The notes under the pieces were generated by a model. That model did no database searches, had not been told where the DNA came from, and worked only from the letters and a program-made list of their open reading frames with translations. A stretch of 64,000 nt of DNA from Eledone cirrhosa (Eukaryota): NCBI GenBank assembly GCA_964016885.1, contig OZ024744.1:53196001-53260000 (forward strand). Reading direction: 5' to 3'. How positions within the stretch are numbered: position 1 is the stretch's first letter; every line of letters begins with the position of its first letter. This document shows positions 1 to 64,000 of this stretch, piece by piece. A program made the position numbers and the translations under genes.

Positions 1-254
1 CAGGAATCGAACACTTAACTCTAGGCCACGCAGCTTCGCATTTAGCAGGGGAGACGATTTAAATGGTATAAATCATCAATCCTCAGTACTAGAAATTCTA
101 GAAATTAGTTCTCTTTTTCTTGTTAAGATTCGGTTGGTGTGTCCATTGATATGAAGTTTCTCGTTAAGATGGGAATGGAGTTGTTATTGGTGGTGGTGGT
201 GGTGTTACTGGTTGTAATGGTGTTTATAGTGTTGGTCGTGGTAGAGTTCATGGA

Positions 255-585
255 TATTTGCATGCATGTGTGTCTGTTAGTGTATGCAAGTGTGTGCGTA
301 AGTGTCTATTTATCTGTGTGTGAGTATGTGGTGTGAATGCATGTGTATATGGTACGTGTGTTTGTGAGTATATGGGTGTCTGTGTATCTACATGCATATG
401 TTTGAACGTATGGATGTATGTGCATTGATGTGCGTGAATTTATGTTTAAGTATGTCTATGTGTATGTATACGTGTGTATGGGTGTATATGGGTAAGTTTG
501 TATCTGTGTGTATGTGTAAATGTGAGTATGTGAGTAAGTGTAAATATGAGTATTTGTGTGTATGTGTGTATCTGTATGTATGTTC
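255..585. repeat. Degenerate (TG)n/(TGTA)n simple repeat
   Basis: Low-complexity TG/TA-rich tract; ORFs here are V/C/Y/M repeat artefacts. Confidence 0.85.
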
Positions 586-616
586 GCGTCTGTGTTTCTA
601 CTCGGTCGTTTTATCT

Positions 617-780
617 CAGGCATGGGAAACCCTTTTCGAGCAGTGGGCCGCATAGGATGTGACTTATGATATGGCGGGCGGCACTACTAAAAAATACAAG
701 GCAATTTTGGAATTAGGCGTATCATTCAGAAAGCCAAACGGGCCGCATGCCGCTTGCGGGCCGCAGTTTGCCCATGACTG
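617..780. mobile_element. hAT-type MITE (164 bp)
   Basis: TIRs CAGGCATGGGAAAC (617-630) and GTTTGCCCATGACTG (766-780), subterminal GGGCCGC motifs, degenerate 8-bp TSD ttttatct/ttttagat. Confidence 0.7.
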
Positions 781-1160
781 TTTTAGATTAATTGTTGGAT
801 AAAGTCTCAGCAACCAGGCTGGTATATGCTTACCAGTCCTATCTTGTTACATCCACACATATCCGAACACATTTAACCCTTTTGTGGCCATACTTCTAAT
901 GAAAGACACTACTTGTGATATACATGATTTTGGAGAAGTCTAGTAATGTATCTAACTTTCGTATTATTAATATGCTGTTTTGAACTTAGCAAAGGAGGAA
1001 TGGTTCGTATAACGTGAAGTAATAAGTTTTAAGCAAAATATTTTTTAGATACGAGATTTAAATTTGGATTATTTTTTGTGTCCTTCCCAACTTCTTATTT
1101 TCATTTCATTTCATAGAGACCATTGCCATAGAAACAACGTGCATCAAACTATATATATAT

Positions 1161-1918
1161 ATGAAAAAGTTTGTCCTCATCAGTGGCCTTCCAACCGTCG
1201 TAGGCATTTCGTCGCATTAAAGGCCATATACCTCAGGTTGGTGCGAGCAACGGCTAAAAATAGTCGTTGGGACACGTAAATAAAGGGGACGCTAGGGTAA
1301 ACAGACAAAATGGTTTAAGCAGCAGAAAGTTATGAAGAAGAAACAAGTCCCAGATTTCTATGAATATAAATTCGGTGGAATCGTGAACGAGAGAATAAAG
1401 ACCATCAAACCTGGTTGAAATGTGAGCAAGGAAAGAATTTCGCACAGGTCTAACGGGAGGAAGAAGGGGTCTGGTCTGCGAATTCGGTAAACATAAGTTC
1501 TGTGAAGTCGCATACGAGAGAGAGAGAAAAAAAATTCATACCGGCTTGGCCAAGTGTCCGCGAGAAAAGGATTATGGACAGGTCAAACGGGAAGAAAGGG
1601 GAGGAGGAGAGGTAGTGACAGAGAGTGAGTGAGTGAAAGGTGAGGAAGAGGCTAACAGAGAGAGAGACTGCTAGAAAGGGTAAAGACACAAAGAACGAAA
1701 CAGACTGGTGGCAGCGGAGGAAAAAATATATGTGTAAATATGATAATAATGGAGCTGCGGCGCTGCAAATGGGTTACATATGAAAATGTTTGTCCTCATC
1801 AGTGGCCTACCAACCGTCGTAGGTATTTCGTCGCATTAAAGGCCATATATCTCAGGTTGGTGCGAGCAACGGCTAAAAAAAGTCGTTGGGACACGTAAAT
1901 AAAGGGGACGCTAGGGTA

Positions 1919-1922
<4 letters not shown>
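1161..1922 (-). mobile_element. Pair of 143-bp direct repeats, possibly Penelope-like pseudo-LTRs
   Basis: 1161-1303 and 1780-1922 nearly identical, unit flanked by (TA)n; each has CTGATGA and GAAA on the minus strand. Confidence 0.45.
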
Positions 1923-1982
<60 letters not shown>

Positions 1983-2091
1983 GTGTGTGTTACCTTTTCA
2001 ACATATTGTATTTTAAAGAGCTCAGGATTCCTTTTCCTTTGAGCACATTATTGACAGGGAATAACGGGAGTCTATGGCTCCGTTAATTTAT

Positions 2092-2134
<43 letters not shown>

Positions 2135-2751
2135 CTGAAGACAGCATGTATATGTGAAGGTATGTATATTTCCTCTTATAATTTGTAATATTTTTACATA
2201 GATCTATATACATACCAACACACATATAAATCCTAGAAACGATCGTAAAATTATGAATTTTTTAATATAAGGAACTTGTTCTTTATTTTTATTTCATTGT
2301 TTTTATTAATTTATATATATATAATTAAATTAACAGTCGAATGACATCTATATTTATATGAATCAAATAAACACATGAAACAATTGCAGGGGATAATTTG
2401 TAAAGAGTGTAAACACACATAGTTACGGAGGTAACATGTTAAACATTAACAAGAACCTTGAATATAGATACCTTGCAATAATGATTAATCTCCTTTGTAT
2501 ATATTCCATTGAAGAAATATATTACACCATTAATCATTGAATGATATATGCGAAATCTTGGATCATCGGCAAAGGAGAAGATTTAATTATCTATGATTAC
2601 ACACTAAAAGCAAATCAGGGAATAACGGTGAAAAGCACGTGTAGTTTTAAAAAAACACATCACGTCACCGTCAAGCCGGAGGCGTGAATAGGGTTATTGA
2701 CAGCTAGAAATAGTAGCCGAGTCCTTTCAACTTAAATAGCTCTACTAACAG

Positions 2752-2830
<79 letters not shown>

Positions 2831-2896
2831 TGCTTCCATAGGCGGTATGCCGGTTGAGCACTCTATGTTCTTACAGAGCAGAATATGATATAATAT

Positions 2897-3218
2897 AAAC
2901 GAAAAATCAGTGATGCATCTGAACTCAATTTATTGTGTGTTACAATTATTTCGCCGGCGGACAGCTCGAGACACGATCAATGTGTGGATCTGTCTGATTC
3001 TAGACTCGCAGGTTCGACGGACATGTCTAATGGTTTCGGAGCAAATTCTTTCACTGGGGTGTTAGTGTCAAAAATATCATCTAAGCGGGGCTGTTATTGG
3101 CTGCTGTTTTTCTACGTCATCATAATTCTTACAAACAGTTATCATTCGGCTGACCATCAGCTGTCCCGTTTCTGCCACACTTCGATGAGTTACTGCTGAG
3201 TTTGGTAGTTCACACGTC

Positions 3219-3265
<47 letters not shown>

Positions 3266-3505
3266 ACATAGATAACAACATAGTACGCATACTCTCCCGC
3301 TATACACACAGACTAAAGGAGAACATATAAACCTATAAAGATACGCATATACAGACGCCTACCTACATGCCCATATACATCAACACACACACACACACAG
3401 GCGCACACACATACATACCCGTATACATAAACACGTACAGACATATACCTAGACAATTGCAACACACAATAAATTGAGTTCAGATGCATCACTGATTTTT
3501 CGTTT
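2897..3505. repeat. Element bounded by 51-bp inverted repeats with internal (CA)n
   Basis: 2897-2947 is the reverse complement of 3455-3505 (one mismatch); TA-rich flanks. Confidence 0.75.
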
Positions 3506-3529
3506 TATATATCTATATCTATATATATA

Positions 3530-4150
3530 AGTATGTGTACGTACATACATATATGTATACAGACGTACAGTAGTATGTGTATATATATACATACATGCAC
3601 ACGTATAGATATATATGTACGTATGGATTTACCGAACATTTATTATAATGCTCGGTGTGTTTGTAAACAAACATCCCGAATTAAGCCGTACAGTGTTTAG
3701 CAACCATCGTTGCCCTTTTGTTCAACACTGACAAAGGAACGATGTACTAGTTTCAAGCTTATTAGCTATCGTCAGCACTGTATACCTTCCTGTCAGATGA
3801 TTGAACGTCTGAAAGTATATACTTTCCTTATGCATATTAACGGCTGAGCAGCCTAATTTGCATATCGAGTGAGTTAATCGGCCGGGCGCACCGAAAACGA
3901 TAAATGGAAAAAATGAAACGAAATTTCGGTGCGGCCGGCCGATTAACTCACAAACAAACCGAGCATTATAATAAATGTTCGGTAACTCCATACATACATA
4001 TATATATATATGTGTGCATGTATGTATATATATACATACTACTGTACGTCAGGTATACATATATGTATGTACGTATACATACTTATATTTAAGTAACAGC
4101 CATACTAAGAGTGAGTGAGAAATGAAATTTCGTTTCATTTTTTCCATTTG
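3530..4150. mobile_element. Foldback/MITE-like repeat, copy 1 (left end truncated)
   Basis: Homologous to 5037-5700 and 5953-6515; long imperfect terminal inverted repeats; embedded in (TA)n. Confidence 0.7.
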
Positions 4151-4793
<643 letters not shown>

Positions 4794-5036
4794 CGGCTCT
4801 GCTCCAAAGCATAGAGCTAATTATTATGCTGCCAATACCTTAATGGGACACGGGTATACAATACCTAACTCCTATTAACCTAAGTATATATATATATATA
4901 TATATATATTTAGTAATAATAATAAATTAAAAGACTAAAATCCAAAGAGGGCTCGAAGCAGCAATTATTTGCTTAAACTTTAATCTGTTATTTTAATAAA
5001 TATATAAATATATGCATATATATATATATATATATA

Positions 5037-5698
5037 AATGGAATAGAATGAAACGAAATTTCATTTCTCACTCTTAGTACGGCACTTACTTAAATGTAAG
5101 TATGTATGTATGTATGTATACGTACATACATATATGTATACAGACGTACAGTAGTATGTATATATATACATACATGCACACATATATATATGCACGTATC
5201 GGTTTACCGAACATTTATTATAATGCTCGGTTTGTTTGTAAACAATCAAACAGCCCGAATTACGCCGTACAGTGTTTAGGCAACCACGTCACCTTTTGTT
5301 CAACACTGACACAGGAACGATGTACTAGTTTCAAGCTTATTAGCTATCGTCAGCATCGTATACCTTCCTGCCAGATGGTTGAACGTCTGAAAGTATATAC
5401 TTTCCCTATGAATATTAACGGCTGAGCAGCCTAATTTGCATATCGAGTGAGTTTAGTCGGCCGGGCGCACCAAAAACGATAAATGGAAAAAATGAAACGA
5501 AATTTCGGTGCGGCCGGCCGATTAACTCACAAACGAACTCCATACATACATATATATATGTGTGTGCATGTATGGATATATATACATACTACTGTACGTC
5601 AGGTATACATATATGTATGTACGTATACATACTTATATTTAAGTAACAGCCATACTAAGAGTGAGTGAGAAATGAAATTTCGTTTCATTTTTTCCATT

Positions 5699-5700
<2 letters not shown>
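5037..5700. mobile_element. Foldback/MITE-like repeat, copy 2 (complete, ~660 bp)
   Basis: Begins aaatggaatagaatgaaacgaaatttcatttctcac, ends gagaaatgaaatttcgtttcattttttccatttg; ~160-bp imperfect TIRs; in (TA)n. Confidence 0.75.
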
Positions 5701-5759
<59 letters not shown>

Positions 5760-5952
5760 TTAGTAATAATAATAAATTAAAAGACTAAAATCCAAAGAGG
5801 GCTCGAAGCAGCGATTACTTGCTTAAACTTTAATCTGTTATTTTAATAAATATACATATATTTATATATATATATACATATATTTATATATATATAAATA
5901 TATTTATATATACATATATATATAAATATATGCATATATATATATATATATA

Positions 5953-6511
5953 AATGGAATAGAATGAAACGAAATTTCATTTCTCACTCTTAGTACGGCA
6001 CTTACTTAAATGTAAGTATGTATGTATGTATACGTACATACATATATGTATACAGACGTACAGTAGTATGTATATATATACATACATGCACACATATATA
6101 TATGCACGTATCGGTTTACCGAACATTTATTATAATGCTCGGTTTGTTTGTAAACAATCAAACAGCCCGAATTACGCCGTACAGTGTTTAGGCAACCACG
6201 TCACCTTTTGTTCAACACTGACACAGGAACGATGTACTAGTTTCAAGCTTATTAGCTATCGTCAGCATCGTATACCTTCCTGCCAGATGGTTGAACGTCT
6301 GAAAGTATATACTTTCCCTATGAATATTAACGGCTGAGCAGCCTAATTTGCATGTCGAGTGAGTTTAATCGGCCGGGCGCACCGAAAACGATAAAACGTT
6401 ATAATAAATGTTCGGTAATCCGATACGGTCATATATATATATGTGTGCATATATGTATATACATACTACTGTACGTCTATATACATATATGTATGTACGT
6501 ATACATACATA

Positions 6512-6515
<4 letters not shown>
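5953..6515. mobile_element. Foldback/MITE-like repeat, copy 3 (local tandem duplication)
   Basis: Near-identical to 5037-5480 and shares upstream flank (4908-5000 vs 5758-5850). Confidence 0.75.
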
Positions 6516-6603
<88 letters not shown>

Positions 6604-7145
6604 TATATATAAACGTTTGGAGTTGGAAGGCCAATACAATGCAGGTATGGATATAGAATATAAACGCAAATGCAAAAGATATTGTTGACAATTAGTCTTT
6701 TACCTTAAATGTATTTAATTATCCTTAATTTTCGAGATAATATGTCTTCTTAGGAGGGAAGTAAAGGGGTTAATCCAGTGTTCTAATTAGCTTGCCAAGT
6801 GATGCTGACATTCTATCTGTAATGTCAAAGAGTGAAGGTTAGGTGGATAAAGAGTTGTCTCCCTTTAAAAGGGGTTTTGTACATGTATGTTTAAGTGTGT
6901 AGGAGATTACGTGAATGCGTAAGTATGTGTATGTGTGTGTGAGTGTGAGAAGATATGTCTATATATAAATGTGGGGGATAGATGCTCTATCATGTTTAAA
7001 CTTGTCTTTGTGTGTGTATCTGTGTGTGTGTGAGAGAGAATAAGTGGAGGTGTAAGCCCGCGTGTGTGTGTGTGTCCGTGTGCGTGTGTGTGTGCGTGTG
7101 CGTGTGTGTGTGAGAGTGGGTGTAAGTGTGGGGCTAGGTGCTCTA

Positions 7146-8015
7146 TCATGATAAAAATTGGGTGTTGAGTTCTAGTCTATTGTTGATTGGTGGATGTGTT
7201 TTGTCTATAATCAGTGCTTCCTTAATTCTAAGATTGCCGAGGTTTCTTTCCTTAGCTTCTATCCTAACTGTTATGTTTTTGTCGGTGTTTTTTGCATTTT
7301 ACTAGGTTTTTCTTAAATGAGGAAGCGTTAGTATTGAGGTGTCTCTTATTCTAATGTGAAGTGGTCTGGTGGTGCTACCTACGTAGAAATTGCTGCATTT
7401 GTCGCAGTCTAATCTGTATACGCCGTAAGCCTGGTGGCATAGGTCTGTGTCGTTGATGGGGCAGTTGGCTAGCCTGCAGCGGCTGTCATATCTGGTGGAG
7501 TGTCTTTTGGTTAGCTGTCCGCGTAGGGAAGGTCCTGAGTGGGCTAGTTGGATATCTAGTCCCTCTCCTCCTATAGCTCTGCGGATGGCTGTTGTAGTTT
7601 CGTCACTGAAGTGTGGGAGCTTCAGGAAGCAGGTGTTAGTGCCTCGGGTGTGGTGTCCTCTGTTGTTTCTGGCACGGTTCGTGGTGGACGTCGGGTATCC
7701 GTTCAGTTTGAGTACCTCCAGCAAATGTGTGGTGTGTGTGTCTCGGTCTCTTGCGTCGGTGCATTTGTTTCGAATACGTGTAGTTCGTTCCTTATGTATC
7801 AAAACTTGGCGCCGGCTGGGACGGCCGATTTGAAATGTACGAACAGGTCCCTGCTGGCGGCTTTTTTATAGAAGCAGGTGTGGATGTTGCCTTCCTCTGT
7901 TACCCTGATTTGGAAGTCCAGCAGGGATAAGGATCCGCGTTCATCGGGGTGTTCCATGCTGAACTTTATACTGGCGTCCATCAACAGGTGCGTTGAAATC
8001 TTGCAAAACAAATTT
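7146..8015 (-). pseudogene. Penelope-like element remnant: RT C-terminus plus GIY-YIG endonuclease, 5' truncated, frameshifted
   Basis: IKFSMEH...LSLLDFQI...FYKK...VHFKSAVP (RT/thumb); GVYRLDCDKCSNFYVGSTTRPLHIRI (GIY-YIG); IKEALII...PPINN terminus. Confidence 0.85.
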
Positions 8016-8025
8016 AAGAGCGGAG

Positions 8026-8057
<32 letters not shown>

Positions 8058-8064
8058 TATATAC

Positions 8065-8600
<536 letters not shown>

Positions 8601-8604
8601 ATAT

Positions 8605-9290
8605 ATGCAGGAAGTTGCAGCTTACTTGAAGCACTGTGTAATGATTTATAAACGTTTGGAGTTGGAAGGCCAATACAATGCAGGTATGGATATAGAATAT
8701 AAATGTCATCAGTACTCCACCAACATGCTAAAATATAACATAAGGTCAAATTAGAGAACATAGAAATAAAAATAAAATCTACACACAGAAAAGACGCAAT
8801 GTTTAGAAAAATCACAGAGGCAATAAACATAAATGAAATCCAACCAAAATTAAATAGAAAACATGAATGGAATAGCAACATCACAGCTTAAAATTTAGGA
8901 CAAAATGAAAACACACACACATAGAACAAACAACCAACTAGTAACATGTAAATAAACAAATAAATAAACAAATATAAACACACACAGACACCCGGATGTA
9001 ACACACATGCGCAAACTAAGCACAGAACACACACAAAACAAGATGGTGTAGGACAGAACAAATGAGTGGCACAAAACAAAGAAAAGAATACCCAGTCACT
9101 GAAGAGGTCACATAATGTGTGACGAAAGAACTTTGGCAATATACGAACAACCGTCCGGTTGTGGAACCAACCAACCAACCGGAAATTTATGAATTTTAAT
9201 TTAATTTATAATAAATTAGAGTGAAAGTAACTGGTGCGTGTGTTTCTTATTGGCAACATCACCCTCCCAAAGTATAACAATATATATATA
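8605..9290 (+). mobile_element. Second Penelope-like 3' remnant (GIY-YIG tail plus pseudo-LTR)
   Basis: SSVLHQH...RKDAMFRKITEAININEIQPKLNRKHEW at ~8705-8875, followed by a hammerhead motif. Confidence 0.6.
9095..9137 (+). ncRNA. Minimal type I hammerhead ribozyme-like motif
   Basis: gtca-CTGAAGA(9099-9105)-g-gtcaca/tgtgac-GAAA(9124-9127)-g aa c-TT-tggc. Confidence 0.6.
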
Positions 9291-9299
9291 TATATTTAA

Positions 9300-9515
9300 A
9301 AGGATCGATCTACTTTCGTCAAATCGGGCCGCTGAAACAATGTTTCCGTAGGTCTTTCCAGTTGCTATTACTATCTATCCAGTTGCTATTACTATCTATA
9401 GGAGCAACGTGAAATAAAGCGTCTTTCTCAAGGACATAACGCATCGCTCGGTCCAGGAATCGAACTTGCAACTTCAAGATTGTGAATCCAATTCTCTAAC
9501 TACTCAGCCACACGC
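9300..9515 (-). mobile_element. tRNA-derived SINE
   Basis: Minus strand GTGGCTGAGTAGTTAG (A-box-like) ... GTTCGATTCC (B box) ... TCCTTGAG; related to 63040-63360 and the fragment at 1-35. Confidence 0.65.
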
Positions 9516-9519
9516 CTGT

Positions 9520-9527
<8 letters not shown>

Positions 9528-9610
<83 letters not shown>

Positions 9611-9615
9611 GCGTG
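9528..9615. repeat. (TG)n microsatellite
   Basis: Long TG run. Confidence 0.95.
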
Positions 9616-9939
9616 TATGTATATATTTTAACTTATAGACATTGAAGAATTTCACATACAATTGATAATTTCACTTTGACAGAGATTCCAATACAATTAC
9701 TTTTAATTCTTCTTATTAAAGTAGACAACTTATGGCATACAATTCTTTCTTTGTCTCTAAAACTCCAGAACAACAGCTGGTTTGATTTACAGCAATTATG
9801 AAAGTTAGTTGTATTATTCCCTTGTAATAGACACGAGCTATCTTTGAAATATATGGGACGTGGGGGCAATTAAAATTAAGGCCTTTAGAAATAGTTCTGA
9901 TCTGAAATAAGAAATAATAACGATGCTGCTGCTACTATT

Positions 9940-10245
9940 CGGTCTTTGTGTGTAAAAACAATAGGTTATAACAAAAGCTAAAACAATAAACGTTAAAAAA
10001 CCAAGCAAAAACATATTCCTGAATAGGTGGAGATATGTGTGTGTTGCTCATAGAGAAATCTAAAAAAAAACCAGAAAACATGGTCACCCTAAGCTCCAGG
10101 GCAAGTGCTCTCTCCCTGGTGTTCTCACCCACCTTTCAAAAAACTTGTTGGAATGCAGCAAATCCCTCTCCACTCTGACTTTTCTCTTCAGGTGAAACCT
10201 GAGAAAATTACTTAGGGCTTCGCCGAAGAGGAAAGTGTATGTCTT
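9940..10245 (-). mobile_element. Tx1-clade LINE 3' fragment (E0)
   Basis: TYTFLFGEALSNFLRFHLKRKVRVERDLL...FFERWV matches the ORF2 C-terminus of the intact copies; 3' UTR motifs follow. Confidence 0.8.
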
Positions 10246-10399
10246 ATTTTTGTTGATGAGTTCGCGTGTACATATCGTTCCGTAATTTTGTTGATTTACA
10301 CGTGTTTGCATAACATTCATTATTAAAATCCTATTTACAAACTGGGTGCCATACATTGTACACAGAAAAGGTGACTCCATAATAGTTGGGCCTTTGACC

Positions 10400-12445
10400 T
10401 TTGACCACAACCACTACAGACAAAGTCACTGTAACCAACAACATCAGCAGCAGCAACAACGTCAAGGACAACGAACACATCAGAACCACCAACCCCTAAT
10501 GTAAGAGCGACCAGTAGGCTCTGAAAGGGGTTTTCAAAGAAAATTCAACCGAAAATGGAGGTCGAAGCTACCCGATCTCCAACAGCTCCCGGAGGGTAAG
10601 TAACCCCATTCTCCGCCTTTTTTCGCTCGCTTAATTAACCAGTCAACATGGATATTATTCATAGTCTGAGGTCGTTCTGGTAGCAACGTCGATTGCTCAA
10701 CGACCTCAGGTTAACTTTAACCATGTCGATACACGGCATCCTTCGGCCTCTCATAGAGAGGGAGGTTCTGATCAATTTAAATCAATCGAAAGCTTTCGAT
10801 TGTGCCGACCATCGATACTTGCATGCTGTCCTCAAAGTAGCTGGCTTTGGTCTTGTCTTCAGAGACTGGATCGCTACAATGCAAAGAGACATCTCCTCGG
10901 TGTTCAAAATATATAGCCACTTATCAGAACCGTTTCAGATCAACTGAGCGGTCCGTCAATAGTGCCCTCTCTCTTCTGTACATATTGACTCTCGAACCTT
11001 GCAGAAGCTAGAGCTGTTGCAAGGAATCCCGCTCAAGCCAACGAGACCATGGCGGTACTGAACACATTAGAAATTGAGGTAGTCGGCAACATCGCAGAGG
11101 TGGATTTGCAGCTTAGCACCTGGAATGATGGACCGGTGAAGTTGCTCGGGGTCTGGATTATTCCTGATTACCAGGTAGTTAAAAACTGGTACAAGGTGGT
11201 TGTGGCGAACGCGTACATAGCGTCAGTCATCCGTTTCCAACAGACCGTCGTGTTTTCCCCCGTTCAAGCCTCGCCAAATTGGAACGCCTGCTTTTCAACT
11301 ATCTGTGGAAGATACAGGTTCCATTAGGGAGATAGTCCATCTGAGGCCAGCACTCTTTACGCGGAGTACAGGTCATGCTGTAGTTGATGATACACAAACA
11401 TATGCTGAGGCTACGGCATCTCCAGATATTCTTAAAAGGGAAACTGGTGTGCTTGCCGTTTGTGAGACGTCTTTCCACAGCTCGTCTCTTTTACTGAGTT
11501 GCACTCTTGGGTCAAGAAGTGACCGAGACAGGGAGACTGGCATATTGAATGTTGCCAGGTGCTCACAGTCCTCTTTCAGTCAGGCAATGCGGTCACTGGA
11601 AATTCCATTCTAGAGTTCTCTAGAGGACTAGTGGTGGGTAAGTGCGACAACTCTTCAGAGAGGTTCTGGGCGTCGACTAAATTGAATTGACCAGTTTGTT
11701 ACGGAGAACTTTCGAACCGGGGTCTATGGGAAATTTCTAGAAATACTCGGCTGGCCAGTGCTGCCCAAGGGGTGGGGTTACTCTACAGGAACGGAAGTGT
11801 TGTCAGACGGAACTATCCGAGATGCCCGCAGAGCAGGAAAACCGTTCTGGATACATTTGTCCAGTACCCCGCCATTTCGAACTGGTGGAATTTGTCAAAC
11901 AACTACTGTCGCGCGTAGGATGGATCCGGTTATCGGCCGACTACATTATGAAGATCGCCCCGAATACTTCTTTTGGCAAGTAACGGCAGGCAGATTTCTT
12001 CTGTATGGTGGCTGCGGCCAAAGAGGTTTTGAAGTTGACCCTGCTGAAAGGACTGAAACAGATCCTTTACTCTACAGTCAGACTCTCGTCGTCTTTTTCA
12101 AGTCCTACTTCGAAATGGCCAGTACGTTTATATTGTTAAAAAATGGGTGTATGTAGCAAATATAGACGAGTGAATGGGCCTACTCTGAACATGCACATAT
12201 AATCTGGAGAGTTTCGAGAGGAGAGGCATTCCTATGGTTCTCTTGAGATTAAGTTGGTTTAGGATCTGTGGGATCCCTAATTTACTCCTGGGTGGTGTTA
12301 CCATTATTGGGGGATTTTTTTTATTATTGTTAATTTATTCTTTATTTCAATCTGTATTATTTGTTTACACGCTTTCAATTGTTTGTAGATCACTACCGTC
12401 CTGTATGTTTCGGCCCTTGTGGGCGATACAGAAAGAATTATTATA
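10400..12445 (+). mobile_element. Heavily deleted Tx1-clade LINE (E1), the only plus-strand copy
   Basis: ORF1 tail, GTAAGT at 10596, ORF2 ATG at 10648, LLNDLR, LINLNQSKAFD, DGPVKLLGVW, 3' UTR, GGCCCTTGTGGGC stem-loop and short ATT tail. Confidence 0.85.
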
Positions 12446-12463
12446 ATTAATACTAATAATAAT

Positions 12464-12672
12464 GATTTCGACTATAGGCGCAAGACCATTGGTTTTGGAG
12501 GAGGCGTAAGTCGATTAAATCGACCCCAGTGCATTACTGGTGCTTTATTTTATCGATCCATTGAGTATTAAAGGCAGAACTAACCTCGACGGGATTTGAA
12601 GGTAGTATGTAAAGAGCCGTAACTTTATGCCACTAAGCATGTTCTCGGATACTCTACCGATACTGACAATCC
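12464..12672 (-). mobile_element. SINE (MetaSINE-like central domain) with (ATT)n tail
   Basis: cgaccccagtgcattactggtgctttattttatcga...aaaggc...acctcgacgggatttgaa; homologous to 30625-30727. Confidence 0.7.
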
Positions 12673-12683
12673 ATAATAATAAT

Positions 12684-15600
12684 GGTTTCATTTATTGGCC
12701 AATGGGCCGACATAAAGGGGACGATACACTAGACAGGGACAGTGAGGGTTTAAATATACAACGTGTAAACAATATAAATAAAAAATAACAATAACAAAAT
12801 AACAATAAAAATACAACAAGAAAAATTCCCCAATAGGGGGGGATAACCACCCAGGGTTGATTCAGGTACTCCACCAATCCTGAACCACCCGACGGTTCGT
12901 GGGCACCCGGGAAGGGCACCCCCTTTTCTCCTGAAATTCACCAGCCTACGGGCGCATGATCAGAGAAGGCCTACACACACGGACCAGTCTCACCTCAGTC
13001 ACCCACCTTTCAGCAAATGTACTAGGGGGGGGGGCAGCACTTCTCTCTCCACCCTCACTTTCCTTTCCAAGTGAAACTTGAAAAAGTTGATGAGGGATTG
13101 GCCGAAGAGAAAAGCGTCTGTCTTCAGTCCTTTCAACCTCGTCCACCATACAACCTCTTTCGCAACTGCCACCAGACAGAGGAAAATTGCCTGCGCTACC
13201 TGGACAAAAAAAGGCGGCGTGTCGATCCTCACTATAGACTCGGCCGATAGCCGGATCCGTTCTATACGCGTCAACAGCTGTTCGACATAACTCCACAAGT
13301 CAATAATGCACGGACAATGGACGAGTGCGTGCAGAATCGTTTCGTCGTTCTGCGCGCATCTCGGGCATGTCCGCCTGACAGCACTTCCGTGCCTGTGGTG
13401 TTTATCTTGAACCGGCAGTGACACCGGTAGCATTGCCAAGCGAGGGATTTTTGGAAGTTATCCATCGTTGCCGGTTCGAAAGTCCTCCGGAACAGACTGG
13501 TTAGTTCGACTTCGTCGACGCCCCGAGCCTCTCCGAGTTCGACGTCGCACTGCCCACCACAAATCCTATATAGAACTCAACAGTGGAAGTTCCACTGAGT
13601 GCATTGCCTGCCTGGTAGAGGGCAGTGAGTGCCTGGCAACATTCCAGATGCCAGTCACCTAGTCCTGGTCTCTTCTTGTCCCAGGACTGCAGCTCAGTCA
13701 AAGAGACGTGCTGTGGACAGGCTCAATTGACAAACGGTGACCACACCTGTTCACCGTTTAGGCAGAATATCTGGAGATGCTGCAGCATCAGCACATGTTT
13801 GCGCATCATTAGCCAGGCATGCCCAGCGCTCTACGTAGAGGGTGTTGGAAGAAATGGACCGCCACACCAACGGAACCTGTCCCCTTCACATGAATTTGAA
13901 GAGGAGCCGTTCCAAGTTAGCGAGGCGTGGACGGGGGGCAAGGGATGACGGTCAGGTGGGAGTAGATGACAGACGCGATGTACGGGTTCGCCACCTCCGC
14001 CCGACCTTTCAGTGACAGTTTCCTCGCAGCCCATTTCTGTGTGAGACTGGCTACCCTGCCTGTTACCTCGTCCCAATTCTTATCCACCTGGAGGTCTGGC
14101 CCGAATCAAACCCCGAGCAACTTTACCGGTCCATCTGTCCAGCGCCCAACGACGCTATTGGACGGCATGGACTTGCCTCTCCAGGTGCCGAGTTGCAAGC
14201 CCACTGACTTTTCTGGGTTAAGTTTCGCTTCCGTCAACCTTTCATATTCCTCCAATAAGTTGTCGACCACCTCGATTTCCAAGGTGTCCGACAACATCAC
14301 GGTGATGTCGTCTGTATAAGCCGACACAGCCTTTCCGAGACCCGGTTCGAGCGGGATGCCCTTCCAGTTTCCTCAGTAAAGGCTCGAGAGTCAATACGTA
14401 CAGAAGGGAAGTGAGAAGGCACACTTGACGGACGGATCAGGAGAACTGAAACGGTTCCGAGAGATGGTCATTAACTTTGACCACCGAGCAGATACCGCTG
14501 TGCATTGCAGTGAACCAGCTTCTGAAGACGGACTGTCTTGAGGACAGACTCCAGGTACGGATGGTCGGCCCTATCAAATGCTTTCGACTTATCTAAATTG
14601 ATCAGAGCCCCACCGAAGCCAGGTTTACACCCTACCCTCTCTATGATGTATCGCATGAGGTGGAGGTTGTCGTGTATGTATCTGGTCGGGATTGCGCAAG
14701 TTTTCGCCTCCCCAACCAAATCCTCGACGACAAGCGCCAACCTCTTCGATAACACCTTGGTCAGAATCTTAAACTTTGTGTTGAGCAGAGTTAATAGATC
14801 TGAAATTATCTAATATGACCCTCTTGTTCTCGTCTTTCCTTATCAGCTTCACTACGCCCCGGCTCACAGAACTGGGAATACTCCCGTTCTGCTGCCGGTT
14901 GCAGTAGATTGCTTCTAGGAGATCGGAGAAAAAGTCTAGCATATTTATGTAAAGCTCGTAGTGCAGACCATCCAAACCGGGTGTTTTGCGCCTCATGCAG
15001 CTGACAAGGGCATCCTGAATCTCGGCTAAAGTTATCGGCGTTTCGCAGCACTCAGCGTCGGCCGTCGAGAGTTGCGGCTAGCCATCGAGGTAGGTACTGA
15101 TGTCCGCCACCGTCTCTGACCCGTCACTTCCACCGAAAAACCGACCAAAGCACTGGTGAAAGGCCTCACACACCGCCTGGGATCGTTCAGCACGTGTCCG
15201 TCTCGATCAGTTAAAGACCGAATTGTGGTTTTATTACCACACTGCGCCTCTGCCACACGGGTCCATCGAATAGCTTTGGTTCCCTCGTTTCTCAGAGTAC
15301 GCGCGTTAGCTCTGACAATGGAACATTCGCATTGAAAAAATGATCTTATGCCATTCGCGCCGCTAGCACGTCAGTTGCAATGCCACTACAAATAGCCTCG
15401 TCTAACTTATCTACCAACTCCCCCTCCTTTCTATTTATCTCTAACGCTAATTCTTTGCTAAACTCTATCGACATTACCCTAATCTCTCTTTTGAAAGCCC
15501 CACCGCACACCACCACCACCACCACCATATATTGTCGACGACTCCCCCTGTCAACTTTTTCTTAACTAAATTGTTGACCTGCTTCCTGTAAGCTTTACGT

Positions 15601-16517
15601 GCGGGAAATGACATGTTTAGCTTCCAGTAACCAGGTCCTAACCTACGCGTCTTATCTAGGTCGACCATACAGATCACAAGTTTGTGATCTGAATAGGCGA
15701 CCATATGTAATTGTGAACACCCTATACTATCCTTATCGACTAATCTAATTAGAACCTACCTAAGTACGATCTAGATGTCCCTAAACAATTTGTCCAGGTC
15801 CACACTGTACGCATTAGGGAAATCTAGTCGGTATCTGTCAGACAGTTGGAACTGGCTGATCAGATACTTGAGGGTTTTGCACCCCCCGCTCCTATCGGAT
15901 ACTCCAAACAATCCCAGGGCGCGTCTAAGATGCCGTTTCAGTCCCCCGCTAACAGTAAAGGGCGAGACGTACCCCAGAAAAGCTCGCTGTGTCTAAAGAA
16001 GTCCGGCCGTCCTTTCCTTCCCCGGTAGGGGCGTAGACGGCAGCAGACTAAAGGTACCACCTTCGCTAGTGTTAATTTCGTTGTTGTTTTTGTTGTCATC
16101 ATTTCTGTTGTCTGTCTTTTGGTTGTCGTTGTTACTGCTGTGGCTGGTATTATCGTGGGGGGGTTTGAAAGGTTATTGTTCTCACTATTGGTGTTGCTGC
16201 TGCAACTATGCAGTTTGAGGTGATGTTGCTAAATGTATTTGTAGTATAAATCAATGTGTTTGCCGCTCTCTCCTCTCAACGTTTAGGTCGCTGTCACACG
16301 AAAGAAGACATACATTTGGGGGCATGGCTCTGTCATGTTTGTTTTTTTCAAGAATTTTCAAATATTTTGGCCAAGAGGCCCAAATATTATACAGTCACAC
16401 ATTCACAGGGTGACAACCCTTTTCAAAGAATGCAACAGTTATTATAAATGAAAAGAAACAGAAAATTTACTTCAGTTTTGCGGAGCTCCAAAATCACGTC
16501 TTCACTGTCTGAAAGAC
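12684..16517 (-). mobile_element. Tx1-clade LINE E2, degenerate, lacking most of ORF1 and the start of ORF2
   Basis: ORF2 fragments 12946-~16075 (YTDD, CPRC...HALVHC, YSDHK) jump to Asn/Thr-rich ORF1 N-terminus (ATG 16336); 5' UTR abuts (AAT)n. Confidence 0.9.

Positions 16518-16559
<42 letters not shown>
16518..16559. repeat. (AAT)14 spacer between E2 and E3
   Basis: Perfect AAT tract directly joining two LINE copies. Confidence 0.95.
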
Positions 16560-16561
<2 letters not shown>

Positions 16562-18775
16562 TTTCATTTATTAGCCACAAGGGCCGACATGTAGGGGACA
16601 ATACAAAGACAGGGACAGTGGGGGTTTACAATAAGGTCGAGTAAAAGTGCACAATGGCAAGACTAATTTAACAATGAAAATATAAAAATATAAAATAAAC
16701 TATGCATAAATATAACAAAATAAATTCCCCAATAGGGGGTGGACGACCCTGGGGTGAATCGGGTACCCCACCAATCCTGAACCACACTGCGCTTCTTGGG
16801 CACCCAGGGAGGGCACCCCTCTCCTCAAGTTAGCTAGCCTATAGGCGCATGGTCAGAGTAGGCTCATTCACACGAGCCATTCTCGCCACATTCACCCACC
16901 TTTTAGAAAATGTACTGGGGGGGCAGCACTTCTCTCTCCACCCTCACCTTCCTTTCCAAGTGAAACTTGAAGATGTTGATGAGGGATTGGCCGAAGAGAA
17001 AAGTGTCTGTCTTTAGTCCTTTCACCCTGGTCCACCATATAATCTCTTTCGCAACTGCCACCAGACAGAGGAACATTTCCTGCTCTTCCTGACCTAAGTA
17101 AGGCGGTGGATCGATCTTCACTTTGGACTCGGCCGATAGCCGGATTCGTTCCACACGCGACAGTAGCTGTTCGACATAACTCCACAAGTTAGTAATGCAC
17201 GGACATTGGACAAGTGCGTGCAGAACGGTTTCGTCGTTCTGTGCGCATCTTGGGCAGGTCCGTCTGACAGCACTTCCGTGCCTGTAGAGTTTATCCCGAA
17301 CCGGTAGTGCCCCCCGGTAGCACTGCCAAGCGAGGGATTTCTGGAAATTGTCCATCGTCCCCAGCTCAAAAGTCCTCCGGTACAGACTGGTCAGTTCGAC
17401 TTCGTCGAGGCCCAAAGCTTCTCCGAGTGCTTCATCGCACTTGCCCACCACTAATCCTCTATAGAACTCGAGAGTGGAAGTTCCACTGATCGCATTGCCC
17501 GCTTGGTAGAGGGCAGTGAGTGCCTGGCAACATTCCAGGTGCCAGTCACCCAGTCAGGTCTCTTCTTGTCCCAGGACTTCAGCTCAGTCAAAAAAATGAG
17601 CTGCGGAAAGGCCCGTCTGATAAACGGCGACCACACCTGTTCACCGTTGAGGCAGAATATCTGGAGATGTCGCAGCCTCAACGCATGTCTGTGCATCATT
17701 AGCCACGGCATGCCCAGCCCTCCGCGTAGAGGGTGCTGGCAGCAGATGGACCGCCTCACCAACGGTACTTGTCCCTTCCACAAGAATTTGAAGAGGAGCC
17801 GTTCCAACTTGACGAGGCGCGGACGGGGGCAAGGCACGACGGTCAGGCGGTAGTAGATGACGGACGCGATGTACGCATTCGCCACCTCCGCGCGACCTTT
17901 CAGTGATAGCTTCCTCCCAGCCCATTTTTGGGTGAGACTGGCTACTCTGCTCGTTACCTCGTCCCAATTCTTTTCCACCTGGATGTCTGGTCCGAACCAA
18001 ACCCCGAGCAACTTTACCGGTCCGTCCGTCCAGCGCCCCACGACGCTGTTGGACGGCATGGCTTGCCTCTCCAGGTTCCGAGCTGCAAGCCCACCGACTT
18101 TTCCGGCTTAAGTTTGGCTCCTGTCAACCTTTCATATTCCTTCAATAAGGTGCCGACCACCTCGATTTCTGAGGTGTTCGACACCATCACGGTGATGTCG
18201 TCCGCATAAGCCGACACAGCATTTCCGCGTCCCGGTTCGAGCTATATACCCTGCAACAGCTCCAGCTTCCGCAGTAAAGGCTTGAGAGTCAATACGTACA
18301 GAAGGGACGAGAGAGGGCACCCTTGACAGACCGATCGGGAGAGCCGAAACGGTTCCGAGAGGTGGCCATTAACCCTGACCACCGAGCGTATGCCACTGTG
18401 CATTGCAACGATCCAGCTTCTAAAGACAGGGCCGAAGCCAGCTGCTTTGAGGACAAACTCCAGATACCGATGGTCGACCCTATCGAATGCTTTCGATTGA
18501 TCTAAATTGATCAGTGCCCCACCGAAGCCAGGTTTACACTCACCCTCTCTATGATGTATCGCATGAGGTGGAGACTGGCTGGGATTGCGCAAGTTTGCGC
18601 CTCCCCAACCAAATCCTCGACGACAAGCGCCAATCTCTTTGCTAACACCATTGGCCAAAATCTTAAACTCAGTGTTGAGCAGAGTTATGGGCCTGAAGTT
18701 GTCTAATGTATCCCTCTTGTTCTCGTCTTTCCTTATCAGCGTCACCACTCCCCTGCTCACAGAACTGGGAATACT
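16560..18775 (-). mobile_element. Tx1-clade LINE E3, 3' half (RT and C-terminus)
   Basis: NFRPITLLN, DQSKAFD, QGCPLS, YADD, CCHC in frameshifted ORFs; 3' UTR related to E2. Confidence 0.9.
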
Positions 18776-21700
18776 GGTTTCTTTATTGACCACAAGTGCT
18801 AATACTAAGAAAAACATTAGAGACGGCACAGAATAGTACAGGACGATATAAAGTGGGTTTTGGTGCTGTAAACAGGTTATAACACAATTGGGCTAGAAAT
18901 CAAAAAATTCAAACAGCAGAAATTCCCACAAAAGGGGGAAACCTCCGAGGGCTACTCGTGGCGAAAACAACACAAAAAAGCCACGGCCACCCTGACCACC
19001 AGGACAAGCGCCCCTCTCAGGTTTCCCACTCCTCAGTTTACAGGCGCATACTCAGAGCGGGCCCGTTCTCTCGGACCAGATTCGCCACTTTCACCCACCT
19101 TTCAACAAACTTACTAGAAGACAGCACTTGCCTCTCCACTCTGATTTTCCTCTTCAAGTGAAACTTGAAGAAGTTAATCAGAGGAAAGTGTACGTCTTCA
19201 ACCCTTTCAACCTTGTCCACCACACAATCTCTTTCGCCATGACTACCAGGAAGATGAAAACTGCCTCTCCTTCCTCCTCTTTTAAGGAGGATGCCGAGGC
19301 TATCTGCACAATGGACCCAGTCAATAACCGGATCCGTCCTACACGCAACAGCAGCTGTTCGACATAGCTCTACAAGTCAGCAATGCTCGGGCACTGAACG
19401 AGTTCGAGCAGGATGGTTTCGTCGCTCTGCACGCATTTCGGACAGGCTCGGCTGACGGCACTTCCGTGCCTGTAGAGCTTATCTCGAACCGGCAAGGCTC
19501 CCCAGTAGCACTTCCAGGCCAGGGATTTCTGCAAATTGTCCATAGGCCCCGGTCTGAGAATTCCCTTGAAGAGAGCGTACAGCTGATCGTCTTCGACGCC
19601 CAGGGTGTCTCCGAGAACGCCGCTCTTTCTCTCCACTAGCCCTCTATAGAACGCCGAAGTGGATGTTCCACCGATACTAGTGCCAAGCTGGTAGAGATAG
19701 GTGAGAGCTTGGAGACATTCCAGCTTCCAAGCGCTATCCCTTGGTCTTTTCCTGATCCAGGACTCGATCTACGTCAAGGCGACGAGCTGGGGAAAAGCGC
19801 GTCTGGCAAACGGCGACCACACCTGTTCACCGTCAAGGAAGCACCAGATATGTCACAGCCTCAGAGCATGTTTGCGCATCATCAGCCACGGCATGCCTAG
19901 TCCTCCACGCAACGGGTGTTGACAGCAAATGGATCTTCTGACCATGGGAGCACGTCCCTTCCACAAAAAGCGGAAGAGAAGGCGCTCCATTTTGGTCAGA
20001 GCTGGGCGGGGGCACGGTACGACTGTCAGGTGGTAGCAGATGACGGACGCTATGTACGCATCTGCCACCACTGCCGACCTTTCAGAGATAGCCCCCTCTC
20101 AGCCCATTTCTGGGTGAGACATGTCACCTCGCTCCAGTTTTTCTCCATCTGGAGGCCCAACTCAGCCAGACCGAGCAATTTAACTGGTCCTTCGGTCCAG
20201 CGCCCCACGACGCTGTCGGAAGGCATGGACTTGCCTCTCCAGGTTGCTGAGTTGCAAGCCCACCGACTTTTCCAGGTTTATCTTTGCTTCTGTCACCGCT
20301 TCGTATACCTTGAGAGCGGCGCCGAGCATCTGGACGTGTTTGGTGTTCCACACCACCACGGTGACGTCATCGGCGTAAGCCGACACGGATCTCCCGCATC
20401 CGATTTCGCGTGGGACACTCCTCCTCGTCTCCAATTTGTGCAGTAACGGCTAAGGGCCAGTACGTACGAGAGGGACGAGCGGGGGCAATCCTGGCGGACC
20501 GAGCATGATGTTGAAAGCCTGCGACAGGTGATCATTCACCTTCATAATCGGGCAGATGTCGTTGTGCATCGCAGCGATCCAGCGCCTGAAAACGGGCCCG
20601 AAGCCGGCCGCCTTGAGACCGCAGCCAGGTACCGATGGTCGATCATATCAAAAGCTTTAGATTGATCCAAGTTGATTAGGGCCCCACCCGTGCCAGGTTC
20701 CTTAACCACCCTCTCTATGGTGTATCGCATGAGATGTGGTTGTCGTGGATGGATCTGTCCGGAATGGCGCATAACTACGCCTCTCCCACCAGATTACCGA
20801 CGACAAGCACCAATCTCTCTGCTAACACCCTGGCCTAAATCTTAAACTCTGCGTTTAGCAGAGTTATTGACCTGCAGTTGTCTATAACATCCCCCTTTTT
20901 CAGGTATTTTCTCATCAGCGCCACCGCTACGCGTCTCACAATACTGGAAATGCTCCTGTTTTGCTGCCAGTAGCAGTAGACATCTGCCAAAGGTTGCCGA
21001 ACTAGTCTGGCATATACGCATATAGCTCGTAGAGCAGACCATCCAAACCTGGCGATTTGCCCCTCGTGCAGTCAGTCATCGCTTCCCGTATTTCACCTGC
21101 TGTTATCGGCTTTTCGCAGCACTGCGATGCGGTCGTCGAGAGCCGCGGCAGTCCATACCCCGATCCAACCCGCCGCCGCTCCCGAACGATTGAGTAAAGT
21201 GCTGTTGAAAGCCGTACACATCTGCTCGGGTTCGAGCAACATGCGCCCGTTTTGATCAGGCAAAGACCGAATTGTGGACCTTGTTGCCACGTCGTGCCTC
21301 CACCACCCGGGTTCATTGAACGGATTTCGTTCCCTCGTGTCTTAGAGCATGCGTTCTAGCTCTGACAACGCAGCCTTCATGCTTTGCGTTGAAGAATTGG
21401 TCGAGTGCCAATCTCGCCGCAAGCACGTCACTTGCGATGCCTGTCCTAAACGCCTCTTCTAGCTTTCTAACTAACTCTCCCTCTACTCTATTTTCCTCTA
21501 TCACTGCTCCTTTGCTAAACCTTATCGATTCTACTCTAATAGCCCTTTACAGGCTAAACCACCACCTGTTGTTGACGATCGCACCCGTCAACGCACGCTT
21601 AACTAATTCGCTAATCAGGTCTCTCTAAGCTTTGCGCGCCGGGAAAGACGCGTTCAGTTCCAGCAGCCGGGCTCTTGCCTATGGAGTCTATCTAAGACAA

Positions 21701-23924
21701 CTTCACAGATCACAAATTTGTGGTCCGTGTAGTCGACGACTTTAAATTGTGGACAACCTACACTAGCCTTATCTGTTTCCCTACAGAATACCCTATCTAA
21801 ATACGATCTGGATGACCCGATGCGGTTTGCCCTTGTGCACATTGGCACATTCGGATAATCCAGTCTATACCTGTCAGAGAGTTCAAAACGTCTGAGCATG
21901 TTTTTAAGGATTTTACACCCTCCTGCCCTTTCTACTAGACCCACATAATACCAGCGTGCTTCCAAAAAGGTCTCTAGACGTCTGAAGAAATCTGGCCGTC
22001 CTGCCCCTGTTGGTTCGTAGACGCTACTAGACTAAAAGCATTGCCTTCGCTGCCAGTCACGTCCAGCACCAACGACGTACCTTCTGGATCCAGGAAGATG
22101 GCCCGTATGGCGAGATCCAAGCCTCTCCGAAGAAGCACGGCAACTCCCCCCCCCCCCCCCCCGATTATGGACGGCTGGGAGTTGCGTATACATCGTAGCC
22201 GCCGAAGATCGGTCCGAAGGCTCGTGCTTCGGAGATTCTGGTTTCGCTGATGGCCACCTCATCTATGTTTAGTGACCTGAGGTCGTTGAGCAGGTGACCC
22301 TGCTTCCAAGATGACTCCGGGCCACGTACATTTATAGTGCCTATTCTAAATACGGCCATGCTGGATGAGAAACGGAGTAAGTGAAAAAGGATCACTTACC
22401 TTGATCGTGTGGTGAAGGGACAGTAGAACCGTCCCTTTCGCTGGTCATGGGTGTTTCCAAGAGGATGTTGGTGTATATCCTCTTGGTAACCGACCCTCTG
22501 AAGTATCCAACTGCGTTGGGGAATTTTTGTTTTAAAGGTTTGTACTGTTCTATTGAGATTTCGATGATGCTTATGTTTGTCGGGAGAGTTCTTGGTGTTG
22601 GTGGGGTGTAGTAGTTTGTTTCTGTGATGTCAGTGTATATCCTCTTGGTAACCCACCCTTTGAAGTCTCCAACTGCGTTGGGGAATTTTTTTTTTAAAGT
22701 TTGTAATGTTCTATTTTGATTTCAATGATGTCTATGTTTGTCGGGAGAGTTCTTGGTTTTTGTGGGGTGTATTAGTTTGTTTCGGTGATGTCTGTGTGCT
22801 GCTTTATATGTTGTAAGAGTTCTTTATTTGCCATGTTTATGGCTGTGTACGTTTTGGGGGAGGGGTGATTTTGTTGCTGTTTTCTTGTTGCTGTTGGGCG
22901 AGTGAGTTTTGTTGTGTTTGCGATGTTGGTGTTTTTGGTGATGGTAGTGGTGGTGTGGTTGTTGTTGGTGGTGATGCTTGTGGTAGTGATGGTGACGGTG
23001 GTGGTGTTGCTGCAAGTCTTCTTGCAGCCTTTACCCCTCTTTGTCTGCCTTCACTTTTGGAGGGTGAAGCTAAGGGGTTTTTCCTTTTTTGTTTTTTTGT
23101 TGCAGACCGTTTGCCACTTCCCTCCTGCCTTATACTCCATGTCAGATTCTGTGGCGTCCGGGAGGGGTATGAACTCCACTGCTGTTGGTGGTGGTAGTGG
23201 CGCCCGCTCCGGCGATTTTACCGCTGGTGTAGCTACTGAGACTGTTGGTGTTGCCGCCACTGCTGCCACTGCTTTAGTTGTCCGTGGTCTTGGTATGGGT
23301 GCCACGGACGTTGCCCTCCTACTCACCATGGAGGGTTCTTCTGCCTTTGTTGCCTGACCTGCTCCTGGTATCAGCGATCAGGCTTCGGACTGAGGGGGGT
23401 CCCCTCTTCTTGGCTGTCTTCTTCGGGCAGAAGGCCCTGAGGTGACCCTTCTGCCCACAGAGATACCACTTTGGGCGCCTTCCTTCCACGCTTATAGGAA
23501 GTTAGAGCCCTTCTTCGAGATCTATGATGTCTGGGATGGCCTTGATGCACTCCTGGTCAGTCTGTATTAGCATTTGCATGCCTTTTCCTGACCAGTTCTC
23601 TCTTCACATTCTCTGTAGTTGCAGTATGGTGGGTTCTCCTCGATTCCAGCCAGTGAAGACACGACCAGCCAACGTATAGGCACGTAGGGCGGGACCAGGG
23701 TCACTTCGACCCTCACAATTTTCTCCCCACAGTAGGAGGGCACCAAGACTATCTCCTCACTCTTTAGGGTTTCCAAAGTGTGTGACTTCGCCTCTTGTGG
23801 GGTGGCGAAAAGTACGTCTAAAGTGGCGTTCTTTTTGCCTCGGGTAATGTGGTTTGTGCGCGCCCAGACGCACCCCAAGGCCTTTTGGATTAGAGCCTTT
23901 GTGGCTCTCTCCACCCGATGTGAT
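18776..23924 (-). mobile_element. Tx1-clade LINE E4, nested in E3, 5' truncated within ORF1
   Basis: 3' end AATAAAGAAACC abuts E3 at 18775; degenerate ORF2 from ATG 22359; ORF1 remnants to ~23920. Confidence 0.9.
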
Positions 23925-23926
23925 AT

Positions 23927-26664
23927 TTAAACTCTGTGTTGAGAAGAGTTTTGGGCCTGAAGTTGTCTAATGTATCCCTCTTGTTCTCGTCTTTCCTAAT
24001 CAGCGTCACATCTTCCTTGCTCATAGAACTGGAAATACTCCCATTCTGCTGCCAGTTGCAGCAGAGTTCTTCGAGGAGATCGGAGAACAAGTCTGGCATA
24101 TTTACGTAAAGCTCGTAGGGCAGGCCATCCAAACTGGGTGACTTGCGCCTCGTGCAGCCGACAAGGGCGTCCTGAATTTCGGCTGAAGTAATCGGCCTAT
24201 CGCAGCGCTCAGCGTCGATCGTCGAGATGCGCGGCAAGCCGTCTAGGTAGGGACTGAAATCCGCTACTCTCTCTGACTCGCCAATCTCCCCGAACCACCT
24301 GGCAAAGTGCTGGCAGAAGGCATAACACACCCGCTTAGAATCGCTTATCGCGTGTCCGTCTCGGTCCGCCAAAGACCGAATTCTGGTTTTATTACCACGC
24401 TGCGCCTCCGCCACGCGGGGCCATCGAACAGCTTTGGTTCCCTCGTTTCTCAGAGCACGCGCATTAACTCTGACAATGCAACCTTCGTGTTTTGCATTGA
24501 AGAAAAGGTCTAATGCCATTCTCGTCGCTAGCACGCCAGTTGCAATGCCACAACAAATAGCCTCGTCTAACTTATCTTCCAACTCCCCCTCCTTTCTATT
24601 TTTCTCTAACGTTAGTTCGTTGCTAAACTCTATCGACACTACTCTAATCTCTCTTTTGAGAGCCCCCACCATCTGTTGTTGATGATCCCCCCTCTCAACT
24701 TTTGCTTAACTAAATTGTTGATTCGGTCTCTGTAAGCCTTACGTACCGGAAATGACATGTTCAGCTTCCAGTAACCCGGTCCCAGCCTACTCGTTTTAAC
24801 TAGGTCGACTAAACAGAAGACAAATACATGATCTGAATAGGCGACCGTTTTAAAAATTGGGCAGCCTACACTATTTCTATCCATTTTCCTAATGAAGATC
24901 CTGTCTATATACGATCTAGATGACCCCATGCGGTTGGTCCACGTCCACACTAGCGCATTGGGGAAATCTGATCGGTACCTGTCAGACAGTTTTAACTGGC
25001 TGATTAGGTGTTTGAGGCTTTTGCATCCCCCGCTCCTATGAGCTACTCCCTCACAATCCCAGCGTGCGTCTAAGATGCCGTTCCAGTCCCCCGCTAACAG
25101 TAGAGGGCGAGACGTACCCAGCAATGTTTCTAGGCGCCTAAAGAAGTCCGGTCGTCCGGCCACAGTAGTGGCGTAGACGGCCAACAGTCTAAAGACACCA
25201 CCTTCGCTACTGTTCACATCCAGGACCACCAATTTGCCGTCCGTGTCCAGGAAGATCGACCTTACCTCGAGATGCAGACCTTTCCTAAACAGCACTGCCA
25301 CCCCACCTCCCATTCCCGGCCTGCTAACAGATGTGAAGATCTGATAGACGTCGGAAGTGGGGGCTAGTGCGAACGTGTCGGAAATCGTCGTCTCGCTGAC
25401 GGCGATCACATCCATTTCCAGAGACCTGAGGTCGTTGAGCAAGCGACCTTGCTTCCAGGTTGACCCCAGGCCGCGAACATTGAAACTTCCTACTCTTAAT
25501 ATGGCCATGTTGGCAAGCTAAAAGAGAGAGGGAAGGTTTACTTACCTTCCGGGGTTTTGTGAAGGTCGGGTGGTTCGACCATAATGGTTGGTGGGGTTTC
25601 TTTTGGGAACCCTTTTAAAGGTCTTGATGTGGGTTTCACGTTCGGGGTTCCCACGTCTTAAGGAAGGCTCTCTCGGATTTCTTTGTAGAAATTGAGCGAC
25701 ATTCGCACCAGAAGCAAATCTTCTGGCACGCAAAATGTGTTCAATTCAAAGATCTCCCCCTCTGTTTGGATGTCCTCGCTTCGTGCTTAGAGGGTCATCA
25801 ATTAATCGTTGGCCTTTCTGACAAGAACGAAGTTTTTAATGTTTTGTTGGTGTGATTTTTTTTGTTTTCGTTTTGGTGACTGTGGTGGTTATAGTTTTGG
25901 TGGTGTTGTTTCGGGTATGTCTGTGTTTGTTGTAGGTGTGGTGTCAGCAATTTCAGGTGTCTGTGTTTATTTCTTCTTGTGTTTGTTTAGGTTGTTTGCG
26001 TTTCGGGGATTGTGGGGTGATGTTGATGTTGGTGTTGATGTTATTGGGGAAGTGTTTGCGTTAGTGGTGTCTGTATTTTTTGTGTTTTGTTGGGGCTTTT
26101 TTTCTGGTGAATTTTCTCTTTTGTTTTTTGGCCATTTTGGGTTTTCCTTCATCTTCACTGCTGGAAGACAAAGGGTCTGTGTCTGTGTGTGCATTTATTG
26201 TTTTGTCTATGTGTATAATTGCAGGGGTAGGGGAAGTGGAAGAGCTTTCCTCGTTTTCCCCTTGGATTGGTTTCGGTGTTGGTGGTGGTCCGACTGTTTT
26301 TGATGTTGGTGTGGTTACCCCTGTCAGTGTTGGTGTTGTTTTTGGTGGTGCTGGTGCAGCTTTCCGTGCTGACACTGGTGTTGGCAACAAAGGAGGTTTG
26401 CGACCCCCTGCATTTTTGAGCTGAGAGCAGAAAGCTTGCAGATGTGTTGCTTCCCCGCAGACAAAGCAATGCGGCCTTCTTACCTCAGTGATTAATTGGA
26501 ATGTTGTCCCATCCTGCAGGCGGGCAAAATCCGGTATGTTGTTGATGTCTCTGGTTTCATTTGGAGAAAAATCTCCAAACCCATACCAGACCAGTCTTCT
26601 CTGTCCTTTTGATATCCAGGAGGGTAGTGTCTGTCCCTCCTCGATTACATCAAACAAACGCATA
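23927..26664 (-). mobile_element. Tx1-clade LINE E3, 5' half (APE domain and ORF1 3' part)
   Basis: MAILRVGSFNVRG...SET...GDWN...YSDH (24639-25508); ORF1 with CFVCGEATHLQAFC; resumes with a duplicate of 18663-18775. Confidence 0.85.
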
Positions 26665-26849
26665 CTAGCTACAGCCTATTCAACAGAATACAGTGGCCTC
26701 AACACCATCACTATAGTACCACTATCCCATCCCCCCCGCTACCACTCCATCATTGCTACCACCATTATTCCCCCACTACCTTCTATTAACTTAAGACAGG
26801 GGAAGGTGGGGTTGACAATAGATAAGGGAGAGGCTAACAAAAGCTATAA

Positions 26850-29800
26850 TTAGACTGACATAGTGACTCGGTCAAAAGTTAACGGCTATGGCAATGAAGG
26901 TCCCCACCAACAATAGAAGAAACGCCAGCACCACCGAAAAATCAGCTAATGGTTCAAACCTTCCCATCAATTCGGAGCTGGACACCTCCCATAACCGGAA
27001 TACTCCTACTGTTGGCCCTCCATGTAACCACCAAGAAACCCAAAGAAAAAGAGAGAAAAATGGTCAAGGGAAGAAAATAAAGACGTCATTGAGGCTTTCT
27101 AGACTGCCATGTACTACCCATCAAATAGATCGAATACAGAACACATATATCAACTGAAAAAAGAAACATCCCGAAAACAAAGACTTTATTGACAGTAACA
27201 AACTAGCCAATATACGAAGAAATATTGTTAAGAAAAATATACTAACTGATATAGAAATTGATCAGATCAAGCAATTAGCGCAAAGTCAGCGAAGGAAAAA
27301 TGAAGCATCTGTCAGTGAAAACGAGGTAAATTGTAACACTTCGAATCCCAGGGTTGGGGCGGAATCACTGACAACAGAACAAATTAAAGAAAGGATCGAA
27401 AAAGTGGAAGGAGTGCATGCTCAAGATGAAATTCAAAATGAAAACAATGAGACCGTCAATGATAAAGAAATGAATGAGAATGAACTCGCCAACTTGAAGA
27501 ATTAAATTATGATTGAATGGATGAAAATGAAAGAAACTGATATGGGGGAACGAGACACTCTAAGATCCAGAACTCCAAACAAAACCAAAGGGTAATATAC
27601 AAGACTAACATAACTCTCAAAAATATTATCATCACAAATAAACTAAACATTACTGATCTAAATCATCTCTATTATGCATCGGCTAAAGTCACCACTCACT
27701 TGTGTGGAGTGAAAATGAAAAAAAAAAGGAATTCCCACAAAAAAACCTACTTGGCAAGAGAACATCAATCGCCAAATAAACCTTCTCCGATCGGAGAGAA
27801 ATTTTAGCAAACTACAGAGTAGGTGAACATGTTAAACAAACTAAACTTAGAAAATGGAAAAGAAAATACAGTATAAAATCAACAAGTGACAGAGACATGC
27901 TGATAGAAACAATCAAGCAAAAAGTGTCGGCCGAAGCTGCTCGTATAAGGCGCTTTGAAAAACGATCTAGATTCTATAAGACAATAATATGTTCAAAAAC
28001 AACCAAAGAAACTTCTACAGAAAAATTGGCAAGTCAACAATAACTGCTAAATCAATACCACCCAAGGAGGAAGTGCAAGAATTCTGGGAAAAAATCTGGG
28101 CCGAAGAAAAAGTTCATAATATACATACCCCATGGATAGACAGACAAATGAAAGCTACAGCTCACTTAGAGTAACAAATATGAGAAAATATAACAGTTGA
28201 ACAGTTGCATTTGGCTCTTAGAAATACCAGCAAATGGAAATCTCCAGAGAAAGACAAAATACCAAATTTTTGGATAAATGCCTTCACAGAGTCTCATGAC
28301 ATGTTAATCCAACTTTACAATGAAATGGTTAAGGAGCCAGAAAAGATACCATCAAGGCTAGTTAATGGCATTACATTCCTACTTCCTAAGAATGATGAGA
28401 CAAACAATCCCCCAAATTACAGACTTGCTTCACCACAATGTATAAAATATTAACATCAGTCCTAACTGAATATACATATGACCACCTGATAACAAATGAT
28501 CTATTTCCCAATGAGCAGAAAGGGTGTAAAGGAGGCTCATATGGCTGTAAGGATCAGATTTTGGTTAACAAAATGATACTGGACGATTGTTATAATAGTC
28601 ACAAAAATCTATCAATTGCTTGGATAGATTACAAAAAAGCATTCGATAGTTTGCCACACAGTTGGATTGAAAAGTGTTTAGAGATTTTCAAAATATCTCC
28701 CGTTGTCAGGAGGTTCCTGTCATTCAGTATGAAGACATGGAAAACTACACTCCTTTTGAATAGTGAAAAAGAATCACTAGAAGCTGGAGAAGTTAATATT
28801 AATTGTGGATTTTTTCAGGGTGACTCTTTATCACCGCTTTTATTCTGCATCGCACTTATACCATTAAGTAAAATGCTCAATGAAACAAAACATGGATATA
28901 AAGTCTATGACAAAACCATTAATCACTTGTTCTACATGGCTGACCTGAAACTATTTGCAAAAAATGATGAGCAATTGCAAGGGCTAATCTGTAGCAGTTC
29001 AGTGATGACATTAAAATGGAGTTTGGACTAGATAAATGCGCCAAAGCAACGTTCACCAGAGGAAAGCTGCTGAGAAGTTGAGACATTAATCTTGATCGGG
29101 GGAATATAATAAGAGAACTTGATCAAGAGGAAACTTACAAATATCTAGGTGTTTGTGAAGGAGACGGAATCACGCACTCGACAATGGGGGAAAGGATAAG
29201 GAAGGAATGTTACCGGAGAGTAAGAGCAATCTTAAGAACGGAATTGAATGCAAGGAATAGGATTTATGCAATAAACAGGCTTGCCATACCAGTAGTAACC
29301 TACAGTTTCAATGTCATCAACTGGTCAAGCACAGAGATCCGTAGGCTCGATACAAAAATTTGAAAATTAATAACAATGCACATAATGCATCACCCTAAGG
29401 CAGATATAGATAGAATATATCTCCCTAGGAAAGAAGGAGGACGTGGGTTAATCCAGTTAGACATTGCGTTGAAAACTGCACCAATTGGATTATCTACATA
29501 TCTAAGGGAATCACATGATTGGATGATCAAACTCGTTTTGAAACACGAAAGCATCAAAAGATCATATTCCATTACAAAAGATGCACAAATATACAGTAAT
29601 GGACTACAAATTTCAGAAGTCCCATTTACTGCTGAAATGGAAAACACAGAAAAAGCAAAGCAGGTAAAAGTAACTGCAAAGAAAGAACTGCTACAGAAAC
29701 TGGCTAAGAAATGGCAAGAAAAGCCTCTGTATGGAAAATACCCAGAGCGAGCTAACAATCCTGATGTTGATAAAACTTTAACCCATCAGTGGTTGGCATC

Positions 29801-30606
29801 CTCTGGACTGAAATCGGAGACTGAAGGACTGATTATATCGGCACAAGATCAGTGTCTGCCAACAAAAAATTACCAAGCCAACATAATAAAAAATGGGTGC
29901 AGCCCATTATGCCGTGTATGCAAAAAACAACCAGAGACCATTGACCATATAATTTCAATGTGCAGTCCTATAGCTCCAACCGAATACCAAATGAGGCATG
30001 ACAGAGCTGCACAATACATACATTGGATAATGTGTAAGCATTTTGACCTGCCCCATCAAAAGAATTGGTGGGAACATCAACCACCTCCCATACTTGAAAA
30101 AGATCACATCTCAATCTTGTAGTACTTTAGCATCCAAACAGACCGAAAAATAGATGCAAATAGACCTGATAAAATACTGAAGGAATTTAAAAGAGGGTAT
30201 GCCTGCTAATTGATATGTCTGTTCTAATAGACAAGAATGTATCTATAAACACATTTGAAAAATTGAGCAAGTATAAGGACCTGGAGATAGAAATTAGAAA
30301 AATGTGGAAATTGAGAACTAAAACAATACCAGTGGTTGTAGGTGCTCTGGGAATGATACCTAAGGGGTCTAATGACTACTTATCGCAAATCCCAGGAAAC
30401 CCGCGTATAGGAGAAATACAAAAGATAGTACTAATGGGAACTGCCCATATACTAAGGAAGATTCTGTCACAAGTCTAAACACTAAAGATGCATGTGTGAA
30501 TATGTATGTTCTTTCTTGAACATGGCGGACCTTGTTGTCTCTTGAGGTCACTGGTTGTGACTTGGTGATAACTCGTATGAACATAAAGCAAGATAAATGG
30601 AACTGT
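26850..30606 (+). mobile_element. R4/Dong-like non-LTR retrotransposon (RT plus restriction-like endonuclease), degenerate
   Basis: WIDYKKAFDS, FQGDSLSPLLF, YMAD (mutated YMDD), CRVC...DHIISMC knuckle, RHD, RPD...KLSKYKDL...PVVVGALG; ends in (TAA)n; 5' boundary approximate. Confidence 0.85.
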
Positions 30607-30624
30607 AATAATAATAATAATAAT
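30606..30624. repeat. (TAA)n tail shared tail-to-tail by the Dong-like element and a SINE
   Basis: taataataataataataat. Confidence 0.9.
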
Positions 30625-30727
30625 TGTATCTACTTTTGGCACAAGGCCAGCAATTACCCAGTGCATTACTGGTACTTTATTTTATCGACCCCGTAAGGAT
30701 GAAAGGCAAAGTCAACCTCGGCGGGAT
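30625..30727 (-). mobile_element. Truncated SINE (same family as 12464-12672)
   Basis: cccagtgcattactggtactttattttatcgaccccgtaaggatgaaaggcaaagtcaacctcggcgggat, flanked by AAT tracts on both sides. Confidence 0.75.
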
Positions 30728-30748
30728 AATAATAATAATAATAATAAT

Positions 30749-33169
30749 GATTTCTTTATTGGCCACAAGGGCTGATATCAAGAAAAACATTACAGACGGC
30801 ACAGGACGGTACAGGACGGTACGATGTGAGTTTTGTGCTTGTAAAGATTTTTATTATTTATATAAGAAAAGAAACAAAAGATATAGAAACATATATATAA
30901 ACAATACAAATGAAAATTGAAACAATGAAAAATTCCTCATAGGAAAATAACCTCTGTGGGTTACTCGTGGCGAAAACCACACAAAAGATCACGGCCACCC
31001 TGACCACCAGGGCAAGCGCCCTCTCAATTCTTCCATTTCTCAAACTACAGGCGTATATTCAGAGGGGACCCGTTCACTCGGACCATTCTTGCCACTTTCA
31101 CCCACCTTTCAACAAACTTACTAGAAGGCAGCACTTGCCTCTCCACCCTGATTTTCCTCTTCAAGTGAAACTTGAAAAAGTTAATTCGGTATACGCCGAA
31201 GAGGAAAGTATCTGTCTTTAACCCTTTCAACCTTGTCCACAACACAATCTCTTTCGCCATGGCCACCAGGCAAATGAAAACCGCCTGCCCTTCCTCCTCG
31301 AAGGAAGACGGCGAGACCATCTGCACAATGGACTCAGTCGTTAACAGGATCAGTCCTGCACGCGACAGCAACTGTTCGACATAGTTCGGCTGACTGCACT
31401 TCCGTGCCTGTAGAGCTTATCTCGAACCGGCAGCGCTCCCCGGTAGCACTGCCACATCCATAGGCCCTGGGCTGAAAGTTCTCCGGAGGAGAGCACACAG
31501 CTGGTCTTCTTCGACGCCCAGGATCTCTCCGAGAACGTCGTCGCTCTTCCCCTCTACTAGTCCTCTATAGAACGCCGAGGTGGATGTTCCACCGATACTG
31601 GTGCCCAGCTGTTTCCAAGCGCTATCCCTCGGTCTTTTCCTGACCCAGGACTGCAGCTCCGTCAAGGATACGAGCTGTGAGAAAACGTGCCAGGCGAACG
31701 ACAACCATACCTGTTCACAGTCAAGGAAGCACCAGAGATGTCGCAGTCCCAGCGCATCTTTGCGCATCATCAGCCATGGCAGGCCCAGTCCTCCACGCAA
31801 CGGGTGTTGACAGCAGATGGATCGTCTGATCATGGGAGCGTGACACTTCCACAAAAAGCGGCAGAGGAGGCGCTCCATTTTCGTGAAAGTTGAACCGGGG
31901 CAAGGGACGACGGTGAGGCGGTAGCAGATGACGGATGCGATGTACGCATTCGCCCTCTCCTCCCGGCCTTTCAGGGACAGCTTCCTCTCAGCCCATTTCT
32001 GGGTGAGGGAGGCCACCTTTCTCGTCACCTCGTTCCAGTGTTTCTCCATCTGGAGGTTCGGTCCGAACCAGACCCCGAGCAATTTAACCCGTCCGTCCGT
32101 CCAACGCCCCGCGACGCTGTCGGATGGATGGACTTTCCTCTTCAGATACCTAGCTGCAAGCCCACCGATTTTCCTGGTTTATCTTTGCCCCTGTCACCGC
32201 TTCATATTCTTTGAGATCTGTGCCGAGCATCTGGACGTGTCTGGTGCCGGACACAACCACGGTGACGTCGTCGGCATTAGCCGACTCGGATTTCCCGCAT
32301 CCTATTTCGCGTGGGACGCCCCTCATCGCCCTCAGTTTTTGCAGTAACGGCTCGAGAGCCAATACGTACAAGAGGGACGAGAGGGGACAACCCTGGTGGA
32401 CTGAGCGCATGATGCTGAACGGCTGCGACAGGTGATCGTTTACCCTCACAACTGAGCAGATGACGCTGTACATTGCAGCGATCCAACCCCTGAAAACGGG
32501 CCCAAAACCGACTTCCTCGAGGACAGCCGCCAGGTACCGATGGTCGACCCTATCGAATGCTTTGGATTCATCCAAGTTTATCAGGGCCACACCCGTGCCA
32601 GGTTCATTAACCACCCTCTCTATGATGTATCGCATGTGGTGTAGGTTGTCGTGTATGGATCTGTCCGGAATGGCGCATATCTGCGCCTCTCCCACTAGAC
32701 CCCCGAAGACAAGCGCCAACCTTGTTGCTAACACCTTGGCCAAAATCTTGAACTCTGCATTATCGATACTACCCCTTTGTTCGAGTCTTTTCTCAGCAGC
32801 CCCACCTCTCCCGGGCTCACAAAACTGGGAATGCTCCTGTTCTGCTGCTAGTTGCAGTAGACGTCTGCCAAGAGGTCACCGAACAAGTCTGGCATAAATG
32901 CATAAAGCTCGTAGGGAAGAACATCCAAACCTGGCGATTTACCCCTCGTGCAGTTAGCCATCGCTCCCCGTATTTCACCAGCTGTTATTGGCTTTTCGCA
33001 ACACTGTGATACTCTGATCGAGACCTGCGGCAGTCTGTCAAGGTATGCAATGATGTCCATACCCCGATGCGGCCCACCGCTGTTCCCGACCAGTTGAGCA
33101 AAGTGCTGCTGAAAAGCTTCACACATCTGCTTGGGTTCGAGCAACACGCGCCCGTTTTTGTCAGATAAA
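30749..33169 (-). mobile_element. Tx1-clade LINE E6, 5' truncated upstream of RT, degenerate
   Basis: Frameshifted ORF2 fragments 31045-33147; 3' UTR nearly the same as E9; (AAT)7 at 30728-30748. Confidence 0.9.
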
Positions 33170-33210
33170 CTTTCCAGTTAAATAACATCAATGACTTAGA
33201 CTTAAAGAAC

Positions 33211-33258
<48 letters not shown>
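33211..33258. repeat. (AAT)16 spacer, tail of E7
   Basis: Perfect AAT tract. Confidence 0.95.
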
Positions 33259-33260
<2 letters not shown>

Positions 33261-33521
33261 TTTCTTTATTAACCACAAGGGTTTACATAAAGTAGACATT
33301 AAGGACAGTGCAGGACAATGCAGGACGGTACAAATGGGCATTTCTGCGTGTAAAAAAAACAAAAATAGAGGATGTAACAAAAATAACAATGAAAATAACA
33401 ATGAAAAATTCCCCAATAGGGGGGAGACTTCGGAGGGACATTTGTGGAGAAAGCCCAGTAAAAAGCCACAATGACCCTGACCACCAAGGCAAGTGCCCTC
33501 TCCCAGTTTTCCACCTTTAGT

Positions 33522-36500
33522 TTACAGATATATACTCAGAGTCGGCCCATTCACTCGGGCCATTCTTGCTTCTCTCACCCATCTTTCAACAAAATGCTGG
33601 GAAGAGAGCACTTCCTTCTCTACTCTGATTTTCCTTTTCAAATGAAATTTGAAAAAGTCAATCAGAGCATCACCGAAGAGGTAAGTGCTCGTCTTCAGCC
33701 CTTTCAAACGTGTCCACCATACTATCTCTTTCGCCATGGCCACCAGACAGATAAAAACTGCCTGCCCTTCCCGGCTAAAGGAGGAGGGCGGGGCAATCCT
33801 CACGATAGACTCAGATGATAGCTGGATCCGTCCTAAACGCGACAGCAGGTGTTCGACATAAACCCACAAGTCAGCAATTTTCGGACACTGGACGAGTGCG
33901 TGCAGGACGGTTTCGTCGCCCTGCGCGCATCTCGGACATGCCCGGCTGACGGCACCTCCATGCCTGTAGAGTTTATCCCGAACTGGCAAGGCTCCTCGGT
34001 AGCACTGCCAGGCCAGAGATTTCTGGAAGTTGTCCATAGGCCCTGGCCCGAAAGTTCTTCCGAAGAGATTGGCTAGTTGATTTTCGTCGACGCCTAGAGT
34101 TTCCCCAAGTACGTCGTCGCTCTTCCCCTCCACTAATCCTCTATAGAACGCCGAGGTGGAGTTTCCACCGATCACATTGCCCGATTGGTCGAGGGCTGTG
34201 AGCGCCTGAAGACATTCCAGTCTCCAGGCGCTCCCTCTCGGTCTTCGCTTGACCCAGGACTGCAGCTCCGTCAAGGAAACGAGCTGGGGAAAAACGCGTC
34301 TAGCAAACGGCGACCACACCTGATCACCGTCGAGGAAGAGGTGGAGATGTCGTAGCCTGAGCGCGTGCCTGCGCATCATCAGCCACGGCATGCCCAGCCC
34401 TCCACGTAGCGGGTGTTGACAACAGATGGACCGCCTGACCATCGGAGCACGTCCCTTCCACAAAAAGCGAAAGAGCAAACGCTCCAGCGCAGTCAGGCGA
34501 GGCTTAGGACAAGGTACGACGGTTAGGCGGTAGCAGATGACAGACGCGATGTACGCGTTAGCCACCTCCGCTCGACCTTTCAGGGATAGCTTCCTCTCCG
34601 CCCATTTCTGGGTGAGAGAAGCCACCCTGCTCGTCACCTCGTCCCAGTTTTTGTCCGTCTGGAGGTCCGGACCGAACCAGACCCCTAGCAATTTAACCGG
34701 TCCGTCCGTCCAGCGCCCGACGACGCTGTTGGACGGCATGGACCTGTCTCTCCAGGTGCCGAGCTGCAGGCCCACTGACTTTTCCTGGTTGATCATTGCT
34801 CCTGTCACCGCTTCGTATTCTCTTAGTGTAGTGCCGATCGCCTCGATGTGTTTGGCGTTCGACACCACTACGGTGACATCGTCCGCATATGCTGACACGG
34901 ATCTTCCGCATCCTAGTTCGCGCGGGACTCCCCTCAACGTCTCCAGTTTGTGCAGTAATGGCTCGAGAGTCAATACGTACAAGAGGGACGAGAGGGGACA
35001 TCCTTGGCGGACCGAGCGCATGATGTTGAACGGTTCCGACAGGTGACCGTTCACTCTCACCACAGAGCAGATGTCGCTGTGCATGGCAGCGATCCAGCCT
35101 CTGAAGACGGGCCCAAAGCCAGCCGCCCTCAGGACTGCCGCTAGGTAACGATGGTCGACCCTATCGAAAGCTTTCGACTGATCTAAATTGATCAAGGACC
35201 CACCCGTGCCAGGTTCCCTAGCTACCCTCTCTACGATGTATCGCATGAGGTGGAGGTTGTCGTGGATGGATCTGTCGGGAATGGCGCATGTCTGCGCCTC
35301 TCCCACCAGACCACCAACGACAAGCGCCAACCTCTTTGCTAGCACCTTGGCCAAAATCTTAAACTCTGTGTTTAGCAGAGTTATGGGCCGGAAATTGTCT
35401 ATGTTATCCCCCTTGTTCTGATCCTTTCTCAGCAGTGCCACCGCTCCTCGGCTCACAGAACTGGGAATTCTCCCGTTCTGTTGCCAGTTGCAGTAGACGT
35501 CCGCCAAGAGGCCTCCGAACAAGTCTGGCATCTGTACGTAAAGTTCATAGGGCAGACCATCCAAACCAGGCGATTTACCCCTTGTGCAGCCAGTCATTGC
35601 CTCCCTTACTTCAGCGGCTGTTATCGGCTTTTCGCAACACTTCGCCTCAGTGGCCGAGAGCCGCGGCAGTCCGTCGAGGTAGACACTAAAGTCCATCCCT
35701 CTACCCGGCCCACCGCTGCCCCCGAACAGCTGAGCGAAGTGTCGCTGAAAAGCTTCACACATTTGCCCGGGATCGAGTAGCATGCGCCCGTCGTGGTCCA
35801 CCAAAGACCGGATCGTGGCTTTGTTGCCACGACGCGCCTCCGCCACTCGGGCCCATTGAACGGCTTTCGTCCCCTCGTGTCTGAGAGCACGCACCCTAGC
35901 TCTGACAACGCAGCCTTCGTGCTTTGCATTGAAGAATTGGTCAAGGGCCAATTTCGCCGCAAGCACGTCGGTCGCAATGCCTTTGCTAAGCGCCTCGTCT
36001 AATTTTCTAACTAGTTCTCCCTCTGCTCTATTTTTCTCTATTGCTAAAGCCTTACTAAACCTAATCGATTCTATTCTAATCGCTCTTTTCAGAGCAAACC
36101 ACCACTTGTTGTTGACGATGGCCCCCGTCAACGCCCGCTTAACTAGTTCGCTAATCCGGTCTCTGTAGGCCTTGCGCGCTGGTAAGGACGCGTTTAGCTT
36201 CCAGTAGCCGGGTCCTCGTCTATGAAGCCTATCTAAGTCAAGCACACAGATCACGAATTTGTGGTCCGTGTAGCTGACTATCTTGAATTGTGGACAGCCT
36301 ATGCTAGACCTATCTATTTCCCTACAAAATACTCTATCTAGATATGATCTGGATGACCCTATGCGGTTTGTCCAAGTCCACATTGGCACATTCGGGAAAT
36401 CCAATCGGTACCTGTCAGACAGTTCAAAACGCCTGAGCAGGTTGGTGAGGCTCTTGCACCCTCCACCCCTATCCGCTAATCCCACACAGTCCCAGCGTGC

Positions 36501-36941
36501 ATCTAAGATGCCGTTCCAGTCGCCCACTAACACTAAAGAGCGGGACGTTCCAAGAAAGGTCTCCAGACGCCGGAAGAAATCAGGCCGCCCTGCTCCTGTC
36601 GGGGCATAGACGGCCACTAGCCTGAAAGCTTGCCCGTCTCCGCTGGTCACGTCCAGCACCACCAGCTTACCCTCTGGGTCCAGGAAGATGGCCCGTATGG
36701 CGAGATCCAAACCTCTCCGAAAAAGTACAGCAACTCCTCCACCGGATCCAGGACGGCTGGGAGATGCGTACACATCGTAGCCGCCGAAGATCGGTGCGAA
36801 GGCCCGTGCTTCGGAGATTCTGGTCTCGCTGATGGCCACTACATCTATGTTTAGTGACCTGAGGTCGTTGAGCAGGTGACCCTGCTTCCATGACGACCCC
36901 AAGCCACGCGCATTTATGCTGCCTATTCTGAGTGAGGTCAT
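33522..36941 (-). CDS. ORF2p, 1139 aa: APE endonuclease, reverse transcriptase, C-terminal CCHC
   Basis: SINARG, ISETR, VYAP, GDWN, YLDRV, TDHK; KSPGLDG, NFRPITLLN, DQSKAFD, RQGCPLS, YADD; CPRCAQGDETVLHALVQC. Confidence 0.95.
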   Translation of the reverse strand: MTSLRIGSINARGLGSSWKQGHLLNDLRSLNIDVVAISETRISEARAFAPIFGGYDVYASPSRPGSGGGVAVLFRRGLDLAIRAIFLDPEGKLVVLDVTSGDGQAFRLVAVYAPTGAGRPDFFRRLETFLGTSRSLVLVGDWNGILDARWDCVGLADRGGGCKSLTNLLRRFELSDRYRLDFPNVPMWTWTNRIGSSRSYLDRVFCREIDRSSIGCPQFKIVSYTDHKFVICVLDLDRLHRRGPGYWKLNASLPARKAYRDRISELVKRALTGAIVNNKWWFALKRAIRIESIRFSKALAIEKNRAEGELVRKLDEALSKGIATDVLAAKLALDQFFNAKHEGCVVRARVRALRHEGTKAVQWARVAEARRGNKATIRSLVDHDGRMLLDPGQMCEAFQRHFAQLFGGSGGPGRGMDFSVYLDGLPRLSATEAKCCEKPITAAEVREAMTGCTRGKSPGLDGLPYELYVQMPDLFGGLLADVYCNWQQNGRIPSSVSRGAVALLRKDQNKGDNIDNFRPITLLNTEFKILAKVLAKRLALVVGGLVGEAQTCAIPDRSIHDNLHLMRYIVERVAREPGTGGSLINLDQSKAFDRVDHRYLAAVLRAAGFGPVFRGWIAAMHSDICSVVRVNGHLSEPFNIMRSVRQGCPLSSLLYVLTLEPLLHKLETLRGVPRELGCGRSVSAYADDVTVVVSNAKHIEAIGTTLREYEAVTGAMINQEKSVGLQLGTWRDRSMPSNSVVGRWTDGPVKLLGVWFGPDLQTDKNWDEVTSRVASLTQKWAERKLSLKGRAEVANAYIASVICYRLTVVPCPKPRLTALERLLFRFLWKGRAPMVRRSICCQHPLRGGLGMPWLMMRRHALRLRHLHLFLDGDQVWSPFARRVFPQLVSLTELQSWVKRRPRGSAWRLECLQALTALDQSGNVIGGNSTSAFYRGLVEGKSDDVLGETLGVDENQLANLFGRTFGPGPMDNFQKSLAWQCYRGALPVRDKLYRHGGAVSRACPRCAQGDETVLHALVQCPKIADLWVYVEHLLSRLGRIQLSSESIVRIAPPSSFSREGQAVFICLVAMAKEIVWWTRLKGLKTSTYLFGDALIDFFKFHLKRKIRVEKEVLSSQHFVERWVREARMARVNGPTLSIYL

Positions 36942-36976
36942 GTTTAAAATAGAGTGGAAAAGATGGGAAAGACCAC

Positions 36977-39073
36977 TTACCGTACTTTTGGTAGAGGAGG
37001 GATGGTTTTTACATCCCTTTTCACTTGATCGTCTGGTGAAGGGACCGTTGAATCGTCCCTTCGGCTGGTCGTCGGCTCTTCTAAGAGAATGTCTGAGTAT
37101 ACTCTTCGATTGATGGTTCCTCCTAGGTCCCTGAAATCACCAACTGCGTTGGGGAATTTCGTTTTAATATTTGTGTATTGTTTCTGTGCTATTTTTAGCA
37201 GTCTTATGTTAGTTGGCGTTTTGATTGGTGCTGGTATTATGTAGTCCTGTTGTGAAATGTCTGTGTGTTCAATTATGTAAGTCATTAGTTTCTTGTTGTG
37301 TGTATTTATTGCCGTGCATTTGTTTTTCTGGGGGTGGGGTGTGGTTCTGCTATTTTCTTGTCGTTGTTGCTGGGTGTGTGTGTTTTGTTGTTGTGTTTGC
37401 GATGTTGGTGCTTGTGGTGGTGGTGTTGAAGGTGTTGTTGGCGGTGGGGTTGTCGCCGGTGGTGATGGTGGCGCTAGTGTGGGTGGTGATGGTGTTGGTG
37501 TTGTTGCTGCTGTGGGTCTCTTTGCAGTAGACTTTACCCTTTTCTCATTTCTTTCCTCCCTTTTCAAAGGCGACGATGCGCTGTTTCTGCGTTTGTGCCT
37601 TCTTACGACCTTTTGCCATCTCTCTCCCACCTCACACTCCATGTCTGATTCTGTGAGGTCGGGGAGGGGTACCAGCTGCACTCTTTCACTTGTTGTTGTT
37701 GGTGATGTTTGCACTGGAGTCTCTGTTGCAGCTGCATTTGGTATTGCTGTTGTTGTTGTTAGTATTTCCACTGCTGCTGCTGTTTTTGATTTCCGTGGAG
37801 TGGGTATGGGTGCCACGGGCCTATCGTTCCTGGTTGCCGCTTGTCCTGTTGCTGGTAGCCGTGGAGCCGGATTCGGAAGGAGGGGGGTTTTCTCCTTTCT
37901 CAGGGTCTTCTCGTTGCAGAAGGCCCTGAGGTGAGTCTTCGATCCACAGCGAAAGCATTTCGGGCGTTTGCCCTCAACACTTATGGGCAGTTGAGTGCCG
38001 TTATCGAAGTCTATCACATCCGGGATAGCTTCGATGCACTCCTGGTTGGTTTGGATTAGCATCTCAATGGAGTAGCCGACCCAATCTTCTCTTACTTTTT
38101 TCTGTACTTGCAGTACAGTTGTTTTGTCCTCGATTCCGACGAGGACAGACGCGGCCAGCCAAGAAGGGGTCATTCCGGGGGGTACGTGGGTCAGTTTGAC
38201 CCTCACAATTTTTTGCCCACAGTAGGAGGGCACCAACACCATTTCCTCGCTCCTTAGGGTCACTACTGATTGGGCCTTTGCCTCCTGGGGTGTGGCAAAA
38301 AGTACGTCTACGGTGGCATATTTTTTGCCTCGGGTGATGTGCGTTTTCCGCTGCCACACAGACCCCAAGGCTTTTTGTATTTGGGCCTCTGTGGCTCTTT
38401 CCACCCTACGGGATTTTGTACTTACTGTACGGTACGTGACCGTACAGTGCTCTTGGGTTTCGAAAAAATTTTCCGCTGCCTTGCAGATTGCTCGGTGTCC
38501 GTTCTTTGTCACCATCTTCTTCGCTTCCTCTAATTCCTCATTTGTTATGAGGATTGTTTCCAAGTTTTTCGCAATACCTGCAAATGAGATTGGTTTTTCT
38601 CTGCTGTTGTTGTTGTCGTCAGAGCTGCTGGTACTTTTGTTGTTGCTGCAGGTACTACGACTACTGCCTCCGCCGCTGTTGCTGTGGTTGTTGTTGGTGT
38701 TGCTGCTGCTAATGCTGTTGTTGTTTATGCTGCTGGTGATGCTGTTGCGGCTGCTACTGTTGTTTTCATTGTCACTGTTGCTGTTGTTATTACGGCTGCT
38801 ACTGCTATTATTCCTGACGTCAGACGAATGAACTGGGTTTTCGTATTTCCCGCACAACTGTTTCGTCGCTGTCGTCGTCGTCGTGGAGAAACCTTGCACG
38901 CTTTGCACGAGACTTTTCTTTTCTTTCGTCGCTTGCGAAAGAGAAGGGAGGGAGAGAGACACATTTAAAGAAGGGAGGGAGAGAGACAATCTTCTCTCTG
39001 CTGTAGTGATGATTGAGGAAGAAGAAGACGGAATGAGTGGGAGTGACGTATGAAATTTCTTTTTCGTAGCCAT
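36977..39073 (-). CDS. ORF1p, ~698 aa nucleic-acid-binding protein with one CCHC knuckle
   Basis: ATG at 39073 in the AAAAAACATG context seen in other copies; Asn/Ser tract, SFAGIA, CFRCGSKTHLRAFC, Pro/Thr-rich region, basic WQKVVRRHKRR. Confidence 0.9.
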   Translation of the reverse strand: MATKKKFHTSLPLIPSSSSSIITTAERRLSLSLPSLNVSLSLPSLSQATKEKKSLVQSVQGFSTTTTTATKQLCGKYENPVHSSDVRNNSSSSRNNNSNSDNENNSSSRNSITSSINNNSISSSNTNNNHSNSGGGSSRSTCSNNKSTSSSDDNNNSREKPISFAGIAKNLETILITNEELEEAKKMVTKNGHRAICKAAENFFETQEHCTVTYRTVSTKSRRVERATEAQIQKALGSVWQRKTHITRGKKYATVDVLFATPQEAKAQSVVTLRSEEMVLVPSYCGQKIVRVKLTHVPPGMTPSWLAASVLVGIEDKTTVLQVQKKVREDWVGYSIEMLIQTNQECIEAIPDVIDFDNGTQLPISVEGKRPKCFRCGSKTHLRAFCNEKTLRKEKTPLLPNPAPRLPATGQAATRNDRPVAPIPTPRKSKTAAAVEILTTTTAIPNAAATETPVQTSPTTTSERVQLVPLPDLTESDMECEVGERWQKVVRRHKRRNSASSPLKREERNEKRVKSTAKRPTAATTPTPSPPTLAPPSPPATTPPPTTPSTPPPQAPTSQTQQQNTHTQQQRQENSRTTPHPQKNKCTAINTHNKKLMTYIIEHTDISQQDYIIPAPIKTPTNIRLLKIAQKQYTNIKTKFPNAVGDFRDLGGTINRRVYSDILLEEPTTSRRDDSTVPSPDDQVKRDVKTIPPLPKVR

Positions 39074-39286
39074 GTTTTTTTGTTTAAAATGAAATTTTGG
39101 GTACAAAACCCCAATAACTGGTTATTTAACCCCGAAGGGCCAAATAACGGACAGAAAGACCCCTCTCACGAGGAGGAGGGTGTCTTTATCAACAATTTGG
39201 TTCAAGTTTTAAACAATTTACAATTGTTTTAACGGTTAAAAATTACTATACCTTACAGAGCCGAGCCTCCGTCAACCATGGCATTC

Positions 39287-39317
39287 AATAATAATAATAA
39301 TAATAATAATTAATAAT
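39287..39317. repeat. (AAT)8T(AAT)2 spacer
   Basis: Identical to 45333-45363. Confidence 0.95.
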
Positions 39318-39567
39318 GATTTCTTTATTAACCACAAGGGTTTACATAAAGTAGACATTAAGGACAGTGCAGGACAATGCAGGACGGTACAAATGGGCAT
39401 TTCTGCGTGTAAAAAACAAAAACAGAGGATGTAACAAAAAATAACAATGAAAAATTCCCCAATAGGGGGGAGACTTCGGAGGGACATTTGTGGAGAAAGC
39501 CCAGTAAAAAGCCACAATGACCCTGACCACCAAGGCAAGTGCCCTCTCCCAGTTTTCCACCTTTAGT

Positions 39568-42500
39568 TTACAGATATATACTCAGAGTCGGCCCATTCAC
39601 TCGGGCCATTCTTGCTTCTCTCACCCATCTTTCAACAAAATGCTGGGAAGAGAGCACTTCCTTCTCTACTCTGATTTTCCTTTTCAAATGAAATTTGAAA
39701 AAGTCAATCAGAGCATCACCGAAGAGGTAAGTGCTCGTCTTCAGCCCTTTCAAACGTGTCCACCATACTATCTCTTTCGCCATGGCCACCAGACAGATAA
39801 AAACTGCCTGCCCTTCCCGGCTAAAGGAGGAGGGCGGGGCAATCCTCACGATAGACTCAGATGATAGCTGGATCCGTCCTAAACGCGACAGCAGGTGTTC
39901 GACATGAACCCACAAGTCAGCAATTTTCGGACACTGGACGAGTGCGTGCAGGACGGTTTCGTCGCCCTGCGCGCATCTCGGACATGCCCGGCTGACGGCA
40001 CCTCCATGCCTGTAGAGTTTATCCCGAACTGGCAAGGCTCCTCGGTAGCACTGCCAGGCCAGAGATTTCTGGAAGTTGTCCATAGGCCCCGGCCCGAAAG
40101 TTCTTCCGAAGAGATTGGCTAGTTGATTTTCGTCGACGCCTAGAGTTTCCCCAAGTACGTCGTCGCTCTTCCCCTCCACTAATCCTCTATAGAACGCCGA
40201 GGTGGAGTTTCCACCGATCACATTGCCCGATTGGTCGAGGGCTGTGAGCGCCTGAAGACATTCCAGTCTCCAGGCGCTCCCTCTCGGTCTTCGCTTGACC
40301 CAGGACTGCAGCTCCGTCAAGGAAACGAGCTGGGGAAAAACGCGTCTAGCAAACGGCGACCACACCTGATCACCGTCGAGGAAGAGGTGGAGATGTCGTA
40401 GCCTGAGCGCGTGCCTGCGCATCATCAGCCACGGCATGCCCAGCCCTCCACGTAGCGGGTGTTGACAACAGATGGACCGCCTGACCATCGGAGCACGTCC
40501 CTTCCACAAAAAGCGAAAGAGCAAACGCTCCAGCGCAGTCAGGCGAGGCTTAGGACAAGGTACGACGGTTAGGCGGTAGCAGATGACAGACGCGATGTAC
40601 GCGTTAGCCACCTCCGCTCGACCTTTCAGGGATAGCTTCCTCTCCGCCCATTTCTGGGTGAGAGAAGCCACCCTGCTCGTCACCTCGTCCCAGTTTTTGT
40701 CCGTCTGGAGGTCCGGACCGAACCAGACCCCTAGCAATTTAACCGGTCCGTCCGTCCAGCGCCCGACGACGCTGTTGGACGGCATGGACCTGCCTCTCCA
40801 GGTGCCGAGCTGCAGGCCCACTGACTTTTCCTGGTTGATCATTGCTCCTGTCACCGCTTCGTATTCTCTTAGTGTAGTGCCGATCGCCTCGATGTGTTTG
40901 GCGTTCGACACCACTACGGTGACATCGTCGGCATATGCTGACACGGATCTTCCGCATCCTAGTTCGCGCGGGACTCCCCTCAACGTCTCCAGTTTGTGCA
41001 GTAATGGCTCGAGAGTCAATACGTACAAGAGGGACGAGAGGGGACATCCTTGGCGGACCGAGCGCATGATGTTGAACGGTTCCGACAGGTGACCGTTTAC
41101 TCTCACCACAGAGCAGATGTCGCTGTGCATGGCAGCGATCCAGCCTCTGAAGACGGGCCCAAAGCCAGCCGCCCTCAGGACTGCCGCTAGGTAACGATGG
41201 TCGACCCTATCGAAAGCTTTCGACTGATCTAAATTGATCAAGGACCCACCCGTGCCAGGTTCCCTAGCTACCCTCTCTACGATGTATCGCATGAGGTGGA
41301 GGTTGTCGTGGATGGATCTGTCGGGAATGGCGCATGTCTGCGCCTCTCCCACCAGACCACCAACGACAAGCGCCAACCTCTTTGCTAGCACCTTGGCCAA
41401 AATCTTAAACTCTGTGTTTAGCAGAGTTATGGGCCGGAAATTGTCTATGTTATCCCCCTTGTTCGGATCCTTTCTCAGCAGTGCCACCGCTCCTCGGCTC
41501 ACAGAACTGGGAATTCTCCCGTTCTGTTGCCAGTTGCAGTAGACGTCCGCCAAGAGGCCTCCGAACAAGTCTGGCATCTGTACGTAAAGTTCATAGGGCA
41601 GACCATCCAAACCAGGCGATTTACCCCTTGTGCAGCCAGTCATTGCCTCCCTTACTTCAGCGGCTGTTATCGGCTTTTCGCAACACTTCGCCTCAGTGGC
41701 CGAGAGCCGCGGCAGTCCGTCGAGGTAGACACTAAAGTCCATCCCTCTACCCGGCCCACCGCTGCCCCCGAACAGCTGAGCGAAGTGTCGCTGAAAAGCT
41801 TCACACATTTGCCCGGGATCGAGTAGCATGCGCCCGTCGTGGTCCACCAAAGACCGGATCGTGGCTTTGTTGCCACGACGCGCCTCCGCCACTCGGGCCC
41901 ATTGAACGGCTTTCGTCCCCTCGTGTCTGAGAGCACGCACCCTAGCTCTGACAACGCAGCCTTCGTGCTTTGCATTGAAGAATTGGTCAAGGGCCAATTT
42001 CGCCGCAAGCACGTCGGTCGCAATGCCTTTGCTAAGCGCCTCGTCTAATTTTCTAACTAGTTCTCCCTCTGCTCTATTTTTCTCTATTGCTAAAGCCTTA
42101 CTAAACCTAATCGATTCTATTCTAATCGCTCTTTTCAGAGCAAACCACCACTTGTTGTTGACGATGGCCCCCGTCAACGCCCGCTTAACTAGTTCGCTAA
42201 TCCGGTCTCTGTAGGCCTTGCGCGCTGGTAAGGACGCGTTTAGCTTCCAGTAGCCGGGTCCTCGTCTATGAAGCCTATCTAAGTCAAGCACACAGATCAC
42301 GAATTTGTGGTCCGTGTAGCTGACTATCTTGAATTGTGGACAGCCTATGCTAGACCTATCTATTTCCCTACAAAATACTCTATCTAGATATGATCTGGAT
42401 GACCCTATGCGGTTTGTCCAAGTCCACATTGGCACATTCGGGAAATCCAATCGGTACCTGTCAGACAGTTCAAAACGCCTGAGCAGGTTGGTGAGGCTCT

Positions 42501-42987
42501 TGCACCCTCCACCCCTATCCGCTAATCCCACACAGTCCCAGCGTGCATCTAAGATGCCGTTCCAGTCGCCCACTAACACTAAAGAGCGGGACGTTCCAAG
42601 AAAGGTCTCCAGACGCCGGAAGAAATCAGGCCGCCCTGCTCCTGTCGGGGCATAGACGGCCACTAGCCTGAAAGCTTGCCCGTCTCCGCTGGTCACGTCC
42701 AGCACCACCAGCTTACCCTCTGGGTCCAGGAAGATGGCCCGTATGGCGAGATCCAAACCTCTCCGAAAAAGTACAGCAACTCCTCCACCGGATCCAGGAC
42801 GGCTGGGAGATGCGTACACATCGTAGCCGCCGAAGATCGGTGCGAAGGCCCGTGCTTCGGAGATTCTGGTCTCGCTGATGGCCACTACATCTATGTTTAG
42901 TGACCTGAGGTCGTTGAGCAGGTGACCCTGCTTCCATGACGACCCCAAGCCACGCGCATTTATGCTGCCTATTCTGAGTGAGGTCAT
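39568..42987 (-). CDS. ORF2p, 1139 aa: APE-RT-CCHC
   Basis: Same motifs as E7 ORF2; three visible residue differences (Q/P, D/G, Y/H). Confidence 0.95.
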   Translation of the reverse strand: MTSLRIGSINARGLGSSWKQGHLLNDLRSLNIDVVAISETRISEARAFAPIFGGYDVYASPSRPGSGGGVAVLFRRGLDLAIRAIFLDPEGKLVVLDVTSGDGQAFRLVAVYAPTGAGRPDFFRRLETFLGTSRSLVLVGDWNGILDARWDCVGLADRGGGCKSLTNLLRRFELSDRYRLDFPNVPMWTWTNRIGSSRSYLDRVFCREIDRSSIGCPQFKIVSYTDHKFVICVLDLDRLHRRGPGYWKLNASLPARKAYRDRISELVKRALTGAIVNNKWWFALKRAIRIESIRFSKALAIEKNRAEGELVRKLDEALSKGIATDVLAAKLALDQFFNAKHEGCVVRARVRALRHEGTKAVQWARVAEARRGNKATIRSLVDHDGRMLLDPGQMCEAFQRHFAQLFGGSGGPGRGMDFSVYLDGLPRLSATEAKCCEKPITAAEVREAMTGCTRGKSPGLDGLPYELYVQMPDLFGGLLADVYCNWQQNGRIPSSVSRGAVALLRKDPNKGDNIDNFRPITLLNTEFKILAKVLAKRLALVVGGLVGEAQTCAIPDRSIHDNLHLMRYIVERVAREPGTGGSLINLDQSKAFDRVDHRYLAAVLRAAGFGPVFRGWIAAMHSDICSVVRVNGHLSEPFNIMRSVRQGCPLSSLLYVLTLEPLLHKLETLRGVPRELGCGRSVSAYADDVTVVVSNAKHIEAIGTTLREYEAVTGAMINQEKSVGLQLGTWRGRSMPSNSVVGRWTDGPVKLLGVWFGPDLQTDKNWDEVTSRVASLTQKWAERKLSLKGRAEVANAYIASVICYRLTVVPCPKPRLTALERLLFRFLWKGRAPMVRRSICCQHPLRGGLGMPWLMMRRHALRLRHLHLFLDGDQVWSPFARRVFPQLVSLTELQSWVKRRPRGSAWRLECLQALTALDQSGNVIGGNSTSAFYRGLVEGKSDDVLGETLGVDENQLANLFGRTFGPGPMDNFQKSLAWQCYRGALPVRDKLYRHGGAVSRACPRCAQGDETVLHALVQCPKIADLWVHVEHLLSRLGRIQLSSESIVRIAPPSSFSREGQAVFICLVAMAKEIVWWTRLKGLKTSTYLFGDALIDFFKFHLKRKIRVEKEVLSSQHFVERWVREARMARVNGPTLSIYL

Positions 42988-43022
42988 GTTTAAAATAGAG
43001 TGGAAAAGATGGGAAAGACCAC

Positions 43023-45119
43023 TTACCGTACTTTTGGTAGAGGAGGGATGGTTTTTACATCCCTTTTCACTTGATCGTCTGGTGAAGGGACCGTTGAATC
43101 GTCCCTTCGGCTGGTCGTCGGCTCTTCTAAGAGAATGTCTGAGTATACTCTTCGATTGATGGTTCCTCCTAGGTCCCTGAAATCACCAACTGCGTTGGGG
43201 AATTTCGTTTTAATATTTGTGTATTGTTTCTGTGCTATTTTTAGCAGTCTTATGTTAGTTGGCGTTTTGATTGGTGCTGGTATTATGTAGTCCTGTTGTG
43301 AAATGTCTGTGTGTTCAATTATGTAAGTCATTAGTTTCTTGTTGTGTGTATTTATTGCCGTGCATTTGTTTTTCTGGGGGTGGGGTGTGGTTCTGCTATT
43401 TTCTTGTCGTTGTTGCTGGGTGTGTGTGTTTTGTTGTTGTGTTTGCGATGTTGGTGCTTGTGGTGGTGGTGTTGAAGGTGTTGTTGGCGGTGGGGTTGTC
43501 GCCGGTGGTGATGGTGGCGCTAGTGTGGGTGGTGATGGTGTTGGTGTTGTTGCTGCTGTGGGTCTCTTTGCAGTAGACTTTACCCTTTTCTCATTTCTTT
43601 CCTCCCTTTTCAAAGGCGACGATGCGCTGTTTCTGCGTTTGTGCCTTCTTACGACCTTTTGCCATCTCTCTCCCACCTCACACTCCATGTCTGATTCTGT
43701 GAGGTCGGGGAGGGGTACCAGCTGCACTCTTTCACTTGTTGTTGTTGGTGATGTTTGCACTGGAGTCTCTGTTGCAGCTGCATTTGGTATTGCTGTTGTT
43801 GTTGTTAGTATTTCCACTGCTGCTGCTGTTTTTGATTTCCGTGGAGTGGGTATGGGTGCCACGGGCCTATCGTTCCTGGTTGCCGCTTGTCCTGTTGCTG
43901 GTAGCCGTGGAGCCGGATTCGGAAGGAGGGGGGTTTTCTCCTTTCTCAGGGTCTTCTCGTTGCAGAAGGCCCTGAGGTGAGTCTTCGATCCACAGCGAAA
44001 GCATTTCGGGCGTTTGCCCTCAACACTTATGGGCAGTTGAGTGCCGTTATCGAAGTCTATCACATCCGGGATAGCTTCGATGCACTCCTGGTTGGTTTGG
44101 ATTAGCATCTCAATGGAGTAGCCGACCCAATCTTCTCTTACTTTTTTCTGTACTTGCAGTACAGTTGTTTTGTCCTCGATTCCGACGAGGACAGACGCGG
44201 CCAGCCAAGAAGGGGTCATTCCGGGGGGTACGTGGGTCAGTTTGACCCTCACAATTTTTTGCCCACAGTAGGAGGGCACCAACACCATTTCCTCGCTCCT
44301 TAGGGTCACTACTGATTGGGCCTTTGCCTCCTGGGGTGTGGCAAAAAGTACGTCTACGGTGGCATATTTTTTGCCTCGGGTGATGTGCGTTTTCCGCTGC
44401 CACACAGACCCCAAGGCTTTTTGTATTTGGGCCTCTGTGGCTCTTTCCACCCTACGGGATTTTGTACTTACTGTACGGTACGTGACCGTACAGTGCTCTT
44501 GGGTTTCGAAAAAATTTTCCGCTGCCTTGCAGATTGCTCGGTGTCCGTTCTTTGTCACCATCTTCTTCGCTTCCTCTAATTCCTCATTTGTTATGAGGAT
44601 TGTTTCCAAGTTTTTCGCAATACCTGCAAATGAGATTGGTTTTTCTCTGCTGTTGTTGTTGTCGTCAGAGCTGCTGGTACTTTTGTTGTTGCTGCAGGTA
44701 CTACGACTACTGCCTCCGCCGCTGTTGCTGTGGTTGTTGTTGGTGTTGCTGCTGCTAATGCTGTTGTTGTTTATGCTGCTGGTGATGTTGTTGCGGCTGC
44801 TACTGTTGTTTTCATTGTCACTGTTGCTGTTGTTATTACGGCTGCTACTGCTATTATTCCTGACGTCAGACGAATGAACTGGGTTTTCGTATTTCCCGCA
44901 CACCTGTTTCGTCGCTGTCGTCGTCGTCGTGGAGAAACCTTGCACGCTTTGCACGAGACTTTTCTTTTCTTTCGTCGCTTGCGAAAGAGAAGGGAGGGAG
45001 AGAGACACATTTAAAGAAGGGAGGGAGAGAGACAATCTTCTCTCTGCTGTAGTGATGATTGAGGAAGAAGAAGACGGAATGAGTGGGAGTGACGTATGAA
45101 ATTTCTTTTTCGTAGCCAT
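43023..45119 (-). CDS. ORF1p, ~698 aa
   Basis: As E7 ORF1; ATG at 45119. Confidence 0.9.
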   Translation of the reverse strand: MATKKKFHTSLPLIPSSSSSIITTAERRLSLSLPSLNVSLSLPSLSQATKEKKSLVQSVQGFSTTTTTATKQVCGKYENPVHSSDVRNNSSSSRNNNSNSDNENNSSSRNNITSSINNNSISSSNTNNNHSNSGGGSSRSTCSNNKSTSSSDDNNNSREKPISFAGIAKNLETILITNEELEEAKKMVTKNGHRAICKAAENFFETQEHCTVTYRTVSTKSRRVERATEAQIQKALGSVWQRKTHITRGKKYATVDVLFATPQEAKAQSVVTLRSEEMVLVPSYCGQKIVRVKLTHVPPGMTPSWLAASVLVGIEDKTTVLQVQKKVREDWVGYSIEMLIQTNQECIEAIPDVIDFDNGTQLPISVEGKRPKCFRCGSKTHLRAFCNEKTLRKEKTPLLPNPAPRLPATGQAATRNDRPVAPIPTPRKSKTAAAVEILTTTTAIPNAAATETPVQTSPTTTSERVQLVPLPDLTESDMECEVGERWQKVVRRHKRRNSASSPLKREERNEKRVKSTAKRPTAATTPTPSPPTLAPPSPPATTPPPTTPSTPPPQAPTSQTQQQNTHTQQQRQENSRTTPHPQKNKCTAINTHNKKLMTYIIEHTDISQQDYIIPAPIKTPTNIRLLKIAQKQYTNIKTKFPNAVGDFRDLGGTINRRVYSDILLEEPTTSRRDDSTVPSPDDQVKRDVKTIPPLPKVR

Positions 45120-45332
45120 GTTTTTTTGTTTAAAATGAAATTTTGGGTACAAAACCCCAATAACTGGTTATTTAACCCCGAAGGGCCAAATAACGGACAG
45201 AAAGACCCCTCTCACGAGGAGGAGGGTGTCTTTATCAACAATTTGGTTCAAGTTTTAAACAATTTACAATTGTTTTAACGGTTAAAAATTACTATACCTT
45301 ACAGAGCCGAGCCTCCGTCAACCATGGCATTC

Positions 45333-45363
45333 AATAATAATAATAATAATAATAATTAATAAT
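45333..45363. repeat. (AAT)8T(AAT)2 spacer
   Basis: Identical to 39287-39317. Confidence 0.95.
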
Positions 45364-48140
45364 GATTTCTTTATTGGCCACAAGGGCTGACATCAAGAAA
45401 AACATTACAGACGGCACAGGACGGTACAGGACGGTATGATGTGGGTTTTGTGGGTGTAAAATTTTTTATTATTTATATAAGAAAAGAAAAAAAAAGACAT
45501 AGAAACATATATATATATAAACAATAAAAATGAAAATTGGAACAATGAAAATTTCCCCAATAGGGGGGAAACGACCGAGGGTTACTCGTGGCGAAAACCA
45601 CACAAAAGACCACGGCCACCCTGACCACCAGGGCAAGCGCCCTCTCTCAATTTTTCTATTTCTCAAACTGCAGACGTATATTCAGAGCGGTCCCGTTCAC
45701 TCGGACCATTCTCGCTACATTCACCCACCTTTCATCAAACGTGCTAGAAGGCAGCACTAGCCTCTCCACCCTGATTTCCCTCCGTAAAAGGACGGCAACC
45801 CCTTCCAAGATGACCCAAGGCCACGTGCATTTATACTGCCTATTCTGAGTACGGCCATGTTGGATGAGAAACGGGGCAAGAGAGAAAGGGTCTCTTACCT
45901 TGATCGTGTGGTGAAGGGACAGTAGAACCGTCCCTTAGGCTGATCATGGGTGTTTCCAAGAGGATATCAGTGTATATCCTCTTGGTAACCGACCCATTGA
46001 AATCCCCAACTTAGTTGGGGTATTATTGTTTTAAAGGTTTCTACTATTCTATTGAGATTTCAATGATGCTTATTTTTGTCGGGAGAGTTCTTGGTGTTGG
46101 TGGGGTGTAGTAGGTTTTTTTCTGTGGTGTCTGTGTGCTGCTTTATATATTTTATGAGTTCTTTTTTTGCCATGTTTATGGCTGTGTACTTTTGTGGGGG
46201 AGGGGTGATTTTGTTGCTGTTTTCTTCTTGTTGCTGTTGGGTGTGTGTGTTTTGTTTTGTTTGCGTTGTTGGTGTTTTTGGTGATGATGGTGGTGTTGTG
46301 GTTGTTGTTGGCGGTGGTGCTTGTGGTGGTGATGGTGATGGTGGTGGTGTTGCTGCAAGTTTCCCTGCTGCCTTTACCCCTCTTTGTGTGCTTTCGCTTT
46401 TGGGGGGTGAATCTAAGGGGGTTTTCTTTTTTTATTTTGTAGCTGACCGTTTGCCACTTCATTCCCGCCTGAGAATCCATGTCGGATTCCATGGCATCTG
46501 GGAGGGGTATGTGCTCCACGGCTGTTGGTGGTGGTAGTGGAGCCCTTTTCGGCGATTTTGTTGCTGGTGCAGCTACTGCAAATGTAGCTATTGGTGTTGC
46601 CGCCACTGATGCTGCTGCTTTAGTTGTCGTGGCCTTGGTACGGGTGCTACGGACGTTGACCTCCTACACATCGTGGAAGGGGCTTCTGCGTTTGTTGCCT
46701 GCCCTGCTCTTGGTAGCAGCGGACCAGGTATTGGAAGGAGGGGGCCCACTTCTTCGGTGTCTTCTGCCGGCAAAAGGGCCTTGCGTGACCCTTTGACCCA
46801 CAGAGATAACATTTTGGCCGTCTTCCTTCTACGCGTATAGGAAGATGGAGTCCTTCCTCGAGGTCTATGATATCGGGGATAGCGTCGATACATTCCTGGT
46901 CAGTTTGTATAAGCATTTGCATGCCTATACCTGTCCAGTTCTCTCTCCCTATTTTCTCTACTTGCAGCATGGTCGTCCTGTCCTCGATTCCAGCAAAGAC
47001 AGACGTGGCCAGCCAAGGTATGAGCACGTCGGGTGGGACCTGGGTCACTTTGACCCTCACAATTTTTCGCCCGCAGTAGGAGGGCACCGAGACTATCTCC
47101 ACACTCTTTAGGGTTTCCAAAGAGTGAGAATTTGCTTCCTGGGGGGTGGCGAAAAGTACGTCTACTGTGGCGTACTTTCTGCCTCGGGTGATGTGGTTTT
47201 TGCGTGCCCAGACGCACCCCAAGGCCTTTGGGATTTGAGCCTCCGTGGCTCTCTCCACCTGATGTGAGAATTTGCTTACGGTGCGGTAAGTCACCGTCCG
47301 TAGCTGCTGGTCCTCGAAAAAATCGGGTGGAGGTTTCAGGGAAACTCTATTGGCGCTTCTCGTCACCATGGTCCTTGCGACTGCCATCTCCTCCTCTGTG
47401 ACTAACACTGTCTCGATATTTCGGGCGACACCTGCAAAAGAAGTGGTCCCTTTTTCAGCGGCACCACTATTGCTGTCGCTACTGTCTTACTGGTGGTGCT
47501 GAGATCGCTGTTGCAGGTATCGATGTCATTGTTGATGTTTTCGTTGGTACTGTTGTTGTTGTTGTTGTTGTTGTTGTTTTCGTTGATACTGTTATTGTGG
47601 CTGTTATTATTATTGTTGTTTTTGTTGATACTGTTCCTACTATTAATGTTGTTGTGGCTGTTGTTATTGTAATTGTTATTGTCGTTCTGGACCTTACCGC
47701 TGTTGTTTTTGTTGTTGCTGTTGTTATTGATGGTGTTGTTGTTGGTGTTATTGTTGGTGTTGTTTGTGTTAGAAATATTTGGTGATTTTAAATCTGTAAC
47801 AATCCTCTTTCCCTTCATAATATTTTCGTTTATATTTACCTCCGCTGGAACGTTGTCTTGTTGACATGCTGATAAAGTCACCCTCTCTATGTGCTGTCTA
47901 ACAGCGGTCTCTCTCTTTCTTGTGTTATCCATGTTGAAATTTTTTTTTTTTTAAATATTTTTACACAAATACGATACCCCGTAAAGGGGTGCCGTATTTT
48001 TTACGTGTGAACCCCTATATTAGGTGGGTCATTTCTTCTAAACTTTTATCAAATTTAAAACTTGATAAAAGGTTTAGAAGGGTTGAAAACGAGGTAAAAC
48101 GTTGAAAAAAACAGGAGACGATAAGAAGCGCGGCTTCACC
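45364..48140 (-). mobile_element. Tx1-clade LINE E9, ORF2-deleted derivative with full-length but disrupted ORF1
   Basis: ORF1 from ATG 47932 to ~45890; ORF2 start MAVLRIGSINARGLGSSWK (45858-45803) joined to only the last ~40 codons. Confidence 0.9.
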
Positions 48141-48158
48141 AACAATAATAATAATAAT

Positions 48159-51100
48159 GCTTTCTTTATTAACCACAAGGGTTTACATAAAGTAGACATT
48201 AAGGACAGTACAGGACAATACAGGACGGTACAAATGGGCATTTCTGCGTGTAAAAAAAACAAAGGAAGTAATAAAAAATAACAATGAAAAATTCCCCAAT
48301 AGCGGGAAGACTTCCGAGGGACATTTGTGGAGAAAGCCCATTAAAAGGCCACAGTGACCCTGACCACCAGGGCAAGTGCCCTCACCCAGTTTTCCACCTT
48401 TAATTTACAGACACATACTCAGAGTAGGCCCATTCATTCGGGCCATACTTGCTTCTCTCACCCATCTTTCAACAAAATGCTGGGAAGAGAGCACTTCCCT
48501 CTCTACCCTGATTTTCCTTTTGAAATGAAATTTGAAAAAGTTAATCAGGGCATCACCGAAGAGGTAAGTGCTCGTCTTCAGCCCTTTCAAACGTGTCCAC
48601 CATACTATCTCTTTCGCCATGGCCACCAGACAGATAAAAACTGCCTGCCCTTCACGGCTTAGGAAGAGGGCGGGGAAATCCTTACGATGGACTCAGCTGA
48701 TAGCCGGATCTGTCCCACACGTGACAGCAGGTGTTCGACATAAACCCACAAGTCAGCAATGCTCGGAAACTGGACGAATACGTGCAGGACGGTTTCGTCA
48801 CTCTGCGTGCATCTCGGACATGCCCGGCTGATGGCAACTCCATGCCTGTAGAGTTTATCCCGAACTGGCAAAGCTCCTCGGTAGCACTGCCAGGCCAGGG
48901 ATTTTTAGAAATTGTCCATAGGCCTCGGCCCGAAAGTCCTTCCGAAGAGATTGGCTAGTTGATTTTCGTCGACGCCTAGAGTTTCTCCAAGTACGTCGTC
49001 GCTTTCCCCTCCACTAATCCTCTATAGAACGCCAAGGTGGAGTTTCCACAGATCACATTGCCCGATTGGTCGAGGGCTGTGAGCGCCTGAAGACATTCCA
49101 GTCTCCAAGCGCTCCCTCTCGGTCTTCGCTTGACCCAGGACTGCAGCTCCGTCATTGAGACGAGCTGGGGAAAGACGTGTCTAGCAAACGGCGACCACAC
49201 CTGATCACCGTCGAGGAAGAGGTGGAGATGTCGTAGCCTGAGCGCGTGTCTGCGCATCATCAGCCACGGCATGCCCAGCCCTCCAGGTAGCGGGTGTTGA
49301 CAGCAGATGGACCGCCTGACCATCGGAGCGCGTCACTTCCACAAAAAGCGAAAGAGCAAACGCTCCAGCGCAGTCAGGCGAGGCTTAGGACAATGTACGA
49401 CGGTCAGGCGGTAGTAGATGACGGACGCGATTTACGCGTTGGCCACCTCCGCCCGACCTTTAAGGGATAGCTTCCTCTCCGCCCATTTCTGGGTGAGAGA
49501 AGCCACCCTGCTCGTCACCTCGTCACAGTTTTTGTCCGTCCGGAGGTCCGGACCGAACCAGGCCCCTAGCAATTTAACCGGTCTGTCCGCCCAGCGCCCA
49601 ACGACGCTGTTGGACGGCATGGACCTGCCTCTCCAGGTGCCGAGCTGCAGGCCCACTGACTTTTCCTGGTTGATCACTGCTCCTGTCACCGCTTCGTATT
49701 CTTTTAGTGTAGTGCCAATCGCCTCTATGTGTTTGGCGTTCGATACAACTACGGTGACATCGTCCGCATATGCTAACACAGATCTTCCACATTCTGGTTC
49801 GCGCGGGACCCCCCTCAACGTCTCCAGTTTGTGCAGTAATGGCTCGAGAGTCAATACGTACAAGAGGGACGAGAGGGGACATCCTTGGTGGACCGAGCGC
49901 ATGATGTTGAACGGTTCCGAAAGGTGACCCTTCACTCTGACAACACAGCAGATGTCGCTGTGCATGGCAGTGATCCAGCCTCTGAAGACGGGCCCAAAGC
50001 CAGCCGCCCTCAGGACTGCCGCTAGGTAACGATGGTCGAACATATCGAAAGCTTTCGACTGATCTAAATTGATCAAGGACCCACCCGTGCCAGGTTCCCT
50101 AGCTACCCTCTCTACGATGTATCACATGAGGTGGAGGTTGTCGTGGATGGATCTGTCGGGAATGGCGCACGTCTGCGCTTCTCCCACCGGACCACCAACG
50201 ACAAGCGCCAACCTCTTTGCTAGAACCTTGGCCAAAATCTTGAACTCTGTGTTTAGCAGCGTTATGGGCTTGAAATTATCTATGTTATCCCCCTTGTTTG
50301 GATCCTTTCTCAGCAGCACCACAGCTCCTCGGCTCACAGAGCTAGGAATTCTCCCGTTCTGTTGCCAGTTGCAGTAGACGTCCGCCAAGAGGCCTCCGAA
50401 CAAGTCTGGCATCTGTACGTAAAATTCATAGGGCAGAACATCTAAATAGGCGATTTAACCCTTGTGCAGCCAGTGATTGCCTCCCGTACTTTAGCGGCTG
50501 TTATCGGCTTTTCGCAACACTCCGCCTCAGTGGCCGAGAGCCGTGGCAGTCCGTCGAGGTAGACACTAAAGTCCATCCCAAGATCCGGCCCACCGCTACT
50601 CCGAACAGCTGTGCGAAGTGTCGTTGAAAAGCTTCACATATTTGCCCGGGATCGAGTAGCATGCGCCCGTCGTGGTCCACCAAAGACCAGATCGTGGCTT
50701 TGTTGCCACGACGCGCCTCCGCCACTCGGGCCCATTAAACGGCTTTCGTCCCCTCGTGTCTGAGAGCACGCACCATAGTTCTGACAACGCAACCTTCGTG
50801 CTTTGCATTGAAGAATTGGTCTAGGGCCAATTTCGCCGCAAGCACGTCGGTCGCGCTCCCTTAACTAAGCGCCTCCTCTAATTTTCTAACTAATTCTCCC
50901 TCTGCTCTATTTTTCTCTATTGCTAAAGCCTTACTAAACCTAATGGACTCTATTCTAATTGCTCTTTTCAGAGCAAACCACCACTTGTTGTTGACGATGG
51001 CTCCAGTCAACGCCCGCTTAACTAGTTCGCTAATCCGGTCTCTGTAGGCTTTGCGCGCTGGTAAGGACGCGTTTAGCTTCCAGTAGCCGGGTCCTCGTCT

Positions 51101-54008
51101 ATGAAGCCTATCTAAGTCAAGCACACAGATCACGAATGTGTGGTCCGTGTAGCTGACTATCTTGAATAATGGACAGCGTATGCTAGACCTATCTATTTCC
51201 CTACAAAATACTCTATCTAGATATGATCTAGATGACCCTATGCTATTTGTCCAAGTCCACATTGGCACATTCTGGAAATCCAATCGGTACCTGTCAGACA
51301 GTTCAAAACGCCTGAGCAGGTTGGTGAGGCTCTTGCACCCTCCTCCCCTATCAACTATTCTCACACAGTCCCAGCGTGCATCTAAGATCCCGTTCCAGTC
51401 GCCCACTAACACTAAAGAGCGGGACGTTCCCAGAAAGGTCGCCACACCCCGGAAGAAATCAGGCCGCCCTGCTCCTGTCGGGGCATAGACGGCCACTAGC
51501 CTGAAAGCTTGCCCATCTCCGCTGGTCACGTCCAGCACCACCAACTTACCTTCTGGGTCCAGGAAGATGGCCCGTATGGCGAGATCCAAACCTCTCCGAA
51601 AAAGCACAGCAACTCCTCCCCCGATCCCGGACGGCTGGGGGATGCGTACACATCGTAGCCGCCGAAGATCGATGCGAAGGCGCGTGCTTCGGAGTTTCTG
51701 GTCTCGCTGATGGCCACTACATCTACGTTTAGTGACCTGAGGTTGTTGAGCGGGTGGCTCTGCTTCCATGACGACCCCAAGCCATGCGCATTTATGCTGC
51801 CTATTCTGAGTGAGGTCATGTTGAAATGGAGTGGAAAAGATGGGAAAGACCACTTACGTTACTTTTCGTAGAGGAAGGATGGTTTGTCCATCCTTTTCAC
51901 TGCTTGTGACCTCCTCCAGAAGGATGTCCTTATAAATCCTCCTGGAGAGTGTTTGTCGGAAGTCTCCGATGTCTTTGGGGAATTTTTGTTTTAGTGTCGT
52001 GTACTTTTTCTGTGTGATGCGAGTGATTTGTATGTGTGGAAGTCGTGTGAACTTTTGGGTTGTTGTGTAATCTTTTTCTGTGATGCTGGTGTTGTGTTGC
52101 ATGTAGTGTAATAATTGGTTGTTGTTCAAATTTAATGCTGTGTATCGTTTCGGTTGTTTTGTTTTGTTTGCGTTTGTTGTGGGTTTGTTTCTGTTTCGCT
52201 TTTTGGTGACTTTTGTGGTGTTGGTGATGGTAGTGTTTGGGTTAATGATGGTGATGGTGTTGGTGTTTGTGGTGATAGGGTTTGTGATGCTGGTGTGGAT
52301 GGTGGCATATCTGTCCTAACATTTTTGTTTGATAGTTTATTTGTTTCATTCTGTATTTTTTTTTGGAGGGGGAGGGAAGAGAACTTTTTCTTTTTTGGTT
52401 TCTTTTTTTCTTTTTTCCTGATACCGTTTCCCACTCCTGGTCGTCACAATCTGTCTCCAGTTGTGATAGGCCGGGGAGTTCAAAATTCTCGACAGGCGTT
52501 GGTTTTTGTTGTGGCGTGGTGGATGGTGTAGGTGCTGTTGCTAGTTCTGACGCGTTGGGTGGTGGTGGTGTTGATTTTGCTACTGTTGCTGGGGTTGTTG
52601 CTGTTACAGTTGCTTCTGTTGTTGCTGCCATCTCTGCTGCTGGTGGTGTTGATGGTTGAGTCACTGGGGTGGGTAAGAGAGGTGGCCTCAACCTTTTAAC
52701 CTGAGGGCAGAAAGCCCTTAGGTGGGTTCCTTCACCACAAACGACACACCTAGGCCTTCTGCCCTCGACAATTACGGTGAAGTGGCTGTCGTCAGTGAGG
52801 TCTATTACCTCTGGGATCTCTTCAATGCTTTTTTGGTCCGCTTGGATCAGGAGCTCCATCCCAAATCCGGACCAGTTCTCCTGCTTTTCTTTCGCTATTT
52901 CGATTATCTTTGTGTTGGCTTCGATTCCGGCGAGGACGGCCGCTATCATCCCGGGAATTTCGATGGCCGGTGGAACGTGGGTGACCCTGATCTTTACGAG
53001 TCTCTGGCCACAATATATTGGGACGAGTGTGAAGTCGTCACTTCTTAATGGGGCCATGGAGTGTTCTCTAGCCTCCTGTGGTGTTTCAAAGAACACGTCC
53101 ACGGTTCCATATTTCTGCCCACGTCTGATGTGGGTTTTTTTGGCCCACACATGTCCCAAAGCTTTTTGGATTTGGGACTCGGATGGCCGTTCCACTCGCG
53201 CGATTTTATATTAATTGTTCGATAAGACACGGTGCATAGGCGCCGATGCTCCATTTTATTAGGTGGCGCGGGGGTGGGGCTGAACCTGTACCCATCTTTC
53301 TTTACCATTTTTTTGGCTTCTTCTGATTCCTCCTGAATTACCTGAAAAGCTTCGCACTGTTTTGCTACTCTGGCAAAACTCAGGGTGGTTTTCTTAATTT
53401 CATTGTTGCCGTTGTTGTTATCGTTATTTTTTTTATTATTCTTTTTAGTTTCAGTTGTGGTGGTGGTGGCGTCAGTGGTGTTCGGTGTGGAAGAGTTCAT
53501 TTTGGTTGAATTCATTTCGATATCACGAGTTACTTTATTTTTTTATTTTGTTTCTGTTGTTGCGGTGGTGGTAGGGTGGTGGTTGTCGCGGTGGTGGTGG
53601 TGGTGGTGGCGGCTTTGACACCTGCAGTCATTGGTAATGGCGGGAAATGAATATCTGCCTGAGACAAATTTAAAATATTGCTACTGCTTATATTTTTAGT
53701 GTTGGCAAACGTAGTAATATTTACAATGGTTGTGTCGGTGTGAGGTGTTAGTTTGTGATGAAGGCTGTCAGCTTCGTGTGGCTGTGAGTCGTCCATGTTT
53801 TTTCAAATAAAGTTTTTTTTTTATAATTACAAATTTTAAATTTTGGGCTCAAGGCCCCGATCTTTTTGAGTGTCCTTTTCGGAAAACAATGGATGTGCAC
53901 TTATGTACAGTTAACAATAAAAATATTCCATTAATGGCAATTTTAAACAAACGAAAACAACAAACCTTTGCGGAGTTCACGATGATACGATTTACTACGT
54001 GAGTCGCC
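48159..54008 (-). mobile_element. Full-length degenerate Tx1-clade LINE E10
   Basis: ORF2 (ATG 51819 to 48405) and 3' UTR close to E7; ORF1 (ATG 53796 to 51854) divergent, CVVCGEGTHLRAFC; AAT tracts at 48144-48158 and 54009-54041. Confidence 0.9.
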
Positions 54009-54041
<33 letters not shown>

Positions 54042-57000
54042 TGTTTCTTTAATGCCCACAAGGGATGACACGAAGAAAAACATTAGAGACGGCACAGAAC
54101 AGTACAGGACGATACACATTGGGTGTTGGTCGTGTAAACAGGTTATAACAAAATCAGGCTAGAAATCCAAAAAAATTCAAACAACAAAAATTCCCCAAGA
54201 AGGGGAAACCTCCGAGGGTCACTCGTGGCGAAAAACCACACAAAATACCACAGCCACCCTGACCACCAGGGCAAGTGCCCTCTCTCACTTTTCCCACTCC
54301 TCAGTCTACAGGCGTATACTGAGAGTTCACTCTGACCAGATTCGCCACTTACTCCCACCTTTCAATAAACTTCCTTAATGACAGCACTTGCCTCTCCACC
54401 CTGATTTTCCTCTTCAAGTGAAACTTGAAAAAGTTCATCAGGAATTGGCTAGAGAGGGAAGTGTCCGTCTTTAACCCTTTCAACCTTGTCCACCACACAA
54501 TCTCTTTCACCATGGCCACCAGGCAGATGAAAACTACCTGCCCTTCCTCCTCTTTAAAGGAGGATGCCGGGGCTATCAGCACAATGGACTCAGTCGGACT
54601 AACCGGATCCGTCCTATACGCAACAGCAGCTGTTCAATATAGTGCAGGACGGTTTCGTCACTCTGCGCGCATCTAGGACAGGCTCTGCTGAGATCATCTC
54701 CGAGCCTGTAGAGCTTATCCTAAACCGGCAACGGACCCCGGTAAAACTGCCAGGCCAGGGGTTTCTGGAAGTTGTCCATAGGCCCCGGTCTGAAAGTTCT
54801 CTTGAAGAGAGCGAACAGCTGATCGTCTTCGACACTCAGGCTCTCCCCGAGAACGTCGTCGCTCTAGCCCTCTATAGAACGCCGATGTTGATGTTCCACC
54901 GATACTAGTACGCAGCTAGTAGGTGGCGGTGCCGCTTGGAGACATTCCAGCTTGCAAGCGCTAACCCTCGGTCTTTTCCTGATCCAGGACTGCAGCTCTG
55001 TCAAGGAGACGAGCTGGGGAAAAGCGCACCTGGCAAACGGCGACCACGCCTGTTCACCGTCAAGGAAGCACCAGAGATGTCGCAGCCTCAGCGCATGTTT
55101 GCACATCATCAGCCACGGCATACCTAGTCCTCCACGCAAATGAATCGTCTGACCATGGGAGCACGTCCCTTTCCACAAAAAGCGGAAGAGGAGGCGTTCC
55201 ATTTTGGTCAGAGTTGGGCGGGGGCAAGGTACGACGGTGAACCAGTAACAGATGACGGACGCTATCTACGCATTCGCTACCTCTGCCCGACCTTTCAGAG
55301 ACAGCCTCCTCTCGGCCTATTTCTGAGTGAGAGGGGCCACCCTGCTCGTCACCTCACTCCAGCTTTTCTCCATCTGGAGGTCCGGACCGAACCAGACCCA
55401 AGCAATTTAACCGGTCCTTCCGTCCAGTGCCCCACGACGCTGGCGGACGACATGGACCTGCCTCTCCAGTTTCCGAGCTGCAAGCCCACCGACTTTTCCT
55501 GGTTTATCTTTGCTCCTGTCACCGCTTCGTATTCCTTGAGAGCGGTGCCAAGCATCTGGACGTGTTTGGTGCTCGACACCACCACAGTGACGTCGTCGGC
55601 GTAAGCTGACACGGATATCCTGCATCCCAGTTCGCGTAGGATTCCCCTCATGGTCTCCAATTTGTGCAGTAATGGCTCGAGGGCCAATACGTACTAAAGG
55701 GACGAGAAGGGACAGCCCTGGTGGACTGAGCGCATGATGCTGAACAGCTACGACAGGTGACCATTCACCCTCACAATCGAGCAGATGTCGCTATGCATCG
55801 CAGCGATCCAGCCCCTAAAACGGGCCAGGAACCGTCTGCTTCGCGGACCGCAGCTAGGTCCTAATGGTCGACCCTATCAAATGCTTTAGATTGATCCAAA
55901 TTGATCAGGGCCCCACCCGTGCCAGGTTCCTTAACCACCCTCTCTATCATGTATCGCATGAGATGAGGTTGTCGTCGATGTATCTGTCCGGAACGGCGCA
56001 TGTCTGCATCTTTCCCACCAGATCACCGAATTCAAGCGCTAATCTCTTTGCTAACACCTTGGCCAAAATGCTGAACTCTGCATATAGCAGAGTTTTGGGG
56101 CTGAAGTTGTCTATAATGTCCCCCTTGATCGGTTCTTTTCTCAGCAGCGCCACCGGTCACCGGCTCACAAACCTGGGAATGCACTCGTTCTGCTGCCAGA
56201 TGCAGTAGACCTCTGCCAAGAGGTCACCGAACAAGTGGGGCATGTACGCAAGAAGCTCATAGGGCAGACCATCCAAACCTGGCGATTTACCACTCGTGCA
56301 GTCAGAGATCGCTTCCCATATTTCACTGGCTGTTATCGGCTTTTCGCAGTACTGCACAGCGGTCGTCGAGAGCCGGGACAGTCCGTCTAGGTATGCACCG
56401 AAGTCCATACTCCGATCCGGCCCGCCGCTCCCGAACAATTGAGCAAAGTGCTGTTGAAAAGTCGCACACAACTGCTCGGGTTCGAGCAACATGAGCCCGT
56501 TTTGATCAGGCAAAGACCGAATTGTGGATTTGTTGCCACGTCGGGCCTCCTCTGTGACTAACACTGTCTCGATATTTCGGGCGACACCTGCAAAAGAAGT
56601 GGTCCCTTTTTCAGCAGCACCACGTCGGGCCCCCACTACCCGGGCCCATTGAACGACATTCGTCCTCTTATGTCTCAGAGCACGCACTGTAGCTCTGATA
56701 ACGCAGCCTATGCGTTGAATCTCGCTGCAAGCAGGTCAGTTGCGATAACTGTCCTAAACTTCTATCTTTCTAACTAGTTCTCCCTCTACTCTATTTTCCT
56801 CTATCCATACTCCTTTGCTAAACCTTATCGATTCTACTCTAATAGCCCTTTTCAGGGTAAACGCCCACCGGTTGTTGATGATCGCACCCGTCAGACAGTT
56901 CAAAACGTCTAAGCAGGCTGTTGAGGCTTTTACACCATCCTCCTCTGTCTAATAACCCAACATATTCCCAGCGTGCATCCAAGATACTGTTCCAGTCGCC

Positions 57001-59641
57001 CACTAAAGTGCGGGACGTTCCAAGAAAGGTCTCTAGACGTCTGATGAAATCTGACCGTCCTGTCCCTGTCGGGGCGTAGACGGCTACTAGCCCGAAATCA
57101 TTGCCTTCGCTGCCGGTCACGTCCAGCACCACCGACTCACCTTCTGGATCCAGGAAGATGGCCCGTATGGCGAGATCCAAGCCTCTCCGAAAAAGCACAG
57201 CAACTCCTCCCCCCGAACCCGCACGACTGGGAGATGCATAAACATCATAGCCACCGAAGATCGGTACGAAGGCTCGTGCTACGGAGATTCTGGTCTCGCT
57301 GATGGCCACCACATCTATGTTTAGTGACCATAGATCGTTCGGCAGGTGACCCTGCTTCCAAGATGAACCCATGCCACGTACATTTATACTGCCTATTCTA
57401 TGTACAGCCACGTTGGATGAAGAAACGGGGGTAAGTGAGAAAGGATCACTTACCTTGATCGTGTGGGGAACGGACAGTAGAACCGTCCCTTTGGCTGGTC
57501 ATGGGTGTCTCCAAGATGATATCTGTATAGATTCTCTTGGAGAGTGACCCTCTGAAATCCCCAACCACGTTGGGAAATTTTTGCTTTAATTGTCTAGTCT
57601 TCCAGTTTAACTTCGACAATTGTTTTGGGGCAATGTTCTTGGTGTTGGTGGGGTGTGGTAATTTAAGTCTGTAATGTCTGTGTGTTGCTTTATATGTTCC
57701 ATTAATCCTTTGTGGATCTGTACTTTTTTTTTGGGGGGGGGGGGATTTGTTGCTGTTTTCTTGTTGTTGCTGTTGGGTGCATGTGCTTCGTTGTGTTTGC
57801 GATGTTGGTGTTTTTTGTGATGCAGCCTTTACCCTTCTTTCTTTGCCTTCGCTTTTGGAGGGAGAAGCTGTGTTTTGCGTTTGTTTTTTTGTTGACAACC
57901 GTTTTCCACTCCTCGGCCGCCTCATACTCCATGTCCGACTGTGAGGGGTCGGAGAGGGGTATGAGTTCTACCCTCTCATTTGTCTTTATAGTTGTTGTTG
58001 GTGGTGGTGGTGGAGCCTGGTCTGCCGTTCTTGGCACATGTGCAGCTAGGGCAACTGATTTTGTTGATGCAGCTGCCGCCGCTGATTTTGTTGTCCGTGG
58101 CTTCGGTGTGGCTGCCACGGATACTGTAGAAGCTCCCAACTTTTTCGCTGACTGCTCTGTTTCTGATGGCAGTGGGCGTTGGAAGGAGGGGGACCTTCGC
58201 CTTTGTTATTTTATGTGGGCAGAAGGCCCTAAGGCGAGACTTCGCTACACAGTTGAAGCACTTTGAGCGCCATCCTTCCTAAGATATGGGAGTTGTGAGC
58301 CATTCCCGAGGTCTATTACATCGGGAATAACGCTGATGCAGTCTTGGTCCGTTTGGATGAGCATCTCCATTCCAATTCCGGACTAGACTTCTCTCCCTAA
58401 ATTCTGTACCAGCAGAATGGTTGTTCTATCCTCGATGCCCGCAAGAACAGACACGACCAGCCAACGCACGGTTACGTAGGGCGGAACCTGGGTTACCCCG
58501 ACCTTTGCAATTTTTTTCCCACAGTAAAACGGGACTAATGTTATGTCATCACTTTGTAAGGTCCGCAGTGAGTGCGTTTTTGCTTCCTGGGTGGTAGCAA
58601 AAAGGATGTCCACGGTAGCATATTTCTTGCCTAGGATGATGTGGGTTTTCCGTGCCCACACAGTTCCCAAGGCCTTCTGGATTTGGGCCTCCGAGGCTCT
58701 CTCCACACGACGCGATTTCGTGGCAATCGTGCGGTATGACACTGTGCGTCGCTCTTGTTCCTCCAGGAAGTCGGTTGGTACTTTCAAGGAGACTGAAAAT
58801 TCAGTTCTGGTTACCATGTGTCTTGCGACCGCCATCTCCTCCTCTGCGACCAGGACTGTTTCTACGTTGCGAGCCACCTTTGCAAAAGAGATGGTCCCTT
58901 TTTCAGTGGCATCACTGTTGCCACCGCTACTGCTGCTGGTACTGGTCTTGTTGTGGTGATGTTGTTGTTGCTACTGCTACAAACGGTGTTGTTGGTGTTG
59001 CTGTTGTTGCTGCTGCTACTGCTACCACATGTGTTATTGTTAATACTGTCACTGCTGCGGCTGCTGCTGCTACTGCTACCACATGGTGTTGTTGGTGTTG
59101 TTGCTGTTACCACTGTTGCAGTTGTGTCTTTGGTGCCGCCATTGTTGTTGTTCTAGGTGCAATTTGTATTGTTGCTGTTGGTTTTGTCGCATTTATGTTG
59201 TTGCATTTATTGTCATTTTTTTGATGTCTGCATTTTCGTTGTCGCTGTTACTGTTGCGGTTGGAGTGGTTATTTTTTTCAAAATTAGTGTTCTCAGTGTT
59301 GTTGTCATTGCTGTCTTTGTTCATGTTGTTTGTGGTGGTGTTTGTTGTATCAATTTCTATGTTCGCCGTAACCCACCTCTCAACTTGTACGGCGTTGTCA
59401 CATGACAGGAGACATGACGCTGGGGGGACGTGGCTCAGCCATGTTTTTTTTTCCGATAATTTTTAAATGTAAAAATTTCAAATAATTGGGCCAAAAGCCC
59501 AAATACTATACTTTCCCCTCCACAGGACAAAGTCCAAGGGCTTATATCCCTTACACAACGACACAAATTTAACAATAAATAATTTATGTCAGGTAAATAA
59601 AGAGACTTACGAGAGTGAGCAAAAAGACGTCCGATCAGGCC
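54042..59641 (-). mobile_element. Full-length degenerate Tx1-clade LINE E11
   Basis: ORF1 ATG 59442, ending SPHDQGK*; ORF2 from 57411 with frameshifts and deletions; 3' UTR like E4; 5' end abuts (AAT)3(AAG)n. Confidence 0.9.
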
Positions 59642-59989
59642 AATAATAATAAGAAGAAGAAGAAGAAAAAGAAGGCGTAAGCTGCACTTAATGATCTGTC
59701 GCAAAAGATTAATCGAGAAACCGATAGAAACGATATCAATATGAAAGACAAAGACGACACAAATCATGGTGCAATGACGTCATAGATTTATACCTGGGGT
59801 TATTGAGGACAGCATAAATACTTCAAGACTGAATGTTGATGTTATTGGTGTTGTTGTTGCTGTTGTTGTTGTTTTATGTGTCTATTTTTAGGTGATTAAT
59901 ACACGGGTAAGTAGGAATGCTTTCGCCCGCTCTTGGTACCAGTGGAAAAGGATTATGTGATTAACTATAAGTATAATTAAATGCTAGTA

Positions 59990-60788
59990 TATACCTGTGT
60001 GTTTGAGTGTGTCTATATGTCTTTGTATGCCTGTATGCTTTTGAGCATATGTTTATGTGTGTCTTTGTGTACTTGTAGCTTAGTATGCTTGTATGTTTGA
60101 GTATATGAAAGTGTCTGAAAATGTGTACGTGCGTGAGCATGTGTGTAAGTACATGTTTGTATTAGTGTGGGTGTATTATTGTGTACCAATCTCTATGTGT
60201 TTGGTGTGTGTGTGTATCTGAGTGCATGTGTAAGCCTATGTCTGTATGTGTGTGAGCATGTGTATTCATTTATGTACGAGTATGTTTCCGGTGCGTGTGC
60301 GTGTGTGCACATGTGTGTGTGTGTGTGTATGCGTGTGTGCGGGTGTGTGTGAGCAACAAAGAGAGAAAGAGTATGTAAGCGTATGTGTGGCAGTGTGTGT
60401 CAGAATATATGTGAGCACGTGTATAAGCATGCGTATGTGTTCTCTTGGGAATGTGTTAGTATGAGGTGTGTATGTGTTAATGTTTATGAGTCCGTATGGT
60501 TGTATATATGAATGGGTAGGTGAGTGTTTCTGTGCACATGTGTCTGTGAGGGGTGAGGGTATGTATGTGTTCGTGATGATGTATGAGTGAATATGAATAT
60601 TTTTGGTGTTTTTGTGTGAATGTGACTGAGTATATATATGTGTGTGTGTGTATGTATATACATATACATACTTATATATATATATATACATGTGTGTGTG
60701 TGTGTGTGTGAAAACAGGGAGAAAAAGACGATTATTAGGAAGAAAAATTTTTTTTTTCCCTTTTTATTTTTGTCTCTATATATATGTA

Positions 60789-60862
<74 letters not shown>

Positions 60863-60870
60863 TGTATGTA

Positions 60871-60917
<47 letters not shown>

Positions 60918-60920
60918 TAT
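59990..60920. repeat. Degenerate (TG)n region and (TA)n microsatellites
   Basis: Low-complexity sequence. Confidence 0.85.
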
Positions 60921-62487
60921 ATGGCGGTGGAGAGAAAGAGAGAGTGAGTGCGTGTGTAGACGATGAAGCAAAATATATTTAGGTCAGCCAATTTAGATAA
61001 GAGGGGTGGAGTGAGTTGCGCATGCGTGAATTACGTCATTTGATAATTTTTAGCAATAGAGTTCTATAAAAAAATAATAATAAAAGTATTTGCTGCATGT
61101 TAAACTTTAAAGGCGTCTAATTAACGCCTGCAATGATTAGCCCATATTGAGACTTCTCATAGACAGGCAATCCCTCGACTGACCAACATAATGGATATTA
61201 ATTGGTCGAGCCATCCGGAATAACAACGATAGAAATAAATATATGTCGTTTATTGAATGTTTCCTTGCTGTCGCTTTCAGCTGTTGCTTGGATAAACGGA
61301 CTGACATTATAAAGGTTAGGATTGCCGTTTCAATCCCATGGGCATCACATATTTTTCATTTTTTTTTTTATTTAATATATAAACAATCACGAATGCTACT
61401 GAAGCAATTGGTTTGTTTTAACCGTACTCATTGAAACTGTTGGCGTCATTGAACTATAAGTTATTGATCAATTTCAATAGATTAATTCTAGTTCATTTAA
61501 TCTACTCTAAATTCCAGTCGTATTGAAGCAAATCATAATAAAGCGCCTTGCTTAGTCTGCCTGTTGTCTTCAGACTTTTCACATTTCAGTCTGAACAGAC
61601 TTAAAATCCCTGTGGTATGCAATGTTAGTTACCAATGCCATTCATGTAAAGCAATGCCTAAATAATTAACTTCCTATGAAGGTTGCTCAATATTACATTA
61701 TTACAAACCCATGTCAGTGTTAGACATGTAGATACGATAGAACCATCCATAAATGTCTTAGAGTGTTTACTTTTACTTTTTGTTCACTTTACTTTTCGGC
61801 TCAAACCCGTCGGGGACGACCTTTTCGAGTTTGTCCTTTATTCCTTGGAGAGAAGAGGAGCTCGATAAAATAAATATCAGATATGTCCTGAGATCTATTT
61901 AATCGATTATGACTTTTCTTTTTAAATTTTATAGCCCAAATGACAGCAAACTGTGAAAAACTAAGAAGCCGGTAGAGTAAGTCTATATTTAATTCATTTT
62001 CTCCATGCTCTTACTTCAAACTCTACAGGGGTTCCACCATGCGATTCATTTTTTCGGCGACATTAATTGAGATAAACACAAGTGTACATCATTATGACAA
62101 TGTAATATCGCTATTACATCATTTAGTTGAGAGCTTGGTGGTCGATCAACAGAATTGTAGAGCATCAAATGTGCCCTGTTGTAATCGTTCTGGTTCTTTG
62201 TGTCCGCTATCACAGATTTTGGTGAGATAAAATTTACCTTTTATCCTTCCGAGGTCGATATATAAAATAGCTTTCTCTCTTTTACACCTCCTCCCGCACG
62301 ACAGATTTTACCGCATGACACTATATGGTGGTGATGAATCATTCACAGCCACTCCTTTCCCCCAGAAATGTAGGAAGATTGAACAGAGGGTAAATAACCA
62401 TATCCCACCCAGCATGCTAGAATGGGAGCAAAATAAAAGATAATGAATTAGACAGAGATACCAGAGCAGGGAATTCCGTAGAGAGAT

Positions 62488-62649
62488 GGAGGTCAACTGA
62501 TCTAGTAATGAAGGTGAGAAAGTCAACAGATCTTGTAATGTAGTGAACATCAAAAAGATCTTGCAATGTAGTGACGATGAACGCATCAATAAATCTTGTT
62601 ATGTAGTGAAGAGGGGAGGACATTTAATAGATCTTGCAATAGAGTGAAG
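62488..62649. repeat. Degenerate minisatellite with core AGATCTTGCAATGTAGTGA
   Basis: About five imperfect units of ~28-38 bp. Confidence 0.6.
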
Positions 62650-63039
62650 TTGGGCGACTCAGCGAGGTACGGTACCAAATGCCTTGTAGTATTAGGCCTT
62701 TATGATCCTACTTTCCAGAGTAGAGAAAATAAATTGAATAATATGATAGCTCGCAAAAGGACCTGAAAAGGTACCTGAGTGTATTTTTCATAGAATCCCG
62801 AATCAGTCTTAGATAAACGCTGTCATAAATATAGAGCAACCGCCATCAATTCGTTAATCCACTTATTACAACTGATAGTTATGTAGAGAAAAAATCTCCA
62901 ACAACGCGCAATGTCTACACAAAATGTATAGAACAATCAGCTATGAACCTGGTGCTTTAGTGTGGTTCTAGAGGGCAATGAACTAATGAAACAAAGAACA
63001 TACGAAGTATTGCTATATTGCCGGCAATCCTCAATTAGG

Positions 63040-63360
63040 AAGGCACGTGGCTTAATGGTTAAGGTGATTGGTTTATGTTCGTAACGTCATAATATCAAAT
63101 TATGTTGGTACGTTGTATCCTTGAGCAATCACTCTATTTTCCCAGTCAACTCAACTTTAAAAAAAAAATGAGTTTTATCTATAATTCAAAGCTTCAGCCT
63201 TGACGCACTCTGTCATGCTGAGTCTCCCAGGGAACTGACTTAAGCGGACAGAGGCCTGTGGAATGCTCAGGCACTTGCACGTTAATTTCACGAAAAGATT
63301 ATTCCGTTGGTCAAACAAGTGGAGCACCCATCGTCGAATCCGACGGAAGTCTATTGAATC
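63040..63360 (+). mobile_element. tRNA-derived SINE, old copy
   Basis: ggcacgtggcttaatggttaag (A-box-like) ... tccttgagcaa; related to 9300-9515. Confidence 0.55.
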
Positions 63361-63544
63361 CGTCATTACGAATAATTAAATTGTAATTTAGCTGAAATTA
63401 TATAAATAATCGATACTGATCATTAATATGTTGGATTGAATTAGTCTTGGTTAAGATATTTTGCTCCTAGTGGTACCACATATACTAAATAAGAAATAGA
63501 AAATATAAATATCATAAAAAATAACAGTAAAAATAGAATATATG

Positions 63545-63766
63545 TATAGTATATTTGACAATATACCGTATGTTTAATCAAAAACATTTTGAAGACGATT
63601 CGCTATGAATTTTAAAGTAGTGACTACGTCACACACTTACTGTCGATTACTCACCTTTGCTTTTACCGAGACTAAGTAAGTGACGTAGTCACAACTATAA
63701 AACTCATAGCGAATGGTCTTCAAAATGTTTTTAAAATAAACACAGTATATTATCAAATATATTATA
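63545..63766. mobile_element. Hairpin MITE-like element (~90-bp imperfect arms)
   Basis: aaaaacattttgaagac...tgactacgtcac mirrored by gtgacgtagtca...gtcttcaaaatgttttt. Confidence 0.65.
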
Positions 63767-64000
63767 CGTACATTCATATATGCATCACTATTTCAGAACA
63801 CCTATATCAATTAGTAAAAATAGAGTAATTGAAAGTTTTCTGTTTTCATTCCTTAATGCAACCTTAAGTATTGATGGGCACATGTATCAGGAATTAGAAA
63901 GATGGGGGTCTACTACTACAAGGCATTTAACCTATTAAGTGCCTCTCCCAACAATCCATATCAAGATTCTACAAGAATTAGCATTACTGGAAATATATAT

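Follow-up and report, generated by a model that had tools for sequence, protein, structure and literature searches.

Tx1-like LINEs of an octopod genome insert after (ATT)n microsatellites and form tandem arrays with chimeric members

Introduction

LINEs of the R4/Dong clade carry a single RT ORF with a C-terminal zinc knuckle and a restriction-like nuclease (also the nuclease type of Dong) and lack an APE, and members of the Tx1 clade possess an ORF1 with an RNA-binding domain and a CCHC knuckle. Several Tx1-clade families are described as targeting microsatellites, namely Kibi (TC)n, Koshi (TTC)n and crocodilian families (TTCC/TTTC)n (PMC4494074, PMC3812793), and Dong, of the R4 clade, is reported to target TAA microsatellites (PMC3812793); Dong-R4 elements were recently active in Octopus vulgaris (PMC13282606). 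In Drosophila rDNA, R1 newcomers integrate into the duplicated target that lies 5' of resident copies, so that arrays self-seed, with a fixed 14-bp duplication of 28S sequence as spacer (PMC2718515). SINEU has been attributed to Tx1 machinery (Tx1-Mar) through a shared target, with tandem insertions around a duplicated target (PMC4494074). Finally, for L1 templated insertions (22 cases, mostly <250 bp, from tumours), cDNA is proposed to leave its RNA and copy nearby DNA, the copied segment being duplicated (bioRxiv 10.1101/2024.08.27.596794). Joining of the LINE 5' end and the start of second-strand synthesis nevertheless constitute a long-standing open step.

Here we describe a Tx1-like family from an octopod, found in the window (the whole 64,000-nucleotide stretch of DNA that was analysed) and followed genome-wide. 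Like the Kibi, Koshi and crocodilian families, it is a two-ORF APE-RT LINE entering a short tandem repeat; unlike them, it resides in an octopod host and its target is (ATT)n, which is not listed for Tx1 in the accessible portions of the corresponding reports (PMC4494074, PMC3812793) and may be on record in Repbase. It shares its microsatellite with Dong, a Dong-like element even lying inside our array, but uses the opposite strand and an APE nuclease. Microsatellite-targeting Tx1 elements and self-seeding arrays are already known, whereas chimeras that copy flanks (not described in the accessible portion of PMC4494074), the use of the shared tracts by Dong-like elements and the hairpin link to a SINE are added by the present analysis.

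Organization of the array

The array (12684-59641) consists of nine Tx1-like APE-RT LINE copies, all on the minus strand, which make up ~91% of its DNA (Table 1), in agreement with the original prediction of nine co-oriented copies filling 47 kb with scant host DNA. At least four 3' UTR subfamilies had been proposed, and four groups are upheld by pairwise identities (E2/E3 84%, E4/E11 82%, 3' ends of E6/E9 90%, E7/E10 94%, E7/E8 99.6%). Reading frames are intact in two of the nine copies, both central, as anticipated for the youngest members. The (AAT)n runs thought to terminate every copy are present where expected, except at E4, which has no tail; this nested copy is flanked by a 113-nt duplication (18663-18775 / 23927-24039, 91% identity) that begins with AGTATT. 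Likewise, 5' ends were supposed to abut the preceding tail: five of the nine tracts (16518, 39287, 45333, 48144 and 54009) do join a Tx1 tail straight to a Tx1 5' end, but the other four lead to SINEs (12675 and 30728), to a 41-nt antisense Dong-like 3' piece (33211) or to a host microsatellite (59642). We take the head of the SINE at 12464..12674 to be A/B-box-like. The (AAT)6 tail of the R4/Dong-like LINE (30607-30624) is common to this element and the adjoining SINE, the two lying tail-to-tail. A ribozyme or RNA-gene head was considered and rejected, the one Rfam match being a chance-level miRNA outside the array.

Table 1. Features of the array and its immediate surroundings (positions in the window).
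Feature	Position	Strand	Remarks
Degraded Tx1-like 3' part	10768..12443	+	Left of array, outside 12684-59641; tail-to-tail with SINE tail
SINE	12464..12674	-	(ATT)3 tail 12455-12463; entered from E2 tail 12675-12683
E2, Tx1-like	12684..16517	-	5' end abuts E3 tail; ORF1 mostly deleted; ORF2 frameshifted
E3 tail, (ATT)14	16518..16559	-	
E3 3' half	16560..18775	-	Element split by E4
E4, 5'-truncated	18776..23926	-	Nested in E3; without ATT tail
E3 5' half (EN to RT start, ORF1 remnant)	23927..26650	-	Interrupted by antisense element
R4/Dong-like LINE, frameshifted	26651..30606	+	Antisense to Tx1 copies; RVT_1 E 5.5e-16
SINE, 5'-truncated	30625..30727	-	CTTGT hairpin; ATT tail
E6, 5'-truncated	30749..33169	-	Tail (ATT)7 at 30728-30748
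Second Dong-like family, 41-nt 3' end	33170..33210	+	Between 5' break of E6 and tail of E7
E7, full-length, 6028 nt	33259..39286	-	Tail (ATT)16 at 33211-33258
E7 ORF1 open frame	36977-39121		CCHC knuckle
E7 ORF2 open frame	33522-37136		APE + RT + zf-RVT
Interrupted ATT spacer, 31 nt	39287..39317	-	Identical to 45333-45363
E8, full-length	39318..45332	-	3' part nearest to copy at another locus
E9 tail	45333..45363	-	Interrupted, 31 nt, as at 39287..39317
E9, full-type 5' end	45364..48143	-	ORF2 mostly deleted
E10, near full-length	48159..54008	-	Frameshifted; tail (ATT)5 at 48144-48158
E11, full-type 5' end	54042..59641	-	Internal deletions; tail (ATT)11 at 54009-54041
Host compound (CTT)n(ATT)3 microsatellite	59642..59674	-	Upstream of array

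Affiliation of the element proteins

ORF2 matches PF03372 (APE, N-terminal), PF00078 (RT) and PF13966 (C-terminal zinc finger), a combination shared with L1, and also aligns to L1 EN structures. The ORF1 sequence displays a CFRC..H....C motif, and look-alikes with zf-CCHC at 0.90-0.93 provide a lead in the same direction. Atlas names for ORF2 are generic; a TX1-named alligator protein scores 232 bits (41%), compared with 115 bits for human L1. An RT tree comprising no L1, Kibi, Koshi or Keno sequences places E7 with vertebrate Tx1-like sequences at a support of 92/88, which falls short of the tool's star; the group labelled octopod in this tree counts one unnamed protein (P0005). Target preference, a trait of the Tx1 clade, is present here as ATT: the (TC)n or (TTC)n target of Kibi and Koshi is not matched by the (ATT)n flanks, CTT being found adjacent to them and at one truncated junction. 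The putative target-recognition loop, which aligns with the hairpin swapped in an L1/Tx1L chimera structure, had been claimed to be conserved across subfamilies. It is readable in E2, the E3 5' half, E4 (degraded), E7, E8 and E10 but deleted in E11, E6 and E9, and is therefore seen in three of the four 3' groups; according to the accessible part of PMC1950540, loop flexibility outweighs loop sequence.

Insertion next to ATT tracts

Copies of the young family are nearly always preceded by (ATT)n tracts, with a single strand orientation. Genome-wide, (ATT)4 in phase precedes 1627/1687 (96.4%) exact full-length 5' ends of the young subfamily, so that solo copies do not have random 5' flanks. In-phase ATT of at least 18 nt was found at 30/30 and 24/24 sampled full-length young copies, the junction phase being fixed and the run never <18 nt in any of these 54, while none of 59,964 background flank positions reaches the 18-nt ATT score. 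Since the 5' ends of two older subfamilies also follow ATT (18/20 and 16/20, each set counting the window's own copy; one older 5' end is preceded by (AAT)n instead), ATT is a target and not merely a tail. Truncated copies retain the ATT flank in 13/32 cases, short ones in 12/19 (far above a background of 7/2000) and long ones in 1/13; among the exceptions, one follows (AAT)n and two follow ACT or CTT repeats, and three short Tx1 copies have 11-17-nt duplications in non-repeat sequence. Recognised Tx1/SINE neighbours of the 54 young copies are same-sense in 34/34 instances (36 further sides were unassigned and one had no data). Strand-specific targeting of ATT, as originally envisaged, is thus borne out by full-length 5' ends and neighbours, but less so by truncated copies.

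Young copies occupy tails of older subfamilies and compound microsatellites, and self-seeding is therefore real; CTT occurs as a tract adjoining their ATT flanks. On C1, 24/99 gaps between successive 5' ends are <=10 kb (23 on the same strand), against 0.8 expected; direct tail-to-head joins were assessed from samples. The 3' ends number 6087 in all; full-length copies account for 29 of the first 65 ordered by position, among which three copies with internal deletions (5' end unseen) and the ambiguous L130 were dropped, as was locus L024, which has no junction.

A SINE with a common 3' hairpin

A CUUGU 3' hairpin (CTTGT loop) is common to the Tx1-like LINE and the SINE. Its stems are altered on both sides between LINE subfamilies and the SINE, and its folding energy lies within the usual range (z -0.2 to -1.6). 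Thirty SINE loci were sampled, nine were left out (no nearby 3' end by pattern) and 21 were scored: ATTAT continues at 20/21, duplications of 9-19 nt flank 14/21 and at least four ATT units are found at 1/21. Judging from these sequence features, the SINE likely borrows the Tx1 machinery, the two being linked by a 3' hairpin and an ATTAT site in common, unlike SINEU and Tx1-Mar, which are connected through a shared target (PMC4494074, accessible part). Since the SINE needs only ATTAT, a short motif may suffice for the nuclease, and long tracts may be selected by RNA-DNA pairing; and because the SINE lies mostly outside long tracts, the nuclease alone is insufficient to explain targeting. The SINE head was counted 32,305 times, satellite-like runs included, and the Tx1-like family is a candidate driver of this very abundant element.

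Chimeric tandem pairs

In chimeric pairs, the upstream copy repeats the upstream flank and/or the 5' part of its neighbour, and the 3' parts differ. Among nine unselected C1 pairs, five have a flank in duplicate that is either interrupted or not ATT (34, 59 and 868 nt) and/or a common 5' part, signs of copying being absent in the other four. C1 pairs of interest for their switch points lie near 22.04, 63.98, 76.07, 94.64, 109.2, 114.8, 118.95 and 278.83 Mb. The first difference was improbably late (P<0.01) in 6/17 adjacent pairs, against 0/191 dispersed pairs and 10/1998 cross-locus comparisons; in all six it is the 5' part that is common, and the closest relative of the 3' part comes from a different locus. 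One 885-nt flank is duplicated without difference at two copies that themselves diverge from base 26, duplicated segments at two pairs show 0 differences over ~3 kb, and at one pair the flank copies have unequal repeat numbers (13 vs 8 units). Within the window, the 5' 3.9 kb of E8 is common to E7, pair-private variants included, a pair which on its own is modest (P=0.013; first-difference test 0.51). All switch points, placed by eye, fall within the first 3.9 of 6 kb, late ones being hard to detect. In a C2 array, 4/5 copies differ by 0-3 bases; the third copy differs at 14 sites, and 13/14 of its variant alleles are also present at other loci.

Arrays probably also grow upstream of residents through copying, which is not predicted by the tail-seeding idea. 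The notion that insertions seed new landing pads consequently stands for young copies in older tails but leaves this upstream growth aside, and the original interpretation as a whole is partly supported. Unlike R1 arrays, which are alike in self-seeding, spacers here are variable, duplicated flanks reach 885 nt and neighbours have 5' parts in common; and compared with the L1 cases, as far as their report is accessible, the segments presumably copied span kilobases and concern about half of the sampled tandem pairs. Unequal exchange within an array was rejected: host DNA lies upstream of most chimeric copies, E8 excepted, which leaves nothing on that side to donate the 3' part.

Proposed mechanism and alternatives

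With slightly better than even confidence, we favour an ATT-guided, target-primed insertion that would be completed by a template switch onto a resident copy. Nicking by the APE nuclease would take place opposite ATTAT; held via its 3' CUUGU hairpin, the RNA would pair with the tract through its (AUU)n tail, and priming would start at this site. With a stagger of ~15 nt, each insertion would be flanked by ATT at either end and so provide two reusable tracts; both Dong-like elements and the SINE supply further ones. Where a resident lies just downstream, the cDNA would switch from RNA to resident DNA and copy its 5' part together with all sequence back to the nick; neighbours alike in front half and upstream flank are likely chimeric because insertion finishes in this manner. 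As long truncated copies so rarely keep the ATT flank, the model presumably needs deletions at the 5' junction. Some older full-length copies carry a 3-nt tail, a length not expected from a fixed 15-nt duplication.

The same chimeric product (full upstream flank, resident 5' part, newcomer 3' part) could arise later, by normal ATT-targeted insertion followed by crossover with a resident on the homologue without the insertion. The 13 vs 8 flank units are expected of two alleles, and ordinary unrecombined pairs (4/9) do occur; we nevertheless consider it rather unlikely, given that the 885-nt flank with <=25 nt of common element demands exchange in a tiny window, that duplicated segments are near-identical and that the switch points, with the caveat given above, all lie in the 5' part. 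An assembler swapping between empty and filled haplotypes inside the common element would also yield an identical structure; this appears quite improbable, as the switches connect copies with as much as 4-5% divergence (one pair has 247 differences), so that a false join would find few exact matches to build on, and distinct copies and spacer lengths are maintained within arrays. Contigs from X1, X3 and X5 are too short to reach across any joint and speak neither for nor against it. Least credible, with hardly any probability left to it, is simple tandem duplication of one copy with ATT as a slippage tail: despite the near-identity of E7 and E8, their identical spacers and the four similar C2 copies, the window contains four subfamilies, ATT is found on the 5' side of dispersed solo copies, and this scenario is ruled out by the ATT-preceded 5' ends genome-wide together with the variants of the third C2 copy.

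Another source of the 5' ATT could be the RNA itself, which would read in from the source flank and anneal at the target, the nuclease needing only ATTAT. The gradient from full-length (96%) through short truncated to long truncated copies and the SINE (1/21) fits this possibility, as do the fixed junction phase and the minimum run length, and upstream 28S sequence has been proposed to act so for R2 (PMC3774820, accessible part). We regard it as rather unlikely: tracts are often older than the insertion they precede (older-subfamily and SINE tails, CTT on both sides), short truncated copies lacking the RNA 5' end still lie in ATT, and Rfam shows no ribozyme at 5' ends. RNA-borne ATT is compatible with the target-primed, template-switching insertion, and both may act together.

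Returning to that insertion model, a broader proposition, to which we give a little less than even credence, is that targeting juxtaposes copies and insertion routinely ends by copying the neighbour, such that arrays would grow upstream, truncated cDNAs would be restored to full length and recombination within the family would accompany insertion, with the unrelated APE and restriction-like nucleases and the SINE feeding one microsatellite from opposite strands. Neighbour copying could explain why so many of the 3' ends belong to full-length copies. With >1600 young full-length copies sharing one exact 5' junction and mappable chimeric switch points, the 5' joining step becomes testable.

Dong-like elements on the opposite strand

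Dong-like elements occupy the same ATT tracts from the opposite strand: as neighbours of the 54 young Tx1 copies, they are antisense across ATT tracts in 37/37 cases, all sampled from the flanks of Tx1 copies. In genomes of this kind, ATT/AAT microsatellites act as transposon hot spots. The representative within the array, an antisense LINE of ~4 kb overlooked in the original prediction, ends in (TAA)n on its own strand, matches RVT_1 and shows no APE match in the four frames scanned; its C-terminal motifs presumably place it in the R4/Dong clade.

Composition of the array

The nine co-oriented Tx1-like copies and their four 3′ UTR groups are present in the window as predicted, and the array (table) is a genuine part of the assembly, of a kind typical of this genome. 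The proposal that most 5′ ends directly abut the tail of the preceding copy held for five of the nine ATT tracts concerned; two of the others open into SINEs (an abundant family with a CTTGT hairpin and an ATT tail), one opens into 41 nt of another LINE in antisense, and the tract at 59642 belongs to the host. The copy E4 sits nested within a single older element, with a 113-nt duplication starting AGTATT and no tail. An overlooked RT element of ~4 kb bears an (AAT)n tail and, by this tail and its C-terminal motifs, is presumably R4/Dong-like. Immediately left of the array lies a plus-strand Tx1 copy, upstream of which an inverted piece of its own 3′ coding region is found, as twin priming would leave. 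On C1, another contig of the assembly, 24 of the 99 gaps between successive 5′ ends are ≤10 kb (23 on the same strand) versus 0.8 expected, and such arrays are therefore common in the genome.

Features located in the window
Feature	Position	Strand	Remarks
(TA)n-rich repeat	3500-8600		several copies, inverted and direct; likely a MITE-like element
Inverted 3′ coding piece	10123-10245		
Tx1 copy left of array	10768-12443	plus	
Tx1 array	12684-59641	minus	nine copies
E4 tandem duplication	22464-22797		161 bp, ORF1/ORF2 boundary
R4/Dong-like element (presumed)	26651-30606	plus	
E7	33259-39286	minus	ORF1 and ORF2 frames both open
E8	39318-45332	minus	ORF1 and ORF2 frames both open
GTAAG motif	39250, 59610		
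ATT tract	59642		compound microsatellite

ORF2 of the young subfamily (E7, E8) comprises APE endonuclease, RT and zf-RVT domains. Over the RT region the closest named protein comes from Argonauta hians (73%), which makes an octopod host likely; bit scores of the RT are 232 against a TX1-named alligator protein versus 115 against human L1. Membership in the Tx1 clade is graded as likely only, because the RT tree was built without reference elements. Several subfamily 5′ ends, in the window and among related ends, have the motif GTAAG at ~30-35 nt from the start, possibly a splice donor or promoter element. At five loci elsewhere (L203, L204, L169, L172, L175), one ORF2 and 3′ end is common to an E10-type 5′ UTR/ORF1 and an E7-type 5′ part; the front module is exchanged between subfamilies there.

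Targeting of ATT repeats

Enrichment of (ATT)n in the 5′ flanks, suggested by the original prediction, was borne out genome-wide: the first 21 bases of E7 have 1687 exact matches, 1627 of them preceded by in-phase (ATT)4. Perfect ATT of 18-42 nt precedes all 30 copies retrieved via the 5′ end. Among 26 retrieved via the 3′ end, which as best-scoring matches are biased toward young copies with long tails, 24 are full-length with ATT, one is truncated with ATT and one is unresolved. In the older subfamilies, ATT scores of ≥15/18 were reached at 18/20 (E9-type) and 16/20 (E11-type) loci, versus 0/59,964 background flank positions. In the 3.0-Gb assembly, tracts of ≥6 units number at least 44,770, about one per 70 kb, and the tract is often older than the copy, being the tail of an older subfamily, a SINE tail or part of a compound repeat. 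A survey of neighbours across the tract (108 sides, 36 unassigned and one without data) found recognised Tx1 or SINE neighbours in the same sense in 34/34 cases and Dong-like neighbours antisense in 37/37. Dong-like elements also build head-to-tail runs of their own (L294, L296).

Both microsatellite targeting and self-seeding have been described before. In the available parts of the sources, Tx1 families are described as targeting (TC)n, (TTC)n and (TTCC/TTTC)n, and SINEU-3 as occurring in tandem around a duplicated target (PMC4494074); TAA targeting is given for Dong only (PMC3812793), and for O. vulgaris there are counts of recently active L1-Tx1 and Dong-R4 families, with no target given (PMC13282606). 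In the search results and text extracts covered (including PMC3747384, PMC4824008, PMC4758252 and PMC9004415), we found neither an ATT-targeting Tx1 nor a Tx1 partner for an octopus SINE nor a comparable chimeric array. What sets the present case apart is the ATT target, its opposite-strand sharing with Dong-like elements, the SINE link and, chiefly, the frequency of apparently neighbour-copied 5′ ends, which deserves pursuit.

5′ ends probably copied from the neighbour

E8 is flanked on both sides by an identical interrupted 31-nt tract. Four variants private to the E8/E7 pair among 60 copies lie in the first 3.9 kb, and seven of the nine E8-E7 substitutions lie beyond it, where E8 is closest to a C1 copy (P=0.013). 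We sampled five arrays of several copies each and, from the first 100 5′ ends, every remaining pair of 6.0-7.0 kb (nine in total). The copying signature is displayed by five of these nine pairs: interrupted spacers (34 and 59 nt) or a flank of 868 nt recur upstream, and/or the 5′ part is nearly identical and then gives way to numerous differences; the signature is absent from the other four and from one extra link beside one of them. The first difference comes improbably late (P<0.01) in six of 17 adjacent full-length pairs, versus 0/191 dispersed pairs and 10/1998 cross-locus comparisons. In an array on contig C2 the host flank is repeated in all four spacers, whereas the third copy has 14 differing sites. 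C1 holds an exact 885-nt flank duplication between copies diverging from base 26.

The ATT flanks, the strand rule, the duplicated flanks and the 5′-shared pairs are established. We somewhat favour a mechanism in which the nick would fall opposite ATTAT, the (AUU)n tail of the RNA would prime, and the cDNA would jump to the downstream resident copy, whose 5′ part would be copied together with the DNA as far as the nick. An identical product would result from crossover with an empty homologue, which we regard as rather unlikely; a haplotype switch in the assembly would mimic neighbour-copying equally well and appears improbable. In addition to any of these, AUU carried at the RNA's 5′ end may anneal at the target. 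In the text available, related behaviours include the growth of tandem R1 arrays, where copies enter the duplicated target at the 5′ ends of residents (PMC2718515), templated L1 insertions (bioRxiv 10.1101/2024.08.27.596794) and the uniform junctions that upstream target sequence on R2 RNA brings about (PMC3774820). The putative target-recognition loop corresponds in alignment to the hairpin that was exchanged in the L1/Tx1L chimera 2v0r, but it varies among relatives at 40% identity, and the accessible part of one study argues that loop flexibility counts for more than sequence (PMC1950540).

A putative site shared with the SINE

For a SINE head motif, 32,305 occurrences were counted, some of them within satellite-like runs; as a 45-bp-period satellite the head extends over tens of kb on C1 (~10.316-10.357 Mb and 1.982 Mb; L274-L277). 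In the SINE, the CTTGT loop is placed as far from the tail as in all Tx1 groups examined, and the hairpin stems are altered on both sides (C-G to G-C, G-C to A-T); folding energy of the hairpin by itself was nothing unusual. Among 21 scored SINE copies, 20 continue ATTAT and 14 have 9-19-nt duplications, but one has ≥4 ATT units. Duplications of 11-17 nt that start ATTA accompany three short Tx1 copies. We infer that Tx1 and the SINE use a single machinery with a short ATTAT site, long tracts being chosen via RNA-DNA pairing.

Truncated copies

The 3′ end has 6087 exact matches in the genome. Of the first 65 by position, 29, read by eye, have a full-type 5′ end, always preceded by ATT, 32 are truncated and four were set aside. 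The ATT flank is kept in 12/19 truncated copies of ≤500 nt versus 1/13 longer ones (P=0.003; background 7/2000). Because several long truncated copies abut the interior of another element, deletions at their 5′ joints are suggested. As exceptions, one truncated copy is preceded by (AAT)n and two by ACT or CTT. At L174 the 5′ joint of a truncated copy adjoins CTAACCCTAACCCT, telomere-like repeats. At L200 a lone 25-nt Tx1 3′ end lies within a SINE tail and is accompanied by a duplication of 17 nt, the copied part barely exceeding the hairpin.

Follow-up and report, generated by a model that had tools for sequence, protein, structure and literature searches.

A LINE family of Eledone cirrhosa with two parents, joined at a GTAAGT motif at the end of ORF1

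A mosaic of two LINE families

A young LINE family in the 3.0-Gb genome of Eledone cirrhosa, here called family C, is a mosaic of two parents: promoter and ORF1 come from a family P, and the last 42 nt of ORF1, the spacer, ORF2 and the 3′ UTR come from a family Q. The family arose once and then diverged stepwise to its young intact form. We give roughly even chances that its founding event was a single splice, either within an RNA that ran from P into Q or between two RNAs in trans, followed by retrotransposition, a reading drawn from the sequence at the joint and around it.

The window, meaning the whole 64,000-nt stretch analyzed (G000:C28:53196001-53260000), contains a minus-strand head-to-tail array of related LINEs with (ATT)n runs between them (Table 1). 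Family labels (C, P, Q, R, S, and T) were coined in the present analysis. Two neighboring copies of family C, E7 and E8, have both ORF1 and ORF2 open and are 99.6% identical to each other, in keeping with the initial annotation, which had called them intact. ORF2 of E7 matches PF03372 (3.4e-14), PF00078 (1.3e-28), and PF13966 (7.9e-08). Its ORF1 matches no Pfam family above the cut-off; a CCHC motif, CFRCGSKTHLRAFC, can be read in the sequence, and Atlas look-alikes (0.91-0.93), a lead only, carry zf-CCHC and ZCCHC3-type RNA-binding families. The tails are (ATT)n, and 36 of 37 C/P-type 5′ ends sit directly after at least two ATT units (counted in 10-kb loci with overlaps retained). The nearest named database match is partial and lies in an Octopus sinensis gene model.

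By its domains and repeat target the element fits the L1/Tx1 type, with a putative Tx1 placement of its reverse transcriptase (RT). Short repeats are frequent targets among Tx1 elements (PMC4494074). Like the Tx1 elements Kibi and Koshi, which target (TC)n and (TTC)n (PMC4494074), and the L1-Tx1 families of Octopus vulgaris, 13 of which are given as recently active in Table 1 of the available text of PMC13282606, family C has two ORFs, APE/RT/zf-RVT domains, an apparent CCHC motif in ORF1, and insertion at a short repeat. It differs from Kibi and Koshi in its target, (ATT)n, and in a GTAAGT motif at the end of ORF1 that is kept across families.

Table 1. Positions of the elements and features discussed (window positions unless a contig or locus is named)
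Feature	Position	Strand	Remarks
E7, intact full-length family C copy	33229..39286	-	flanked by (ATT)n runs
E7, P-derived part: 5′ UTR/promoter and ORF1	37024..39286	-	ATG at 39073; ends ...GACGATCAAG
E7, chimeric junction CAAG/TGAAAAGG	37023..37024	-	AG (2 nt) common to both parents
E7, Q-derived ORF1 tail	36981..37023	-	43 nt, in tandem with P's homologous tail
E7, Q-derived donor-like GTAAGT	36975..36980	-	contains ORF1 stop TAA (36979-36977)
E7, Q-derived ORF2	33522..36941	-	1139 aa; APE endonuclease, RT, zf-RVT (Pfam)
E8, second intact family C copy	39287..45332	-	upstream of E7, head-to-tail; junction 43070/43069
E9, R1-type copy with internal deletion	45333..48140	-	not C's parent
E10, decayed family Q copy	48141..54007	-	AG 51901-51900; own donor 51857-51852
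E11, related family R3	54008..59643	-	not C's parent; donor 57453-57448
E4, donor GTAAGT	22394..22399	-	R2-type copy; ORF1 68% to E7
E5, donor GTAAGT at ORF1 end	25540..25545	-	distant S-type family
L103, candidate source locus	G000:C1 (113.16 Mb)		donor 113161151, acceptor 113169250
Copies with 5′ end GGTCTG...CCCAGTAAGTC	L164, L165, L170, L177, L178, window 59643 (E11)

Read on the minus strand, E7 has GACGATCAAG/TGAAAAGGGATG at 37024/37023 (a slash marks the joint or the donor boundary), E4 and E11 have CACGATCAAG/GTAAGTGA at the same site, and E10 has CACAAGCAG/TGAAAAGGATG; all three sequences and their positions are as first annotated. Written as families, P is GACGATCAAG/GTAAGTGA, Q is CACAAGCAG/TGAAAAGGATG, and C is GACGATCAAG/TGAAAAGGGATG. 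The P side stops exactly at a perfect AG/GTAAGT and the Q side starts right after a CAG, so the earlier claim of a chimera joined exactly at the conserved donor, after an AG, is correct. One ORF1 tail separates the two sides from proper register, their overlap is the 2-nt AG, and ORF1 of E7 does carry both C-termini in tandem, ending in STVPSPDDQVKRDVKTIPPLPKVR before the stop. When one mismatch is allowed, a 21-nt junction sequence matches the genome 2,747 times; the reversed control matches nowhere.

Downstream of the joint, the reported match of E7 to E10 was recovered at 94.0% identity over 37025-33241. Upstream, E7 ORF1 is only 65% identical to E10 over 525 nt. The initial annotation had traced ORF1 to the type found in E4, E9, and E11, a parentage that we reject: these copies reach only 66–68% identity, vs. 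85–96% per 100-nt bin over 38500-37101 for copies of family P. Over the same interval Q copies align to E7 only in patches, with 61–72% identity in the ORF1 core. Family P was found by the pattern of ORF1 end plus donor and is small, with 74 exact donor matches in the genome; it is 88–92% identical to E7 in ORF1 and 80–84% in ORF2, and its copies retain an intact donor at the position of the joint. Family Q, to which E10 belongs, has 2,827 genome matches, and is 94–97% identical to E7 in ORF2 (among the rows shown) and about 65% in ORF1. In a sliding identity profile along E7, the crossover between P and Q is the junction.

Separate ORF1 and ORF2 trees, the check that had been proposed, are incongruent (24 rows each; one row was dropped per tree for lack of a match or short cover). 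In the ORF1-core tree C groups with P (support 100) and C+Q is rejected (p-AU 0.006); in the ORF2 tree C groups with Q (support 100) and C+P is rejected (p-AU 1e-59). An internal tandem duplication in E7, with E10 derived from it, is excluded because C falls inside P on the upstream side of the joint and inside Q on the downstream side; both parents have single tails.

Single origin and a candidate source

Diagnostic alleles are nested stepwise from early chimeric copies to young C. One of them, T at -74, is present in every sampled chimera but in only 4 of 70 P-donor copies, and repeated independent origins are ruled out by such derived alleles, which all sampled chimeras carry. A single junction origin, together with scans of Q/C, R, P, and S copies that returned no second donor-to-AG join, leaves unsupported the earlier proposal that arrays could act as recurring splice factories. 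A 34-nt early form, in which late-Q sequence follows the joint unmodified except for one extra G, has 207 exact matches, and a search for extra bases at the joint itself gave no matches among the genome copies.

The tail after the joint is 43 nt in C vs. 42 nt in Q, and the difference is this extra G, 8 nt from the joint. It puts the tail back into Q's frame (...DDQVKRDGETILPLREVR and stop; without it, ...VKRMEKPSFLYEK and stop). Six chimeric copies lack the G, one of them (L174) among the earliest. They are dispersed through the lineage, and the best reading is therefore that most or all are back-deletions; as raw founders they are not supported. Six Q copies have the same G, so it can arise by slippage, or it may predate the fusion. 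In two of the copies without it, L102 (G000:C11:47675608) and L098 (G000:C1:83761641), ORF1 reads through the spacer and reaches the ORF2 ATG in frame.

Among P copies, the one at locus L103 comes nearest to the earliest chimeras, and its allele pattern fits the two earliest of them. It has 28 alleles in common with at least 60% of chimeras, eight of which occur in at most one other P copy when named recombinant copies are excluded. A late-type Q copy lies downstream on the same strand, with its CAG 8,098 nt from the donor and about 2.2 kb of other DNA between. Of 75 P-donor copies, 28 had enough downstream sequence for this comparison; five of the 28 have a Q acceptor downstream, and three have the matching late Q variant, which makes the pairing at L103 about a 1-in-10 coincidence. 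The Q copy behind L103 has no extra G and no private allele in common with most chimeras, and L103 thus stays a candidate founder, unproven; it could itself be a recombinant. The head-to-tail geometry on which the initial annotation built its case is accordingly real for P upstream of Q, but the E11-E10 pair offered as the example does not provide it (E11 ORF1 is 66–67% identical to E7). P-then-Q order at L103 gives modest support to a read-through template, on which either a splice in cis or a jump by RT could have taken place.

Two other founders were considered and rejected. At L113/L278, the Q copy that follows P at a distance of 6,195 nt has the extra G; the Q side fits at 8 of 9 sites, and the P side has 3 of 16 alleles and is without 21 of 23 5′ alleles. 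L351 has 16 of 16 alleles and is a back-recombinant, because mid-stage alleles are present and no same-strand Q copy lies downstream. At L278/L286 (G000:C2:46716738, minus strand), a Q copy with the extra G sits right behind P, and its ORF1 frame ends in a TGA that overlaps the ORF2 ATG.

Possible ways of joining the two halves

A splice could have produced the joint in a few steps. Elements of the lineage would take (ATT)n as their target, the tails of other copies among them, and would in this way build head-to-tail arrays. Transcription from P would run past a weak P 3′ end into Q, or two RNAs would be trans-spliced, and P's AG/GTAAGT donor would be joined to a cryptic, weak CAG acceptor in Q. 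The spliced RNA, keeping an intact ORF2 and the Q 3′ tail, would then be mobilized in cis, and a 1-nt gain of G would bring the ORF1 tail back to Q's frame before the main amplification. Such a founding splice would have been a one-off rather than a recurring event. Counted in its favor are the exact donor end, the start right after CAG, the low chance of this placement, the two reading phases of GTAAGT, the unmodified late-Q sequence of early copies, the existence of P-then-Q neighbors, and the precedents of retrotransposed spliced L1 RNAs (PMC5860796) and of exon-to-L1 splices (PMC13174262); counted against it are the weak acceptor, the failure to find another spliced copy in the families scanned, internal deletions that bear no splice signature and most often overlap by 2 nt, in-register swaps elsewhere in the lineage, and the second event needed for the extra G.

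The chance of placement was estimated with a microhomology model that takes its weights from the overlaps of this genome's own deletions and assumes the sizes of the viable windows. The share of viable P-to-Q junctions that fall on the donor is 1.2–6.1%, and 0.8–3.8% meet both the donor and an AG. The caveat that the acceptor lacks a pyrimidine tract was well placed: by a crude in-house score it ranks 293 of the 412 AGs in a P-to-Q interval, and 42 nt upstream lies a stronger CAG that is also in frame. Next to the joint, P (AAG-GTAAG-TGA) and Q (CAG-TGA) have AGTGA in common, and two Q copies have lost the 5-nt GTAAG through slippage. This overlap, and the slip-prone AAG-GTAAG adjoining the joint, raise the odds of an origin other than splicing.

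The chief competitor, which we regard as a real possibility but short of an even one, is an RT template switch during target-primed reverse transcription: RT would have come off a Q RNA after 42 nt of ORF1 and resumed, primed by the AG/AGTGA microhomology, on P RNA, either co-packaged or upstream on one read-through RNA, and the coincidence with the donor would be due to chance or follow a 5-nt slip. The single base gained 8 nt away from the joint is in keeping with an imprecise junction, and strand switching is commonly proposed for the mosaic L1 families of mouse (PMC3600994). Exchange between families is also common here. Five of the 75 P-donor copies carry at least 10 of 16 chimera-fixed ORF1 alleles; in L351 the crossover is within about 60 nt of the donor. 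P and R1 have ORF2 in common but not ORF1, with an in-register switch about 200–250 nt into ORF2, and in L170, a Q copy, the 5′ part is R2-type and meets the rest at a longer microhomology. Modules are thus often swapped in this lineage, in most cases without any need for a splice site.

The same exchanges also weigh against a template switch at the joint of C, as nearly all of them are in-register and this joint is not. The breakpoints of other chimeras, a check suggested at the outset, map to in-register positions or to longer microhomology, and none is a donor-to-AG join. An in-register P-to-Q switch within ORF2 would have been easier, but coarse painting of 35 P-donor copies gave only scattered late or single-bin Q/C-like stretches, one of which, in L105, is a separate inserted C copy. 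The donor-plus-AG placement has the low chance given above, and no AGTGA-type intermediate survives.

Two side observations concern these exchanges. L351, L114, L364, L365, and L372 are back-recombinants, in which ORF1 is of the C type while the donor, the spacer, and ORF2 are of the P type. A 5′ end of the type GGTCTG...CCCAGTAAGTC, with GTAAGT near its base 32, is common to R2, R3, S, and one Q copy, showing promoter swapping.

A genomic deletion in a P-then-Q array, end-joined at the AG overlap, would have made the hybrid directly in DNA by removing P's spacer, ORF2, and tail along with Q's promoter and most of its ORF1. Such P-then-Q pairs exist, and the 147 internal deletions in the fetched loci have an overlap peak at 2 nt (46 of 147), the same as the joint of C. 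One deletion, in L389, starts exactly at the Q/C donor (ACG overlap, no AG), which shows that chance matches on a donor do occur. GT-AG placement was found in 1 of 145 internal deletions vs. 0.96 expected, after two further matches were dropped as artefacts of an insert in the S reference. We nevertheless consider this origin improbable: it requires a deletion of 6–8 kb whose two ends each fall in a narrow interval and which leaves the halves intact, it has the same low chance of landing on the donor, and the locus of the best candidate source, L103, is undeleted in the present assembly.

Finally, a P 5′ exon freed at the first splicing step, with CAAG at its 3′ end, could have been reached by an RT jump or by ligation. 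This would account for an exact donor end paired with a poor acceptor. RTs of R2 and L1 are able to jump onto RNA ends, and RNA ligation has reportedly been seen for U6/L1 chimeras. First-step intermediates are short-lived, however, and the Q side does follow a CAG; we hold this route to be very improbable.

The ORF1-end motif and comparison with known systems

All families seen (P, Q, R, S, T, and C) have a GTAAGT at the ORF1 end; behind it come a spacer rich in pyrimidines, about 30–42 nt long, and AACATG. The motif is read as G/GT AAG TGA or TAA in P, R, and S, and as AG/G TAA GT in Q, C, and T, and the five sites in the window (in E4, E5, E7, E10, and E11) overlap or precede the ORF1 stop. 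Since it is held in two reading phases, it is not merely the by-product of one stop codon. The GTAAGT count of 76 of 81 is inflated by the many loci chosen by the motif itself; S and T were found largely by a pattern that requires it and are circular for its conservation. Independent evidence comes only from the window copies and from the Q copies found by upstream sequence. A perfect 5′ splice-site motif at the end of ORF1 in two phases points to RNA-level control of ORF1/ORF2 expression; GTAAGT may bind U1 or control ORF2 translation. The fullest version of the splicing account holds that the spliceosome joined P's promoter and ORF1 to Q's ORF2 on read-through RNA of a self-built array and so founded a young family that is among the most abundant of the lineage, that the U1-matching GTAAGT is a functional RNA signal and module boundary, and that the source on G000:C1 survives. 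Taken as a whole, this is less likely than not.

Scans for other spliced copies covered the Q/C, R, P, and S families, and are blind to exons beginning NT and to decayed copies; no second ORF1-donor-to-AG join was found among these copies. The Q/C donor scan gave 2 and 41 matches, all with point changes or small indels except one deletion that ends without AG. The R donor scan gave 0 and 5 matches, none joined; the P donor scan gave 29 rows, comprising mutants and one deletion of about 31 nt within a late C copy, with no join; and the S donor scan gave none. From the acceptor side, only P/Q fusions and two local changes were recovered. A short intron from the donor to an AG in ORF2 codons 4–5, which would fuse ORF1 and ORF2 in frame in Q, C, and T but not in P, is rejected as well (0 spliced copies).

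The 3′ UTR of C and Q has a strong acceptor-like site with a T-run, ACACGCAG/AAATG (about 33344-33360 in E7, minus strand). An ORF1-only RNA made by splicing to this site is possible judging by its sequence; joins of the donor to it were found in 0 of 62 rows. P and R have another acceptor-like site near the 3′ end, TTTTTCTTGATGTCAG/CCC. Contigs of four runs (kind unrecorded) cover the element, and three span the junction; none has a listed joint at the donor, a result uninformative on splicing.

Swaps of promoter and ORF1 between LINEs have been described, as in mouse L1, and the Tf and Gf mosaics have been ascribed to DNA recombination, RNA/DNA heteroduplex, or RT strand switching (PMC3600994, available text). 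Like these, C is a successful family in which a single event brought together an ORF1/5′ end and an ORF2 from different families. The mouse breakpoints reported in that text are within ORF2, and splicing is not among the mechanisms it lists, whereas the joint of C is out of register, on a donor, and duplicates the ORF1 tail. SpIREs are retrotransposed spliced L1 RNAs, described as dead ends in the available text of PMC5860796. C resembles them in that its joint fits GT-AG donor/acceptor rules, though with a weak acceptor. SpIREs, as described there, are spliced within one L1; the joint of C, by the trees, is between two families, and C founded about 2,700 copies in a graded lineage that leads to intact young copies.

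Closer in one respect are chimeras of mRNA and LINE-1 made by cis- or trans-splicing, such as RAP1GDS1-L1PA2, in which exon-to-L1 splices can rescue mobility (PMC13174262, available text). There, as in C, a foreign 5′ part ends at a donor and gives the LINE a new promoter; those cases involve host exons and one or two insertions, and C involves a LINE promoter plus ORF1 and a lasting autonomous family. The available portions of PMC12129022 and PMC6581046 hold nothing that bears on inter-element splicing, and our search of the literature, in which subscription papers and Repbase Reports were incompletely covered, found no report of such splicing founding a LINE family. Recombinant LINE families are an established class, and family C is one of them. 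In the way it works it resembles a SpIRE or an exon-L1 chimera, but the definition of a SpIRE does not cover it.

How LINEs swap parts is hard to see because breakpoints usually lie in homologous sequence. The out-of-register joint, surviving parents, early stages, and candidate locus make the mechanism of C's origin testable. If splicing did make C, a spliced LINE RNA can have a future, and arrays built by target-specific insertion are a route to new autonomous families; this would be a little-known way for LINEs to swap parts.

Some minor features of the window and related loci were also recorded. A more distant RT-bearing fragment (RVT_1, zf-RVT) lies at 28399-30122 on the plus strand, opposite in orientation to the array, and an older, inverted, internally broken relative occupies 10500-12350 on the plus strand, with its ORF1-end GTAAGT near 10600. 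A cluster of short repeats, both inverted and direct, lies at 3520-8600 and 60600-60980 and has no relation to the LINEs. A short repeat of about 190–200 nt recurs beside ATT runs of the arrays (L177, about 976-1165; also in the L277, L279-L282, and L385 region loci) and is perhaps a SINE with the same target.
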